From Heterodontus francisci (lineage: Eukaryota): a stretch of 64,000 nucleotides of DNA. The stretch is taken from the NCBI RefSeq assembly GCF_036365525.1, contig NW_027142279.1, positions 248,001 through 312,000 on the forward strand, written 5' to 3'. Of this stretch, positions 1 through 64,000 are shown one piece after another. Under the pieces are notes generated by a model. It was not told the origin of the DNA and ran no database searches. It saw nothing but the letters and a program-made list of their open reading frames with translations. The position numbers were made by a program, and so were the translations under genes. Each line of letters opens with the position of its first letter. Position 1 is the first letter of the stretch.

Positions 1-183
1 ACGTGGGTGAGCTTCCAGTGTAAGAATAGCCCATTAGGGTGAGCTCCTGCCCGGCATACTGCCGATACCACAGCATAACGCTCTTACTACTGTCATTCTG
101 GTAACAGTTTAATTCTGCTGGTTCGCCTCCCTTCACTGCCACCAGAGTTGGCCAATGGTGTATCACCTCTGCTAGAGTTCTGC
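1..183 (-). CDS. TRBV: TCR beta V segment, V exon (truncated by window edge)
   Basis: Acceptor ttatttctcaag| at 185-184. Translation (C)RTLA-EVIHHWPTLVAVKGGEPAELNCYQNDSSKSVMLWYRQYAGQELTLMGYSYTGSSPT.. has Cys23, WYRQ and the Vbeta-type 'LMGYSY..P' CDR2 context. Confidence 0.88.
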
Positions 184-648
184 CTTGAGAAATAAGGAGA
201 ATAGTTTAAAAAGTTTAGAACATATTGTGACATATGATAACCAACTATTACTATACAAATAGATAATTAGATAATACTAGATAACTATATAGGCAGACAA
301 TATATAGTTAAATGATATATTTGTAGATATATAGATAATAAACAGATAGATATAGAGATTGAAAAATAATGTAGCAAGTGATACGAGACAGACAAATTAA
401 CCCAGAATTTGGGCAAACTTATCGGTTAAAGATAGCTGTAGTAGCTTCACGATATATAAGTAAATTTTATTGTCAAAAAATTCATGAAGCCAATATTATT
501 TACAGGTAAAGTAAAGTATGTAGTTTAAGAAATGACAGAAAATCGACTGCAATGATGTTTTATCAATCTAGTTTGATAGAAGTTAGCAGTGAATGAAAAC
601 ACAGCATGTATTTTAGCACAGGTATCTTTATGAAGGATGAATACCTAC

Positions 649-694
649 ATGGAAGAAGAGAGCAGACGATTAGGAAGAGTTTGACTAACTGCAT
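649..694 (-). CDS. TRBV: Leader (signal peptide) exon of the Vbeta at 1-183
   Basis: ATG at 694, MQLVKLFLIVCSLLP, 46 nt, phase-1 donor T|gtaggt. Splices in frame to 183 (T+GC=Cys). Confidence 0.85.
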
Positions 695-765
695 CCTGCA
701 GACTGGGGGCTGAATCTGTTCATTAACTAATATCAGGCGGCTGAAGATAAAGCAGAGAGTGGAAA

Positions 766-775
766 TGACAGCACT
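766..775 (-). promoter_or_regulatory. Candidate Vbeta promoter decamer (CRE-like)
   Basis: AGTGCTGTCA lies 72-81 bp upstream of the leader ATG, one mismatch from the Vbeta decamer AGTGAYRTCA, with a GGAA next to it. Confidence 0.35.
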
Positions 776-1543
776 GGAAGCAGGGTTTCCTTCTGACCCC
801 TCACTTCTGGGTATGACAGAATAATAACACCCCCTGGTCGGAAGGAGCTTGAATAAGGAACTGCTTCCCGCCTGTATCTGGCTCTCGTTGCTTGTGTCTG
901 ATTGGTGTTGTATAGGGTAGCTCTTTCGAACAGCTGGGCCAGGCTCGATGGGCTGAATGGCCTCGGCTCTGCTGTATGATTTTATAAATATATAAGACAC
1001 ATCAAGTTGCTTCTTTGTATTAGGCAGATAAAGATTTATTTCCCCTGGGCTAAACGACAATTCAAGGGTTATGTTTTACATTGGGGTGAAATGTTAGATA
1101 CTTTGAAAAGCGACAATGTCATGAAGAAGTGGGTTAACTGTTTTAACCAGATGCTCAAACCGCCGTCAGGAGGCAGGTGTTCTAGTGAGAGACCTATCTG
1201 GGGAGGTGTCTCACTTTTGCATTGCATGAATCATTGGGGACATGTACAACAGGGAGCTATGTGTAACTCTTGTCACATACCACAGACAGCTCATTCAACA
1301 GGACCATGAACCCATTTACCCCACCTCGGAATCTGTTCTTTACAGGTAGAGGCTGCCTTAACGAGAAGGATCTGAGCACATTGCTGCAGCATTGTTAATA
1401 ATTCATAATGTATTGATGTACTCTGTGTCGAAGGAGAGCAAGAAGATGAAACTGTGAGAGACAGAGATGACAAATATATATATATGATCGAGATAAATAG
1501 ATAGATAAATGGTGCAAATAACCATAAATGGACAGCTAGATCG

Positions 1544-1684
1544 NNNNNNNNNNNNNNNNNNNNNNNNNNNNNNNNNNNNNNNNNNNNNNNNNNNNNNNNN
1601 NNNNNNNNNNNNNNNNNNNNNNNNNNNNNNNNNNNNNNNNNNNNNNNNNNNNNNNNNNNNNNNNNNNNNNNNNNNNNNNNNNNN
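1544..1684. other. Assembly gap (N run) within GATA/GA microsatellite
   Basis: Run of N flanked by (GATA)n-like repeats. Confidence 0.98.
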
Positions 1685-1900
1685 TAGACACAGATAGATT
1701 TATAGATAGATTGATAGACACATAGATAGATAGAAAGATAGATAGACATAGATAGATACAGATCGATAGACAGATAGACAGATAGATAGATGCAGAGACG
1801 CACAAAGAGACACAGAAACTCGCAGATAGTCCGAGAGACAGAAAGACACTGAGATAGACAGACAGGTTTATCTCCCACAAGTGCTTTCCTCCTCCTTTAG

Positions 1901-1939
1901 AGTTTTTGCTGAACTCCGGCGCCTTTCTGAGTCACTGTG
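1901..1939 (-). promoter_or_regulatory. 23-RSS of TRBV30-like V
   Basis: CACAGTG (1939-1933), 23-nt spacer, GCAAAAACT (1909-1901). Confidence 0.95.
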
Positions 1940-2238
1940 CTGACTCCAGGCACAGTAATACACGGCTGATTGATTCGCCCACAGGCTGGAGGACTCCAGG
2001 TGAAAATGGGTGTTGTCGGGTCTCCTGGCGGTGAAACCGTCCACCTCACCGGAGGGAATGACCGTTCCGGCAGAGGTGGAATAGAAAAGGTTCTCGGGTT
2101 TATGGTCCAGATACCACCAGTACCGGTAGAATGCGGAGCCAGCTACTGCTTCTGTGTAAATACACTGGATATTGACTGGACAGCCTGGGGAATGGGATAT
2201 GGAAGCGGGAGACTGTTGGTTCAGCACGGCCCCTACAT
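1940..2238 (-). pseudogene. TRBV: TRBV30-like TCR beta V exon, open frame but probably non-functional
   Basis: Acceptor ctctgttttacag|. DVGAVLNQQSPASISHSPGCPVNIQCIY...LFYSTSAGTV...FTARRPDNTHFHLESSSL...SAVYYCAWSQ matches TRBV30 hallmarks (LFYS, ASRP..F.L, CAWS). Conserved Trp41 reads CGG (Arg) at 2125-2123, and no intact leader was found. Confidence 0.8.
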
Positions 2239-2240
2239 CT

Positions 2241-2247
<7 letters not shown>

Positions 2248-2290
<43 letters not shown>

Positions 2291-2900
2291 TAGAGATACA
2301 CCCAGGGACAAGATTTAAATTGGACATCGGCCACGATGAGGGGACAGGCACGATGGGCCGAACGATCTCCTGTGTGCCCGAAATGTCCCGTGTTTCATTA
2401 TAAAAAGGGAGAGGTGGGAGAGGGAGAGATGCACAGAGAGAGAGAGAGAGACTCAGAGAAAGACATAGAATGATATAGAGTGAGAGAAAAGGAGAGAAGC
2501 AGAGACAGAGAGAGAGAGTAAGAGAGAGAGGGAAGCACACAGACAGAGGGAGAAAAACAGCAACAATCTATACATGGACAACAGACGTGAAGGAGCTCAG
2601 AGGACAGGGAGAGAGAGAAAGAGAGACAGAGAGAAAGGGAGAGTGGGAGGGACAGACATAGAGGTACATATATCGTTAGACAGAGAGAAAGAGATATGTA
2701 AATAAATATTGATAGATAGAGATTCTATATAGATAGGTAGTGAAATAGGCAGATATACAGATAATTGGATAACATAGATAGACAGATAGATACAGTGATG
2801 CATCGAGAGACAGATAAATGGACGGAGAGATAGATAGATATGAAGATAGATATGCAGATTCATAGATAGATAGATTCAGAGAAAGGGAGATACAGAGAGA
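2248..2900. repeat. (GA)n and (GATA)n microsatellite-rich intron sequence
   Basis: Perfect (GA)n at 2248-2286 and degenerate GA/GATA arrays beyond it. Confidence 0.9.
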
Positions 2901-3086
2901 TAGATGGTGCAATAGACATTCTGATAAATCCAGAGGTGTAATGAACAACAATACTGTCATGTATGGGGTAAATATCACTCTAACACGTGCTTTTATAGTT
3001 TAGCTGCCAGTCTTAAAAATAAAGTACTGTTGTTCTGAAGGATTCACTATCAAACCATTTGTACAAAATGAATACATTTTATTTAC

Positions 3087-3349
3087 CTTCCAAGCACTAA
3101 TCTGCGCACAGGATACAGATGTCCACTCCCCTTTGTGTGAAGAAGTACTTCCTGACATCACTCCTGAATAGCCTGGCTCGAATTTTGGGTTTAGACCACC
3201 TTGTTCTACCCCCGTGCCCCGCCCCCAACTAGAGGAAGCAGTTTATCTCCATCTCGCCGATCAACCCATTCAATCATTTTAAACACCTCAGTCAAATCAC
3301 CATTTAATCTTCTCTACCCGAGGGAATAAAGAACAAGCAATGTAAACAT
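3087..3349 (-). pseudogene. Candidate disrupted leader exon of the TRBV30-like V, split by a CR1 fragment
   Basis: ATG TTT ACA TTG CTT GTT CT (3349-3330), then CR1-like sequence (~3329-3116), then T ATC CTG TGC GCA GAT TAG TGC TTG GAA G|gtaaat (3115-3087). Rejoined it gives 49 nt, phase 1, MFTLLVLILCAD*CLE. Confidence 0.4.
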
Positions 3350-4559
3350 GTTGGGTGCTGCATTTCCTTCACACTTGATTAACTGATCAAAGATATTTTC
3401 AGAAACTCCGAACACAGGAAATCTTTCATAGAATCAGAGACTGGTTACAGTACAGAAGGAGTCCATTCCGCCCATCGAGTCCATGCCAGCTCTCTGCAAG
3501 ATCAACCCAGCTAGTGCAACTCCTCCTATCTCTCCTGTCAATTCAATTTGTCGCCATAACCACCTGCAAATTCCTCTGCGCTGTTTCCTTCGCATGCTCT
3601 TGTGGAAGGACTTTGTCAGCACAACACAGCAACAGAATCGCATTGTACAGAGAGACACAGAGACAGGGAAGGCACCGTTAGTATGTGTGGTTATCAGAGT
3701 GCAGCTGTAAATGTTTCAACATGTTCACGGATGCAGCAAGAAAAAAAAACAGCCTGTTCTGTGGGTTTGCCCTGCACACATTTGTATTTTTCCACTCCTG
3801 GGCCTGAGGCAAAACAGTAGGTTAAAGGGTAAGGTAGCAAAGTGTTATGTTCCTGGGCTATTAATGTAAAGGCCTGGGCTAATAACCTGGAGATGTGAAT
3901 TCAAATCCCAGCATGCTGGATTATTTCAATTCCCTTCATTAGATAAAGCTGGAATTGATGAAAAGCTGCTCTCAGTCATAACCTACAGTATTGGACAAAA
4001 AACTCATCGTCACTGAGATAAAGAAACCTGCCATCCTTATCCGGTCTGGCCTAAGAGGTGACTCCAGTCCCACAACAATATGGTTGATTCTTAAAAGGCC
4101 CTCTGCATTGGCCGGGCAAGACAGTCGGTCGTACAAAAGCTGTGACGGGAACAGACAGCAATGGGGGTGGGCTCATCGCCATCTTCTCAAGGACGGTGAG
4201 GTGGTGGGCACTGAATACTGCATAACAGTGCCACAACCACATCCTGTGAATGAAAGCAGATAGAGAGATTGAGAAATATAATTGAATAGAGACCTCAACA
4301 CGGGTGTGTGTACACTGCATGGCCTGTCCTCACCCCCAGACACATCATCTGGTCTGTTTCAATCTTTCCCCTCACTGCTCTGTAGCTAACCCCAGCCTCC
4401 TCCATGCAAGCGATACATGCACAGTTACTTGGCTGAGCTCCCATCCAGCAACCCTCATTAACACTCCCCAGCAACCCTCCATCCTAAACTCCCACAAAAT
4501 GCTCATGTGCCGGCTGTGTTATTTCCACCTACTTCACCAATCCCTTTCAAGACCCCTAA

Positions 4560-5290
4560 ATGTTGGTGTTGTTCTCCTGCTGAAGATGTTGTTGAATTTG
4601 TTGGTGTCTTCTTCCGACTGAAGTTGTTGGTGAACTTCTTGGTGCCTTCTTCTGACTGAAGTTGTTGTTGAATTAGTTGGTGCCTTCTTCTGACTGAAGT
4701 TGTTGTTGAATTTGTTGGTGCTTTCTTCCGACTGAAGTTGTTGTTGGATTTTTGGTGTTTTTCTCTCCTGCTGAAGTTATTGTTGGATTTGTTGGGTTTT
4801 GTTTTACTGCAGCTGAAGTTGTTGTTGTATTTGTTGGTGTTTTTCTCCTGCTGAAGTTATTGTTGAATTTGTTGGTGTTTTTCTACTGCTGAAGTTGTTG
4901 TTGAATTGTGGGGCTTTTTAACTGTTGCTGAAGTTGTTGTTGTATTCGTTGATGTTTTTTCCTGCTGATGTTGTTGTTGAATCTGTTGGTGTTCTTTACT
5001 GCCTGCTGACTTTGTTGTTGAATTTTTTGGTGTTTTTCTCCTGCTGAAGTTGTTGTTGTATTCATTGATATTTTTTTCCCTGCTGTAGTTGTTGTTGAAT
5101 TTGTTCGTGTTCTTTAATCCCTGCTGACTTTGTTGTTGAATTTGTGTGTTTTTCTCCTGCTGAAGTTGTTGTTGTAATCGTTGATTTTTTTTTTCCTGCT
5201 GAAGTTGTTGAATTTGTTGGTGCTTTTCACCTGTTGAAGTTGTTGTTGAATTTGTTTGTGTTTTTCTTGAATTTGTTGCTGTTTTACTCC
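4560..5290. repeat. GTT-rich minisatellite (~38-bp unit ctgctgaagttgttgttgaatttgttggtgtttttctc)
   Basis: Tandem degenerate copies. Related arrays at 11415-11490 (inverted), 11880-12175 and 13300-13525. Confidence 0.9.
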
Positions 5291-5689
5291 TGCGATGCAG
5301 TGTTAGAGGGGGCCAATTTGCTACCAATAATATTGTCCTCCTCGGCACAGATGCCACCGGATGTAAGGAACTATGCATAATGATCCAACAACAAAGCATG
5401 TGCTTAGACTACACAGGTCAATGTGTTGAACAAATGAGAAACATTTCATTGGCTAGTATTGGGTTTTGTTTTGGTGACATCCTGGGACTGTGCAGAGAAC
5501 AACCTCTGATGTCCAGAAGGGCAGAACTGCACAGTCAGAGGGGGCAATCCTCAGCAATGATTATCCTCCAATCAAAATTGCTCCGACAATAACCACAGAT
5601 GATCTGGACATTATTGCCTGTTTGATGGATCTTGCTTTGTAGAAACTGGCTGCCACTGTTCCTATCTTGCAGCAGTGGCTGCACTTTGA

Positions 5690-6330
5690 AGAAGTACTAG
5701 CAACGAATATGGGATTAGTAAAGCACTCGGGTTCTTGGGCTTTATAAATGGAAGCATGGAGCACAAGCGCTGGGAAGCTATGATGAACATTTCCAAAGCT
5801 CTGGTTAGGCTGTAACTGGAAGTTTGCGTTCAGTTCTGGTCACCACACTTCAGGAAGGATGTGAGTGTCCATGACAGGGTGCAGAGGAGATTTTACCAGA
5901 ATGGTTCCAGTGATGTTACATGGTTATTTTGGAGAATCTGGGGTTGTTTACCTTGGTGCAAAGGCAATTGAGGGGAGATCTGATAGAGGAAACAAGATTG
6001 TGACAGTGTTAGTTAAGGTAGACAGAGTAAACCTGTTCCCATTAGTGGATGGTGCAAGGACTATTGGTCACAGATTGATGATTCTGGACAATAGATACTG
6101 GGGTATTTGAGGAAGAACCTCTATACACAGTGAGTGGTAATAACCGGGAATTCACTGCCTACCAGGGTGATGGAAGTGGAGACAATGAATGATTTCAAAA
6201 GGAAATTGAATGGATACCTGAAGGAGATAATCTTGCTGGGCCGCAGGGATAGAGAGGGGGAATGGGACTGACTGGATTGCATGGACTCGATGGGAAGAAT
6301 GGCCTCCTTCTGTACCATACAGGCTGTATG
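5690..6330 (+). mobile_element. CR1 LINE 3' fragment
   Basis: cagttctggtcaccacac...agggtgcagaggagattttaccagaatg and a 3' UTR ending gaatggcctccttctgt. Confidence 0.8.
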
Positions 6331-6483
6331 ACTTTCTGGCTAACTGGCTGTAAAGTGTTTTCAGATGACATGGTGTTGCAAAGGTCACCAATAGGGATAC
6401 ACAGGGGCTCGATGGTTTGCTGAGCTTTCCAGACGATGCTGCTCACAGGTGGGTGTTTTAGGGGCAGGTTGGGAGAGTGAGGA

Positions 6484-6522
6484 TGTTTTTGTCTCACTCT
6501 GCCGCAGGGTTGTATCGCTGTG
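6484..6522 (-). promoter_or_regulatory. 23-RSS of short-CDR2 V
   Basis: CACAGCG (6522-6516), 23-nt spacer, ACAAAAACA (6492-6484). Confidence 0.93.
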
Positions 6523-6820
6523 CCCATACTCGCTGCACAGTAGTAGGTCGCAGTGTCTGTCGGCTGGGGGTCGAACAGCTGCAGGGAGAATCGGTTGCTT
6601 GCAGCGTCGTGTTGCACAGTGAACCGCTTCTCAAAGCCTGGCCCACAGCTGCCGTGCTCATTGCACATCCACTTTACTGCCTTCCCCTCCTGCCTGTACC
6701 AGTGCATGGTGTAGCTGCCCATGCTGGCTCCCTTCAAGCTGCAGCCAAGGGCGAGGGGCTTCCCCGGTCGAATAGAAGCCGCGGCTGGAGTCTGGATCAC
6801 AGTGGGTGCAGACTGAACCC
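6523..6820 (-). CDS. TCR V exon, intact, TRDV2-like short-CDR2 type
   Basis: Acceptor tgtgttccag|. VQS-APTVIQTPAAASIRPGKPLALGCSLKGASMGSYTMHWYRQEGKAVKWMCNEHGSCGPGFEKRFTVQHDAASNRFSLQLFDPQPTDTATYYCAASMG has Cys23, Trp41 and YYC intact. Confidence 0.9.
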
Positions 6821-7078
6821 CTGGAACACATTCCATAAAAGAAAGTAATTCAGAATCATGGAAGGAAAATGGTAGCATAAATCATAAAATCTAACAGAAT
6901 AGAAAGAGGCCGTTCTGCCCATCGTATCTGCTGTTTGAAAGAGCTGTCGAGTTAGTCTCACTTGCCCCCGCTCCTACCCCATTGCCCTCCCAATTTCCCC
7001 GCTCCAAGCCCTGATCCAATAGCCATTTGGGAGATTACTATTGAATCTACTTCCTCCTGCTGAAGGGATACCACTTAC

Positions 7079-7142
7079 ACCAAATCCAATGTCCAAGCAA
7101 TAAGCTGACCAAGATTGAGATGTTTTTAGCTGAGACTGCCAT
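7079..7142 (-). CDS. Leader exon of the V at 6523-6820
   Basis: ATG at 7142, MAVSAKNISILVSLLLGHWIW, 64 nt, phase-1 donor T|gtaagt, in frame with the V exon. Confidence 0.75.
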
Positions 7143-7419
7143 CGCCCTTCTCAGAAGCAGAGAGGCAGCCCTTACTGAGCAACAAGCCAGCGCCTGGTAA
7201 ATGGAAATGCCACCGGTTGTGATTCAGAGAGTGGAACGATTGGCCGCCCATCCTGTACCTCGACCACGCCTGTCAGCAGAGTGAACAAATGAGGAGCACT
7301 TCCCTCGGCAACATTGCTGTTATTTATGCAGATTGCTGCAAGCCCCTTAGCCCGACTTTCCCTCTTCCCTTCCCAACATTCCCACCTTTCCTTCGATGGA
7401 ATATTGCCTTATTTTTTGA

Positions 7420-8810
7420 TTGGCCAGGAACGTGCTGACCATGCGAAAGTTAGGTAGGAAAACAAATTGTGAGGAGGGCACAAAGAGTCTGCAGAGGGTT
7501 ATAGATAGGTTAAGTGAGTTGGGCAAAAAATTGGCAGATGGAGTATACTGTGGGCAAATGTGAGATTGCCCAATTTGGCAGGAAGAATGGGAATTCAGAA
7601 TATTATTTAAATAGAGAGAGACTGCAGGACTCCACAGTACAGAGGGATCTGGGTGTCCTGGTACGTGAATCACAAAAAGTCAGCATGTAGGTACAGCGCG
7701 TGATTAGGAAGGCAAATGAAATGTTGTTGTTTATTGCAAGGGGAATCGAATTCAAAAGTAGGGAAGTGTTGCTACAGCTGTACAGGGCCTTAGTTAGACC
7801 ACATCTGGAGTAATGTGGACTGTTTTGGTCTGCATAATTGTCTTATGAGGAAATGTTGAGCAGTTTGAGCCGATGCCCACTGGAGTTCAGAAGAATGAGA
7901 GGTGATCTTATCGAAACATGTCATATTTTAAGGGGGATTGACAGCGTGGAAGCCGAGAGGATGTTTCCCCCTGGTGGGCGAATCTAGAACTAGGCAGCAT
8001 AATTTCAAAATAAGTGATTGGCAGATGGAGTATAATGTGGGGAAGAATGAGGTTCTTCACTTTGGTTGAAAGAATATAGTTTTTTATAAGGCGTCAATCT
8101 TCTCAATGTTGATGTTCAGAGAGGCTTGGGTTTCTCAGTACATGAGACTCAGTAAGTTCACATGCAGGTGCAGCAAGAAATTCGCAAGGCAAATGGCCTG
8201 TTGGCCTTTATTGCAAGTGGGATTGGAGTACAGGAATAAGGAAGTCTTGTTACAATTGGCCAGCGCTTTGGTAAGATCACACCTGCTTTACTGTACACAG
8301 TTTTGGTCTCCACATCCGAGGAAGGCTACACTTGCCTTGGTGGCAGTACAGCGAAGGGTCACTCCATTGGTTCCTGGGATGAAAGGTTTGTCCTATGATG
8401 AGAGAGCCTGTAGTCTATGGAGTTTAGAAGAATGAAAGGTGATCTCAGTGAAACATGCAAGATTCTGAAGGGGCTTGACTGGGTAGACACTGAGAAGTTG
8501 TTTCCCCTGGCTGGGGAATCTATTTCAGCCTCAGGATAAGGGGCCAAGCATTTAGGACTGAGATAAGGAGAGGTTTCTTCACTCAAAGGGTGGTAAATCT
8601 TTGGAATTCCCTACCCCCGGGGGTGGTGGATGCTCCATCATTGAATATATTTAAGGCTGGGATAGACAGATATGTGGTCACTCAGGGACTGAAGGGATAT
8701 GGGGAGCGGGTGGAAAAGTGGAGTTGAGTTAGAGGATCTGTCATGATGGTATTGAATGACAGAGCAGGATCGACGGGCCGAATGGTCTACTCCTGCTCCG
8801 ATTTCTCATG
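7420..8810 (+). mobile_element. Two tandem or nested CR1 LINE 3' fragments
   Basis: Degenerate ORF2 C-terminus (LEYRNKEVLLQL..LVRSHLLYCTQFWSP) and 3' UTR gggccgaatggtctactcctgctcc. Confidence 0.85.
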
Positions 8811-9134
8811 TTATTCTGAAATCTAGTCATTTGATTCATGATGATTCCATTAACACAATCTAAAAACCCGTTAACTTTAACTGCAGGCTCTTTACATCAG
8901 TCTTCACCCTTCACTGATCAGACCAGAATAATTCTCTGCTGGCCTCTTTCAGTGTCTTCCCTGCAATTGGATTCATTTCTGGCCCCATCAACGTACATAA
9001 CACAACATCTGCCTAAATTTAATGCCAGTTGCCATTGTGTGGCCTAATCCCCTGCCACAGGTAAATCACTTTGGATTCCACAGGACCCCTCTACTGTCTT
9101 AACTCGTGCAAAGATTTTAGTGACATCTGCAAAC

Positions 9135-9665
9135 ATTCTTTTATTATTTCATTGGATGTGGGAGTCACTGGCCAGGCCAGCAATTATTTCCCATCCCTAA
9201 TCGCCCTTGAGAAGGTGGTGGTGAGCTGCCTTCTTGAACCACTGCAGTCCATGTGAGGTGGGTACACCCACTGTGCTGTTAGGAAGGGAGTTCCAGGATT
9301 TTGACCCAGCGACAGTGAAGGTGTGGCCGATACAGTTCCAAGTCAGGATGGTGTGTGACTTGGAGGGGAACTTGCAGGTGGTGGTGTTCCCATGCGTTTG
9401 CTGCACTTGTCCTTCTAGATTGAGGTCGCGGGTTTGGAAGGTGCTGTCGAAGGAGCCTTGGTGCGTTACTGCAGTGCATTGCGTAGCTGGTACACACTGC
9501 TGCCACTGTACGTTGGTGGTGGAGGGAGTGAATATTTAAGGTGGTGTTTGTTTAGTTAGATTCCCCCAGCTGCTGTGCTGGGATTTGAACTCTTGTGCTC
9601 TGGATCATTCGGCCGAAGCCTCAGGATTACTAGTCCCAGTAACATAACAGTAATGCTACCGTACC
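9135..9665 (-). mobile_element. LINE (CR1/L2 group) 3' end plus SINE fragment
   Basis: Same family as 12180-13290 (..SWNSLPNSTVGVPT..FKKAAHHHLLKG). Confidence 0.7.
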
Positions 9666-9702
9666 CCCAGAGACTGGGGTAAGGTGTATTACACAATTCC
9701 CA

Positions 9703-9741
9703 AGTTTTTGCCGTGTTTCCTTGCATTCTAGGTACACTGTG
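9703..9741 (-). promoter_or_regulatory. 23-RSS of V pseudogene
   Basis: CACAGTG (9741-9735), 23-nt spacer, GCAAAAACT (9711-9703). Confidence 0.9.
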
Positions 9742-10030
9742 TGTATCCTTGTGAGCCCCGCAGTAGTAAGTGCTGTTGTCTTGGACTCGGGAGCTTTTCC
9801 AGGACAGAGTGAAAGTGTTGGCCTGAGTCTTGTGCTGGGTTTCAATCCTTTTCCTGTAGTTCGATGCAGAAAGTACACTCTATCTGATCAATTCCAGGCA
9901 GTCACCAAACTGCAATTACCAGTCCAAACAACACTCAGTCATGTTGCCCTGCCCAATGCGTCTGTGGAACGTGGGTTCCTCCACGGGAACCAGAGCATTG
10001 ACCACTGGGGACTGGAGAACCATCTAACAT
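9742..10030 (-). pseudogene. TCR V pseudogene, short-CDR2 type
   Basis: VLQSPVVNALVPVEEPTFHR[R]IGQGNMTECCLDW*LQFGDCLELIR*SVLSASNYRKRIETQHKTQANTFTLSWKSSRVQDNSTYYCGAHKDT. Cys23 is CGC, there are two in-frame stops, and YYC plus the RSS are retained. Confidence 0.85.
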
Positions 10031-11513
10031 CTAACAAGATTCTTCACACAGGATGGCAGATCAATGGGGAGAGAATGATACAGGGTTACAGGGAGGGACA
10101 GAGGCAAAAGAGGAAGAGAGGGAATAAGAAGGAGACAAATTATTCTTCTAGAGTCACGCTGCTACATTCATACTTATATTTGCTCCACAGGTTAAGCCCA
10201 ATTATAAATCAGATTTATTACATTGATAAAACTATAAATGCACCAAACTCGGAAGGATGAATACAAACCAATTCAGTCTGCATCTGAGAAAAAAGAAAAT
10301 TGGTAATGTTTAATGATGATACTCTGTCAGAATAATCCTAACTGCTGTTCACATCAAGGAACAGTAAATTATTTCAATTTGGTTGACGAGGAGATTATGT
10401 ATAGCAATGCATAAAGTAACTATTACGAACATTAATTTCATCAACAATGGGACTAAATGGGGACAGTGGTGTTTCCTGTCTTAAAGCTGGAAAGCAGGAA
10501 TATGGAAAGCAGATCTCAAACTACATTGAGATTCTTTTCAGAGGAGGAGGCTCGTTATAAGCAGTGTGATCAAACCGCCCCTGCTGCTGTGGAAACTGCA
10601 GATAGGTCAAATAACCAGTGTCACTGGCGTTGTATTCCTTGCAGAGCACCCTCTGACCACATCATACCAACAAAACCTTAGAGGGGAACAGAGCCGGACA
10701 GGCAGAGGCCATCCCGGGGAACCCCACATAGGGAGAAATAAAGAGAGAATGAGAGAGAGAGAACAACTGAGAGGGAGCAAGGGAGAGGTAGAGTGAGGCA
10801 AAGGCAGAGAGAGACAGACAGACTGATCAACACAGCCACTGAGAGATGGAATGATTCAGGGAAAATTAGTTGGAAAGAGAGAGAGAGATTGAGAGAACTA
10901 GTGACAGATGGAGAGATTGAGGCAATAGGAGGTGCAGAGACAGACAGGGAGAGACAGAGACAGAGCGACACAGAGACAGTAAATGAGAGGAGATAGGCAG
11001 AATTAATTAGAGACAGAGAGACAGAATGAGACTGAGTGCGTGTGAGAGAGGAATAGAGACAGACAGCAAGAGTAAGCGAGGAAATGAGAGGCGAGAAAGA
11101 GAGGGGAAGGAAAGAAGAGAGTGAGATAAAGAGAGAGAATGAGAATGGGTGTGTGTGTGAGAGACAGAAAAAGCATCAGAGCTGAGAGGAAATGAGAGAA
11201 GGAAAGAGAGACAGGGATAAAGAAAGAGAATGAGAGTGAGTGTGTGTGAGAGAGGAAAGATAACAAGACCAACAGAGACAGAGAAACAGACATGACGAGA
11301 GAGAGTAAGGAAACAATTTTACAGAACAATGTAAACGATGTTTTTTATAATCAATATTGGTGAAGTCTGATGTGTTTCCTGGTGCTTGCTCGCCCACTGC
11401 TGTCCCCCTGGAGGAGAAAACCCCCCAAAAATACAAAAACAACTGCAGCAGAAAAAAACACTAACAAATTCAACAATAACTTCAACAGTAAAAATAAAAG
11501 CACCAATGAAAAG

Positions 11514-11790
11514 GGCGGTACAGTGGCCCAGTTGTTACCACCGCAGCCTCACAGCTCCAGCGACCCAGGTTCAATTCTGGGTACTGCCTGTGTGGAGTTT
11601 GCAAGTTCTTCCTGTGTCTGCGTACTTTCCTCTGGGTGCTCCGGTTTCCTCCCACATGCCATTATAAATTGCCCGTGGTATAGGTAGGTGGGAGGGAAAT
11701 ACAGGGACAGGTGGGGATGTGGTAGGAATATGGAATGAGTGTAGGATTAGTATAAATGGGTGGTTGGTGGTCGGCACTGACTTGTCGACT
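11514..11790 (+). mobile_element. tRNA-derived SINE (HE1-like)
   Basis: gggcggtacagtggcccagttg...ccaggttcaattctggg A/B-box head followed by the gtgtggagtttgca body. Confidence 0.75.
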
Positions 11791-12179
11791 CAAGCAAGTG
11801 ATTCAGGTTTGCACAACGCCTCCCTCCCTGATGGGGAACCCACGCCCCTCTCTCTACCATTGGCTGCCAGTAGTTGCTGTTGCAAATGTTGGTATCATTC
11901 TGCTGCTGAGGTTGTTGTTGTATTTGCTGGTGTTTTCCTCCGGCTGAGGTTGTTGAATTTGTTGGTGTTTGAATCTCCTGCTGATCTGTTGTTGAATTTG
12001 TTGGCCTTGTTCTCCTGCTGAGGTAGTTGTTGTGTTGGTTGGTGTTTTCCCTGCTGAGGTTTTTGTTGTACTTGTTGTTTTCTTCCCTGCTTAAATTGTT
12101 GTTCAATTCGGTTTTTGCATGCTGAGGTTGTTGTTGTATTTTTGGTGTTTTTCTTTCCCTGCTGAGGTTATTTTCTCTT

Positions 12180-13290
12180 TTTTAATTCATTCATGGGATT
12201 TTGGGCGATGCTGGTTGAGGTCAGCATTTATTGTCCATCCCTAATTGCCCCTTCAGAAGGTGGTGGTGAGCTGCCTTCTTGAACCACTGCAGTCCATGTA
12301 GTGTAGGTACACCCACAGTGCTGTTAGGAAGGGAGTTTCAGGATTTTGACCCACAGTTAGTGAAGGAACAGCCGATATAGTTCCAAGTCACGATGGTGTG
12401 TGACTTGGAGGAGAACCTGCAAGTGGTGGTGTTCCCATGCATCTGCTGCCCTTGTCCTTCGAGGTGGTAGAGGTTGCGGGTTTGGAAGGTGTTGACGGAG
12501 GGAGCCTTGGAAATTGCTGCAGTGCATCTTGCAGATGGTACACACTGCTGACACTGAGCATCAGTGGTGGAGGGAGTGAATGTTTGTAGATGGGGTGCCA
12601 ATCAAGCGGGCTGCTTTGTCCTGGACGGTGTCGAGCTTCTTGAGTGTTGTTGGAGCTGCACCCATCCAGGCAAATGGACAGTATTCCATCACACTCCTGA
12701 CTTGTGCCTTGTAGATGGTTAACAGGCTTTGGGGAGTCAGGAGGTGAGTTACTGGCTGCAGGATTCCTAGCCTCTGACCTGCTCTTGTAGCCACAGTATT
12801 TATATGGCTACTCCAGTTCAGATTCTGTTCAATGGCAATCCCCAGGATGTTGATAGTGGGGGATTCAGCGATGGTAATGCCATTGAATGTCAAAGGGAGA
12901 TGGTTATATTCTCTCTTGTTGTAGATGGTCAATGCGTGGCACTTGTGTGGCACGAATGTTACTTGCCACTTATCAGCCCAAGCCTGGATGTTGTCCAGGT
13001 CTTGCTACATCTGAACACAGGCTGCTTCAGAATCTGAGCTGTCACGAATGATGCTGAACATTGTGAAGTCATCAGTGAACATCCCCACTCTGACCTAATG
13101 ATTGAAGGGAATTTCATTTATGAAGCCGTTGGAGATGGTGGAACAGGACGTACCCGGGGATGGCGATAGCGAGGTCTGTGACATTGTCTGTAAGGCATGA
13201 TTCCCTGAGTATGACTATGTCAGGTTGTTGCTTGACAGCTCTCCCAACCTTGGCACAAGGCCCGAAATGTTGGTAAGGAGGACCGTGCAG
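12180..13290 (-). mobile_element. Non-LTR retrotransposon (CR1/L2 group) fragment inserted in the GTT minisatellite
   Basis: ORF 12561-12953 (..ILGIAIEQNLNWSSHINTVATRAGQRLGIL..YKAQVRSVMEYCPFAW) is an RT C-terminal region. Confidence 0.85.
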
Positions 13291-14639
13291 ATTCAACATG
13301 TTGTTGCATCTGCTGCTGTGTTTCACCTGCTGAAGTTGTCTTTGTTGCTTTTCTCCTCCTGACGCACTTCTTGAATTCTGTTGGTGTTTTTTTCTCCTCC
13401 TGACATTGGTTGGTGAGCTTTTTTTTGCCAACGTTGCTTCTGAATTTGTTGGTGTTTTCCCTCGCTGAGGCTGTTGTTGCATTTGTTGATGCTTTTCGTG
13501 CTGAGGTTTTTGTTGCATTTGTTGTATTGCCCAGAGGAGGTTACAGAGATAAGGAGGGTTGTTGGGCTGGAGGAGGTTACAGTGATAGGGAGTATTGTAG
13601 GGGCTGGAGGAGGTTACAGTGATAGGGAGTATTGTAGGGGCTGGAGGAAGTGACAGAGAGAGGGAGGGATGTAGGGCTCGAGGAAGTTTCAGAGATAGAG
13701 AGCATTGTCGGGGCTGGAGGAGGTTACAGAAATAGGGAAGCTTGTCGGGGGCTGGAGGGGGTTACAGAGACAGGGATAATTGTCACTGTTCATCGAGTGT
13801 ACTCAGTGTTAACCCCAGTATCATTCTGGTGAATCTCAGCTGTATCTGGTCTAAGGCAAACAGCTGCTTGTTGAGGAAGGTGCCCAGACTGTGTGCAATA
13901 TTCCAGATGTAGTCGAACCAGAGCCTCCTACAACTGTGGCATTACCTCCAAACCCTTTGTATTGTAGCTTCTTCCATTAATCACACGTTCCATAATGCAT
14001 GACTGGATGCACGCATACACCAAACACACACTCCCAACTCTCTCTCCCCCACCCCCTCTCTCTCCTCAGTTTGTTTGACTATGTTGTTAGTTGTGCATCT
14101 TTGTCCTTCAGCTGATCGTATCTGTGCCTCTGATATGAAGAGTCTATTGTTCTCAGTCCTTGACAAACACAATAGCTTCCTGCTTTGTAAAAGTTGACAT
14201 TATCCTAGTTGACACACGGCACAACATTCAAATCTGTTAGTCCCAGGGAATGCAAATATCAAAGCCGGCTCAGAAGTGTTAATGAGTCCATTGTGGGACT
14301 GAATGAATATCTGACAACCTGGCATGGACTCAGGGGCACTGACAGAATCAGCAATCCAGAGAGAATGGAAACTGTGGAAACTATCAAGGACTAGGCGTTG
14401 GACATGGGCTGGTTGGAACTGAGATGCACATTCAGACGCCCCTTTTCACAGGCAGTGTAACATTGAGTAACAATGTGCTGCAAGGTGATTGTGATTACTG
14501 AGGGGACAGTGACATTGTGATTCTGTCACAGGAATATTATCTGGAGCCCTGGACTGACTGCACTGCCCAATGTGCTAATGATCTAACAGAGAAATGTGGG
14601 GACAGACGAATCCCACCCCATCAGAAACAAATCCTCGAA

Positions 14640-15310
14640 TAGTCCAACAGAGGGAGGCCATTCGGCCCATCGAGGGTTTGTCATCTCTTTCGAAAATCAA
14701 CCCAGTTAATCCAACTCCCCACACTTTCACACATAATTCCCTCATTTAATTCCCCTTCAAGTATTGAGCCAATTCCCTTTTTGAATAATACCATTGAATT
14801 TCCACCACCCTATCAGACATTGCCCTCCAAATCCAAACCACTCATGATATTAAAAAACATTTATCCTCATGTCACCTCTGGTACCTTTGCCCATCACATT
14901 AAAGCTGTGCCCTCTGGTGATCTATCGAATCTCCCCTTAACCTTCTCTACTCTAAGGAGAACTCCCCTTTCTAGCCCAGTCTTTTTACTTGACTGAAATT
15001 CCTCACCAACTGAACCATCCGAGAAATTTTCTTCTGCATCCTCTCCAAAGCCTACAGGCTTTCCCAAAGTGTGGTGCCCAGAATTGGGCACAATGTTCCA
15101 ACAGGGACCGAACTGGTGTTTTATACAGGTTTGGCATGACTCCCGGACTTTTGTACTCGACCTCTCTATTTCCAAAGCCCAGACTGGAATATGATTTATT
15201 AATCGCTTTCTCAACCTCCTCTGCCACCTTTAAATATTCCTGCACAAGCACCCCCAGGTCTCTCTGTTCTTGCACCACTTCACAAATTGTTTTGTTTCAT
15301 CTCTCCTCAT
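14640..15310 (-). mobile_element. CR1 LINE 3' fragment
   Basis: ORF 15003-15278 (QRDLGVLV..YKTPVRSLLEHCAQFWAPH). Confidence 0.8.
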
Positions 15311-16167
15311 TCTTGCAGTCAAAATCAAACATATCAAAGACTAATCCCACCCATATCTGGGACAAATTACCTGCTTATTATTATTCGGTCAGTCATTGAC
15401 AATGGTCTGCCAGTAACTCTATAAAGTTTACATACAACACTTTTCCTTCCAAAAAACAACATCCTCGGTGGTTCTTGTATTGGAGTTTATACCTGAAGCC
15501 CACTGCTATCTCAATGTTGGCAGTTGAGGAGCAGTCAGTGACTGAGACATTAACATCTGGTCAGGGACCCCTCACAATATCCCATGTCCTGAATCCTCAA
15601 ACACTCTCTCACTGAGAAATTTATGTCCTCCTCATTCTGGTTTGTATGTGTTACTAACGCTGTATCTGTGCTATTTCGGAGATGGTATCACTGTCGCTGA
15701 TGTGAGGATTTCATTGTTCTCATTCTGTGACTATATTCTGAAAAACAGAATCATTTACTTTAACCCCAACGACCTCAGGGATGAAAATGGATGTCTGATC
15801 ATTTGTCTCTCTGGAACATCTTGTTTCTCTGCCCCCTCTCATCATCCCCCCAATACTGACCCACTACTGATAAGAGAGGCATGTCTCCTGTGAATATTCT
15901 CTCCCTAATACTTAGTGTCTATGAAATATCAAATATACACAGCCAACTGGCAAATACTAACTTTAATATTCAGAGTCCCAGCCCCAGGCTCCAATCTCCC
16001 TACACCCTCCCTGTTGGGTAACTGAAGACAAGTTATGTTGCAACAGCAAAGCTCCGTGGGTTAGCATGGGCCCAGGAGAAATATTAATGTTGTTTATTAT
16101 GGCAGATAGTTTCACCAAAAGGCCTTCGTTTGCATAGATTATGTCATGTCATTCATCATTACTAAAT

Positions 16168-16218
16168 GTTAATATTTCAGCCAACCAGCACTGCAGTCAA
16201 TCCGCCGTGGTGTATATA
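16168..16218 (+). promoter_or_regulatory. Candidate promoter: HNF1-like site plus TATA box
   Basis: GTTAATATTTCAG (16168-16180; HNF1 consensus GTTAATNATTAAC) and TATATA (16213-16218), about 125 bp upstream of a strong donor. Confidence 0.55.
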
Positions 16219-16244
16219 GGGGTTGGAGCTGTCACTGAGACTGA

Positions 16245-16342
16245 CACTGTTCACAGCAGAGTGGACCCAAGACTGAGGAGCAAGCAGCTGGAACTGAACC
16301 GACAACATCTCTCACCCAGCGACATCTACTTTGGAGACTTTG
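16245..16342 (+). other. Non-coding exon 1 of the uromodulin/GP2-like gene (5' end approximate)
   Basis: Follows the TATA box and ends at donor tg|gtaagc. Confidence 0.6.
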
Positions 16343-16806
16343 GTAAGCAGTCGGGTATGGGAGGACTGTTAGAAAAAGCAAAGGAGTTTGTCACTTGCTA
16401 GGTGTTGACCCAGGGGGTGTGTGTCCTGCTTCTCCTGAAACAACATCATCTTGAGTCATAACCTTAGTCAGAAATTCAAAGAGGTTTGTTTCAGGGATGC
16501 AGGAGACAGACCTGGAGGAGAGAGTCAGGAACACATGTGGTTTATTCATAAAAGCTTTGGAGAGTGGAAAGGGTGAAGGATTGGAGTCAAGTTCCTGATG
16601 TTTAACAAGAACATGTAGCTGAGCTCACCTCTGTCTGTCAGAGCCCCAGTGAGAGAGAGATAATTAGATGGAGCTCACCTATCTAAAACAGATATACTGA
16701 CGAACTCCTCGGCAACTCCCTATTTAATATTCCCTCCAATTCCCTACTCGGTAATCTCTCTCAAATGTTTGTCTTGTGTTTCCCTTTCCAGAATCTCACC
16801 AGTAAG

Positions 16807-16840
16807 ATGTGGACTCTGCTGATCATTCTGAGTTACCTGA
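16807..16840 (+). CDS. Uromodulin/GP2-like D10C protein, signal peptide exon (exon 2 starts 16792)
   Basis: Acceptor tccctttccag| at 16791, aagATG context, MWTLLIILSYL, phase-1 donor A|gtgagt. Confidence 0.8.
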
Positions 16841-16899
16841 GTGAGTAACTTTCATAAAGTTCACCCCCAGTACAACCAGAACAAGCTGTGTTTATTCAA

Positions 16900-17870
16900 A
16901 CCGTTACACAGAATAATCTCCCAAGATGTTCCACAGTAATCTGATTGAAGAAATGTCTGACAGGGCAGGGAAGGAGATGATTGGAGGGCTGACTGTTAGT
17001 TTAAAAGAACAGACAGAGGTGGAGAGGCAGAAAGGTTTAGGAGGCTGGACATCTTGAAGCCACATCAGGCAATGTTGGAGGAAAGGGAGTGGAGGGAAGT
17101 TATACAGGAGGCTTGGGTCAGAGAAACAGAGAGTTGGTGAAGATTACAGAAATGAGCTGGTAGATGTCGGGAGAGGTCATGAAAGAATTTGAACAAGAAG
17201 ATGAAAATTGTAGGCCAAAGGCATTTGCAGCTGTGAAACAATGTGGGTCAGAGAGCATAGGGGTGATATGTGACTTCAACTTTCAGCAAGATAACATACA
17301 GCAGCATAACATACATAACATACAGTGTTGGGGGAGTCCTGACCTCTGGAAAGTGGAAGCTGGGAGGCTGGCCAGGAGAGGATTAGAAGATTTGATTCTC
17401 TAGAAGGTTGAGGGTTTTAGGTAGAAGATTGGCTGAGGCAAAATCAGTGATGGTGGATATTAAGGAAGGTGAAATTGACAGCCTTTGTGGTGAAGAGGCT
17501 ACAGGGAAGGAAGCTGGACTCAGTCAGCAGCAGGGCCGTGTGCTGATGAGAAATAAGAGGGGGACACGGATAGATCCTTGGGATACCCTCGTGTGGGTCG
17601 GGAAGACACTGCAGGAGATTCTCTGGCTGAGACGGGATTGCGTTGAGTGGAAGCAGGCGAGAGGAGTCCTACCCAGCTGGACAAGGAAGGAGAGGTGTTG
17701 GCGGAGGGTAATGTATTGGACTGTGTCAAAGACTGTTGACAGTTCGAGTAGGATGATCAGGAACAGACCACGGACACAGAGGATATCATTTGCCTCTTTT
17801 ATAAGGATTTTATTCAGGAGCTGTGACAGGGGTGGAAACCAGCTTGAAAAGCTTCAAAATGGAATTTACA
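16900..17870 (-). mobile_element. Old L2-like LINE fragment
   Basis: Degenerate RT-like sequence, purine-rich on the plus strand (gatagatccttgggatacc corresponds to the GVPQGS motif). Confidence 0.5.
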
Positions 17871-18459
17871 TTTAAGTGCTTCAATTCCTATCGTTTATAC
17901 TTTTGATCATTTCAAATGTCTGCATTTCTAATCAATCTTCAATATTTGCATTAGTAATTAATATTATTACTTTTCCTATTTTTGGAATCTATTTTCACCT
18001 CAAGAGAATTGAGGTAGATTGTAATCCTTGGGATGCCCTGAAATTATTGTTCTTTATTTACACAAATAAGCTGATAATACTGTATATATTCCAGTTATAT
18101 TTATATATTTCTCTCCAATATTTAGCGAAATGTGTTTGCTCGATAAATTTAATATTTACTTTTATAGATTTATACATTTAGGTTTCATTCAATTTTTAGC
18201 TTCGATTTCTTGTTTTAATTTAATTATGATTCAATTAAGTTCTTTATTCCTTAATGTTTATATTTCTTGTACATACTCTCAGTATTCTTATCATCGTGTT
18301 TATAAAATGTGGTATTAAATGCTATTTTAATTCAGCCTCCAACTTGTTTATAGGCTCAATATTAAAATGTTCATTATTCATGAATATATCATTGAATGGT
18401 TTGTTCAATGAACACCATAAGCAGAACGTTATTCTTGATCTAATTCCACTTGGGAACTG

Positions 18460-20430
18460 AGATCGTAGAATCGTACAGGACATAAAGAGGCCATTCGGCC
18501 CTTCGTGCCTGTACTGGCTCTGACAAAGAGCTGCCCAATTGTTCCCAATAGCTCCAGCTGTTTTTCCATAGCCCCGCAGATGTTTCCTTTTCAAATATCT
18601 ATCCAATTCCATTTTCAAAGTTACTGCGACATCTGCTTCAAACAGTATTTCTTTTATTCTTTCATGGGATGTGGGCATCACTGATCAGGCCATCATTTGC
18701 TGCCCATCCCCAATTGCCCTTGATGGCTGAATGTCTTGCTAGGCGATTTCAGAGGGCAGTTAAGGCGATCACATTGCTGTGGGTCTGGAGTCACATGTAG
18801 GCCAGACCGGGTAAGGATGGCAGATTTCCTTCCCTAAAGGGCATTAGGGAACCAGATGGGTTTTTACGGCAATCGATGATGGTTGCATGGCACCATTACC
18901 GAGACAAGCTTTCAATTCCCGATTTTTTTATGAAGCAATTGAATTTAAATTCCAGAAGCTGCCGTGGTAGCGTTTGAACTCGTTTCCCCAGGGCATTAGC
19001 CTGAGCCTCTGGATTACTAGTTCAGTGATATCACTGCAATGCCCCCATCTCCATTTTTTCCAGACCGTGTCAACTCTCTGCACAAAATAGTTTGTACTCG
19101 CTGGTTCGTTTGTCAATCCCCTTAAACCTTATGCATTGGAAACAATTTCTCCCCAACGACTCTATCAAAACTCCTCATAATATTGATCGCCTCCAACAGG
19201 CCCCCACTTCAACTTCCCTGTTCTGACCCCAACCTCTGTCGTCCATCCACATCCCTGAATTCCCACATCCCGAATTCCAAACCAGTCCATCTCCAACCCT
19301 CCCTCTCTAGATCATGGATATCTTTCTGAAAGTGTGGTGCACAGAATTGGACGCAATATTCCATTTTTTGAGAAGATGACTAGATGTGTAGATGAGGGTA
19401 AAACAGTTGATGTAGTCTACATGGACTTCAGTAAGGTTTTTTATAAGGTCCCGCAGGAGAGATTGGTCAAGAAGATAAGAGCCCATGGGATCCAGGGCAA
19501 TTTGGCAAATTGGATCAAAAATTGGCTTAGTGGCAGGAGGCCTTTATTATCCAACGCACAGACTATAAGAGCAGGGAGGTTATGATGGAAGCTGTATAAA
19601 ACGCTAGTTCAGCCACAGCTGGAGTACTGTGTACAGTTCTGGTCACCACACTACAGGAAGGATGTGATTGTACTGGAGAGGGTGCAGAGGAGATTCACCA
19701 GGATGTTGCCTGGGCTGGAGCATTTCAGCTATGAAGAGAGACTGAAAAGGCTAGGGTTGTTTCCCTTGGAGGAGAGAAGGCGAAGGGGGAACATGATTGA
19801 GATACATAAACTAATGAGGGCATTGATAGGTTAGATAGGAAGAAACTTTTTCCCTTCGTGGAGGGGTCAATAACCAGGGGGCACAGATTTATGGTGAGGG
19901 GCAGGAAGTTTCGAGGGGATGTGAGCAAAGACTTTTTCACCCTGAGGGTGGGTGGAATCTGGAACGCACTGCCTGAAGAGGTGGTAGAGCAGGAACCCTC
20001 AAAACATTTAAGAAGTATTTAGATGAGCCCTGGAAACGCCATAGCATACAAGACTACGGGCCAAGTGCTGGAGAATGCGATCAGAATAAATAGGTGATTG
20101 ATGGCCGGCATGCACACGGTGGGCCGAAGGGCATGTTTTCGTGTGGTATAACTCTATGATTCCATGACTCCAGCTGAGGGCTAACCAGTGAATTATAAAG
20201 GTTCAGCATAACTTCCTTGCTTTTGTATTCCACTCCTCTGTTACTTAAAATCAAGGATCCTGTTTGCTTTTTAATAAGGTTCTCACTTTCTCCTGCCAAT
20301 TCAGTGACCTGTGTCCATTCCACCCCAGGTCTCTTTCATCCTGAAATCTTTTTAAAATGATACAACTTCATTTCAATTAACTCTCCTCCTCATTCCTTCC
20401 AAAATGCATCACTTCACACTGATCTGCACG
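18460..20430. mobile_element. Nested CR1 (-) with SINE (~18645-19050) and CR1 (+, ~19365-20165)
   Basis: ORFs 19334 (VDVVYMDFSK), 20081 and 18322 are CR1 ORF2 pieces in opposite orientations. Confidence 0.8.
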
Positions 20431-21842
20431 AAGCTCCATCTGTCCTTTGCTGAACCATTATAACGGCTGCTCAAGTCCTCGAGAAGTCTGTCACATTGGC
20501 AAAAAAACATGAAATCTCTCACTGAGCAACGAACATCTCCCACTGTCAGTATTCAGTATTCACCTGGGGAGTGAGATACCTCATGATATCTCGCACTGAC
20601 CATTGAGTGTCTCTCACTGTCTTTAATCAGTGTTCACCTGGGGACTGAAATACCCCATGATATCTCACACTGACCACCGAGTGTCTCTCACTGTCTGTAC
20701 TCAGTGTTCACCTGGCGACTGAGGTACCCCGTGATATCTCACACTGACGATCGAGCGCCTCTCACTGTCTGTACTCAGTGTACACCAGGGGACTGAGATA
20801 CACCCGATATCTCACACTGACCATCGAGTGTCTCTCACTGTCTGCAGTCAGCGTTCACCTGGGGACTCAGATAGTCCTGATTTCTCACACTGACCATCGA
20901 GTGTCTCTCACTGTCTGTACTCAGTGTTCACCTGGAGATTGAGATACCCCATGACATATCACAATGCCCATCGAGTGTCTCTCACTGCCTGAACTCAGTT
21001 TTAACCAGGGGACAGAGACACCCCATGATATCTCACACTGACAATCGTGTGTCTCTCACTGTCTGTACTCAGTGTTCACCTGGAGATTGAGATACCCCAT
21101 GACACCTCACACTGACCATCAAGTGTCTCTGACTGCGTTTAATCAGTGTCCACCTGGGGAGTGAGATATCCCATGATATCTCACACTGCCCATTGAGTGC
21201 CGCTCACTGTCTTTATTCAGTGTTCATCTGGGGACTGAGATACCCCGTGAACTCTCACACTGACCATCGAATGTCTCTCATTGTCTGTACTTAGTGTTCG
21301 CCTGGAGATTGAGTTACCCCATGATATCTCACACTGACCATCGAATGTCTCTCACTGTCTGTACTCAGTGTTCACCTGGGGACTGAGATACCATAGGATT
21401 TCTCACACTGACCATCGAACATCTCTCACTGTCTGTACTCAGTGCTAACCTGGAGATTGAGTTACCCCATGATATCCCACACTGACCATCGAGTGCCTCC
21501 CACTGTCTGTAACCAGTGTTCACCAGTGGACTGATATACCCCATGATATCTCACACTGACCATCGAGTGTCCCTCACTCTCTGTACTCAGTGTTCACCTG
21601 GGGACTGAGATATCCCTGATTTCACACACTGACAATTGAGTGTCTCTCACTATCTGTACTCAGTGTTCACCCGGGGACTGAGATACCCCATGATATATCG
21701 CACTGACCATCGAGTGTCTCTCACTGTCTTTGCTCACTGCTTATCTGGGGACTGAGATACCCCATGATATCTCACACTGACCATCGAATGTCTCTCACTG
21801 TCTGTTCTCAGTGTTCATCTGGGGACTGAAATATCCCGTGAT

Positions 21843-23306
21843 CCACTGTCCACTGGAGGAGTACCGGATGATTGGAGGGTGGCAAATGTTGTTCCCTTGT
21901 TCAAGAAAGGGAATAGGGATAACCCTGGGAATTATTGACCAGTCAGTCTTCCATCGGTCATGGACAATCATTGGAGAGGATTCTGAGAGACAGGATTTAT
22001 GATTATTTGGAAAAGCATGGTTTGATTAGAGACAGTCAGCATGGCTTTGTGAGGGGCAGGTCATGCCTCACCAGCCTTATTGAACTCTTTGAAGATGTGA
22101 CAAAACACACTGATGAAGGAAGAGTAGTGGATGTGGTGTATATGGATTTTAGCAAGGCGTTTGTTAAGGTTTCCCATGGGAGGCTCATTCGGAAAGTAAG
22201 GAGGTATGGGATTCAGGGAATGTTGGCTCTCTGGATACAAAATTGGCTGGCCCATCGAAGTCAGAGTGTAGTAGTAGATGGAAAGTATTCAGCATGGAGC
22301 TCGCTGACCAGTGGTGTTCCACAAGGATCTGTTCTGGGACCTCTGCTCTTTGTGATTTTTATAAATGACTTGGATGAGGAAGTGGAAGGCTGGGTTAGCA
22401 AGTTTGCCGATGACACGAAGGTTGCTGGAGTTGTGGATAGTGTGGAAGGCTGTTGTAGGTTGCAACGGGACATTGACAGGATGCAGAGCTGGGCTGAGAA
22501 GTGGCAGATGGAGTTCAACATGGAAAAGTGTGAAGTGATTCATTTTGGAAGCTCGAATTTGAATGCAGAATACAGGCTTAAAGACAGGATGCTTGGTAGT
22601 GTGGAGGAACAGAGGGATCTTGGTGTCCATGTCCATAGATAGCTCAAAGTTGCCACCCAAGTTGATGTAGTTGTTAAGAAGGCGTATGGTGTGTTGGCTT
22701 TCATTAACAGGGGGATTGAGTTTAAGAGCCACGAGGTTATGCTGCAGCTATATAAGGCCCTGGTTCGACCACACTTGGAAAATTGTATTCCGTTCTGGTT
22801 GCCTCATTAGAGGAAGGATGTGGATGCTTTAGAGAGGGTGCAGAGGAGATTTACCAGGATGCTGCCTGGACTGGAGGGCATGTCCTACGAAGAAAGATTG
22901 AGGGATCTAGGGCTTTTCTCGTTGGAGCGAAGAAGGATGAGAGTTGACTTGATAGAGGGGTAGAAGATGATGCGAGGCATAGATAGACGGATAGTCAAAG
23001 ACATTTTCCCAGGGTGGAAAGGGCTATCACCAGGGGGCATAATTTTAAGGTCATTGGAGGAGGTTTTGTAGATGTCAGAGGTGGGATCTTTACACAGATA
23101 GTGGTGGGTGCGTGGAATGCACTGCCAGCGGTGGTAGTAGAAGCAGATACATTAGGGGCATTTAAGCGACTCTTGGATAGGTACATCGATGATAGTAGAA
23201 TGAAGAGTGGGCAGTTAGTTTGATCTTAGAGTAGGTTAAATGTTCGGCACAACAACGTGGGCCTAAGGGCCTGTACTGTGCTGTACTGTTCTATGTTCTA
23301 TGTTCT
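21843..23306 (+). mobile_element. 5'-truncated CR1 LINE in satellite, copy 1
   Basis: RT ORF 21935-22642 (GVPQGSVLGP, FADD) with an (ATGTTCT)n tail. Confidence 0.92.
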
Positions 23307-26045
23307 TACGATATCTCACACAGACCATCGAACATCTCTCACTGTCTGGACTGAGAGTTCACCAGGAGACTGTGATAGCCCATGACCTCTCACACTGCCC
23401 GTCGAGTGTCTCTCATTATCTGTATTCAGTGTTCACCCGTGGACTGAGATACCCCATGATATCTCACATTGACCATCGAGTGTCTCTCACTGTCTGTGCT
23501 CAGTGTTCACCTGGGGACTGAGATACCCCATGATATCTCACACTGACCATCGACTGTCTCTCACTGTCTGTCATCAGTGTTCACCTGGGAACTGAAAGTC
23601 GCCATGATATCTCACGCTGTCCATCGAGTGTCACTCACTGTCTGCAATCAGTGTTAACCTGGGGTATAAGATACCCCTGATATCTCACATTGACCATCGA
23701 GTGTCTCTCACTGTCTGTCCTCAGTGTTCACCTGGGACTGAGATACCTCATGATATCTCACATTGACCATCGTGTGTCTCTCTCTCAGTCTGCACTGAGT
23801 GTTAAACAGGGGTCTGAGAAACACCTGATATCTCACACTGACCATCGAGTGTCTCTCACTGTCTGTAATCAGTGTTAACCTGGGGTCTGAGAGACACCAT
23901 GACATCTCACACTGACAATCGACTGTCTCTTAATGTCTGTACTCAGTGTTCACCAGTGGACTGAGATACCCCATGATATCACACACTGACCATCGAGTGT
24001 CTCTCACTGTCTGTACTCATTGTTCACCAAGGGACTGAGATACCCCATGATATCTCACACTGACCATCGAGTGTCCCTCACTGTCTGTACTCAGTGTTCA
24101 ACTGGAGACTGAGATACCCCATGATCTCTCACACTGACCATCGAGTGTCTCTCATTATCTGTTTTCAGTGTTCACCCGGGAATGAAATACCCCATGATCT
24201 CTTACACTGACCATCGAATGTCCCACACTGTCTGTACTCAGTGTTAACCTGGGGACTGAGACAGCCCATGATATCTCACACTGACCATCGAACATCTCTC
24301 ACTGTCTGTACTCAGTGTTCACCTGAAGACTGAGATAGCCCATGATCTCTCAGACAGCCCATCGAGTGTCTCTCATTATCTGTATTCAATGTTCACCCGT
24401 GGACTGAGATACCCCTTAATAGCTCACACTGACCAACGAGTTTCTCTCACTATCTGTACTCAGTGTTCACTTGGGGACTTAGAGACCCCATGATATCTCA
24501 TGCTGACCATCGACTGTCTCTCTCTGTCTGCACTGAGTGTTAAACTGGGATCTGAGATACCCCATGATATCTCACAGTGCCCATCGAGTGTCTCTTAATG
24601 TCTGCACTCAGTGTTCACCAGTGGACTGAGATACCCCATGATATCTCTCACTGACCATAGAGTGCTAATCACTGTCTGTACTCATTGTTCTCCTGGAGAC
24701 TGAAATACCCCATGATATCTCACACTGGCCATCGACTGTCTCTCACTGTCTGTAATCAGTGTTCACCTGGGGACTGAGAGTGCCCATGATATCTCACGCT
24801 GTTCATCGAGTGTCTCTCACTGTCTTTAATCAGTGTTCACCTGGGAACTGAAATACCCCATGATATCTCACACTGACCACCGAGTGTCTCTCACTGTCTG
24901 TACTCAGTGTTCACCTGGCGACTGAGATACCCCGTGATATCTCACACTGACGATCGAGCGCCTCTCACTGTCTGTACTCAGTGTACACCAGGGGACTGAG
25001 ATACACCCGATATCTCACACTGACCATCGAGTGTCTCTCACTGTCTGCAGTCAGCGTTCACCTGGGGACTCAGATAGTCCTGATTTCTCACACTGACCAT
25101 CGAGTGTCTCTCACTGTCTGTACTCAGTGTTCACCTGGAGATTGAGATACCCCATGACATATCACAATGCCCATCGAGTGTCTCTCACTGCCTGAACTCA
25201 GTTTTAACCAGGGGACAGAGACACCCCATGATATCTCACACTGACAATCGTGTGTCTCTCACTGTCTGTACTCAGTGTTCACCTGGAGATTGAGATACCC
25301 CATGACACCTCACACTGACCATCAAGTGTCTCTGACTGCGTTTAATCAGTGTCCACCTGGGGAGTGAGATACCCCATGATATCTCACACTGCCCATTGAG
25401 TGCCGCTCACTGTCTTTATTCAGTGTTCATCTGGGGACTGAGATACCCCGTGAACTCTCACACTGACCATCGAATGTCTCTCATTGTCTGTACTTAGTGT
25501 TCGCCTGGAGATTGAGTTACCCCATGATATCTCACACTGACCATCGAATGTCTCTCACTGTCTGTACTCAGTGTTCACCTGGGGACTGAGATACCATAGG
25601 ATTTCTCACACTGACCATCGAACATCTCTCACTGTCTGTACTCAGTGCTAACCTGGAGATTGAGTTACCCCATGATATCCCACACTGACCATCGAGTGCC
25701 TCCCACTGTCTGTAACCAGTGTTCACCAGTGGACTGATATACCCCATGATATCTCACACTGACCATCGAGTGTCCCTCACTCTCTGTACTCAGTGTTCAC
25801 CTGGGGACTGAGATATCCCTGATTTCACACACTGACAATTGAGTGTCTCTCACTATCTGTACTCAGTGTTCACCCGGGGACTGAGATACCCCATGATATA
25901 TCGCACTGACCATCGAGTGTCTCTCACTGTCTTTGCTCACTGCTTATCTGGGGACTGAGATACCCCATGATATCTCACACTGACCATCGAATGTCTCTCA
26001 CTGTCTGTTCTCAGTGTTCATCTGGGGACTGAAATATCCCGTGAT

Positions 26046-27509
26046 CCACTGTCCACTGGAGGAGTACCGGATGATTGGAGGGTGGCAAATGTTGTTCCCT
26101 TGTTCAAGAAAGGGAATAGGGATAACCCTGGGAATTATTGACCAGTCAGTCTTCCATCGGTCATGGACAATCATTGGAGAGGATTCTGAGAGACAGGATT
26201 TATGATTATTTGGAAAAGCATGGTTTGATTAGAGACAGTCAGCATGGCTTTGTGAGGGGCAGGTCATGCCTCACCAGCCTTATTGAACTCTTTGAAGATG
26301 TGACAAAACACACTGATGAAGGAAGAGTAGTGGATGTGGTGTATATGGATTTTAGCAAGGCGTTTGTTAAGGTTTCCCATGGGAGGCTCATTCGGAAAGT
26401 AAGGAGGTATGGGATTCAGGGAATGTTGGCTCTCTGGATACAAAATTGGCTGGCCCATCGAAGTCAGAGTGTAGTAGTAGATGGAAAGTATTCAGCATGG
26501 AGCTCGCTGACCAGTGGTGTTCCACAAGGATCTGTTCTGGGACCTCTGCTCTTTGTGATTTTTATAAATGACTTGGATGAGGAAGTGGAAGGCTGGGTTA
26601 GCAAGTTTGCCGATGACACGAAGGTTGCTGGAGTTGTGGATAGTGTGGAAGGCTGTTGTAGGTTGCAACGGGACATTGACAGGATGCAGAGCTGGGCTGA
26701 GAAGTGGCAGATGGAGTTCAACATGGAAAAGTGTGAAGTGATTCATTTTGGAAGCTCGAATTTGAATGCAGAATACAGGCTTAAAGACAGGATGCTTGGT
26801 AGTGTGGAGGAACAGAGGGATCTTGGTGTCCATGTCCATAGATAGCTCAAAGTTGCCACCCAAGTTGATGTAGTTGTTAAGAAGGCGTATGGTGTGTTGG
26901 CTTTCATTAACAGGGGGATTGAGTTTAAGAGCCACGAGGTTATGCTGCAGCTATATAAGGCCCTGGTTCGACCACACTTGGAAAATTGTATTCCGTTCTG
27001 GTTGCCTCATTAGAGGAAGGATGTGGATGCTTTAGAGAGGGTGCAGAGGAGATTTACCAGGATGCTGCCTGGACTGGAGGGCATGTCCTACGAAGAAAGA
27101 TTGAGGGATCTAGGGCTTTTCTCGTTGGAGCGAAGAAGGATGAGAGTTGACTTGATAGAGGGGTAGAAGATGATGCGAGGCATAGATAGACGGATAGTCA
27201 AAGACATTTTCCCAGGGTGGAAAGGGCTACCACCAGGGGGCATAATTTTAAGGTCATTGGAGGAGGTTTTGTAGATGTCAGAGGTGGGATCTTTACACAG
27301 ATAGTGGTGGGTGCGTGGAATGCACTGCCAGCGGTGGTAGTAGAAGCAGATACATTAGGGGCATTTAAGCGACTCTTGGATAGGTACATCGATGATAGTA
27401 GAATGAAGAGTGGGCAGTTAGTTTGATCTTAGAGTAGGTTAAATGTTCGGCACAACAACGTGGGCCTAAGGGCCTGTACTGTGCTGTACTGTTCTATGTT
27501 CTATGTTCT
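26046..27509 (+). mobile_element. 5'-truncated CR1 LINE in satellite, copy 2 (duplicated with flanks)
   Basis: Nearly identical to 21843-23306 at an offset of 4203 bp. Confidence 0.92.
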
Positions 27510-30500
27510 TACGATATCTCACACAGACCATCGAACATCTCTCACTGTCTGGACTGAGAGTTCACCAGGAGACTGTGATAGCCCATGACCTCTCACACTG
27601 CCCGTCGAGTGTCTCTCATTATCTGTATTCAGTGTTCACCCGTGGACTGAGATACCCCATGATATCTCACATTGACCATCGAGTGTCTCTCACTGTCTGT
27701 GCTCAGTGTTCACCTGGGGACTGAGATACCCCATGATATCTCACACTGACCATCGACTGTCTCTCACTGTCTGTCATCAGTGTTCACCTGGGAACTGAAA
27801 GTCGCCATGATATCTCACGCTGTCCATCGAGTGTCACTCACTGTCTGCAATCAGTGTTAACCTGGGGTATAAGATACCCCTGATATCTCACATTGACCAT
27901 CGAGTGTCTCTCACTGTCTGTCCTCAGTGTTCACCTGGGACTGAGATACCTCATGATATCTCACATTGACCATCGTGTGTCTCTCTCTCAGTCTGCACTG
28001 AGTGTTAAACAGGGGTCTGAGAAACACCTGATATCTCACACTGACCATCGAGTGTCTCTCACTGTCTGTAATCAGTGTTAACCTGGGGTCTGAGAGACAC
28101 CATGACATCTCACACTGACAATCGACTGTCTCTTAATGTCTGTACTCAGTGTTAACCTGGGGTCTGAGACACCCCATGATACCTCACACTGACCATCGAC
28201 TGTCTCTTAATGTCTGTACTCAGTGTTCACCAGTGGACTGAGATACCCCATGATATCACACACTGACCATCGAGTGTCTCTCACTGTCTGTACTCATTGT
28301 TCACCAGGGGACTGAGATACCCCATGATATCTCACACTGACCATCGAGTGTCCCTCACTGTCTGTACTCAGTGTTCAACTGGAGACTGAGATACCCCATG
28401 ATCTCTCACACTGACCATCGAGTGTCTCTCATTATCTGTTTTCAGTGTTCACCCGGGAATGAAATACCCCATGATCTCTCACACTGACCATCGAATGTCC
28501 CACACTGTCTGTACTCAGTGTTAACCTGGGGACTGAGACAGCCCATGATATCTCACACTGACCATCGAACATCTCTCACTGTCTGTACTCAGTGTTCACC
28601 TGAAGACTGAGATAGCCCATGATCTCTCAGACAGCCCATCGAGTGTCTCTCATTATCTGTATTCAATGTTCACCCGTGGACTGAGATACCCCTTAATAGC
28701 TCACACTGACCAACGAGTTTCTCTCACTATCTGTACTCAGTGTTCACTTGGGGACTTAGAGACCCCATGATATCTCATGCTGACCATCGACTGTCTCTCT
28801 CTGTCTGCACTGAGTGTTAAACTGGGATCTGAGATACCCCATGATATCTCTCACTGACCATAGAGTGCTAATCACTGTCTGTACTCATTGTTCTCCTGGA
28901 GACTGAAATACCCCATGATATCTCACACTGGCCATCGACTGTCTCTCACTGTCTGTAATCAGTGTTCACCTGGGGACTGAGAGTGCCCATGATATCTCAC
29001 GCTGTTCATCGAGTGTCACTCACTGTCTGCAATCAGTGTTAACCTGGGACTGAGATACCTCATGATATCTCATATTGACCATCGTGTGTCTCTCACCGTC
29101 TGTGCTCAGTGTTCATCTGGGGACTGAGATACCCCTGATATATCAGTTTGAAAATCGAGTGTCTCTCACAGTCTGTACTCAGTGTTCACACGGTGACTGA
29201 GATACCCTGTGATATCTCACACTGACCATCCAACATCGTCTACTGTCCGTACTCAGTGTTCACCTTGGGACTGAGATAGCAAATGATATCTCACACTGAC
29301 CATCGAGTGTCTCTCACTGTCTGTACTCAGTGTTCACCTGGGGAATGAGATGCCCCATTATATCTCACACTGACCATCGAGTGTCTCTCACTGTCTGTAC
29401 TCAGTGTTCTCTTGTAGACTGAGATACCCTTTGATATCTCACTCAGACCATCGAACATATCTCGCTTTCTGTATACAGTGTTCACCTGGGGACTGAGATT
29501 CCCCATATTATCCCACACTGACCATCGACTGTGTCTCACTGTCTGTACTCAGTGTTCACCAGTGGACTGAGATACCGCATGATATCTCACACTGACCAGT
29601 GAACATCTCTCACTGTCTGTACTCAGTGTTTCCCTGGAGACTGAGATACCCCCTGATATCTCACACTGACCATCGAGTGCCTCTCATTGTCTGTACTCAG
29701 TGTTCACCTGGGGACTGAGATGCCCCATGATCTCTCAGACTGCCCATCGAGTGTCTCTCATTATCTGTATTCAGTGTTCACCCGTGGACTGAGATACCCC
29801 ACGATACCTCACACTGACCATCGAGTTCCTCTCACTGTCTGTACTCAGTGTTCACCTGGGGACAGAGGTACCTCATGATATCTCATACTGACCATCGAGT
29901 TCCTCTCACTGTCTGTGCTCAGTGTTCACTTGGGGACTGATAGACCCCATGATATCTGGCGCTGACCATCAACTTTCTCTCACTGTCTGCACTCAGTGTT
30001 CACCTGGGGACTGAGATACCCCATGATATCTCAAACTGATCATCGAACATCTCTCACTGTCTGTATTCAGTGTTCTGCAGTGGACTGACATACCCCATGA
30101 TATCTCACATTGACCATGGACTGTCTCTCTCTGTCTGTACTCAGTGTACACCTGGAGACTGAAATCGCCCATGATCTCTCTCACTGCCCATCCAGTGTCT
30201 CTCATTATCTGCATTCAAGGTTCACCCGTGGACTGAGATACCCCGTGATAACTCACACTGAGCATCGACTGTCTCTCACTGTCTGTACTCAGCGTTCACC
30301 TGGGAATGAGATACCACATGATATCTCACATTGACAATCGTGTGTCTCTCACTGACTGTCCTCAGTGATCACCTGGGGACTGAGATACCCCTAATATATC
30401 ACATTGAAAATCGAGTGTTTCTCAATGTCTGTACTCAGTGTTCACCTCTAGACTGAGATTCCCCATGATATCTCATACTGACTATCGAGTGTCTCTCACT

Positions 30501-33500
30501 GTCTGTACTCAGTGTTCACCTGGGGACTGAGCGTCCTCATGATATCTCACGTCGTCCATCGAGTGTCCCTCACTGTCTGCAATCAGTGTTAACCTGGGGA
30601 ATGAGATACCCCTGATATCCCACTTTGACCATCGTGTGTCTCTCACTGCCTGTGCTCAGTGTTCACCTGGTGACTGAGATACCCCTGATATCTCACACTG
30701 ACCATCGAGTGTGTCTCACTGTCTGTACTCAGTGTCAACCTGGGACTGAGACACCCAGTGATATCTCACACCGACCTTCGAGTGTCTCTCACTGTCAGTA
30801 CTCAGTGTTCACGCGGGGAATGAGATACCCCCTGATATCTCACACTGACCATCGAGTGTCTCTCACTTTCTGTACTCAGTGTTCCCTTGTAGACTGAGAT
30901 ACAGCTTGATATGCAACGCAGACCATCGAACATTTCTCACTGTCTGTGCACTGTGTGCACCTGGGGACTGAGATACCCCATGATATCTCATACTGACCAT
31001 CGACTGTCTCTCACTGTTTGTGCACAGTGTTCACCAGTGGATTGAGATACCCCATGATATCTCACATTGACCATTGAACATTTCTCACTGTCTGTAATCA
31101 GTGTTCACCGGGGACTGAGATACCACATGATATCTCACATTGACAATCGTGTGTCTCTCACTGTCTGTGCTCAGTGTTCACCTGGTGACTGAGATACTCC
31201 GTGATATCTCACACTGACATTCGAACTTCTCTCACTCTCCGTACTCAGTGTTCCCTTGTAGACTGAGATACACCTTGATATGCAACGCAGACCATCGAAC
31301 ATTTCTCACTGTCTGTAATCAGTGTTCACCTGGGGACTGAGATACCCCTGATATCTCACACTGACCGTCGAGTGTCTCTCATTGTCTGTACTCAGTGTTC
31401 ACCAGGGAATGAGATACCACATGATATCTCACATTGACAATCGTGTGTCTCTCACTGTCTGTGCTCAGTGTTCACCTGGTGACTGAGATACTCCGTGATA
31501 TCTCACACTGTCCATCGAGTGTCTCTCACTGTCTGTAATCAGTGTTCACCTGGGGACTGAGATACCCCTGATATCTCACACTCACCGTCGAGTGTCTCTC
31601 ACTGTCTGTACTCAGTGTTCACCTGGTGACTGAGATACTCCGTGATATCTCACACTGACCATCGAGTGTCTCTCACTCTCCGTACTCAGTGTTCCCCTCG
31701 GAACTGAGATAACCCATGATATCTCAAAATACCCAACGAGTGCCTCTCACTGCCTGTAATCAGTGTTCACCTGGGACTGAGATGCCCCATGATATCTCAT
31801 ACTGACCATCGAGTGACTCTCACTGTCTTTACTTCGTGTTCAGCCGTGGACTGAGATACCGCATGATATCTCACAATGACCATCGAATGTCTCTCACTGT
31901 CTGTACTCAGAGTTCACCTGCGGACTGAAATACCCCATGATATCTCTCACATACAATCGAGTGACTCTCACTGTCTTTACTTCGTGTTCAGCCGTGGACT
32001 GAGATACCCCATGATATCTCACACTGACCATCGAGTGTCTCTCACTGTCAGTACTCAGTTTTCACCCGGGGACTGAGATACCCCATGATATCGCACACAG
32101 ATCATCGAACATATCGCACTGTCTGTAATCAGTGTTCACCTGCGGACTGAGATACTCCATGATATCTCACTCTGACCATAGAATGCCTCTCACTGTCTGT
32201 ACTCAGTGTTAACCTAGAGACTGAGATACACCATGATATCTCACACTGACCATCGATTGTCTCTCACTGTCTGTACTCAGTGTTGCCTTGTGGACTGAGA
32301 TCCCCGTGATATCTCACACAGACCATCGACTGTCTCTCACTGTCTGTAATCAGTGTTCACCTGGGGACTGAGAGTCCCCATGATATTTCACGTTGTCCAT
32401 CGAGTGTCACTCACAGTCTGCAATCGGTGTTAACCTGGGGTCTGAGATACCCCTGCTATCTCACATTGACCATCGAGTGTCTCTCACTGTCTGTACTCAG
32501 TGTTCACCGGGGACTGAAATACCCATGATATCTCACGCTGACCATCGAGTGTCTCTCACTGTCTGAACTCAGTGTTCTCTTGTGGACTGCGATTCCCCTT
32601 GATATCTCGGACAGACCATCGAACATATCTCACTGTCTGTACACAGAGTTCCCCTGGGGACTGAGCTACCCCATGATATCTCAGACTGACCATCGATTGT
32701 CTCTCACTGTCTGTACTCAGTGTTTACCAGTGGACTGAGATACCCCATGATATCTCACACTGACCATTGAACATCTCCCACTGTCTGTACTCAGTGTTCA
32801 CCCGGGGACTGTGATACCCCATGATATCTCAGACTGACCATCGAGTGTCTCTCAATGTCTGTACTCAGTGTTCTCTTGGGGACTGAGATACCCATGATGT
32901 CTCACACTGACCATCGAACATCTCTCACTGTCTGTACTCAGTGCTTACACGATAACTGAGATACACCATGATATCTCACACTGACCATCGAGTGTCTCTC
33001 ACTGTCTGTACTCAGTGTTCTCTTGTCCACTGAGATACCCCGTGACATCTCACACAGACAATCGAACATATCTCACTGTCTTTACTCAGTGTTCACCTGC
33101 GGACTGAGATGCCCCATGATATCACACCCTAACCATAGAGTGCCTCTCACTGTCCGTACTCATTGTTCACTTGGGGACTGAGATACCCCGTGATATCTCA
33201 CACTGACCATCGAGTGTCTCTCACTGTCTGTACTCAGTGTTAACACGGGAACTGAGATGCCCCATGATATCACACACTGACCATCGCGTGTCTCTCACTG
33301 TCTGTACTCAGTGTTCACCTCGAGACTGAGGTACCCCGGGATATCTCACACAGACCATCGAGTGTCTCTCACTGTCTGTATTCAGTGTTCACCTGGGGAT
33401 TGAGGTACCCCATGATGTCTGACACTGCCCATCGAGTGTCTCTCACTGTCTGTAGTCAGTGTTCTCTTGTCCACTGAGATAACCCTTGATATCTCTCACT

Positions 33501-35283
33501 GACCATAGATTGCCTCTCAGTGTCTGTACTCAGTGTTAAACTGGGGAATGAGATACCCCATGATATCTCACACTGCCCATCGAATATATCTCAATGTCTG
33601 TACTCTGTGTTGTCTTGGGGACTGAGATACCGCGTGATATCTTACACTGACATTCGAACATCTCTCACTCACTGTACTCAGTGTTCACCTGGGGATTGAG
33701 GTACCCCATGATGTCTGACACTGCCCAATGAGTGCCGCTCACTGTCTGTAATCAGTGTTCACCTGGGACTGAGATACCCCATGATATCTCACACTGACCA
33801 TCCAGTGTCTCTCGCTGTCTGTACTCAGTGTTCACCTGGGACTGAGATACCCCATGATATCTCACACTGACCATCGAGTGTCTCTCGCTGTCTGTACTCA
33901 GTGTTCACCCGGGGACTGAGATACCCCATGATATCTCACACTGACCATCGAGTGTCTCTCACTGTCTGTACTCAGTGTTCACTCAGAGACTCAGATAAAC
34001 CATGATATCTCACACTGACCTTCGAGTGTCTCTCACTGTCTGTAATCAGAGTTCACCTGGGGACTGAGAGACTTCATGATATCTCACGCTGACAATCGAT
34101 TATCTCTCACTGTCTGTGCTCAGTGTTCACCTTGGGACTGAGATACCCCTGATATCTCACAATGACCATCCAACATCGTCCACTGTCCATACTCAGTGTT
34201 CACCCGGACACTGAGATCGCAAATGATTTCTCACACTGCCCACAGTGTCTCTCACTGTCTGTACTCAGTGTTCACCCGTGGACTGGGATCCCCCGTGATA
34301 TCTCACACAGACCATCGAGTGTCACTCAATGTCTGTACTCATTGTTCTCTTGGGGACTGACATACCCCATGATATCTCACACAGCCCAACGAGTGCCTCT
34401 CACTGTCTGTATTCAGTGTTCTCCTGCGACTGAGATACTCCATAATATCTCACACTGACCATCGAGTGTCCCTCACTGTCTATACTCAGTGTTCACTCGG
34501 AGTCGCTGATACCCATGATATCTTACACTGACCATTGAGTGTCTCTCACTGTCTGTAATCAGTGCTCACCTGGGGACTGAGAGACCCCATGATATCTCAC
34601 GCTGACCATCGATTATCTCTCAATGTCTGTGCTCAGTGTTCACCTGGGGACTGAGATACTCCTGACATCTCACTCTGATCGTCAAGTGGTTCTCACTGTC
34701 TGTACTCAGTGTTCACCTGGGGACTGAGATACCCCAGATATTTCACACTGACCATCGAGTGCCTCTCACTCTCTGTACTCTGTGTTCACACGGGGACTGA
34801 GATACCCCGTGATATCTCACACTGACCTTCGAGTGTCTCTCACTGTCAGTACTCAGTGTTCACCCGGGGACTCAGATACCCCATGATATCTCACTCTGAC
34901 CATAGACTGTCTCTCACTGCCAGTACTCATTCTTCACCTGGAGACTGAGATACCCCATGATATCTCACACTGACCATCGACTGTCTCTCACTGTCTGTAC
35001 TCAGTGTTCACCCAGGCACTGAGATACCACAGGATATCTCACACTGACCATCGAGTGTCTCTCACTGTTTGTACTCAGTGTTCACCTGGGGACTGAGATA
35101 CCCCTGATATCTCACACTGACCATCGAGTGTCTCTCACTGTCTGTACTCAGTGTTCACCTGGGGACTGAGATACCCCTGATATCTCACACTGACCATCGA
35201 GTGTCTCTCACTGTCTCTACTCAGTGTTCACCCGGGAATTGAGGTACCACATGTTATCTCACACTGAACATTTGCAGCTTTGC

Positions 35284-35503
35284 AACAAAAACAAGAAATG
35301 CTGGATTCACTCAGCAGGTCTGGCAGCATCTGTGGAAAGAGAAGCAGAGTTAACGTTTCGGGTCAGTGACCCTTCTTCGGGTCACTGACCCGAAACGTTA
35401 ACTCTGCTTCTCTTTCCACAGATGCTGCCAGAGCTGCTGAGTGAATCCAGCATTTCTTGTTTTTGTTTCAGATTTCCAGCATCCGCAGTGTTTTGCTTTT
35501 CTA
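35284..35503. mobile_element. Penelope-like element remnant forming an 89-bp-arm palindrome
   Basis: Arms 35284-35372 and 35379-35467 (1 mismatch), 6-nt loop, TSD tgcagctttgc at 35273-35283 and 35504-35514. Confidence 0.8.
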
Positions 35504-35796
35504 TGCAGCTTTGCTGCTGGGATGAAGTTAAACTGAGATATTTGCTGCTTCCTGTTACCTGAGAGCTTATGGTTAAGCTAGAATAGAGAGGACTGTCTTT
35601 GAGCAGTGAGTGGAGGGGGGAGGTTGAGCTGGGAACCTGGTTTAGAGAAGTTGGAAATTTTCCAGCTTTAATCTGGGAGATTTTCTGTCAGGGTAGGAGT
35701 GTGAAACTGAGTTTATTGGTATTTTGGTTGGGTACAAGCCGCTGTGTAACATTACCTGTACTTTTTATTAACTTTCAACATCTTTCTGTCACTCAG

Positions 35797-35941
35797 TCAC
35801 AGACTCCGCAAACACTGACCCGTGTGTAAATCACACAGTCCTGGACCAGCCCTGGAGGAGCATCGATTGTACTGAGACTGAGTGCTCCGGGCAGAAGAAG
35901 TGTGATACAAATCTTGTTCAAGGGTGGTACAGATTTAAAAG
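35797..35941 (+). CDS. D10C cassette 1, exon a
   Basis: ctcag|...|gtaact. ITDSANTDPCVNHTVLDQPWRSIDCTETECSGQKKCDTNLVQGWYRFK carries the DPC/WRS/CD/GWYRF motifs of the UMOD/GP2 D8C domain. An alternative in-frame acceptor would start the exon at 35803. Confidence 0.9.
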
Positions 35942-38709
35942 GTAACTCTGAGAAGGGTGGTAAACAACAAGAGTAGAGCGGGGCTTAAAAACAGAGCGGG
36001 GCGGGTGAGGATTCACTCAGAAAGAGTGGCAGTCAATAAGGTCCGATTACTGATGAGAGAAATGAGTGACGTGGGGAGTGCAGCCAGACCCAAGGCCATG
36101 GCTCCACGGGTGACCCAGCTGTTTCGGGATTACAGCGAAGACTGGAAGAGCAACAGTGATAGGAGATGCCATCGTTGGGGGAATTGGCAAGCATTTCGGC
36201 TGCAGGTGTGAATCCAGGATGTTGTTTTATCTTCCTGGTGCCAGGGTCAAAGATGTCACTGAGCGGTGACAGAGCCCCCTGAGAGGGAAGGGTGAACAGC
36301 TAGCAGTCGTGGTCTGCATTGGCACCAATGAAATAGCTAGGAAGTGGGATGTGGTCCTGCAGTCAATATTCAGGGAGCTGGGTACGATATGAGCGAGAAG
36401 GACCTCAAAATTAGTCATCTCTTGATTACTCCCAGTACCATACACAAGTGAGTTTAGAAATAGGAGGATAGTGCAGATGAATGTGTGGCTGGAAAGATGG
36501 TGCAGGATGGAGGGCTTTAGATCCCTAGACACTGGGACCTGCTCTGGGGGAGATGGGAAGTGTACAGCAGGTATGAATTGCACCTAAATAGAGCTGGGAC
36601 TGATTTCCTTGCAGGCCGATTTGCTCGTGCTATCGGCGACGGTTTAAACTCGCTTGGCAGGGGTATGGGAACCAGGAGGAATTATCAGAGAGGAATACCA
36701 CAGTGCACAGAATACTGAGAGAGATATATAGCCATAGAGTAGGGAATAGTTAGTTATTAGGTGGGGTCAGAGTGAGGGAGAAAGTAACAAAGTCTAAATC
36801 AGTGTTAATTTGACTGTATGTGAATGCACAGAATGTGGTTAATAAGATTGGCATGTTACAGGCGCAGTCTGACTTGTGGAAATATGATGCTGTAGCTGTA
36901 ACAGAGTCCTGGCTCTAAGAGGACAGAACGAAATGTTAAATATTCCTGGGTACAAGGTGTTGAAGATAGATATGAGATGAAGAAAAGGGGCAGGAGTGGC
37001 AGTATTGATTAAGGAGAGTATTGCGGTGTTGGAGAGAGAGGATGTCTCAAGGGGTCAAGGACAGAATCTATTTGGCTAGAGGTACAGAACAAAAAAAGGT
37101 GCAATTACGTTGCTCAGTGTAGTGTATGGGCTACCAATTAGTGGAAAGGAACTAATTTTCAAGGAAATTGCAGAGAGGTTCAAGGATTATCGAATAGTTA
37201 TCATGGGGGACTTTCATTATCTGGAATATTGGCTGGGACAATAGTCGCATAAAAGGCAGTGAGGGGCAAGAGTTCCTAGAGTGTGTTCTGGAAAATGTTC
37301 TTCAACACTATGTTTCCAGTCCAAGGACCGGCGAGGCACTGCTGGACCTGGTTCTTGGGAATGAGGTGGACCAAGTAGATCAAATATCAGTAGGACAACA
37401 TTTAGGGGACAGAGATCATTGTTTCATCATGTTTAGTTTGGCTGTGGAAAAGGACAAAGAACAATCTAGACTGAAACTAATTACTAGGGGGAAGACAACT
37501 TAAATTCGATAAGCATGAAGCTGGGGCAAATAAACTGGAATCAAAGGTTGGCAGGAAAACCGGTTGCTGAACAATTAGCTACTTTCCAAGAAGAGATAGT
37601 TCGGGCACAGTCAAGGTATGTTCCCTCGAAGGGGATCGATACGGTAAAAAAATCGAGAGCTCTCTGGGTGACGAAAGTGATAGAGATGACGATGAAGAAG
37701 AAAAAGCGTGCTTCTGATGGATGTCAGGCAGATAACACAATGGAGAACCAGGCTGAATATGGAAGGCTCAGAGGGGAAGTGAAAAATAAAATGGAGAAGC
37801 AAGAATGGAGTATGAAAAGAGACTGGAAGCGAACACAAAAGGGAATTCCAAAGTCTTCCATATGCATATAAATAGTAAACGGTTGGTAAAAAGAGGAGTA
37901 GGGCCGTAGAAAGGGGTTTTAAACATGGAGGAAGGGAGAATAGCTGAGGTATTAAATAAATACTTTGCACCTGTTGCTACCAAGGAAGAAGATGTTACCC
38001 AGGCCATAGTGAAACAGGAGGTAATTTTTAAAAATAGAATCATTCAGACTTGATGAGCAGGAGATATTAGATAGGGTTTCTGCACTTAAAGCTGATAAAG
38101 CACCAGGACAGGATGGGATGGATCCAAGGATCCTGAGGGAAGTGAGGGTGGAAATTCCGAAGGCACTGGCCACAACCTTTCAGTCTTCCTAAGACTCAGG
38201 AGTGTTGCCAGAGGACTGGATAATTGCAAATATTGTATCCTTGTTCAAAAAAGGGTGTAAAGATAAGCCCAGCAACTACATGCCAGTCAGTTTAACTTCT
38301 ATCAAAAATAATTCGGGACGCAATTAATAGTCACATGGACAAATGCAGGTTAATTCCGGAAAGCCAGCACAAACTTGTTCAGGAAACATTATGTTTAACT
38401 AATATTCTGGAGCTTTTTTGAAGATGTAACACAAAGGGTTGATGAGGGCAATGCTGTTGATGTAGTGCACATGGACTTTCAAAAGGCATTTGATACAGTG
38501 CCACGCAGCAGACTTGTGAGCCAACTTGTAGCTCATGGAATAAAAGGGACGGTAGCAACATGGATAAAGAGTTGGTTGCATGGCCAAAAACAGAGAGTAG
38601 TGGTTAATGGATAAAAACAATATACTGCAGATGCTGGAAATCTGAACTAAAAACAGAAAGTGCTGGAAATACTCAGCAGGTCTGGCAGCATCTGTGGAGA
38701 GACAAGCAA

Positions 38710-38746
38710 AGTTAACGTTTCAGGTCAGTGACCGTTCATCAGAACT
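38710..38746 (-). ncRNA. Minimal type I hammerhead ribozyme motif (Penelope terminus)
   Basis: AGTT-CTGATGA-ac[ggtca c tgacc]t-GAAA-CGTT-AACT: core boxes, stem II, palindromic ACGT stem III and stem I AGTT/AACT. Confidence 0.6.
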
Positions 38747-38997
38747 GGCAAAGGTGACAAAAGAATTCGGTTTTAAGCAAGTGAAGGGCGGGGCGGGGGA
38801 TGACGGGGATAAGAACAAAAAGGAAGGTGTGTGATAGGACAGAGGGCAGGAGAGGTTAAACAACAAAGCTGTCATGGGACATAGGCAAAGAGTGTGTTAA
38901 TGTTTGTGGTGAAATACAAAGCATTAGTCCAGAGAGAGTGGCAGAATAATGAGCAGCTCTGTCTACATAAAAAACAGGCATATGATGGAAGGTCACT

Positions 38998-41796
38998 GAC
39001 TATTACTGAGTCTTGGTTGAGGGAAGGGCATGATTGGCAACTAAATATCCCAGGATATCGATGCTTCAGGCGGGATAGAGAGGGAGATAAAAGGGGTGGA
39101 GGAGTTGCATTACTGGTCAAAGAGGATGTCAGCTGTGCTGAAGGAGGGCACCATGGAGGACTCGAGCAGTGAGGCAATATGGGCAGAACTCAGAAATAGG
39201 AAGGGTGCGGTAACAATGTTGGGGCTGTGCTCCAGGCCTTCCAACAGCGAGCGTGAGATAGAGGTACAAATATGTAAACAGATTATGGAAAGATGTCGGA
39301 GCAACAGGGTGGTTGTGATGGGAGATTTTAATTTTCCCTACATTGACTGGGATTCACTTAGTGTTAGAATTCTAGATGGAGCAGAATTTGTAAGAAGCAT
39401 CCAGGAGGGTTGTCTAGAGCAGTATGTAAATAGTCCAACTCGGGAAGGGGCCATACTGGACCTGGTGTTGGGGAATGAGCCCGGCCAGGTGGTTGAAGTT
39501 TCAGTAGGGGACTACTTTGGGATTAGTGATCACAATTCCGTAAGTTTTAGAATACTCATGGACAAAGACGAGAGTGGTCCAAAAGGAAGAGTGCTAAATT
39601 GGGGGAAGGCCAACTATACCAAAATTCGGCAGGAGCTGGGGAATGTAGATTGGGAGCAGCTGTTTGAAGGTAAATCCACACTTGATATGTGGGAGTCTTT
39701 TAAAGGGAGGTTGATTAGCGTGCAGGAGAGACATGTTCCTGTGAAAATGAGGGATAGAAATGGCAAGATTAGGGAACCATGGATGACAGGTGAAATTGTG
39801 AGACTAGCTAAGAGGAAAAAGGAAGCATCCATAAGGTCTAGGAGGCTGAAGAAAGACGAAGCTTTGAAAGAATATCGGGAATGTAGGACCAATCTGAAAC
39901 GAGGAATTAAGAGGGCTAAAAGGGGTCATGAAATATCTTTAGCAAGCAGGGTTAAGGAAAATCCCAAAGCCTTTTATTCATATATAAGGAGCAAGAGGGT
40001 AACTAGAGAAAGGATTGGTCCACTCAAGGACAAAGCAGGAAAGTTATGCGTGGAGTCAGAGAAAATGGGTGAGATTCTAAACGAGTACTTTGCATCGGTA
40101 TTCACCGAGGAGAGGGACATGACAGATGTTGATGTTAGGGACAGATGTTTAATTACTCTAGGTCAAGTTGGTATAAGGAGGGTGGAAGTGTTGGGTATTC
40201 TAAAAGGCATTAAGGTGGACAAGTCCCCAGGTCCGTATAGGATCTATCCCAGGTTAGTGAGGGAAGCGAGAGAGGAAATAGCTGGGGCCTTAACAGATAT
40301 CTTTGCAGCATCCTTAAACACAGGTGAGGTCCCAGAGGACAGGGGAACTGCTAATGTTGTCCCCTTGTTTAAGAAGGGTAGCAGGGATAATCCAGGTAAT
40401 TATAGGCCGGTGAGCCTGAAGTCAGTGGTAGGGAAGCTGCTGGAGAAGATACTGAGGGATAGGATCTATTCCCATCTGGAAGAAAATGGGCTTATCAGTG
40501 ATAGGCAACATGGTTTTGTGCAGGGAAGATCATGTCTTACCAACTTAATAGAATTCTTTGAGGAAGTGACAAAGTTGATTGATGAGGGAAGGGCTGTCGA
40601 TGTCATATACATGGACTTCAGTAAGGCGTTTGATAAGGTTCCCCATGGTAGGCTGATGGAGAACGTGACGTCGCATGGGGTCCAGGGTGTACTAGCTAGA
40701 TGGATAAAGAACTGGCTGGGCAACAGGAGACAGAGAGTAGCAGTGGAAGGGAGTTTCTCAAAATGGAGACGTGTGACCAGTGGTGTTCCACAGGGATCCG
40801 TGCTGGGACCACTGTTGTTTGTGATATACATAAATGATTTGGAGGAAAGTATAGGTGGTCTGATTAGCAAGTTTGCAGACGACACTAAGATTGGTGGAGT
40901 AGCAGATAGTGAAGGGGACTGTCAGAGAATACAGCAGAATATAGATAGATTGGAGAGTTGGGCAGAGAAATGGCAGATGGAGTTCAATCAGGGCAAATGC
41001 GAGGTGATGCATTTTGGAAGATCCATTTCAAGAGTGAACTATACAGTAAATGGAAAAGTCCTGGGGAAAATTGATGTACAGAGAGATTTGGGTGTTCAGG
41101 TCCATTGGTCCCTGAAGGTGGCAACGCAGGTCAATAGAGTGGTCAAGAAGGCATACGGCATGCTTTCCTTCATCGGACAGGGTATTGAGTACAAGGATTG
41201 GCAGGTCATGTTACAGTTGTATAAGACTTTGGTTCGGCCACATTTGGAATACTGCGTGCAGATCTGGTCGCCACATTACCAAAAGGATGTAGATGCTTTG
41301 GAGAGGGTGCAGAGGAGGTTCACCAGGATGTTGCCTGGTATAGAGGGCGCAAGCTATGAAGAGAGGTTGAGTAGATTAGGATTATTTTCATTTGAAAGAC
41401 GGAGGTTGAGGGGGGACCTGATTGAGGTGTACAAAAGCATGAGAGGTATAGACAGGATGGATAGCAAGAAGCTTTTTCCCAGCGTGGGGGACTCAATTAC
41501 TAGGGGTCACGAGTTCAAAGTGAGAGAGGAAAAGTTTAGGAAGGAAAATGCGTGGAACGTTCTTTACGCAGAGAGTGGTGGGTGCCTGGAATGCGTTGCC
41601 AGCGGAGGTGGTAGACGCGGGCACGATAGCATCTTTAAAGATGTATCTAGACAGATACATGAATGGGCAGGAAGCAAAGAGATACAGACCCTTAGAAAAT
41701 AGGCGACATGTTTAGATGGAGGATCTGGATTGGCGCAGGCTTGGAGGGCCGATGGGCCTGTTCCTGTGCTGTACTTTTATTTGTTCTTTGTTCTTT
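38998..41796 (+). mobile_element. Young CR1 LINE, ORF2 largely open (ORF 39096-41702, 868 aa)
   Basis: APE endonuclease (VVVMGDFN, SDHN) and RT (GVPQGSVLGP, FADD), with a (TTTGTTC)n tail. Frameshifts near 39130 and ~41545. Confidence 0.95.
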
Positions 41797-43045
41797 GACC
41801 TGAAACATTAACTCTGCTTTCTCTCCACAGATGCTGCCAGATCTACTGAGTATTTCCTGCATTTTCTATTATGATTAGTGATTAATGATTGTTTTTCAGG
41901 CTGGAGGAAGGTTTGTCGTGAAGTTCCCCAGGGATCAGTATTGGACCCTTGCTTTCCTTGCTATATACTAAAGACTTAGACCTTGGTGTGCAGGGCACCA
42001 TTTCAATATTTGTGGGTGATACGAAACTTGGAAGGATCGTGAAATATGAGGAGGATAGTGTAGAACTTCAAAAGGGCATAGATAGGTGGAATGGGGGACA
42101 AGTGGCACATGAAGTTCAATGCAGCGAAGATTCATTTTAGTAGGAGAAACATGGAGATACAATGAAAAATGAAGGGTACAATTCTAAAGGGGGTGCATAA
42201 GCAGAGGGACCTGGGTGTATATGTGCATAAATCAATGAAGTTGGCGAGACAGGTTGAGAGCGTGGTTAAATAAAGCCTGCAGAATCCTGGGCTTTATGAA
42301 CAGGGGCTTAGAGTACAAGAGCAAGGAGGTTAAGTTGAACATGCATAAGACACTAGTTTGGTCTCAGCTGGAATATTGCGTCCAATTCTGGGCACCGCAA
42401 TTTGGGAAAGACGCGGGGGCATTGGAGAGAGTATGGAAAAAATTCACAAGAATGGTTCCAGGGATGAGAAACTTCAGTTATGAAGATAGATTGGAGAAGT
42501 TAGGACTTTTGCCCTGAGGGAAAAGAAGGCTGAGGGGTGATTTGGTGGAGGCACTCAAAATCATGAGGGGTCTGGACAGAGTAGATACAGTGAAACTGTT
42601 CCCACTCGTGAAAGGATCGAGAACGAGAGGGCACAGATTTAAAGTATTTGGTAAGAGACAAAAAACCTTTTCACGTAGCGAGTGGTTAAGGTCTGGAATG
42701 GGCTACCTGGGAAGTGGTGGAGGCAGGTTCAATTGAAGTATTCAAAAGGGAATTAGACAGTTATATGGAAAGGAAGAATGTGCAGGGTTACGGGGAGAAG
42801 GCGGGATGGAACAGAACAAATTGTTCATTCAGAGAGCCTGTGCGGACACGATAGGCCGAATGGCCTCCTTCTGCATTGTAACGATTCTGTGATTCTGTGA
42901 TTACAGGTGTAATTTCAGGTGAAATGATCAATAGGGAGGAGTAAGTGATTTGCCCCAGTTTCTGGTACTCTCTGCCGCTACCAGTCTCTCTAACAGTTAA
43001 TAATTACCATCCGTTCAGGGACTGACTCTGTGATTGTTGTTGCAG

Positions 43046-43122
43046 TTCTGGTGGATGGAAGATTCCAGAGACTGTTGTTCCAGCGCGCCAGTGCTCCACA
43101 TATGGCACAGGCTGGTTACAGG
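43046..43122 (+). CDS. D10C cassette 1, exon b
   Basis: ttgcag|...|gtattg. SSGGWKIPETVVPARQCSTYGTGWLQ, phases 2/1 match the neighbouring exons. Confidence 0.9.
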
Positions 43123-43216
43123 GTATTGTCAGATTTTATCATATCAGATTTACATTCACTGTCCAGCACTGCTCACATCGGTTACATTCTTCAATATTTA
43201 TAAACTCTCATTTCAG

Positions 43217-43381
43217 GTTCCCATCCCAGTGTGGGACAAGGGGAAGTAATGGGGACCATTTGTTTTAACTGGAATGAAAATCGCTGCCATTGGACACAGG
43301 AGATAAGCATCAAAAACTGCAGCAGTTATTTCGTTTATGAGCTGAAGCCTCCACCCGGCTGTGACGCTGCTTATTGTACAG
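43217..43381 (+). CDS. D10C cassette 1, exon c
   Basis: tttcag|...|gtagat. GSHPSVGQGEVMGTICFNWNENRCHWTQEISIKNCSSYFVYELKPPPGCDAAYCT. Confidence 0.92.
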
Positions 43382-43769
43382 GTAGATTGCTGTTTCTATA
43401 TGGCCCAGTTGGGTGATTCTAGTATGTCCCGTGTCACCCACAGAAATAAGACTGTTGACTTGCTCTCCTTATTGTAAGGGACACAGTGAATAAAGGATCT
43501 GTAGCACAATGTGAACTTTTCACTGAAGCTCTCGGGAACTGAATCAGATGATGCTGTCTGGAGAGAGGGCTGGAATGTCTCGGGATTTTTCCGTCAGGAT
43601 TGTACTTTAGGTTCTCAGATGAGTGTCGGACATAGCAGCAGGGTCCTGATGGACTGGAGCTGGAGCAGGAACAGGGAGAGATCTTTGCACACCAAACTCC
43701 CATGGATCGTGAGGGTTCCAGGGTGCAGGGCTGTACCTGTATGCTCCCTTTCCCGTGCCCATTGATCGT

Positions 43770-46700
43770 GAGAAGAGTACGAAAACATGAATAGGGAAAG
43801 CAGGAGTGTGAGATATAATAGAGCATTTCAGAGAGAAAGTGAAAGAGAGGAAGGGAATTCAAATTAAGAGAGATGGAACGAGTACAAGAGGGTAGTCTTG
43901 ACTCAAGGGAACATTATGGCCAGGAAGAATCTTAATCCAGCGCAGGACCCAGTGAAAAGCTGTTTAAATTTATACAAGCTCTCCCTAAGTTTGAGGAAAG
44001 GGAAGTAGAGGCATTTTTTTTTAAATAGCCAAACGAATGAAATGGCCAAAGGAAAGCTGGATACTGCTTGTGCAAAACAGGTTAATGGGCAGAGCTCATG
44101 AGCTTTATGCCATGTTTCCTGAAGAGGCTTCTGCAGGTTATGAGATGACAAAAAATGCTATTCTCGATGCGTCTGAGTTAGTCCCTGGAGCTTCCTGACA
44201 GAAGTTTTGTTACCTCCAGAGATTGGCTGGGCAGACTTATATAAAATTTTATAGGGCAAAGAAAATTAATTTGTATCATTGGATACGGGCAGTAAAGATA
44301 GAAGCCACGTATGAGAACCTAAGTGAACTAATTCTCCTGGAAGAATTTAATGTTCACTCACTCCAGTCGTGAGAACTCATGTAGATAACCTGAAAGTTTT
44401 AAAAGCCAGGCAAACAGTGGAAAGTGCTGATGATTTTCAGCTTGTGAATAAGCTAATACCCTTTGTCTGTCAGCACCACAGACCCGAGAAGCATAGAGGG
44501 TGCAAGAGTGAAAGGGAGGAAGTATTCGGGGACAAGAAGGAACAGCTGGTAACGCCCCAGGATCCCCTCTTCAGGCCAGAAAGGAAGGTGCTGAGGGTAG
44601 GAGTGAAGTCCACAAGCCGAAGTGTTATCATTGCCACAGGGTGGGACAGCTTCGCTTAGAATGCTGGAAGTTGCGATGTAAACCCAAAGGACTTGTTGGG
44701 GTAAACAAAGCTAATGCAGAGACAGGGGCTCGGACTGAGAGTACAGCAGAGCAGGCTGTAGCTTTAACGGCAGCTGTAAAAAGCAGATGCAAAAAAAAGT
44801 GAGTGTGGGGGTTGAGAATAGGTACCTGGAAGTTATTATAAATACTTGTCTGAAGGAAAAGCAACTCTATACCCCTCAAGTGAGGAAGGCAAACCTATCG
44901 TTATACTTCGGGTTACAGGAGCAACCCAAACTCTTTTGCTGGGGGATGGTATAACCTTTCCACCAGAGAGCGCACTGAATGCTAAAGCTTTAGTTAATGG
45001 TATTGGCGGGGAGCATATACCCTTCCGTTGTATCATGTGCACCTGGGGTGCAAGCTAATGTTGGGGAAGGTAACTGTCGTACTTGTCCATAGATTGCTGG
45101 GAGACGGAATTGACCTACCCCTGGGGAATGGTTTGGCCGGAGAAGGAATATCAGCTTCTTCCATAGTCAAAGGGAAACCATGTGAAGTTAGAGAAACATA
45201 TCAATTACAGGAACAAGTTCTAGGAATATTTCCTGCGTGAGTAGTAACCCGAGCAAGTTCCATTGTCGGAGATAACATTGGCACCACAAACAGATAGCTG
45301 GGTATCTGAAACTTTCCTTGGGGATTTAGATAATTCAACTGAGATGTTTAACAAATCATCTATAAAGGCAGCACAGCAAGCTGATCCAGAGTTACATGGA
45401 ATAACAGAGTCGGCTCTGACAGAATCAGAGACAAAATGAGTTCCAGAAGGCTATTATGCTGAAGACAGGGTTCTTAGGAGGAAATGGAGACCACCTCATG
45501 GACTTGTGGAAAACTGGAAGGTTGTTCAAAAGGTAGTGGTGCCACCTAAATATCGCCAGGAATTATTAGGGTTGGCAAAAGACATTTTACGAGCATGACA
45601 CATGGCATCTGCAAGACCAAATCACAAAAAAGGCAACATTACTACTGGTCAGGCCTTGAAAAGGACGTAAGACAGTTTTTTAGGACATGCCAGACGTGAC
45701 AAATGGTGGGAAAACTGTAACCTATCATAAAACCGACACTCCTAATTCCCCTATCAGTTATTGAGTAGGGTATTGGTAGATTTTGTAGGGCCATTGCCAA
45801 AAACAAAATCAGGACAGCAATATATACTTACTATCATGGATATGGCTACTCAATCCAAGAGGCCATTCCCTTGAGGACAATTACTCCTAAAGTAGTAGTA
45901 GGAAAGTTAACCCAATTCTTTACGAGATATGGATTACAACTTGAAGTTCAATCGAATCAAGGTTCTAATTTCATGTCGAAGATATTTCAAGAAGTCATGG
46001 TTAATTTGGACATCAAACAGTTAAAATCTTCAGCATATCACCCACAGACACAGGGAGCTCCAGAAAGGTACCATCAAACTCTCCAAACAATAATTCGAGC
46101 ATACTGTCATGAATTCGCCATGATTTGGATTACTTTAATTTGCCAGGAGAGATTCACCAAATGGGTCTACAGATTTCAGCCTTTTCGAATTGGTTTATGG
46201 ACATGAAATAAGAGATCCTCTAAAACACATCAAAGACAGGTTCTCAGAGTGAAGGGATGAATCTTCAATACTAGACCATGTATCTGTGTTCTGGGAAAAG
46301 CTCACAGATCTTGCAATGTGGCTCAGGAACACCTTAAAGCATCCCAAGCCAATACGACAAAACGTTTAGATCCGAAATTTTCAACCCAGGGCTGAAATAT
46401 TAATATTATTACCATTGCAGGGCGAAGTATTAAAAGCTCGGTTCAGTGATCTGTATAAAGTGGTCAAAATAATAATTAAGGTAAATTACTTGATTGACAT
46501 CCGTGACCACCAGAAAAAGGGCTTGTGTCATATCAATATATGAAAACAAAATTATCACAGGGAGGAGGATAAACCAGTTGTCATCCTAGGCCCCCACCTG
46601 CTATAAATGAGGCACATTAATGTTGTCATGAACATTGATTTTAAACTGTTACTGGAGTGAAGAAAGGACTTGTTCAGCAGATCGGCCGTGCCTGGAAAAG

Positions 46701-48400
46701 ACATTTGCATATTAACAGGTGGTGATTGGAAGGACAAAGGGCCATTCCCTAACACATTCAACCCACAATGGACCTTGATCACCAGGTATTGTGTGTAAGA
46801 GGAGCATTCCAGAGACTGCTGCAATCCAAGACGTGGTCAGATCAATTAATCACATGACTAACCCGCTGGGCAACCGGGATTTTTCTGAATTATCCAGCCA
46901 GTTTGAACTCAGCGAGCATGTCCGTTTGCCACTGGTGTGAGAAGATCGCTCCTGGCTGGCTTGCCACAGCCTCTCCTGTCTGCCTGCTCCCATCTCTTTC
47001 TCACAGAACTCCAAATCCACTGAAGATGCATGAACGACAAGAGAGAAAAGTCTCCTACAGCGAACAAGGTTTAAGAAGAATACTTGGCCCCAACAAAAAG
47101 CAAGACCTGCCAACAATCAAGGACTCTACAGTGAGCTCGCAGAACCATAACACAAAAAACTTCTTCAGATTTTGCCTCAAACTTTTCCACTTTATTCACT
47201 CTCTTTCTGTCTCTCTCTGCATGTGGGTATTGCATGTGTGTGTTAGTATGGGCGCGTCCAGTATCCCATGGCATTAACCGAATTAGAGGTTAAGTTTCAG
47301 TTTAATACAATTTCACTTTTCTTCTTTAAAGCTGAGAAAACCTGTTGTGCTGGTTTATTTGCCTTATAATTGGAAAGCAGTGAAAAATTATTCACCAAGG
47401 GGGAGCTGGAAACATAGTGTTTTTTAAAAAGTAAACCTGTTACAGAAAGTCAAGGTGAAGGTTAATAGGGAACCCTAGACCTCTATCTCCTGTCAGAGTA
47501 CAGATATGTCAGGTAATGGGGAATGTTGAGAAGGAAAAGAATAGAGACGATGAGGCAGAAGGAGGCCTCGAGAATTCTCAGATTGAACCTCCTACTATCC
47601 GGTTAGATAATACAGAATGTCTACGAAAATTGGACAACATGCTTTCGTACTTACATGCAGAACAACGAGGCTACTCACAACATTTAAAAGAGTCTGTAGG
47701 GATAAGCCAGGATATATAACCTTAGCCACAGATGATGTGGATGCTCATCAGTTCCTTTAAAACAGTATCCATACTGCGTAAGTCCAGGCAAACAGGCCCA
47801 AGTGAAAACAGCAATCCAATACATGTTGGAGAACAACTTACTTGAATCTAGTCAAAGCAGCTGGAGTTCACCAATGGTATTAGTGCCGAAACCTAATGGG
47901 TCGATCAGACTTTGCATAGACTACAGAAAAGTCAGTGCAGTAACAAAGGCAGACTTCTACCCAATCCTAACTTCGAAGACTGTATTGACAGAATGGGCAG
48001 TGCCATATTTCTTATAAAGATAGATCAGTTAAAGGGATACTACCAAGTTCCTTTGACACCTCGAGCAAAAGAAATGTCAGCTTTTGTCACACCAGATGGT
48101 GTTTATCAGTGCTGAGTAATGCCATTACAGTAACCATACAGTAACCCTAGGAAGGAACACTTAAAACGCTGTTTAAAAAATTAAAAGCCGCTGATTTGGT
48201 GGTAAGTCTGGCAAAAAGTGAATTCGCAAAGTATGAGTGACCGACCTTGGACATATAGTAGTTGTGCTGCCAAGAACTGCAAATGTGCAAGCATTAGTGG
48301 AGTTCCCTATCCCTAAAACTAAGCGTGAAATCATGAGGTTTTTGGGTATATATGACCCAGGAAAAGAGGAGTTGTTACTATCTGTGGAGGAAGACTATTT
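43770..48400 (+). mobile_element. Degenerate Gmr1-like Gypsy LTR retrotransposon (gag-PR-INT-RT order)
   Basis: gag WPKESWILLVQNRLMGRAHELYA (~44043), zinc knuckle CYHCHRVGQLRLECW (~44623), protease ILRVTGA (~44900), integrase 45780-46200, RT SSWSSPMVLVPKPNGSIRLCIDYRK (~47850). A possible solo-LTR insert lies at ~46579-47500. Confidence 0.8.
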
Positions 48401-48439
48401 TGATGAAAGGAAGCCATTGCATTCAAAAGGTGGTAGATT

Positions 48440-49440
48440 CCTATTGCCTCTAGTCTCTGGAGATCCCAGCTATTCACAATATATATTAATTATATAGATG
48501 AGGGAATTAAATGCTCTATATCCAAGTTTGCAGATGACACAGAGCTGGGTGGGAGTACGAGCTGTGAGGATGATGCAAAGAAGCTCCAGTGTGATTTGGA
48601 CAGGTTGAGTCAGTGGGCAAATAATGGCAGATGCAGTATAATGTGGATAAATGTGAGGTTATCCACTTTGGTGTCAAAAACAGAAATGCAGATTATTATC
48701 TGAACGGTGATAGACTGGGAAAGGGGGAGGTGCAGCGAGACCTGGGTGTCCTAGTGCACCAGTCGCTGAAAGTAAGCATGCAGGTGCAGCAGGCAGTTAA
48801 GAAGACAAATGGTATGTTGGCCTTCACAGCGAGAGGATTCGTGTACAGGAGCAAGGATGTATTGCTGCAGTTGTACAGTGCCATGGTGAGACCACATCCG
48901 GAGTATTTTATCCAGTTTTGGTCTCCTTATCTTGGGAAGGATGTTCTTGCTATAAGGGAGTGCAGCGAAGGTTCACCAGAATGATTCCTGGGATGGCAGG
49001 ACTGACGTAGAAAGAGAGATTAGGTCGATTAGGCTTGTATTCACTAGAGTTTAGAAGAACGAGAGGGAGTATCAATAGAAGCCTACAAAATTCTAACAGG
49101 ACTGTACAGACTAGATGCAGGAAGGATGTTCCCAATGGCGGGGGGAGTCCAGGACCAGGGGTCACAGTCTAAGGATAAAGGGCAAACCCATTTAGGAATG
49201 AGATGTGGAGGGTGGTGACCTGAGGAATTCTCTGCCACAGAAAGCAGTTGAGGCCAAATCATTAAATATATTCAAAAAAGAGCTAGATCTAGTACTTCGG
49301 GCTAAAGGAATCAAGGAATATGGGGAGAAAGCGGGAACAGACTACTGAGTTTGGATAATCAGCCATGATCGTATTAAATGGCGGTGCAGCCTCGAAGGGC
49401 TGAATGGACTACTCCTGCTCCAGCTTTCTATATTTCTATG
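48440..49440 (+). mobile_element. CR1 LINE 3' fragment
   Basis: aagtttgcagatgacac (KFADDT), ORF 48631-48984 and a 3' UTR. Confidence 0.85.
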
Positions 49441-50630
49441 ATGAATCCCTGCCTCAAGAGCGATTCCTGATGCACCCTGTGTTTTGGGAGATCCTGAAAT
49501 CGCAAGAAAGAATCCATTGCTGGACTGATACTTCAAAACCCAAGTGCACGTGTTGCTGCACCCTTTTCTGAAAGACCTGTGTGACGCCTGCTGCAGACAA
49601 ATTGCTTTGAACGCCTATCCATCATAGACTGCTCAACAAACTCGCCTGGAGAGACTTCGAGTGGCATCTGGCTATTTGACTCTGGGACAGCTCACCATAC
49701 TGGAAGCATCCTATCAGAATGGAATAAACTCAATCACTTTATTTTCTCCCTTTTATTCTGAAGAAACAGCTGTAAATCTCCCCAGTTAACTTTTTGAATG
49801 TATGTGTGTGTGCATGAATGTTAGGAAGAATGAGAAGTTGGTGGCAAAAACAGAAAGGCAGATTATTATCTGAACGGTGATAGGTTGGGAAAGGGGAGGT
49901 GCAGTGAGACACGGGTGTCCTTTCACATGCAATTATCTCATTATTGTTTAAGACTTGGTATATTAATAAATAGTTGATTTGTATTCATTCAAGAAACCTG
50001 GTTTGGTGTGTTTTATTCTGGGGGACAAATAGCGTGTTTAATTTGGCTACTTTCTGGCTGGTGGGAAGTTTTAACAATATGTTGTGACCTGTGGAGTAGC
50101 AGGACTAAATTAACAGTGCATTACCACCGCCTTGGTCAAAACAAGACTAAATTAAAGGAAGTCCAAAGTAATGGAAGGGATTTTTGTGGCCTGAACAATA
50201 TGGAGAGAGAGGAGGTAAAAGTGCTGAATCTCCTCTGCTTGCATGGAATTCTGCATTCAGAAAGGGGAAGGCTGTTGACAGAGACTGAGATGTGAAGCAG
50301 GGAGTCTCGGAGGGAATGGGCCCTTTGGAATGCAGAAACGGGAGGGGGGATGTGTTTGGTGCCATCAAGTTGGAGGTTACTGAATTGGGGGAGGATGTTC
50401 CATTGATTAAGAAGGCTGGTGGGGTGAAAGGTGTGGATAAATGGGTCCCGATCGTGTTTGATCTTTTGACTGGACACTCGATATAGCCTTGCACCATCTG
50501 ATATTTTGTAATTTATTCTCACCTGCACTCGATCCTATCACAGACCTTTCCTTTGGTTCTTCTTCACATCCTTCCCACTTTCACCTGCTCAAAACCTATT
50601 ACATTTCAAACGTTTCCCAGTTCAGATGTA
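49440..50630. mobile_element. LTR-like fragment (~49440-50143) and Penelope-like fragment (~50145-50630)
   Basis: LTR-like end ...cttggtcaaaaca. Minus-strand PPPVSAFQRAHSLRDSLLH resembles the Penelope ORF linker. Confidence 0.5.
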
Positions 50631-50669
50631 ATATCACATATTAACATTAAACATCTTTCTGTCACTCAG

Positions 50670-50802
50670 TCACAGACTCCGCACTCACTGACCCGTGTGT
50701 ACATCACACAGTCCTGGACCAGCCCTGGAGGAGCATCGATTCTACTGAAACTCAGTGGAAGTGTGATGATGGTCTTCACTTCGGATGGTACAGATTTAAA
50801 AG
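50670..50802 (+). CDS. D10C cassette 2, exon a
   Basis: ctcag|...|gtaatg. VTDSALTDPCVHHTVLDQPWRSIDSTETQWKCDDGLHFGWYRFK. Confidence 0.9.
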
Positions 50803-50954
50803 GTAATGTAAAGGAACAAGTTCAGGATAAACTAGTCAATAAGAGAGGAGTGAGGAATTGTCCCCAGTTTCTGGTATTCTCTACCGGTACCAGTCTCTCG
50901 AACAGTTAATAATTACCGTCAGGTCAGTGGCTGACTCTGTGATTGTTGTTTCAG

Positions 50955-51031
50955 TTCTGGTGGATGGAAGATTCCAGAAACTAGCGTACCAGTGTATCAC
51001 TGCTCCACAGCAAGCCCAGGCTGGTTACAAG
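50955..51031 (+). CDS. D10C cassette 2, exon b
   Basis: tttcag|...|gtattg. SSGGWKIPETSVPVYHCSTASPGWLQ. Confidence 0.9.
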
Positions 51032-51125
51032 GTATTGTTAGGCTTTATAATATTAGATTTATATTCACTGTCCAGCACTGTTCACATCAGTTACATTCTT
51101 CAATATTTATAAACTCTCATTTCAG

Positions 51126-51287
51126 GTTCCCATCCCAGTGTGGGACAGGGGGTCGTAACGAGGACGGTTTGTTTTAACTGGGGTGGAAATCACTGCTACT
51201 GGACCCATGAGATTAGGATCAAAAACTGCAGCAGTTACTTCGTTTATGAGTTGAAGTCGTTATTTTACTGCATTGCTTATTGTACTG
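51126..51287 (+). CDS. D10C cassette 2, exon c
   Basis: tttcag|...|gtacgt. GSHPSVGQGVVTRTVCFNWGGNHCYWTHEIRIKNCSSYFVYELKSLFYCIAYCT. Confidence 0.92.
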
Positions 51288-51690
51288 GTACGTTGCTGCT
51301 TCTATGTCATCCAGAGGGCGATTCTGGGATGTCCCGTGTCACCCACAGAAATGAGACAGTTTACTTTCCCCTTTACTCATTGTAAGGGACACAGTGAATA
51401 AAGGATCTGAAACACAAAGTGTACTTCACTGAAACTCTAGGGAACTGAACCAAACTCTGCTGTCCCTGTCTAGCATGCACTCTGATCCCTGCAGTGTTCA
51501 TGGCTCACGTCAGGTCCCCACTGCAGTGCTGGGCACCTCACACTCCCTCTCCAGGAAGCAATGTTCACGAGGAGTAGGATTGGATCGTCGAGGGTTTGAT
51601 AAAGATGAAAATTTGGCACTGTCTGGACTCGAGTACTAAACACATGAGCTCTTCGGGTTTTCTCCACTCTGCCCTCTTCCTTTATTACAG

Positions 51691-51786
51691 ATCCAGAGAC
51701 TGTCGCAACTGAGGAACCCGAGGAACAATCAACTCGAGAATCCGCTAGAGGATCATCGTCTACCCCAGCGGTGTCTGGAACATCAG
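51691..51786 (+). CDS. Acidic Ser/Thr repeat exon 1 (96 nt, phase 1-1)
   Basis: tttattacag|...|gtatcc. DPETVATEEPEEQSTRESARGSSSTPAVSGTS. Confidence 0.85.
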
Positions 51787-52140
51787 GTATCCCCCTTGTG
51801 GGGTCCATTCGAAACAAAGTCTTCACACAATGTGACTCCATAACGGATCAGTCCTGGGAATCATCCATTCTCTTACTGAGGGAGTGGGATGCAGTGAATG
51901 AGGGGAGAGGGACGCCGTGACTGAGATGAGTGGGATGTCGTGACAGAGGCAATTAATACAGAGTGACTGAGGGAGGTGGGATGTATTGACGGAGGGGAGT
52001 GGGATGTTGAGACTGAGGGAGATGGAATGTAGAGACGGAGGGGAGAGTGGTGCAGTGACTGAGAGAAGTGGAATGTGGTGACTGAGGGGAGAGCGACATT
52101 GCGACTGAGGGATGTGGTATGTATTGACTGAGAGGCGAGA

Positions 52141-52487
52141 CATTTTATTTGTTATTTCGAGACGCAGCACTGAAACAGGCCCTTCGGCCCACCAAGTCTG
52201 TGCTGACCAACAACCCATTTTATACTAATCCTACATTAGCCCCATATTCCCTACCACATCCCCATCATTTTCCGACCACCTGCTTACACTCGGGGCAATT
52301 TACAATGGCCAATTTGCCTATCAACCTGCAAGTCTTAGGCTGTGGGAGGAAACTGCAGCACCCAGCGGAAACCCACGTGGTCCCGGGGTGAACTTGCAAA
52401 CTCCACACAGACAGTACCCAGAACTGAGCCCGGGTTGATGGACTTGTGAGTCTGCGGTGCTAACCACTGTGCCACAGTGCCGCCCCA
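52141..52487 (-). mobile_element. tRNA-derived SINE (HE1-like)
   Basis: Reverse of ggggcggcactgtggcacagtggttagcaccgca..., flanked by duplicated atgtattgactgag. Confidence 0.8.
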
Positions 52488-52831
52488 TGTATTGACTGAG
52501 GGATGTAGTGACTGAAGGGAGTGGGATGTAGTGACTGAGGGTAGTAGGATTCAGTGACTGAGCAGAGTGGGATTCAGTGACTGAGGGAAGTGGGCTACAG
52601 TGAGTGATGGGAGTGTGATACAGTGACTGAGGGGAGTGTGATGCAGTGACTGAGGGGACTGTGATACAGTGAATGAGGGGAGTGTGATACAGTGATATCG
52701 CGAACAGGATGGAAGATTATGGTTTTATAAAGACTGCTATCTGACATTCTCCTGACACAAGTACCATCCAGTTAACCTGTTGTGAGTTTCACCATGTCTC
52801 ACTCTTCAATGTCTCCCTCCCTTTATTACAG

Positions 52832-52927
52832 AATCCGTGATGTCCAAAACTCAGGAATCCGAGGAACAATCGACTGCAGAATCCACTGAGGGTCCATCCT
52901 CTATCCCAGCGGGCTCTGGAAGCTCAG
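52832..52927 (+). CDS. Acidic Ser/Thr repeat exon 2
   Basis: ttattacag|...|gtatct. ESVMSKTQESEEQSTAESTEGPSSIPAGSGSS. Confidence 0.85.
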
Positions 52928-52954
52928 GTATCTGCCTTGTGGGGTTATCATCGC

Positions 52955-54690
52955 AGAATCATGGAATCTTAGACTGGTTACAGCACAGAAAGAAGCCAAT
53001 CAGCCACTCGTCACCGTGCCAGCTCTCTGCCAGAGCAACTCCTGCCATTTCCCCGTCGCCCTGCAGATTGTTTCTCCTCTGATAATTATCCAATTCCCTT
53101 TTGAAAGCCTCAATTGAACCTGCCTCAAGCACACTCTCAGGCAGTGCATTCCAGACCCTAACCACTCGCTGTGTGGAAAGGTTTTCCTGTCTCCGTTGCT
53201 ACTTTTACCACTCACCTAAAACCGGTGTCCTCTGGTTCTGGATCCTCCCACCAATGGGAACAGTTTCTCCCTGTCTACTCTGTCCACATCCCTCGTGATT
53301 TTGAACACCTTGATCAAATCTCCTCTTAATCTTCGCTTCTCCAGGGAGAACAGCCCCAGCTTCTCTGATCAATCCATGTAACTGACGTCCCTCATCCCGG
53401 GAACCATTCTCGTAAATCATTTCCGCACCCTCTCGAATAGCTTAACATCCTTCTGAACGTATGAACCGCTCTCTCGACCTGTCTTGCAGCCTTCAATGAT
53501 TTGTGCACATGTACCCCCAAGGCCCTCTGCCCCTGCACTTCCTTTGGAATTGTATCCTTCATTTTATATTGCCTCTGGTTCGGCCGACCAAGATGAATCA
53601 CCTCTCAATTTTCTGCGTTAAATTTCATCTGCCACTGTCTGCCCATCCCCCCAGCCTGTCTATGACCTCCTGACGTCCATCACTATCCTCCTCACAGTTC
53701 ACAATACTTCCATGCTTTGTGTCTTCTACAGATTTTGAAATTGTGGCCTGTCCGCCCCAGTCTATGTCATTAATATACATCAAGAGAAACAGGTGTCCGC
53801 ATAATATTAGAGAACAAAATACAGATGCACAGAGAATTAGGAGGGACAGATAACACTGGAAAAGAAAAGACCAACATATTGGGCGGGGATGTAAGACAGT
53901 GTAAGAGGGATGGTGATAAGCTGCAAATTCAGATTAGTGTGTGTGTACATGAATGTGCAGAGAGTGGTAAATAAGGTTGGTGAGCTGCAGACGCAGATAG
54001 CCATGTGGAAATATGTTGTTGTGGCAATAACAGAGTCCTGGCTCTAAGAGGGGCAGGACTGGGTAGTGAATATTCCTGACTACAAGCTGTTCAGGAAAGA
54101 AAGGGAAGGAAGGAATGGAGGAGGGGTATCAGTATTGATTAAGGGGAACATTACAATGCTGGAAAGAGATGATGTCGGAGACGAACCAAGGATAGAATCC
54201 ATCAGATTAGAGTGAAACAACGAAAGAAATACCATGACATTGCTGGGTATATTCTATAGGCCAACAACTAGTGGGAAAGATATAGAGGAACAGATTTACA
54301 TAGAGCAACCAAGAGGTGCAAGAGTTAAAGTGTAGATATATCTTTGGGCTTTAATTATCTGAATATAGACTGGGATAGTAATAGTGTAAAGGACAGAGAG
54401 GGACAAGAGTTTCTAGAGTGTGTCCAGGACAATTCCCGACGTCAGTTTGTTTCCAGTCCAACGAGGAAGGAGGCATTGCTGGATCTGGTTCTGGGAAATG
54501 AGGTTGGACAAGTGAATTAAGGGTCAGTCGGGAACATTTAGGGGGCAGTGACCATCATATCATGTGGTTTAGGTTGACAATGGAAAAGGACAAAGAGAAA
54601 TCCGGATGAAAGATAATTCATTGAGGGAGAACCAATCTCAATAGAATGAGAACAGATCTGGCTCAAATAAACTGGGATCATATTATAGAC
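52955..54690. mobile_element. CR1 fragments (3' part on -, endonuclease part on +), duplicated at ~56335-58075
   Basis: ORFs 52959 and 53392 (-), and EN-like gcaataacagagtcctggct (+). The same composite recurs in the next repeat unit. Confidence 0.8.
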
Positions 54691-56209
54691 GCACACACTG
54701 TGACGCCTGAAGTGCTCAGTCTCAGAGACCCATCCAGTCTCTTACTGGAGTGTGGGGCAATGATAGAGGGCAGTGGGATATAGTGACTGAGGGCAGTGGG
54801 ATGTATTGACTGAGGGGAGTGTGATGTATTTACTGAGGGGAGTGGGATTCAGTGACTGAGGGGAGAGTGATGTAGTGACTGAGGGCAGTGGGACATAGTG
54901 ACTGAGGGGAGTGGGATGTATTGACTGAGGGGAGTGGGATTCAGTGACTGAGGGGAGAGTGATGTAGTGACTGAGGGCATTGGGACATAGTGACTGAGGG
55001 GAGTGGGATGTAGTGACTGAGGGGAGACGGATGTAGTGACTGAGGGGAGAGGGATGCAGTTACCGAGGGGAGTGGGATATAGTGACTGAGGGCAGTGGAA
55101 CATAGCGACTGAAGGCAGTGGGATATAGTGACTGAAGGGAGATGGATGCAGTGACTGAGGGCAGTGGGATGTAGTGACTGAGGGGGGTGGGACGTAGTAA
55201 CTGAGGGAAGTGCGATTTAGTGACTCAGGGGAGTACAATTTAGTGACTGAAGGGAGTGGGATGTATTGACTGAGTGGAGTGGGATGTGGTAACTGAGGGG
55301 AGTGGGATGCAGGGACTGAGGGGAGTGTGATACAGTGACTGAGGGAAGTGTGATACAGTGACTGAGGGGAGTGTGATACAGAGACTGAGGAGAATGTGAT
55401 ACAGAGACTGAGGAGAATGTGATACAGTGACTGAGGGGAGTGTGATACAGAGACTGAGGAGAATGTGATACAGTGACTGTGGGGAGTGGAATACAGTGAC
55501 TGAGGGCAGAGGGACATAGTGACTGAAGGGAGTGGGTTGCAGTGACTGAGGCCAGTGGGATGTAGTCACTGAGGTGGGTGGGACGGAGTGACTGAGGGCA
55601 GTGGGATTTATTGACTTAGGGGAGTGGGATTTAGTGACTGAGGAGAGTGGGCAGTAGTGACTGAGGGGAGAGGGATGTAGTGACTGAGGGAGACGGACAT
55701 AGTGACTGAGGGGAGTGGGTTGTAATGACTGAGGGGAGTGGCATCCAGTGACTGAGAGGAGAGGGATGCAGTGACCGAGGGGAGTGGGATGTTGTCACTG
55801 AGGGGAGTGAGACGTAGTGAATGAGGGCAGTGGGATATAGTGACTGAGGGGAGAGGGATGTAGTGACTGAAGGGAGTGGGATGTATTGACTGAGCGGAGT
55901 GGGATACAGTGACTGAGGAGAGTGGGATACAGTGACTGAGGAGAGTGGGATAGAGTGAAGGAAGGGAGTGTGAAACAGAGACTGAGGGGAGTGTGATACA
56001 GTGACTGAAGGGAGTGTGACACAGTGACTGAGGGGAATGTGATACAGTGACTGAAGGGAGTGTGATACAGTAATGTGGTGAACAGGATGGACGATTTTGG
56101 TTTTATAAAGACTGGTATCTGACATTCTCCTGACACTAGTACCATCCTGCTGACCTGTTGTGTTTTTCTCCATGTCTCACTCTGCAATGTCTGCCTCCCT
56201 TTATTACAG

Positions 56210-56305
56210 AACCCGTGACTTCCCAATCTCAGGAATACGAGGAACAATCGACTGCAGAATCCACTGAGGGTCCATCCTCTATCCCAGCGGGCTCTGGAAG
56301 CTCAG
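56210..56305 (+). CDS. Acidic Ser/Thr repeat exon 3
   Basis: ttattacag|...|gtacct. EPVTSQSQEYEEQSTAESTEGPSSIPAGSGSS. Confidence 0.85.
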
Positions 56306-58818
56306 GTACCTGCCTTGTGGGGTGATCATCGCAGGATCATGGAATCATAAACTGGTTACAGCACAGAAAGAGGCCGTTCTGCCCATCGTCACTGTGCCAG
56401 CTCTCTGCCTGAGCAACTCACCTACTCCCACTCCTGCCATTTCCCCATCTCCCTGCAGATTGTTTCTCCGATGATAATTATCCAATTCCCTTTTGAAAGC
56501 CTCAATTAAACCTGCCTCCAGCACACTCTCAGACAGTGCATTCCAGATCCTAACCACTCGCTGTGTGAAAAGGTTTTCCTGTCTCTGTTGCTACTTCTGC
56601 CACTCACTTAAAGCTGGTGTCCTCTGGTTCTGGATCCTCACACCAATGGGAACAATTCCTCCCTGTCTACTCTGTCCAGATCCCTCGTGATTTTGAACAC
56701 CTCGATCAAATCTCCTCTTAATCTTCTCTTCTCCAGGAACAAGAGCCCCAGATTCTCCATTTATCCATGTAACTGACGTCCCTCATCCTGGGAACCATTC
56801 TCGTAAATCATTTCCGCACCCTCTCGAATACCTTCACATCCTTCCGAATGTATTAACCGCTCTCTGGACCTGTCTTGCCACCTTCAATGATTTGTGCACA
56901 CGTACGCCCAGGTCCCTCTGCCCCTGCACCCCCTTTACAATTGTATCCTTTATTTTCTATTGCCTCTCCTCGTTCGTCCGACCAAAATGAATCACTTTAC
57001 AATTCTCTGCGTTAAGTTTCATCTGCCACTGTCTGCCAATCCCACCAGCCTGTCTATAACCTCCTGACGTCTATCACTATCCTCCTCACAGTTGACAATA
57101 CTTCCAGGTTTTGTGTCATCTGCAAATTATGAAATTGTGGCATGTACGCCCCAGTCTATGTCATTAATATACATCAGGGAAAACAGGGGTCCGAGCAATA
57201 TTACAGAGCAAAACACAGATGCACAGAGAATTAGGAGGGACAGATAACACTGGAGTAGAAAAGAGTAACGTATTAGCCAGGGACAGTGTAAGAGGGAAGG
57301 TGATGAGCTGTAAATTCAGTTCAATGTGTGTGTATATGAGAATGCAATGAGAGTGGTAAAAAAGGTTGTTGAGCTGCAGGCGCAGATAGCCATGTGGAAA
57401 TATGATGTTGTGGCAATAACAGAGTCCTGGCTCTAAGAGGGGCAGGACCTGGTAGTGAATATTCCTGACTACAATGTGCTCAGGAAAGGGAGGGATGGAA
57501 GGAAAGGAGGAGGGGTATCAGTATTGATAAAGAGGAACATTACAGTGCTGGAAAGAGATGATGTCGGAGAGGAACCAAGGATAGAATCCATCAGATTAGA
57601 ATGAAACAAGGAAAGAAATACCATTACCTTTCTGGGTGTATTCTATAGGCCAACAAGTAGTGGGAAAGATATAGAGGAACAGATTTGCATGGAGCAACCA
57701 AGAAGTGCAAGAGTTAAAGTGTAGATATATCGTTGGGCTTTAGTTATCTGAATATAGACTGGGATAGTAATAGTGTAAAGGGCAGAGAGGGACAAGAATT
57801 TCTAGAGTGTGTCCAGAAGGATTCCCTCCGTCAGTTTGTTTCCAGTCCAACGAGGAAGGAGGCATTGCTGGATCTGGTTCTGGGAAATGTGGTTGGATAA
57901 GTGAATTATGGGTCAGTCGGGGAACATTTAGGGGACAGTGACCATCATATCATGTGGTTTAGGTTGGCAATGGAAAAGGACAATGAGAAATCCGGAGGAA
58001 AGATAATTCATTGAGGGAGAACCAATCTCAGTAGAGTGAGAACAGATCTGACCCAAATAAACTGGAATCATATTATAGACACACATAGTGTGATACCTGA
58101 CGTGCTCAGTCTCAGTGACCCATCCAGTCTCTTACTGATGGAGTGTGGGGAAATGACAGAGGGCAGTGGGATATAATGACCGAGGGGAGTGGGATGTACT
58201 GTCTGAGGGGTGAGGGATGTAATGACTGAGGGGAGAGGGATATAGTGACTGTGGGCAGTGGGATATAGTGAGTGAGGGGAGAGGGATGCAGTGACTGAGG
58301 GGAATGGGACATCGTGACTGAGGGGAGTTGGATATAGTGACTGTGGGCAGTGGGACATAGTGATTGAGGGTACTGTGATAAAGTGACTGAGGGGAGTATG
58401 ATACAGTCACTGAGGGGAGTGGGATGCAGCGACTGAGGGTTGTGTGATAGTGTGACTGTGGGGAGTGGGATACAGTGACTGAGAGGAGTGTGATACAGTG
58501 ACTGAGAGTGTGATGCAGTGACTGAGGGGCGTGTGATGCAGTGACTGAGGGGAGTGTAATACAGCGACTGAGGAGAGTCTGAGACAGCGACTGAGGGGAG
58601 TGAGATACAGCGACTGGCGTGTGCGTGATACAGTGACTGAGGTGAGTGTGATACAGTGACTGAGGGGAGTGTGACGCAGCAATATATTGAACAGGATGGA
58701 AGATAATGGTTTTATATAGATTGTTATCTGTCATTCTCCTGACACGAGCACCATCCTGTTGACCTGTTGTGTTTTTCTCCATGTCTCACTTGGCAATGTC
58801 TCCCTCCCTTTATTACAG

Positions 58819-58914
58819 AACCCGTGACTTCCCAAACTCAGGAATCCGAGGAACAATCGACTCGAGAATCTACTGAGGTTTCATCCTCCACCCCAGCGGG
58901 CTCTGGAAGCTCAG
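58819..58914 (+). CDS. Acidic Ser/Thr repeat exon 4
   Basis: ttattacag|...|gtacct. EPVTSQTQESEEQSTRESTEVSSSTPAGSGSS. Confidence 0.85.
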
Positions 58915-60656
58915 GTACCTGTCTTGTGGGGTCATCATCGCAGAATCATGGAATCAGAGACTGGTTACAGCACAGAAAGAGCCCGTTGAGCCCATCGTCA
59001 CTGTGACAGCTCCATGCCTGTGCAACTCACCTACTCCCACTCCTGCTATTTCCCCGTCGCACTGCAGATTGTTTCGCCAATGACAATTTTCCAATTCCCT
59101 TTTGAAAGCCTCAATTGAACCTACCTCCAGCACACTCTCAGGCAGTGCATTTCAGATCCTAACCACACGCTGTGTGAAAAGGTTTTACTGTCTCTGTTGT
59201 AATTTTTACCACTCACCTAAAACCGGTGCCCTCTAGTTCTGGATCCTCCCACCAATGGGACATAGGGGTGTGGGGCATAGTTACTGGGGGAGAGGGATGT
59301 AGTGACTGAGGGGAGAAGGTTGCACTGACCGAGGTGAGTGGGATATAGTGACTGAGGGCAGTGGGACATTGTGACTGAGGGCAGTGGGATATAGTGAGTG
59401 AGGGGAGAGGGATGTAGTGACTGAGGGGAGAAGGTTGCACTGACCGAGGTGAGTGGGATATAGTGACTGAGGGCAGTGGGACATTGTGACTGAGGGCAGT
59501 GGGATATAGTGAGTGAGGGGAGAGGGATGTAGTGACTGAGGGGAGTGGGACATAGTGACTTAGGGTAGTGGGATATAGTGAGTGAGGGGAGTGGGACATA
59601 GTGACTGAGGGGAGTGGGACATAGTGACTGAGGGGAGTGGGATGTAGTTACTGAGGGCAGCTGGACATAGTGATTGAGGGCAGTGGGATGTCGTGACTGA
59701 GGGGAGTGAGACATAGTGAATGAGGGGAGTGGGATATAGTGAGTGAGGGGAGAGGGATATAGTGAGTGAGGGGAGAGTGATATAGTGACTGAGGGGAGTG
59801 GGACATAATGACTGAGGGGAGTGGGATGTAGTTACTGAGGGCAGTAGGACATAGTGATTGAGGGCAGTGGGAAATAGTCATCGAGGTGTGCGGAACATAG
59901 TGACTGAGGGCAGTGGGACATAATGAATGAGGACAGTGGGACATATTGTCTGAGGGCAGAGGGATATAGTCATTGTGGGGAGTGGGATATAGTCATTGGG
60001 GGCAGTGGGACATAGTGACTGAGGGCAGTGGAACATAGTGACTTAGGTCAGTGGGATATAGTCATTGAGGGGAGTGGGACATAGTCATTGAGGGCAGTGG
60101 GACATAGTCACTGAGGTGAGTGTGATATAGTGACTGATGGGATAGGTATGCAGTGATTGAGGGCAGTGGGATATAGTGACTGAGGGCAGTGGTATGTATT
60201 CACTGCACGGAGTGGGATGTGGTAGCTGCGGAGAGTGGGATGCAGTGACTGAGGTGAGTGGGATACAGTGACTGAGGGGAGTGGGATACAGCGACTGAGG
60301 GTAGTATGATACAGTGACTGAGGGGAGTGTGATACAGTGTCTGAGGGGAGTATGATACAGTCACTGGGGGAGTGTGATGCAGAGACTGAGGGTAGTGTGA
60401 TCCAGTGACAGAGGGAGTGTGAAACAGTGACAGAGGGGAGTGTGATGCAGTGACTGAGGGGAGTGTGATGGAGACTGAGGGGAGCGTGACGCCGTGACTG
60501 AGGGGAGTGTGACATAGTAATGTAGTGAACAGGATGGAAGATAATGGTTTTATAAAGATTGTTATCTGTCATTCTCCTCACACGAGCACCATCCTGTTGA
60601 CCTGATGTGTTTTTCTCCATGTCTCACTTTGCAATGTCTCCCTCCATTTATAACAG

Positions 60657-60752
60657 AACCCGTGACTTCCAAAACTCAGGAATCCGAGGAACAATCGACC
60701 AGAGAATCTACTGAGGTTTCATCCTCCACCCCAGCGGGCTCTGGAAGCTCAG
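60657..60752 (+). CDS. Acidic Ser/Thr repeat exon 5
   Basis: ttataacag|...|gtacct. EPVTSKTQESEEQSTRESTEVSSSTPAGSGSS. Confidence 0.8.
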
Positions 60753-62976
60753 GTACCTGTCTTGTGGGGTCATCATCGCAGAATCATGGTATCAGAGACT
60801 GGTTACAGCACAGGAAGAGGCCATTGAGCCCATCGTCACCGTGACAGCTCTATGCCTGTGCAACTCACCTACTGCCACTCGGGCCATTTCCCCGTCGCAC
60901 TGCAGATTTTTTCTGCCATGACAATTTTCCAATTCTCTTTTGAAAGCCTCAATTAAACCTGCCTCCAGCACACTCTCAGGCAGTGCATTTCAGATCCTAA
61001 CCACACGCTGTGTGAAAAGATTTTCCTGTCTCTGTTGTGACTTTTACCACGAACCTAAAACCGGTGCCCTCTAGTTCTGGATCCTCGCACCAATGGGACT
61101 GAGGGGAGTGGGACATAGTTACTGAGGGGAGAGGGATGCATTGACTGAGGGGAGAAGGTTGCACTGACCGAGGGCAGTGGGATATAGTGACTGAGGGAAG
61201 TGGGACATAGTGACTGAGGGCAGTGGGATATAGTGAGTGAGGGGAGAGTGATGTAGTGACTGAGGGGAGTGGGACATAGTGACTGAGGGGAGTGGGATGT
61301 AGTGACTGAGGGAAGTTGGACATAGTGATTGAGGGCAGTGGGATGTAGTGACTGAGGGGAGTGAGACATAGTGAATGAGGGGAGAGGGATATAGTGACTG
61401 TGGGGAGTGGGACAAAGTGACTGAGGGGTGTGGGATATAGTTATTGAGGGCAGTAGGACATAGTGATTGAGCGCAGTGGGATATAGTCAGTGAGGGGCGA
61501 GGGATATAGTGACTGAGGGGAGTGGGACATAGTGACTGAGGACAGTGGGACATAGTGACTGAGGGCAGTGGGATATAGTCATTGAGGGCAGTGGGATATA
61601 GTCATTGAGGGCAGTGGGACACAGTGACTGAGGGCAATGGTACATAGTGACTGAGGGCAGAGGGACATAGTGACTGAGGTGAGTGGGACATAGTCACTGA
61701 GGTGAGTGGGATATAGTCATTGAGGACAGTGGGACATAGTGACTGAGGGCAGTGGGATACAGTGAGTGAGGGGAGAGGGATATAGTGACTGTGGGGAGTG
61801 GGACAAAGTGACTGAGGGGAGTTGGATTTAGTTACTGAGGGCAGTAGGACATAGTGATTGCGCGCAGTGGGATATAGTCATTGAGGGCAGTAGGACATAG
61901 TGACTGAAGGCAGTGGGATATAGTGACTGAGGGCTGTGGGACATAGTGATTGAGGGGAGTGGGACATAGTCACTGAGGTGAGTGGGATATAGTGACTGAG
62001 GGCTGGGGGACATAGTGATTGAGGGGAGTGGGACATAGTCACTGAGGTGAGTGTGATACAGTGACTGAGGGGAATGTGATACAGTGACTGAGGGGAGTGT
62101 GATACAATGACAGAGGAAGTGTGATACAGTGACAGAGTGGAGTCTGACACAGTGAGTGAGGGGAGTGTGATACAGTGACTGAGGGGAGTGTGATGCAGTA
62201 CAGAGGGAAGTGTGATACTGTGACTGAGCGAGTGTGACACAGTGACTGAGGGGAGTGTGATACAGTGTCTGAGGGGAGTGTGATACAGTGTCTGAGGGGA
62301 GTGCGATACAGTGACTGAGGGGAATGTGATACATGACTGAGGGGAGTGTGATACAGAGTCTGAGGGGAGTATGAAACAGTGACTGAGGGGAGTGTGATGG
62401 AGTGACTCAAGGACTGTGATACAGTGTCTGAGGGGAGTAGGATACGGTCACTGAGGGGAGTGGGATGCAGCGACTGAGTGTACTGTGACACCGTGACTGA
62501 GGGGAGTATGATACAGTCACTGAGGGGAGTGGAATGCAGCGAATGAGGGTAGTGTGATCGAGTGACTGTGGGGAGTGGAATACATTGACTGAGAGGAATG
62601 TGATATAGTGACTGAGGGAAGTGTGATACAGTGACTGAGAGAGTGTGATGCAGTGACTGAGGGGAGTGTGATGCAGTGACTGAGGTGAGTGTGATACAGT
62701 GACTGAGGTGAGTGGGATACAGTGAGTGAGGGGAGTATGATATTGTGACTGAGGTGAGTGTGATGCAGTGACCGCTGGGAGTGTGATGCAGTGACTGCTG
62801 GGAGTGTGATACAGTGACTGAGGGGAGTGTGACGCAGTAATGTAGTGAACAGGATGGAAGATAATGGTTTTATAAAGATTGTTATCTGTCATTCTCCTGA
62901 CACGAGCACCATCCTGTTGACCTGATGTGTTTTTCTCCATGTCTCACTTTGCAATATCTCCCTCCCTTCAATACAG

Positions 62977-63072
62977 AACCCGTGACTTCCCAAACGCAGG
63001 AATCCGAGGAACAATCAACTAGAGAATCTACTGAGGTTTCATCCTCCACCCCAGCGGGCTCTGGAAGCTCAG
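62977..63072 (+). CDS. Acidic Ser/Thr repeat exon 6
   Basis: ttcaatacag|...|gtacct. EPVTSQTQESEEQSTRESTEVSSSTPAGSGSS. Confidence 0.8.
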
Positions 63073-64000
63073 GTACCTGTCATGTGGGGTCATCATCGCA
63101 GAATCATGGTATCAGAGACTGGTTACAGCACAGGAAGAGGCCATTGAGCCCATCGTCACCTTGACAGCTCTATGCCTGTGCAACTCATCTACTCCCACTC
63201 CTGCAATTTCCCCGTCGCACTGCAGATTATTTCTCCAATGACAATTTTCCAATTCCCTTTTGAAAGCCTCAATTGAACCTGCCTCCAGCACACTCTCAGG
63301 CAGTGCATTTCAGATCCTAACCACACGCTGTGTGAAAAGATTTTCCTGTCTCTGTTGTGACTTTTACCACGAACCTAAAACCGGTGCCCTCTAGTTCTGG
63401 ATCCTCGCACCAATGGGACTCAGGGGAGTGGGACATAGTTACTGAGGGGAGAGGGATGCATTGACTGAGGGGAGAAGGTTGCACTGACCGAGGGCAGTGG
63501 GATATAGTGACTGAGGGAAGTGGGACATAGTGACTGAGGGCAGTGGGATATAGTGAGTGAGGGGAGAGTGATGTAGTGACTGAGGGGAGTGGGACATAGT
63601 GACTGAGGGGAGTGGGATGTAGTGACTGAGGGAAGTTGGACATAGTGATTGAGGGCAGTGGGATGTAGTGACTGAGGGGAGTGAGACATAGTGAATGAGG
63701 GGAGAGGGATATAGTGACTGTGGGGAGTGGGACAAAGTGACTGAGGGGTGTGGGATATAGTTATTGAGGGCAGTAGGACATAGTGATTGAGCACAGTGGG
63801 ATATAGTCAGTGAGGGGCGAGGGATATAGTGACTGAGGGGAGTGGGACATAGTGACTGAGGGGAGCGGGACATAGTGACTGAGGACAGTGGGACATAGTG
63901 ACTGAGGGCAGTGGGATATAGTGACTGAGGGGATTGGGATATAGTCATTCAGGGCAGTGGGACACAGTGACTGAGGGCAATGGTACATAGTGACTGAGGG

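What the first reader, a model, noticed from the sequence alone, without database searches (positions are those of the whole stretch)
16168..63072. Secreted protein with tandem uromodulin/GP2 decoy (D10C) domains on an exon-amplified acidic stalk
Seen: 13 small coding exons with canonical splice sites and matching phases join into a stop-free frame of about 456 codons. The order is signal peptide, D10C, D10C, then (32-aa S/T/E repeat) x6, and the frame continues past the window. Known: human GP2 and UMOD carry one D10C, followed directly by EGF and a ZP module, and it acts as a glycan decoy for the bacterial adhesin FimH. Inference: two divergent D10C heads on a long mucin-like stalk suggest a mucosal or renal pathogen decoy, or an innate receptor, with an architecture I do not recognise from mammals. 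D8C-containing 'uromodulin-like' genes are common in fish annotations, so the novelty needs testing.
Basis: partly seen in the sequence, partly recalled or inferred. Interest (0 to 1): 0.85.

Follow-up and report, generated by a model that had tools for sequence, protein, structure and literature searches.

The report
Shark secreted tandem-D8C stalk gene
This is a real, intact horn-shark gene, already in RefSeq as an "uncharacterized protein", for a secreted protein with two uromodulin/GP2-type domains on an acidic Ser/Thr stalk built from repeated 96-base exons; it belongs to a large unstudied shark and ray family, so its build is unusual beside mammals but not unique.

Summary
Thirteen + strand exons with AG/GT borders and matching phases join into exactly 456 stop-free codons. 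They encode a short signal peptide (ATG at 16807, not 16168), two uromodulin/GP2-type domains of three exons each, and six 96-nt phase-1 exons, each a 32-aa Ser/Thr/Glu repeat. The frame leaves the window at 63072.

The window is from Heterodontus francisci. The gene is RefSeq XP_067884563.1, "uncharacterized protein", identical to my model for its first 316 residues. Beyond the window that product ends in a small Cys-containing tail. It has no EGF, ZP module, TM segment or GPI-type tail.

Both domains pass Pfam D8C_UMOD and model onto the GP2 D10C fold (Z 20.6, rmsd 1.4 Å). Both lack the canonical C3–C6 disulfide and the preceding β-hairpin. Domain A has a non-canonical extra Cys pair; domain B has 8 Cys.

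About 100 shark, ray and skate proteins share the plan. Tandem D10C is also known from zebrafish omcins, which keep ZP and GPI.

The RNA contigs I could lay show the same exon junctions but come from a paralogue. A decoy function is inferred by homology only.

This scan has already reported the same family on other pieces of this genome. Verdict: a new variant of a known kind, of moderate interest.

The parts
16210..16222 (+). TATA-like motif; a possible promoter for a non-coding first exon that would end at the GTAAGC donor after 16342
   Evidence: Unique match in the window; sequence read. Inferred only, with no transcript evidence.
16792..16840 (+). Leader exon: ATG at 16807, 11 codons plus 1 base (hydrophobic signal-peptide core), GTGAGT donor, phase 1
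   Evidence: Identical to the N-terminus of RefSeq protein P0007. The leader is conserved across the family.
35797..35941 (+). Exon A1: N-terminal third of domain A. Holds C1, the extra Cys pair, C2 and the NHT sequon.
   Evidence: Aligns to GP2 33-67 and UMOD 171-205.
43046..43122 (+). Exon A2: middle of domain A (C4 present; the C3 position is Val)
43217..43381 (+). Exon A3: C-terminal half of domain A (C5, C7, C8, C9, C10)
   Evidence: Pfam PF23283, 30.6 bits against a cut-off of 27. GP2 and UMOD are the best PDB matches.
50670..50802 (+). Exon B1: N-terminal third of domain B. The extra Cys pair is lost through a short deletion, and the sequon is lost (HHT).
50955..51031 (+). Exon B2: middle of domain B
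51126..51287 (+). Exon B3: C-terminal half of domain B
   Evidence: Pfam PF23283, 30.0 bits. Full-domain alignment to GP2.
51691..51786 (+). Repeat exon R0: 96 nt, phase 1-1, an older diverged copy
   Evidence: A paralogue RNA contig joins a B3-like exon to an R0-like exon, skipping 403 nt, which is the intron length.
52832..52927 (+). Repeat exon R1 (96 nt, phase 1-1). The RefSeq model uses an internal GT donor after its 20th codon.
56210..56305 (+). Repeat exon R2 (96 nt, phase 1-1)
58819..58914 (+). Repeat exon R3 (96 nt, phase 1-1)
60657..60752 (+). Repeat exon R4 (96 nt, phase 1-1)
62977..63072 (+). Repeat exon R5 (96 nt, phase 1-1). It has a GT donor and the frame stays open, so the gene continues past the window.
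   Evidence: The tail of P0007 is not encoded in the window.
20508..35271 (.). Intron filler: a 74-bp satellite array with an embedded duplicated LINE fragment, inside the 19-kb intron between the leader exon and A1
39096..41702 (+). LINE ORF (868 aa) inside the A1-A2 intron
   Evidence: Reverse-transcriptase-like by its sequence motifs; not searched.
54766..56071 (.). 23-bp minisatellite in the intron of the amplified stalk unit. Further arrays lie at 58154-58671, 59264-60518, 61097-62829 and 63417-64000.

Best explanation
This is the horn-shark (Heterodontus francisci) gene behind RefSeq XP_067884563.1. It is an intact member of a large, unstudied family found across sharks, rays and skates.

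Shown:
- The protein has a short cleavable-type leader and two tandem uromodulin/GP2-type D8C/D10C-fold domains.
- These are followed by an intrinsically disordered, strongly acidic Ser/Thr/Glu stalk. In the window the stalk is 192 aa, 29% Ser, net charge -30, with 14 S-x-E/D motifs and 6 Ser-Gly.
- The stalk is encoded one 32-aa repeat per symmetric 96-nt exon.
- Beyond the window, according to the RefSeq product, comes a roughly 55-aa Cys-containing strand-plus-helix tail.
- There is no EGF, ZP module, TM segment or GPI-type tail.

Inferred:
- The protein is secreted as a soluble glycoprotein.
- The stalk is heavily O-glycosylated and/or phosphorylated or GAG-substituted, and holds the two heads away from the tail.
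- Because every stalk exon is phase 1-1, unit duplication or exon skipping changes stalk length without breaking the frame.
- By homology with UMOD, GP2 and the zebrafish omcins, the heads most likely act in a lumen or on a mucosal surface as glycan-presenting or microbe-binding decoy/agglutinin domains. Here they would work without filament formation.

My odds: real annotated gene of this family, about 0.95. Secreted, ZP-less and anchor-less, about 0.8. Antimicrobial decoy/agglutinin role, about 0.35.
For: Exon structure and frame:
- Exon borders, phases and the 456-codon frame.
- Identity to RefSeq P0007 / XP_067884563.1 over 316 aa, and the species.

Domains:
- Pfam D8C_UMOD hits on single exons (30.6 and 30.0 bits, cut-off 27) and on the whole product (85.7 bits, 2 domains).
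- Sequence matches to the GP2 and UMOD D10C.
- AlphaFold2 model with both heads at pLDDT above 90, residues 274-413 disordered, and the tail at pLDDT 87-94 with a helix at 431-449.
- Fold match to the GP2 decoy module 7p6r: Foldseek TM 0.87, rmsd 1.5 Å; VIA Z 20.6, rmsd 1.4 Å, 125 residues aligned.
- The GP2 N65 position (peptide DPCQNYT, whose oligomannose glycan binds FimH; PMC8930769) aligns with an NHT sequon in domain A.

Family:
- About 100 elasmobranch homologues carry only PF23283. Domain number is variable, the stalks are variable and Ser/Thr-rich, and there are two tail types.
- Four or more paralogues occur in this species.

Selection and expression:
- Stalk exons are better conserved than their flanks, for example R3-R4 at 96.9% against 86-93%.
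- RNA-type contigs show A3-like>B1, B1>..>B3 and B3-like>R0 junctions, and a 96-nt repeat-to-repeat period.

Precedent:
- Zebrafish omcin5 has five D10C domains and protects against bacteria: PMC11415648.
Against: - The spliced contigs carry paralogue-specific letters. The A3-like end reads PPPDCEAVYC, and 50702 C>A turns H into N. Both match P0164/P0165. They show that the family is spliced and transcribed, but not that this locus is.
- The tissue of those runs is unknown.
- The RefSeq model includes only 4 repeat units and one odd internal donor. The true mature stalk length is therefore unknown.
- The beta-hairpin half of the GP2/UMOD decoy module and the C3-C6 disulfide are absent.
- The N65-type sequon is missing from domain B and from most family members.
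- No binding, glycan or expression data exist.
- The 3' end was not seen by me.
Confidence: 0.6

Rival explanations
1. A structural or matrix protein rather than an immune decoy. On this reading the acidic S-x-E / Ser-Gly stalk is a phosphoprotein or proteoglycan core that binds cations or water, for example in a gel, an egg-case or mineralising secretion, or secretory-granule packing. The D8C heads would serve as protein-protein modules.
For: The stalk composition is 29% Ser and 19% Glu, with net charge -30, 14 S-x-E/D motifs and 6 Ser-Gly in 192 aa. The stalk sequence is not conserved between species while its composition is. GP2 itself is a zymogen-granule protein by its name in the PDB entries.
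Against: No match to any matrix, SCPP or proteoglycan family. The only characterised relatives (UMOD, GP2, omcin5) act against bacteria (PMC8930769, PMC11415648). The pattern of rapid lineage-specific duplication fits defence genes better.
Confidence: 0.2
2. A young, redundant paralogue that is silent or decaying. The open frame would simply reflect recent duplication, and the RefSeq model would be a homology-driven prediction.
For: The laid RNA contigs match a paralogue, not this locus. Domain B has lost the family's extra Cys pair and the sequon. The introns are swollen with satellites and LINEs. The RefSeq isoform P0166 reads into apparent intron sequence.
Against: There are 13 exons with intact splice sites and no stop in 456 codons. 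Stalk exons are more conserved than their flanks. dN/dS between the two domains is 0.47, not about 1.
Confidence: 0.12
3. A cell-surface innate receptor: D8C heads on a stalk, anchored by a TM segment or GPI signal encoded further downstream.
For: A head-plus-stalk layout is typical of surface receptors. I could not read the 3' end of the gene.
Against: The RefSeq product and its paralogues end in a soluble tail of about 55 aa with no hydrophobic stretch. None of the roughly 100 relatives has any Pfam domain other than PF23283.
Confidence: 0.05

Closest known systems
Human GP2 and uromodulin (UMOD): D10C 'decoy module' (PDB 7p6r, 6zs5, 9nu1; PMC8930769)
   Same: The domain fold is the same (Z 20.6, rmsd 1.4 Å, 40-45% identity). 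Four of the five disulfide positions are kept (C1-C8, C2-C9, C4-C10, C5-C7). An N-glycan sequon sits at the GP2 N65 position in domain A. The protein has a signal peptide and is secretory.
   Different: There is no beta-hairpin before D10C. C3 and C6 are both absent. There are two heads in tandem. EGF domains, the polymerising ZP module and the GPI anchor are all missing. An acidic exon-repeat stalk and a small tail take their place.
Zebrafish omcins (omc1-15; PMC11415648)
   Same: Several tandem D10C domains in one protein. The genes are clustered and have duplicated rapidly within a lineage.
   Different: Omc5 keeps EGF IV, the ZP module and a predicted GPI anchor. That paper describes the family as teleost-specific. 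The shark proteins share only the D10C part, at 33-38% identity to the characiform multi-D8C proteins, which I did not test for omcin membership.
Predicted elasmobranch proteins named 'uromodulin-like', 'GP2-like', 'OIT3-like', 'mucin-5AC-like' or 'uncharacterized' (e.g. XP_078062394.1 Mustelus, XP_072423510.1 Chiloscyllium, XP_041038352.1 Carcharodon, XP_059815959.1 Hypanus)
   Same: The plan is the same: a conserved leader, 1-5 or more D8C domains with the DCxxTEC extra pair, a Ser/Thr-rich repeat stalk, and one of two small Cys-containing tails.
   Different: The repeat unit sequence, repeat number and domain number differ from gene to gene. This gene's domain B has lost the extra Cys pair. 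Its stalk is unusually acidic.
Secreted mucins and acidic secretory phosphoproteins/proteoglycan cores
   Same: A disordered, Ser/Thr-rich tandem-repeat stalk with S-x-E and Ser-Gly motifs, and one repeat per symmetric exon.
   Different: No sequence relationship was found. Pro is only 7%. There are no VWD, CysD or SEA domains.

Membership tests
Pfam PF23283 D8C_UMOD | Score above the curated gathering threshold (27 bits) | tested here: met
   Exon A3 alone scores 30.6 bits and exon B3 alone 30.0 bits. The whole RefSeq product scores 85.7 bits with two domains.
D10C domain as defined on GP2 (PMC8930769) | The new fold of GP2/UMOD D10C | tested here: met
   The AlphaFold2 heads have pLDDT above 90. 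Foldseek against 7p6r gives TM 0.87, rmsd 1.5 Å. VIA gives Z 20.6, rmsd 1.4 Å with 125 residues aligned. This is a predicted structure, not a solved one.
D10C domain as defined on GP2 (PMC8930769) | Ten Cys forming C1-C8, C2-C9, C3-C6, C4-C10 and C5-C7 | tested here: not met
   In the alignments to GP2, the C3 position (GP2 'ETC') is Val or Ser. Only one Cys remains of the C6-C7 'CC' doublet. This holds in both domains, so the C3-C6 pair is absent. Domain A reaches ten Cys only through an extra pair between C1 and C2. Domain B has 8.
GP2/UMOD bipartite decoy module | A disulfide-stapled beta-hairpin packed against D10C, forming the glycan groove | tested here: not met
   Only about 9 residues lie between the leader and C1 of domain A, and about 8 between C10 of A and C1 of B. 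No Cx-Cy pair is present.
GP2/UMOD bipartite decoy module | A high-mannose N-glycan at UMOD N275 or GP2 N65 that binds FimH | tested here: inconclusive
   An NHT sequon sits at the GP2 N65 position in domain A, while domain B has HHT. The UMOD N275 position carries no sequon. Glycan type and lectin binding are not testable here.
UMOD/GP2/OIT3/omcin ZP-module glycoproteins | EGF domain(s), a polymerising ZP module and a GPI or TM anchor after the D10C | tested here: not met
   The RefSeq product P0007 and 8 relatives carry only PF23283. So do the elasmobranch hits, whereas the frog UMOD hits listed there do show PF00100. The tail ends without a hydrophobic stretch. One caveat: the 3' exons lie outside the window, so this rests on the RefSeq model.
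Elasmobranch ZP-less D8C / stalk / tail family (unnamed) | Conserved leader, D8C with the DCxxTEC pair, a Ser/Thr-rich repeat stalk, and a ct1 or ct2 tail | tested here: met
   The leader and domain A match the family consensus. The ct1 tail is shared with P0164, P0071, P0057, P0063, P0086 and P0020. Of 231 D8C proteins fetched, 47 carry ct1 or ct2.
Mucins | Dense O-glycosylated Pro/Thr/Ser tandem repeats | not testable with these tools
   Composition is S 29%, T 13.5%, P 7% and E 19%, and the stalk is disordered in the model. Glycosylation was not measured.

The most novel reading that the evidence does not exclude
Sharks and rays evolved their own soluble branch of the uromodulin/GP2 defence system, separately from teleosts. 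In it, D10C heads have been freed from the ZP filament. They are displayed instead on acidic stalks whose length is adjusted by duplicating or skipping symmetric exons. The genes multiply together with T-cell-receptor V segments, among which they are interleaved. That would make them a fast-evolving family of mucosal immune effectors, with the small tail as a new attachment or assembly domain.
Probability: 0.3. Interest if true: 0.6.

Novelty: new variant of a known kind. Interest (0 to 1): 0.35.

Why it matters
Uromodulin and GP2 are the textbook case of a host "decoy" that works by forming ZP filaments studded with a glycan bait. A large shark and ray family keeps the bait-bearing fold but drops the beta-hairpin, one disulfide, the filament module and the anchor. 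That raises the question of what the D10C domain does on its own.

If the heads still bind microbes or lectins, the family would give a minimal, soluble, natural version of the decoy. It would also push this defence strategy back to cartilaginous fish, against the published view that multi-D10C genes are a teleost speciality (PMC11415648).

The one-repeat-per-exon stalk is also a clean example of protein length evolving by exon amplification.

This particular locus adds little beyond the paralogues that this scan has already followed up on other pieces of the same genome.

Tried and rejected
Searches were made exon by exon by window reference. After that I used the RefSeq protein that the search itself returned. 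Exons were joined only inside local scripts, for translation and counting.
- The look-up of sequencing runs returned only three small runs of one sample, guessed to be RNA, each holding 3-5% of the words. Their contigs turned out to come from a paralogue, so they are not evidence that this locus is expressed.
- Complex prediction on two copies of the tail (residues 408-472) returned 'no answer' (score 0.01). This is neither support for nor evidence against dimerisation.
- The protein-atlas search on the tail gave one unnamed chordate cluster at 0.80, which is chance level.
- The VIA wide search gave only Z of 3.7 or less for the tail, with generic helix matches. No fold assignment follows, and the tail was not folded alone.
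- Pfam finds nothing in the stalk or the tail.
- Rfam finds nothing in the very abundant repeat at 52140-52487.
- Literature searches pairing uromodulin-like, GP2-like, OIT3 or D8C with shark, skate or elasmobranch found no study of the family. That library does not hold most subscription journals.
- My first scan for a signal exon used strict thresholds and missed it. A relaxed scan found it.
- I considered the ORF at 16141-16401 as the leader and rejected it. It is not hydrophobic and is absent from the RefSeq protein.

Full report
**What is in the sequence**

On the + strand I located twelve short exons by six-frame reading and by self-comparison. Each is bounded by AG and GT.
- Domain A: A1 35797-35941, A2 43046-43122, A3 43217-43381.
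- Domain B: B1 50670-50802, B2 50955-51031, B3 51126-51287.
- Six 96-nt repeat exons: R0 51691-51786, R1 52832-52927, R2 56210-56305, R3 58819-58914, R4 60657-60752, R5 62977-63072.

Each three-exon domain unit starts and ends in phase 1. Inside a unit the borders are phase 2 after exon 1 and phase 1 after exon 2. Every stalk exon is phase 1-1.

A relaxed scan for a leader found exon 16792-16840. Its ATG is at 16807, it has an 11-codon hydrophobic core plus one base, and its donor is GTGAGT. Joined in a local script, the thirteen exons give exactly 456 codons without a stop.

A TATA-like motif at 16210-16222 and a possible non-coding exon ending at 16342 lie there. I could not verify either.

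The introns are large and full of repeats:
- a 74-bp satellite at 20508-35271;
- an 868-aa LINE ORF at 39096-41702;
- 23-bp minisatellites between the stalk exons.

**Identity of the gene**

Exons A3 and B3 each pass Pfam D8C_UMOD (PF23283) on their own, at 30.6 and 30.0 bits against a cut-off of 27. Exons A1, B1 and A3 have human GP2 and uromodulin as their only significant PDB relatives.

An exhaustive HMMER search with exon A3 found 1155 proteins. Among them was P0007 (472 aa), with two matched stretches at 86% identity to the query and its best stretch at residues 87-140, where my model places exon A3.

P0007 is RefSeq XP_067884563.1, "uncharacterized protein [Heterodontus francisci]". It is identical to my window model from the initiator Met through residue 316. 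The window is therefore horn shark, and the gene is already annotated.

The RefSeq model then departs from the simple exon chain:
- It uses an internal GT donor after codon 20 of R1.
- It contains only four repeat units.
- It reads one repeat exon through to a downstream donor.
- It ends in about 80 residues that are not encoded in the window.

P0166 is a second isoform that seems to retain intron sequence.

**The heads**

PMC8930769 defines the GP2 decoy module as a disulfide-stapled beta-hairpin packed against a D10C domain. The D10C has five disulfides: C1-C8, C2-C9, C3-C6, C4-C10 and C5-C7. The FimH-binding oligomannose glycan sits on GP2 N65 (peptide DPCQNYT) or on UMOD N275.

In the HMMER alignments both shark domains keep C1, C2, C4, C5, C7, C8, C9 and C10. 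Both lack C3, where GP2 has 'ETC' and the shark has ETV or ETS. Both also lack one Cys of the C6-C7 doublet. Because C3 and C6 pair with each other, this is the clean loss of one disulfide.

Domain A has two further Cys in an insertion between C1 and C2. The family alignment shows this DCxxTEC pair to be the elasmobranch consensus. Domain B has lost it through a short deletion and has 8 Cys.

There is no room for the beta-hairpin. About nine residues precede C1 of domain A, and about eight link A to B.

Domain A keeps a sequon (NHT) exactly at the GP2 N65 position. Domain B has HHT there. The position is not conserved across the family. A further sequon, NCS, occurs in both domains.

An AlphaFold2 model built on a 66-sequence family alignment gives both heads pLDDT above 90. 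They superpose on the GP2 decoy module with TM 0.87 and rmsd 1.5 Å by Foldseek, and with Z 20.6, rmsd 1.4 Å and 125 residues aligned by VIA. They superpose on UMOD with TM 0.91 and rmsd 1.3 Å.

**The stalk**

The six in-window repeats make 192 residues. Composition is 29% Ser, 19% Glu, 13.5% Thr and 7% Pro, with net charge -30, 14 S-x-E/D motifs and 6 Ser-Gly. The model predicts this stretch to be disordered (residues 274-413).

R1-R5 were amplified as whole units of exon, intron and minisatellite, since their flanks align over 300 nt on each side. R0 shares only the exon.

Exons are consistently more alike than their flanks:
- R1-R2: 93.8% against 87%.
- R3-R4: 96.9% against 86-93%.
- R1-R3: 88.5% against 82-84%.

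This fits constraint on the coding sequence, or gene conversion. It argues against junk. Because all units are phase 1-1, any subset can be spliced in frame. The RefSeq model's four units against at least seven in the genome may reflect this, or may be a modelling artefact.

**The tail**

The RefSeq product ends in a segment of about 55 residues: an extended strand-like stretch, a helix at 431-449 and two Cys, at pLDDT 87-94.

Local phmmer finds this "ct1" tail in other shark and ray D8C proteins. A second type, "ct2", has a similar strand-helix-Cys layout. Of 231 D8C proteins fetched, 47 carry one or the other.

Nothing I tried identifies the tail:
- Pfam finds nothing.
- The protein atlas gives a chance-level hit.
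- VIA gives only Z of 3.7 or less.
- A homodimer test returned no answer.

The tail has no hydrophobic end, so a GPI or TM anchor is unlikely.

**The family**

A word-indexed search with residues 1-266 returned 99 proteins at E of 1e-10 or better. Nearly all come from sharks, rays and skates:
- Heterodontus, Mustelus, Carcharodon, Cetorhinus, Rhincodon;
- Hemiscyllium, Chiloscyllium, Scyliorhinus, Heptranchias, Pristiophorus;
- Hypanus, Hemitrygon, Mobula, Pristis, Amblyraja, Leucoraja, Rhinoraja.

PF23283 is their only Pfam domain. Their source names are "uncharacterized", "uromodulin-like", "GP2-like", "OIT3-like" and "mucin-5AC-like". Horn shark itself has at least four further paralogues.

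More distant multi-D8C proteins occur in characiform fishes, a loach and corals.

The one functional study of a multi-D10C family that I found concerns the zebrafish omcins (PMC11415648). Omc5 has five D10C domains plus EGF IV, a ZP module and a predicted GPI anchor. It is induced by E. coli, and its loss lowers survival. That paper calls the family teleost-specific.

I found no paper on the elasmobranch proteins.

This scan has already noted the same family 36 times in this genome. Two follow-ups on other pieces (s1-872196, s1-872050) reached the same reading as mine: ZP-less, secreted, and lying among TCR V segments.

**Transcript evidence**

Only three small runs of one sample were offered. 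Their contigs, laid on 50400-53000, include forms that skip introns at or near the predicted borders:
- 51282>51686, skipping 403 nt, which is the length of the B3-R0 intron;
- 50802>51125, from the end of B1 to the start of B3, with unaligned letters between;
- a B1-like exon preceded by 31 nt of an A3-like exon end;
- a repeat-to-repeat join with a 96-nt period.

These show that the material is cDNA and that the family uses these junctions. However, the contigs differ from the window at 3-10% of positions, and the differences are paralogue-specific. The A3-like end encodes PPPDCEAVYC, and 50702 C>A turns His into Asn. Both match P0164/P0165.

They are therefore not evidence that this locus is expressed. 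The tissue is unknown.

**Most likely function**

Shown: an intact gene for a leader-bearing protein with two D10C-fold heads, a disordered acidic stalk and a small tail, and without ZP, EGF or an anchor.

Inferred: it is secreted, its stalk is heavily modified, and the heads act in a lumen or on a mucosal surface. By homology with UMOD, GP2 and omcin5, the best single guess is a soluble glycan-presenting or microbe-binding decoy/agglutinin, at odds of about 0.35. The weaknesses are the missing hairpin and groove, the missing disulfide and the non-conserved sequon.

Rivals:
- an acidic matrix, phosphoprotein or proteoglycan-core role (0.2);
- a silent young paralogue (0.12);
- an anchored receptor (0.05).

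**Verdict**

The locus is a new variant of a known kind, a ZP-less D10C protein, at the level of the literature. It is already predicted in RefSeq, it is one of many similar genes, and this scan has reported the family before. Interest is moderate (0.35).

Noticed in passing
window 1871-2311 (-) and 6198-6878 (-): Two immunoglobulin V-set gene segments lie upstream of the gene on the opposite strand (Pfam PF07686, E 8e-10 and 1e-10; YYCA-type ends). Earlier notes place a further V segment 27 kb past the window. The D8C gene therefore sits inside a TCR V array, as its paralogues do elsewhere in this genome.
   Followed up: partly
window 43046-43381 versus 50955-51287: Exons 2 and 3 of the two head units are less alike (79% and 81%) than the intron between them (91.5%) and their flanks (84-86%). 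Across the whole domain dN/dS is 0.47 with dS 0.36. The excess therefore includes synonymous change. That points to conversion from other paralogues at least as much as to diversifying selection.
   Followed up: partly
window 52832-52927 and the RefSeq product P0007: The RefSeq model leaves R1 at an internal GT after codon 20 and holds only 4 repeat units, against 6 in the window plus at least one beyond it. All units are phase 1-1, so stalk-length isoforms by exon skipping are possible. Equally, the model may be wrong.
   Followed up: partly
window 52140-52487: This is an interspersed repeat with summed contig depth above 2x10^5 in the three RNA-type runs, carried by hundreds of contigs at 90-95% identity. 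It has no Rfam match. It is probably a transcribed SINE-like element.
   Followed up: partly
window 20778-24300 versus 24981-28500: This is a near-identical 4.2-kb segmental duplication inside the first long intron. It carries the same 235-aa reverse-transcriptase fragment, embedded in the 74-bp satellite (the ORF lists repeat at an offset of 4203).
   Followed up: no
window 39096-41702 (+): An 868-aa open LINE ORF sits in the A1-A2 intron. By its sequence motifs it looks like an endonuclease plus reverse transcriptase. It may be a young element.
   Followed up: no
window 4561-5267 and 11370-13518: A 38-bp tandem array lies at 4561-5267. Both stretches also hold Gln/Thr/Asn-rich ORFs that look like low-complexity repeat translations between the V segments and the gene.
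   Followed up: no

Follow-up and report, generated by a model that had tools for sequence, protein, structure and literature searches.

Two probable tandem D8C domains of a single horn-shark gene: mosaic divergence and the choice of a neutral yardstick

Gene structure and domain composition

The locus contains two sets of three exons, described at first as paralogous exon sets, which we consider to be probably two tandem D8C (D10C-like) domains, D1 and D2, of a single secreted protein of the horn shark, Heterodontus francisci; this moderate confidence applies to the whole explanation developed below. All six exon peptides are present, in order, in P0007, a protein of 472 aa named by its source only as an uncharacterized protein of H. 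francisci, which is organized as a signal peptide, D1, D2, an acidic Ser/Thr/Glu stalk and a small tail. Only 18 residues, signal peptide included, precede D1, and the D1-D2 linker has only seven.

All features lie on the forward strand of the window, i.e. of the whole 64-kb stretch of DNA analysed. The signal-peptide exon (16807..16840), found by tblastn of P0007 as an exact peptide match, encodes the first 11 residues plus one base and is followed by GT. Exon a of D1 (35797..35941), placed by tblastn and by alignment with exon a of D2, encodes an NHT sequon and an extra Cys pair, and is followed by an intron of about 7.1 kb that harbours a LINE open reading frame with endonuclease and reverse transcriptase (39096..41699; Pfam scores of 37.2 bits for Exo_endo_phos_2 and 124.7 bits for RVT_1). 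Exon b (43046..43122, 77 nt), the b-c intron (43123..43216, 94 nt) and exon c (43217..43381, 165 nt) complete D1. D2 is encoded by exon a (50670..50802), which relative to its D1 counterpart has a 12-nt deletion, lacks the extra Cys pair and has HHT in place of NHT, by exon b (50955..51031, 77 nt) and by exon c (51126..51287, 162 nt); its a-b intron (50803..50954, 152 nt) is homologous to 42911-43045 from position 50818 on, and its b-c intron (51032..51125) again has 94 nt. The a-b-c unit both starts and ends in phase 1, and tblastn detected no copies beyond D1 and D2 in the window.

The assignment of these exons to the D10C domain, made in the preliminary description, agrees with the Pfam search, in which the exon peptides were submitted singly and not as a joined spliced model: the exon c peptides of D1 (30.6 bits) and D2 (30.0 bits) pass the gathering cut-off of 27 of PF23283 (D8C_UMOD), and the exon a and b peptides alone, four of the six, gave no Pfam match. 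Residues 145-267 of P0007 (D2) align to residues 30-153 of 7p6r_A, the D10C domain of GP2, with an E-value of 2.5e-30, and the alignment to UMOD chains has an E-value of about 3e-29. The D10C fold has nine strands and two 3-10 helices. According to passages of PMC8930769, the ten Cys of D10C are paired C1-C8, C2-C9, C3-C6, C4-C10 and C5-C7. Compared with the GP2 and UMOD domains (7P6R, 6ZS5), the shark domains keep eight of the ten Cys positions and the W-Y-R-F and W-L-x-G-x-H-P motifs, but have Ser/Val and His/Arg at the positions of C3 and C6, i.e. both partners of a disulfide are absent; another pair, encoded in exon a, nevertheless brings D1 to ten Cys; D2 has eight. The position of GP2 N65 is occupied by the NHT sequon in D1 and by HHT, which is no sequon, in D2. 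UMOD N275, which our alignment and passages of PMC8930769 place at GP2 R165, corresponds to Glu in both shark domains. The decoy module of GP2 and UMOD includes a β-hairpin that precedes D10C and forms the glycan groove; the shark protein lacks it, and the P0007-GP2 alignment begins three residues ahead of the DPC motif. Unlike GP2 and UMOD, the shark protein also has no EGF domain or polymerising ZP module, and presents instead two tandem domains on an acidic stalk; the precomputed Pfam list of P0007 comprises PF23283 only, and frog uromodulins in the same table have PF00100 and EGF families.

Divergence of exons and introns

The two copies were compared in a MAFFT alignment of 42880-43600 with 50787-51510. 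Hand counts made from the sequence beforehand proved exact: exon b differs at 16 of 77 positions, 13 of them in amino-acid-changing codons and three in synonymous-only codons, and the b-c intron at 8 of 94. Exon c differs at 31 of 162 positions, in addition to a 3-nt deletion in copy 2. The Cys and Trp residues of exons b and c are all kept, as are the AG/GT splice sites. With the b-c intron as the reference, the exons do diverge faster, as had been claimed (Fisher's test, p=0.027 for exon b and p=0.014 for exons b and c together), but the claim does not hold for the remaining non-coding parts of the duplicated unit. The upstream intron differs at 21 of 135 positions (15.6%) and the downstream intron at 30 of 174 (17.2%); exons b and c (47/239, 19.7%) are not significantly different either from all non-coding sequence (59/403, p=0.10) or from the distal intron, away from splice signals (50/311, 16.1%, p=0.31). 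Four-fold sites differ at 5 of 35 (14.3%), and codons of the conserved third (entropy classes are defined below) that encode the same residue in both copies show a synonymous difference of 4/23.0, or 0.17.

The 94-nt b-c intron is thus a poor neutral yardstick. Its differences are confined to 43130-43180, with seven of the eight at 43130-43172 and one at 43180, and its middle differs at 7 of 48 positions (14.6%), a level no different from that of the other introns (43/263, p=1.0), whereas its last 36 nt are identical in both copies. The low count is therefore due to the invariant 3' end and not to a slowly evolving intron. Joined to the initial 22 nt of exon c, these 36 nt form an identical run of 58 nt (43181..43238, same as 51090-51147), and a run of at least this length was obtained in 7 of 20,000 shuffles. 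No stable RNA fold was detected in the b-c introns (z of 0.15 for D1 and 0.49 for D2), and no Rfam match in 42800-51600.

Two other accounts of these counts were considered and rejected. CpG decay does not explain the exon excess, as non-CpG exon positions still differ at 35 of 217 (16.1%) against 51 of 385 (13.2%) in non-coding sequence, itself a small difference. A dS of 0.5 gave the impression that synonymous sites lie far above introns; the four-fold and conserved-codon values are, however, at intron level, and the high Nei-Gojobori dS results from path-splitting in codons with multiple hits.

Variable patches within a conserved scaffold

Codons were divided into thirds by entropy among 72 domains of other sharks and rays, and pN between D1 and D2 rises from 0.022 in the low-entropy third to 0.083 in the middle and 0.361 in the high-entropy third. 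In the last class nonsynonymous differences amount to 33.8/93.5 (0.36) against 0.16 in the intron (p=7e-5), and the excess persists without indel-adjacent codons (24.2/66.3, p=0.0005). Divergence faster than neutral, proposed earlier for these exons, is therefore found for about a third of the codons, but not for the exons overall (p=0.31, dN/dS 0.47). The replaced codons (n=29) fall at columns most variable in the domains of other species, compared with the kept ones (n=86; Mann-Whitney p=1.4e-8). There are seven triple-hit codons among 121, with about 0.5 expected, and ten double-hit ones; multi-hit codons cluster in the high-entropy third, where they make up 14 of 38. In the amino-acid-identical codons of this third, four synonymous differences occur in 8.3 sites, which are tiny numbers.

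The variable columns among eight horn-shark domains form the same four patches as the troughs of summed contig word depth, a definition that is partly circular in that copy 1 is among the copies counted, with summed depth not equal to copy number. In D2 these are patch A of exon a (50750..50779), with a depth of 217 against 1988-3331 in the preceding bins; patch B of exon b (50990..51019), around the single Cys, with a depth of 183 against 2500-3725 before it and with columns of three to five residue types; patch C1 of exon c (51170..51199), with a depth of 219 and variable columns; and patch C2 at the end of exon c (51260..51287), with a depth of 200, which is domain-type-specific, reading PPPxCxA in three D1 domains and SLFYC-like in five D2-type domains. 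Depth in the patches is thus 183-219. The conserved portions of the exons reach 1400-4000, as do the 3' two thirds of the b-c intron, but intron sequence in its lowest bins (186-271) falls to the level of the patch troughs. Between the paralogous proteins P0007 and P0156, 51 of 239 residues differ in the D8C domains and 10 of 117 in the rest (p=0.0025). The 18 best-supported exon variants, a biased sample covering 40 of 133 places, comprise nine synonymous and nine nonsynonymous changes.

On balance we favour a mosaic-domain account. The neutral divergence of D1 and D2 would be about 15-16%, equal in the distal intron and at four-fold sites; some two thirds of the codons would belong to a scaffold (Cys, Trp, strands) kept by purifying selection, and the remaining third, in the four family-wide patches, would have diverged more than twice as much as neutral sequence, many codons being hit two or three times. 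What sets the exons apart from the b-c intron would then be the patches, together with the invariant branch-site, polypyrimidine and acceptor end of this very short intron. Diversification or specialisation of the two heads, aided by short-tract exchange of patch variants among many family copies, probably underlies the patch excess. Its cause may be positive selection, short-tract exchange or older coalescence of the patches; segments that are older or were exchanged account better than amino-acid selection for the raised synonymous difference of the variable third.

Exchange among copies, selection and decay

It is conceivable, if on the whole unlikely, that no adaptation is involved, the loops being unconstrained, and that conversion homogenised the scaffold and the introns while sparing older patches, or that patches were imported from other copies. 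Besides the raised synonymous difference and the 58-nt identical run over the boundary of the intron and exon c, this reading is favoured by the family tree, in which horn-shark D2 domains join those of four further shark species in a D2-type clade (bootstrap 93, SH-aLRT 96); judging by this grouping, D1 and D2 may have separated much earlier than an intron divergence of 16% would lead one to expect. Both domain types have patch variants of exon a in common, and D1 and D2 of P0156 have nearly the same exon a. In the protein alignment 46 of 231 informative column pairs are incompatible, and in a PHI-like test neighbouring columns were more compatible than permuted ones at a window of three (5/5000), with no signal at windows of five and eight (592/5000 and 1140/5000), this test having been run on proteins, where convergent change mimics exchange. 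On the other hand, an AU test does not reject a single clade of all horn-shark domains (p=0.12), and conserved-codon synonymous sites, four-fold sites and distal introns agree at 14-17%, and thus give no hint of stronger homogenisation in introns than in exons. Sharks accumulate substitutions slowly, so that a divergence of 16% may be reconcilable with an old split.

The preliminary description had proposed positive selection on ligand-facing loops in a host-microbe arms race. As the sole cause of the exon excess, acting by point substitutions, we regard this as unlikely. The expected dN/dS was not observed: the Nei-Gojobori value is 0.47 over all 121 alignable domain codons (Fisher p=0.007 below 1) and 0.36 for exons b and c, and four methods gave 0.51-0.66 for exon b and 0.32-0.56 for exon c. 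Exon a, which the preliminary description does not mention, is the only one to reach about 1 (0.97-1.38), not significantly, with 15 nonsynonymous and four synonymous differences. Codons of the depth troughs have a dN/dS of about 0.94, and the high-entropy third about 0.5 (pN 0.36, pS 0.55). Hence dN exceeds dS in no class save for the non-significant value of exon a, and gene-wide positive selection is absent. Selection in the loops is nonetheless consistent with the robust pN excess of the family-variable third, with near-equal change at codon positions 1, 2 and 3 (22, 20 and 25 of 121), with the non-conservative character of most replacements (negative BLOSUM62 scores for 20 of 30) and with patch B, which differs even among same-type domains of paralogues. 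Relatives also act in defence: GP2 and UMOD are FimH decoys according to passages of PMC8930769, and susceptibility to infection is increased in omc5 mutants of the zebrafish (PMC11415648). Against it, patch C2 is set by domain type in all eight domains listed above, therefore representing an old difference that has been kept and not ongoing change, and the known ligand of GP2 and UMOD binds a glycan in a groove, not protein loops (PMC8930769).

Decay of D2 under relaxed constraint, which would inflate the D1-D2 difference, is improbable. The NHT sequon equivalent to GP2 N65 has been lost in D2, although all 16 contigs aligned at 50702 carry the Asn codon base; the Cys at 50742, kept in ten aligned contigs, has been lost too, the 12-nt deletion has occurred, and the end branch of this domain (0.26) is the longest of the horn-shark D2-type domains (range 0.05-0.13). 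Yet D2 preserves its reading frame, its splice sites, its Trp residues and all eight core Cys, pN is only 0.02 in scaffold codons, and D1, too, has patch sequences of its own and sits on an end branch of 0.17. Finally, a recent gene-conversion tract over the b-c intron as the reason for its low divergence is very unlikely, despite the 58-nt run and the highest family-wide word depth on 51050-51139, as the middle of the intron is as divergent as other introns, neither an RNA structure nor a known RNA family turned up there, and the identical part comprises the branch-site-to-acceptor region and a strongly conserved coding motif, for which constraint suffices.

Relation to other rapidly evolving families and implications

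The genes of snake-venom three-finger toxins reportedly undergo accelerated evolution. Accelerated segment switch in exons (ASSET), described for them in passages of PMC2474615, resembles the shark case in that a multigene family has a conserved disulfide scaffold and intron segments similar among copies, and in that short exon segments are radically changed between conserved ones, as are our multi-hit codons. The shark protein, however, is not a toxin, the two domains compared here belong to a single gene, its exons overall are not significantly faster than introns, and dN/dS is below 1. Hypervariable loops on conserved frameworks are also known from MHC peptide-binding sites and serpin reactive centres, where they were recognized by dN > dS at defined contact sites. 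The shark patches share with them clustered replacements and equal change at all codon positions, but dN > dS was not found.

Another related system is the zebrafish omcin family (PMC11415648), which likewise shows lineage-specific tandem expansion, D10C domains whose number differs from protein to protein and a link to defence against bacteria; omc5, unlike the shark protein, has five D10C domains, EGF IV, a ZP module and a predicted GPI anchor, and in our tree teleost domains form a clade separate from shark and ray domains. A literature search for a shark D8C family found none, and a wider search returned nothing relevant among the matches listed. A bolder proposal, which we consider doubtful, is that the ZP-less shark and ray D8C family could be a germline-diversified recognition or decoy repertoire, in which a rigid scaffold and conserved introns extend over very many copies, four CDR-like patches evolve faster than neutral by selection on short-tract exchange, and the two heads are kept different on purpose.

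As it stands, the case mainly illustrates a pitfall: a raw exon count, set against a short intron whose 3' end is invariant, can mimic a signature of selection that dN/dS does not confirm. If the acceleration of the patches were adaptive, the secreted uromodulin/GP2-type heads of sharks and rays would form a large family that has gone unstudied, with loops diversifying like those of immune receptors or toxins. It would extend the "glycan decoy" idea developed for GP2 and UMOD to protein-surface variation, and, as a single genome contains many copies, the family would be tractable to study.

Predicted gene structure

Self-comparison of the window revealed one duplicated unit, in which positions 42911-43558 match 50818-51464 with 82% identity over 653 columns, and a second match, separate from the main unit, between 35766-35945 and 50639-50806; no third copy of the unit was found within the window. 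Each copy comprises exons a (35797-35941 in copy 1, 50670-50802 in copy 2), b (43046-43122 and 50955-51031) and c (43217-43381 and 51126-51287), and the three-exon unit is in phase 1 at its start and end in both copies. The two exon c peptides exceed the threshold of the Pfam family D8C_UMOD (30.6 and 30.0 bits vs the cut-off of 27), and the four exon a and b peptides, taken each alone, have no Pfam match. A search with the exon c1 peptide among representatives at 50% identity returned 1,155 proteins at E <=0.001. They include P0007 (472 aa), a database gene model that the source names an uncharacterized protein of Heterodontus francisci, in which all six exon peptides are present and in order. 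Judged from the sequence, the two exon sets are predicted to be one gene, not two; a search of RNA runs found none that contains this stretch.

P0007 is composed of a signal peptide, the D8C domain D1, a 7-residue linker, the second D8C domain D2, acidic repeats rich in Ser, Thr and Glu, and a small tail. A word search with 8,000 candidates scored yielded 95 relatives at E <=1e-10, nearly all from sharks or rays and bearing automatic names such as uromodulin-like, GP2-like, OIT3-like or mucin-5AC-like; five of the relatives are additional horn-shark proteins. The C-terminal tail of P0007 has no match within the window, so the gene probably extends beyond the window's end. A second public model of the gene on the same contig, P0152 (573 aa), has both D8C domains identical to those of P0007, and departs from it by a low-complexity, Leu/Ser-rich stretch in stalk and tail that looks like translated intron or a different frame. 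The annotated signal-peptide exon (16807-16840) precedes exon a1 by about 19 kb, and the first intron spans tandemly repeated units that give chance tblastn matches every ~4.2 kb in the 21-34 kb region. Three places (58815-58949, 60653-60787 and 62970-63107) match the P0007 stalk repeats at 91-93% identity.

The a-b intron is ~7.1 kb long in copy 1 vs 152 nt in copy 2, and much of this gap is explained by a LINE, whose intact-looking 868-aa ORF (39096-41699) encodes an endonuclease and a reverse transcriptase. Pieces resembling the LINE flanks recur on the other strand at ~53 kb, 57 kb and 59-63 kb. Three ORFs in the c1-a2 intron (43559-50638), at 45871-46206, 47802-48497 and 48631-48984, resemble fragments of retroelement pol, and none of them matches Pfam at E <=0.001.

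Relationship to GP2 and uromodulin

D2 aligns to the solved D10C domain of GP2 with E of 2.5e-30, and both shark domains were compared through this alignment with the disulfide list and glycan sites in PMC8930769. By the cysteine scheme given there, the C3-C6 pair of GP2 and UMOD is missing from both shark domains; D1 nevertheless has ten cysteines by virtue of another pair, located in exon a, whereas D2 has eight. The shark protein also has no space for the beta-hairpin half of the GP2/UMOD decoy module, and the database family list records neither an EGF nor a ZP family for P0007. At the position of GP2 N65, which according to PMC8930769 bears the FimH-binding glycan, D1 has the sequon NHT and D2 has HHT. 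This change of Asn to His (50702) removes the N-glycan sequon from D2, which has also lost a Cys at 50742, accompanied by a 12-nt deletion in which the likely partner of that Cys disappears. The Asn codon base and the Cys base are kept in 16/16 and 10/10 of the contigs aligned there (run X1), so both losses look specific to this copy.

Divergence of exons and introns

The preliminary description stated that exons b and c diverge faster than the b-c intron, and its counts for exon b and the intron match ours: 16 of 77 positions differ in exon b, 8 of 94 in the intron and 31 of 162 in exon c. The flanking introns of the unit, however, are more divergent than the b-c one (21/135 upstream, 30/174 downstream), and the exons compared with all non-coding sequence of the unit give p=0.10. 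Divergence within the b-c intron is uneven, with no difference in the 6 nt of the donor, 7 in the middle 48 nt (14.6%) and 1 in the last 40 nt. Across the boundary between intron and exon c (the final 36 nt of one, the initial 22 nt of the other) the two copies are identical for 58 nt, a length beyond chance (7/20,000 shuffles); the intron RNA shows neither a notable fold nor an Rfam match. Intron sites distant from splice signals differ at 50 of 311 positions (16.1%), from which exons b and c together (19.7%) are not significantly distinct (p=0.31), and at four-fold degenerate sites the figure is 5/35 (14.3%). The neutral level is therefore ~15-16%, in exons and introns alike.

Over 121 codons, counted per exon and then summed, dN is 0.176 and dS 0.372, so that dN/dS is 0.47 (Fisher p=0.007), and exons b and c alone give 0.36. 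Per-exon estimates by NG86, LWL85, YN00 (exon a only) and ML range from 0.97 to 1.38 for exon a, from 0.51 to 0.66 for exon b and from 0.32 to 0.56 for exon c. The dN/dS above 1 that diversifying selection would leave in exons b and c is thus not borne out, and apart from the non-significant range of exon a no partition has dN > dS.

Excess divergence in four patches

We ranked the codons by column entropy across 72 D8C domains from other shark and ray species, a ranking independent of the D1/D2 pair. pN rises from 0.022 in the low-entropy third through 0.083 in the middle third to 0.361 (33.8/93.5) in the high-entropy third, which exceeds the intron level (p=7e-5); it does so also without the codons near the two indels (24.2/66.3, p=0.0005) and in exons b and c only (14.2/49.0, p=0.04). 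The replaced residues fall at high-entropy columns (p=1.4e-8), and all three bases differ in 7 of the 121 codons vs ~0.5 expected. Comparison of eight horn-shark domains puts the variable columns in the same four patches, namely A in exon a2 (50750-50779), B in exon b2 (50990-51019), and C1 and C2 in exon c2 (51170-51199 and 51260-51287). The patches are also troughs (183-219) of summed contig word depth, which was taken from the DNA contigs that four runs on a single sample gave, matched at 80% likeness, and does not equal copy number; it reaches ~1,400-4,000 over conserved parts of the exons and over the b-c intron in its 3' two thirds, and the lowest bins in intron sequence (186-271) drop to patch level. 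The D8C domains of P0007 and its horn-shark paralogue P0156 differ at 51/239 residues, against 10/117 for the remainder of the two proteins (p=0.0025). Divergence in the patches has outpaced the neutral level.

Origin of the variable patches

Selection, exchange of short tracts and older coalescence may each have caused this excess. The depth troughs have a dN/dS of 0.94, and pS in the high-entropy third is 0.55, a value inflated by path-splitting. Codons identical in amino acid carry 4 synonymous differences in 8.3 sites of the high-entropy third vs 4 in 23.0 of the conserved third, and these raised synonymous differences, in tiny numbers, hint at patches that are older or have been exchanged. 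Within each domain type C2 is fixed across the paralogues, and variants of the exon-a patch are common to both domain types. In P0156, D1 and D2 have nearly identical exon-a parts, and the parts from exons b and c are type-specific, a pattern that suggests exon-level homogenisation within the gene. Incompatibility affects 46/231 pairs of informative columns; columns close together exceed permuted ones in compatibility at a window of 3 (5/5,000), but not of 5 or 8. In the tree the horn-shark D2-type domains group with D2 domains from four further shark species (support 93/96), and a single horn-shark clade is not rejected by the AU test (p=0.12). Nine of the 18 exon variants with the best support in the contig alignments are synonymous, in a biased sample that covers 40 of 133 places. 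Positive selection is not yet the reading to adopt, because no partition has dN > dS, C2 is fixed by type, and variants are shared and columns incompatible.

The literature search turned up no study of this shark family. Among described phenomena, accelerated segment switching in toxin exons (PMC2474615) comes closest, and among described gene families the zebrafish omcins (PMC11415648) do. The observation in the preliminary description is confirmed, and its proposal of positive selection on ligand-facing loops stands in part: the patches did outpace neutral change, but the exons cited for it fall short in dN/dS, and the exon/intron contrast that inspired it is made up of an invariant intron end together with four patches that vary across the family, set in a strongly conserved scaffold.
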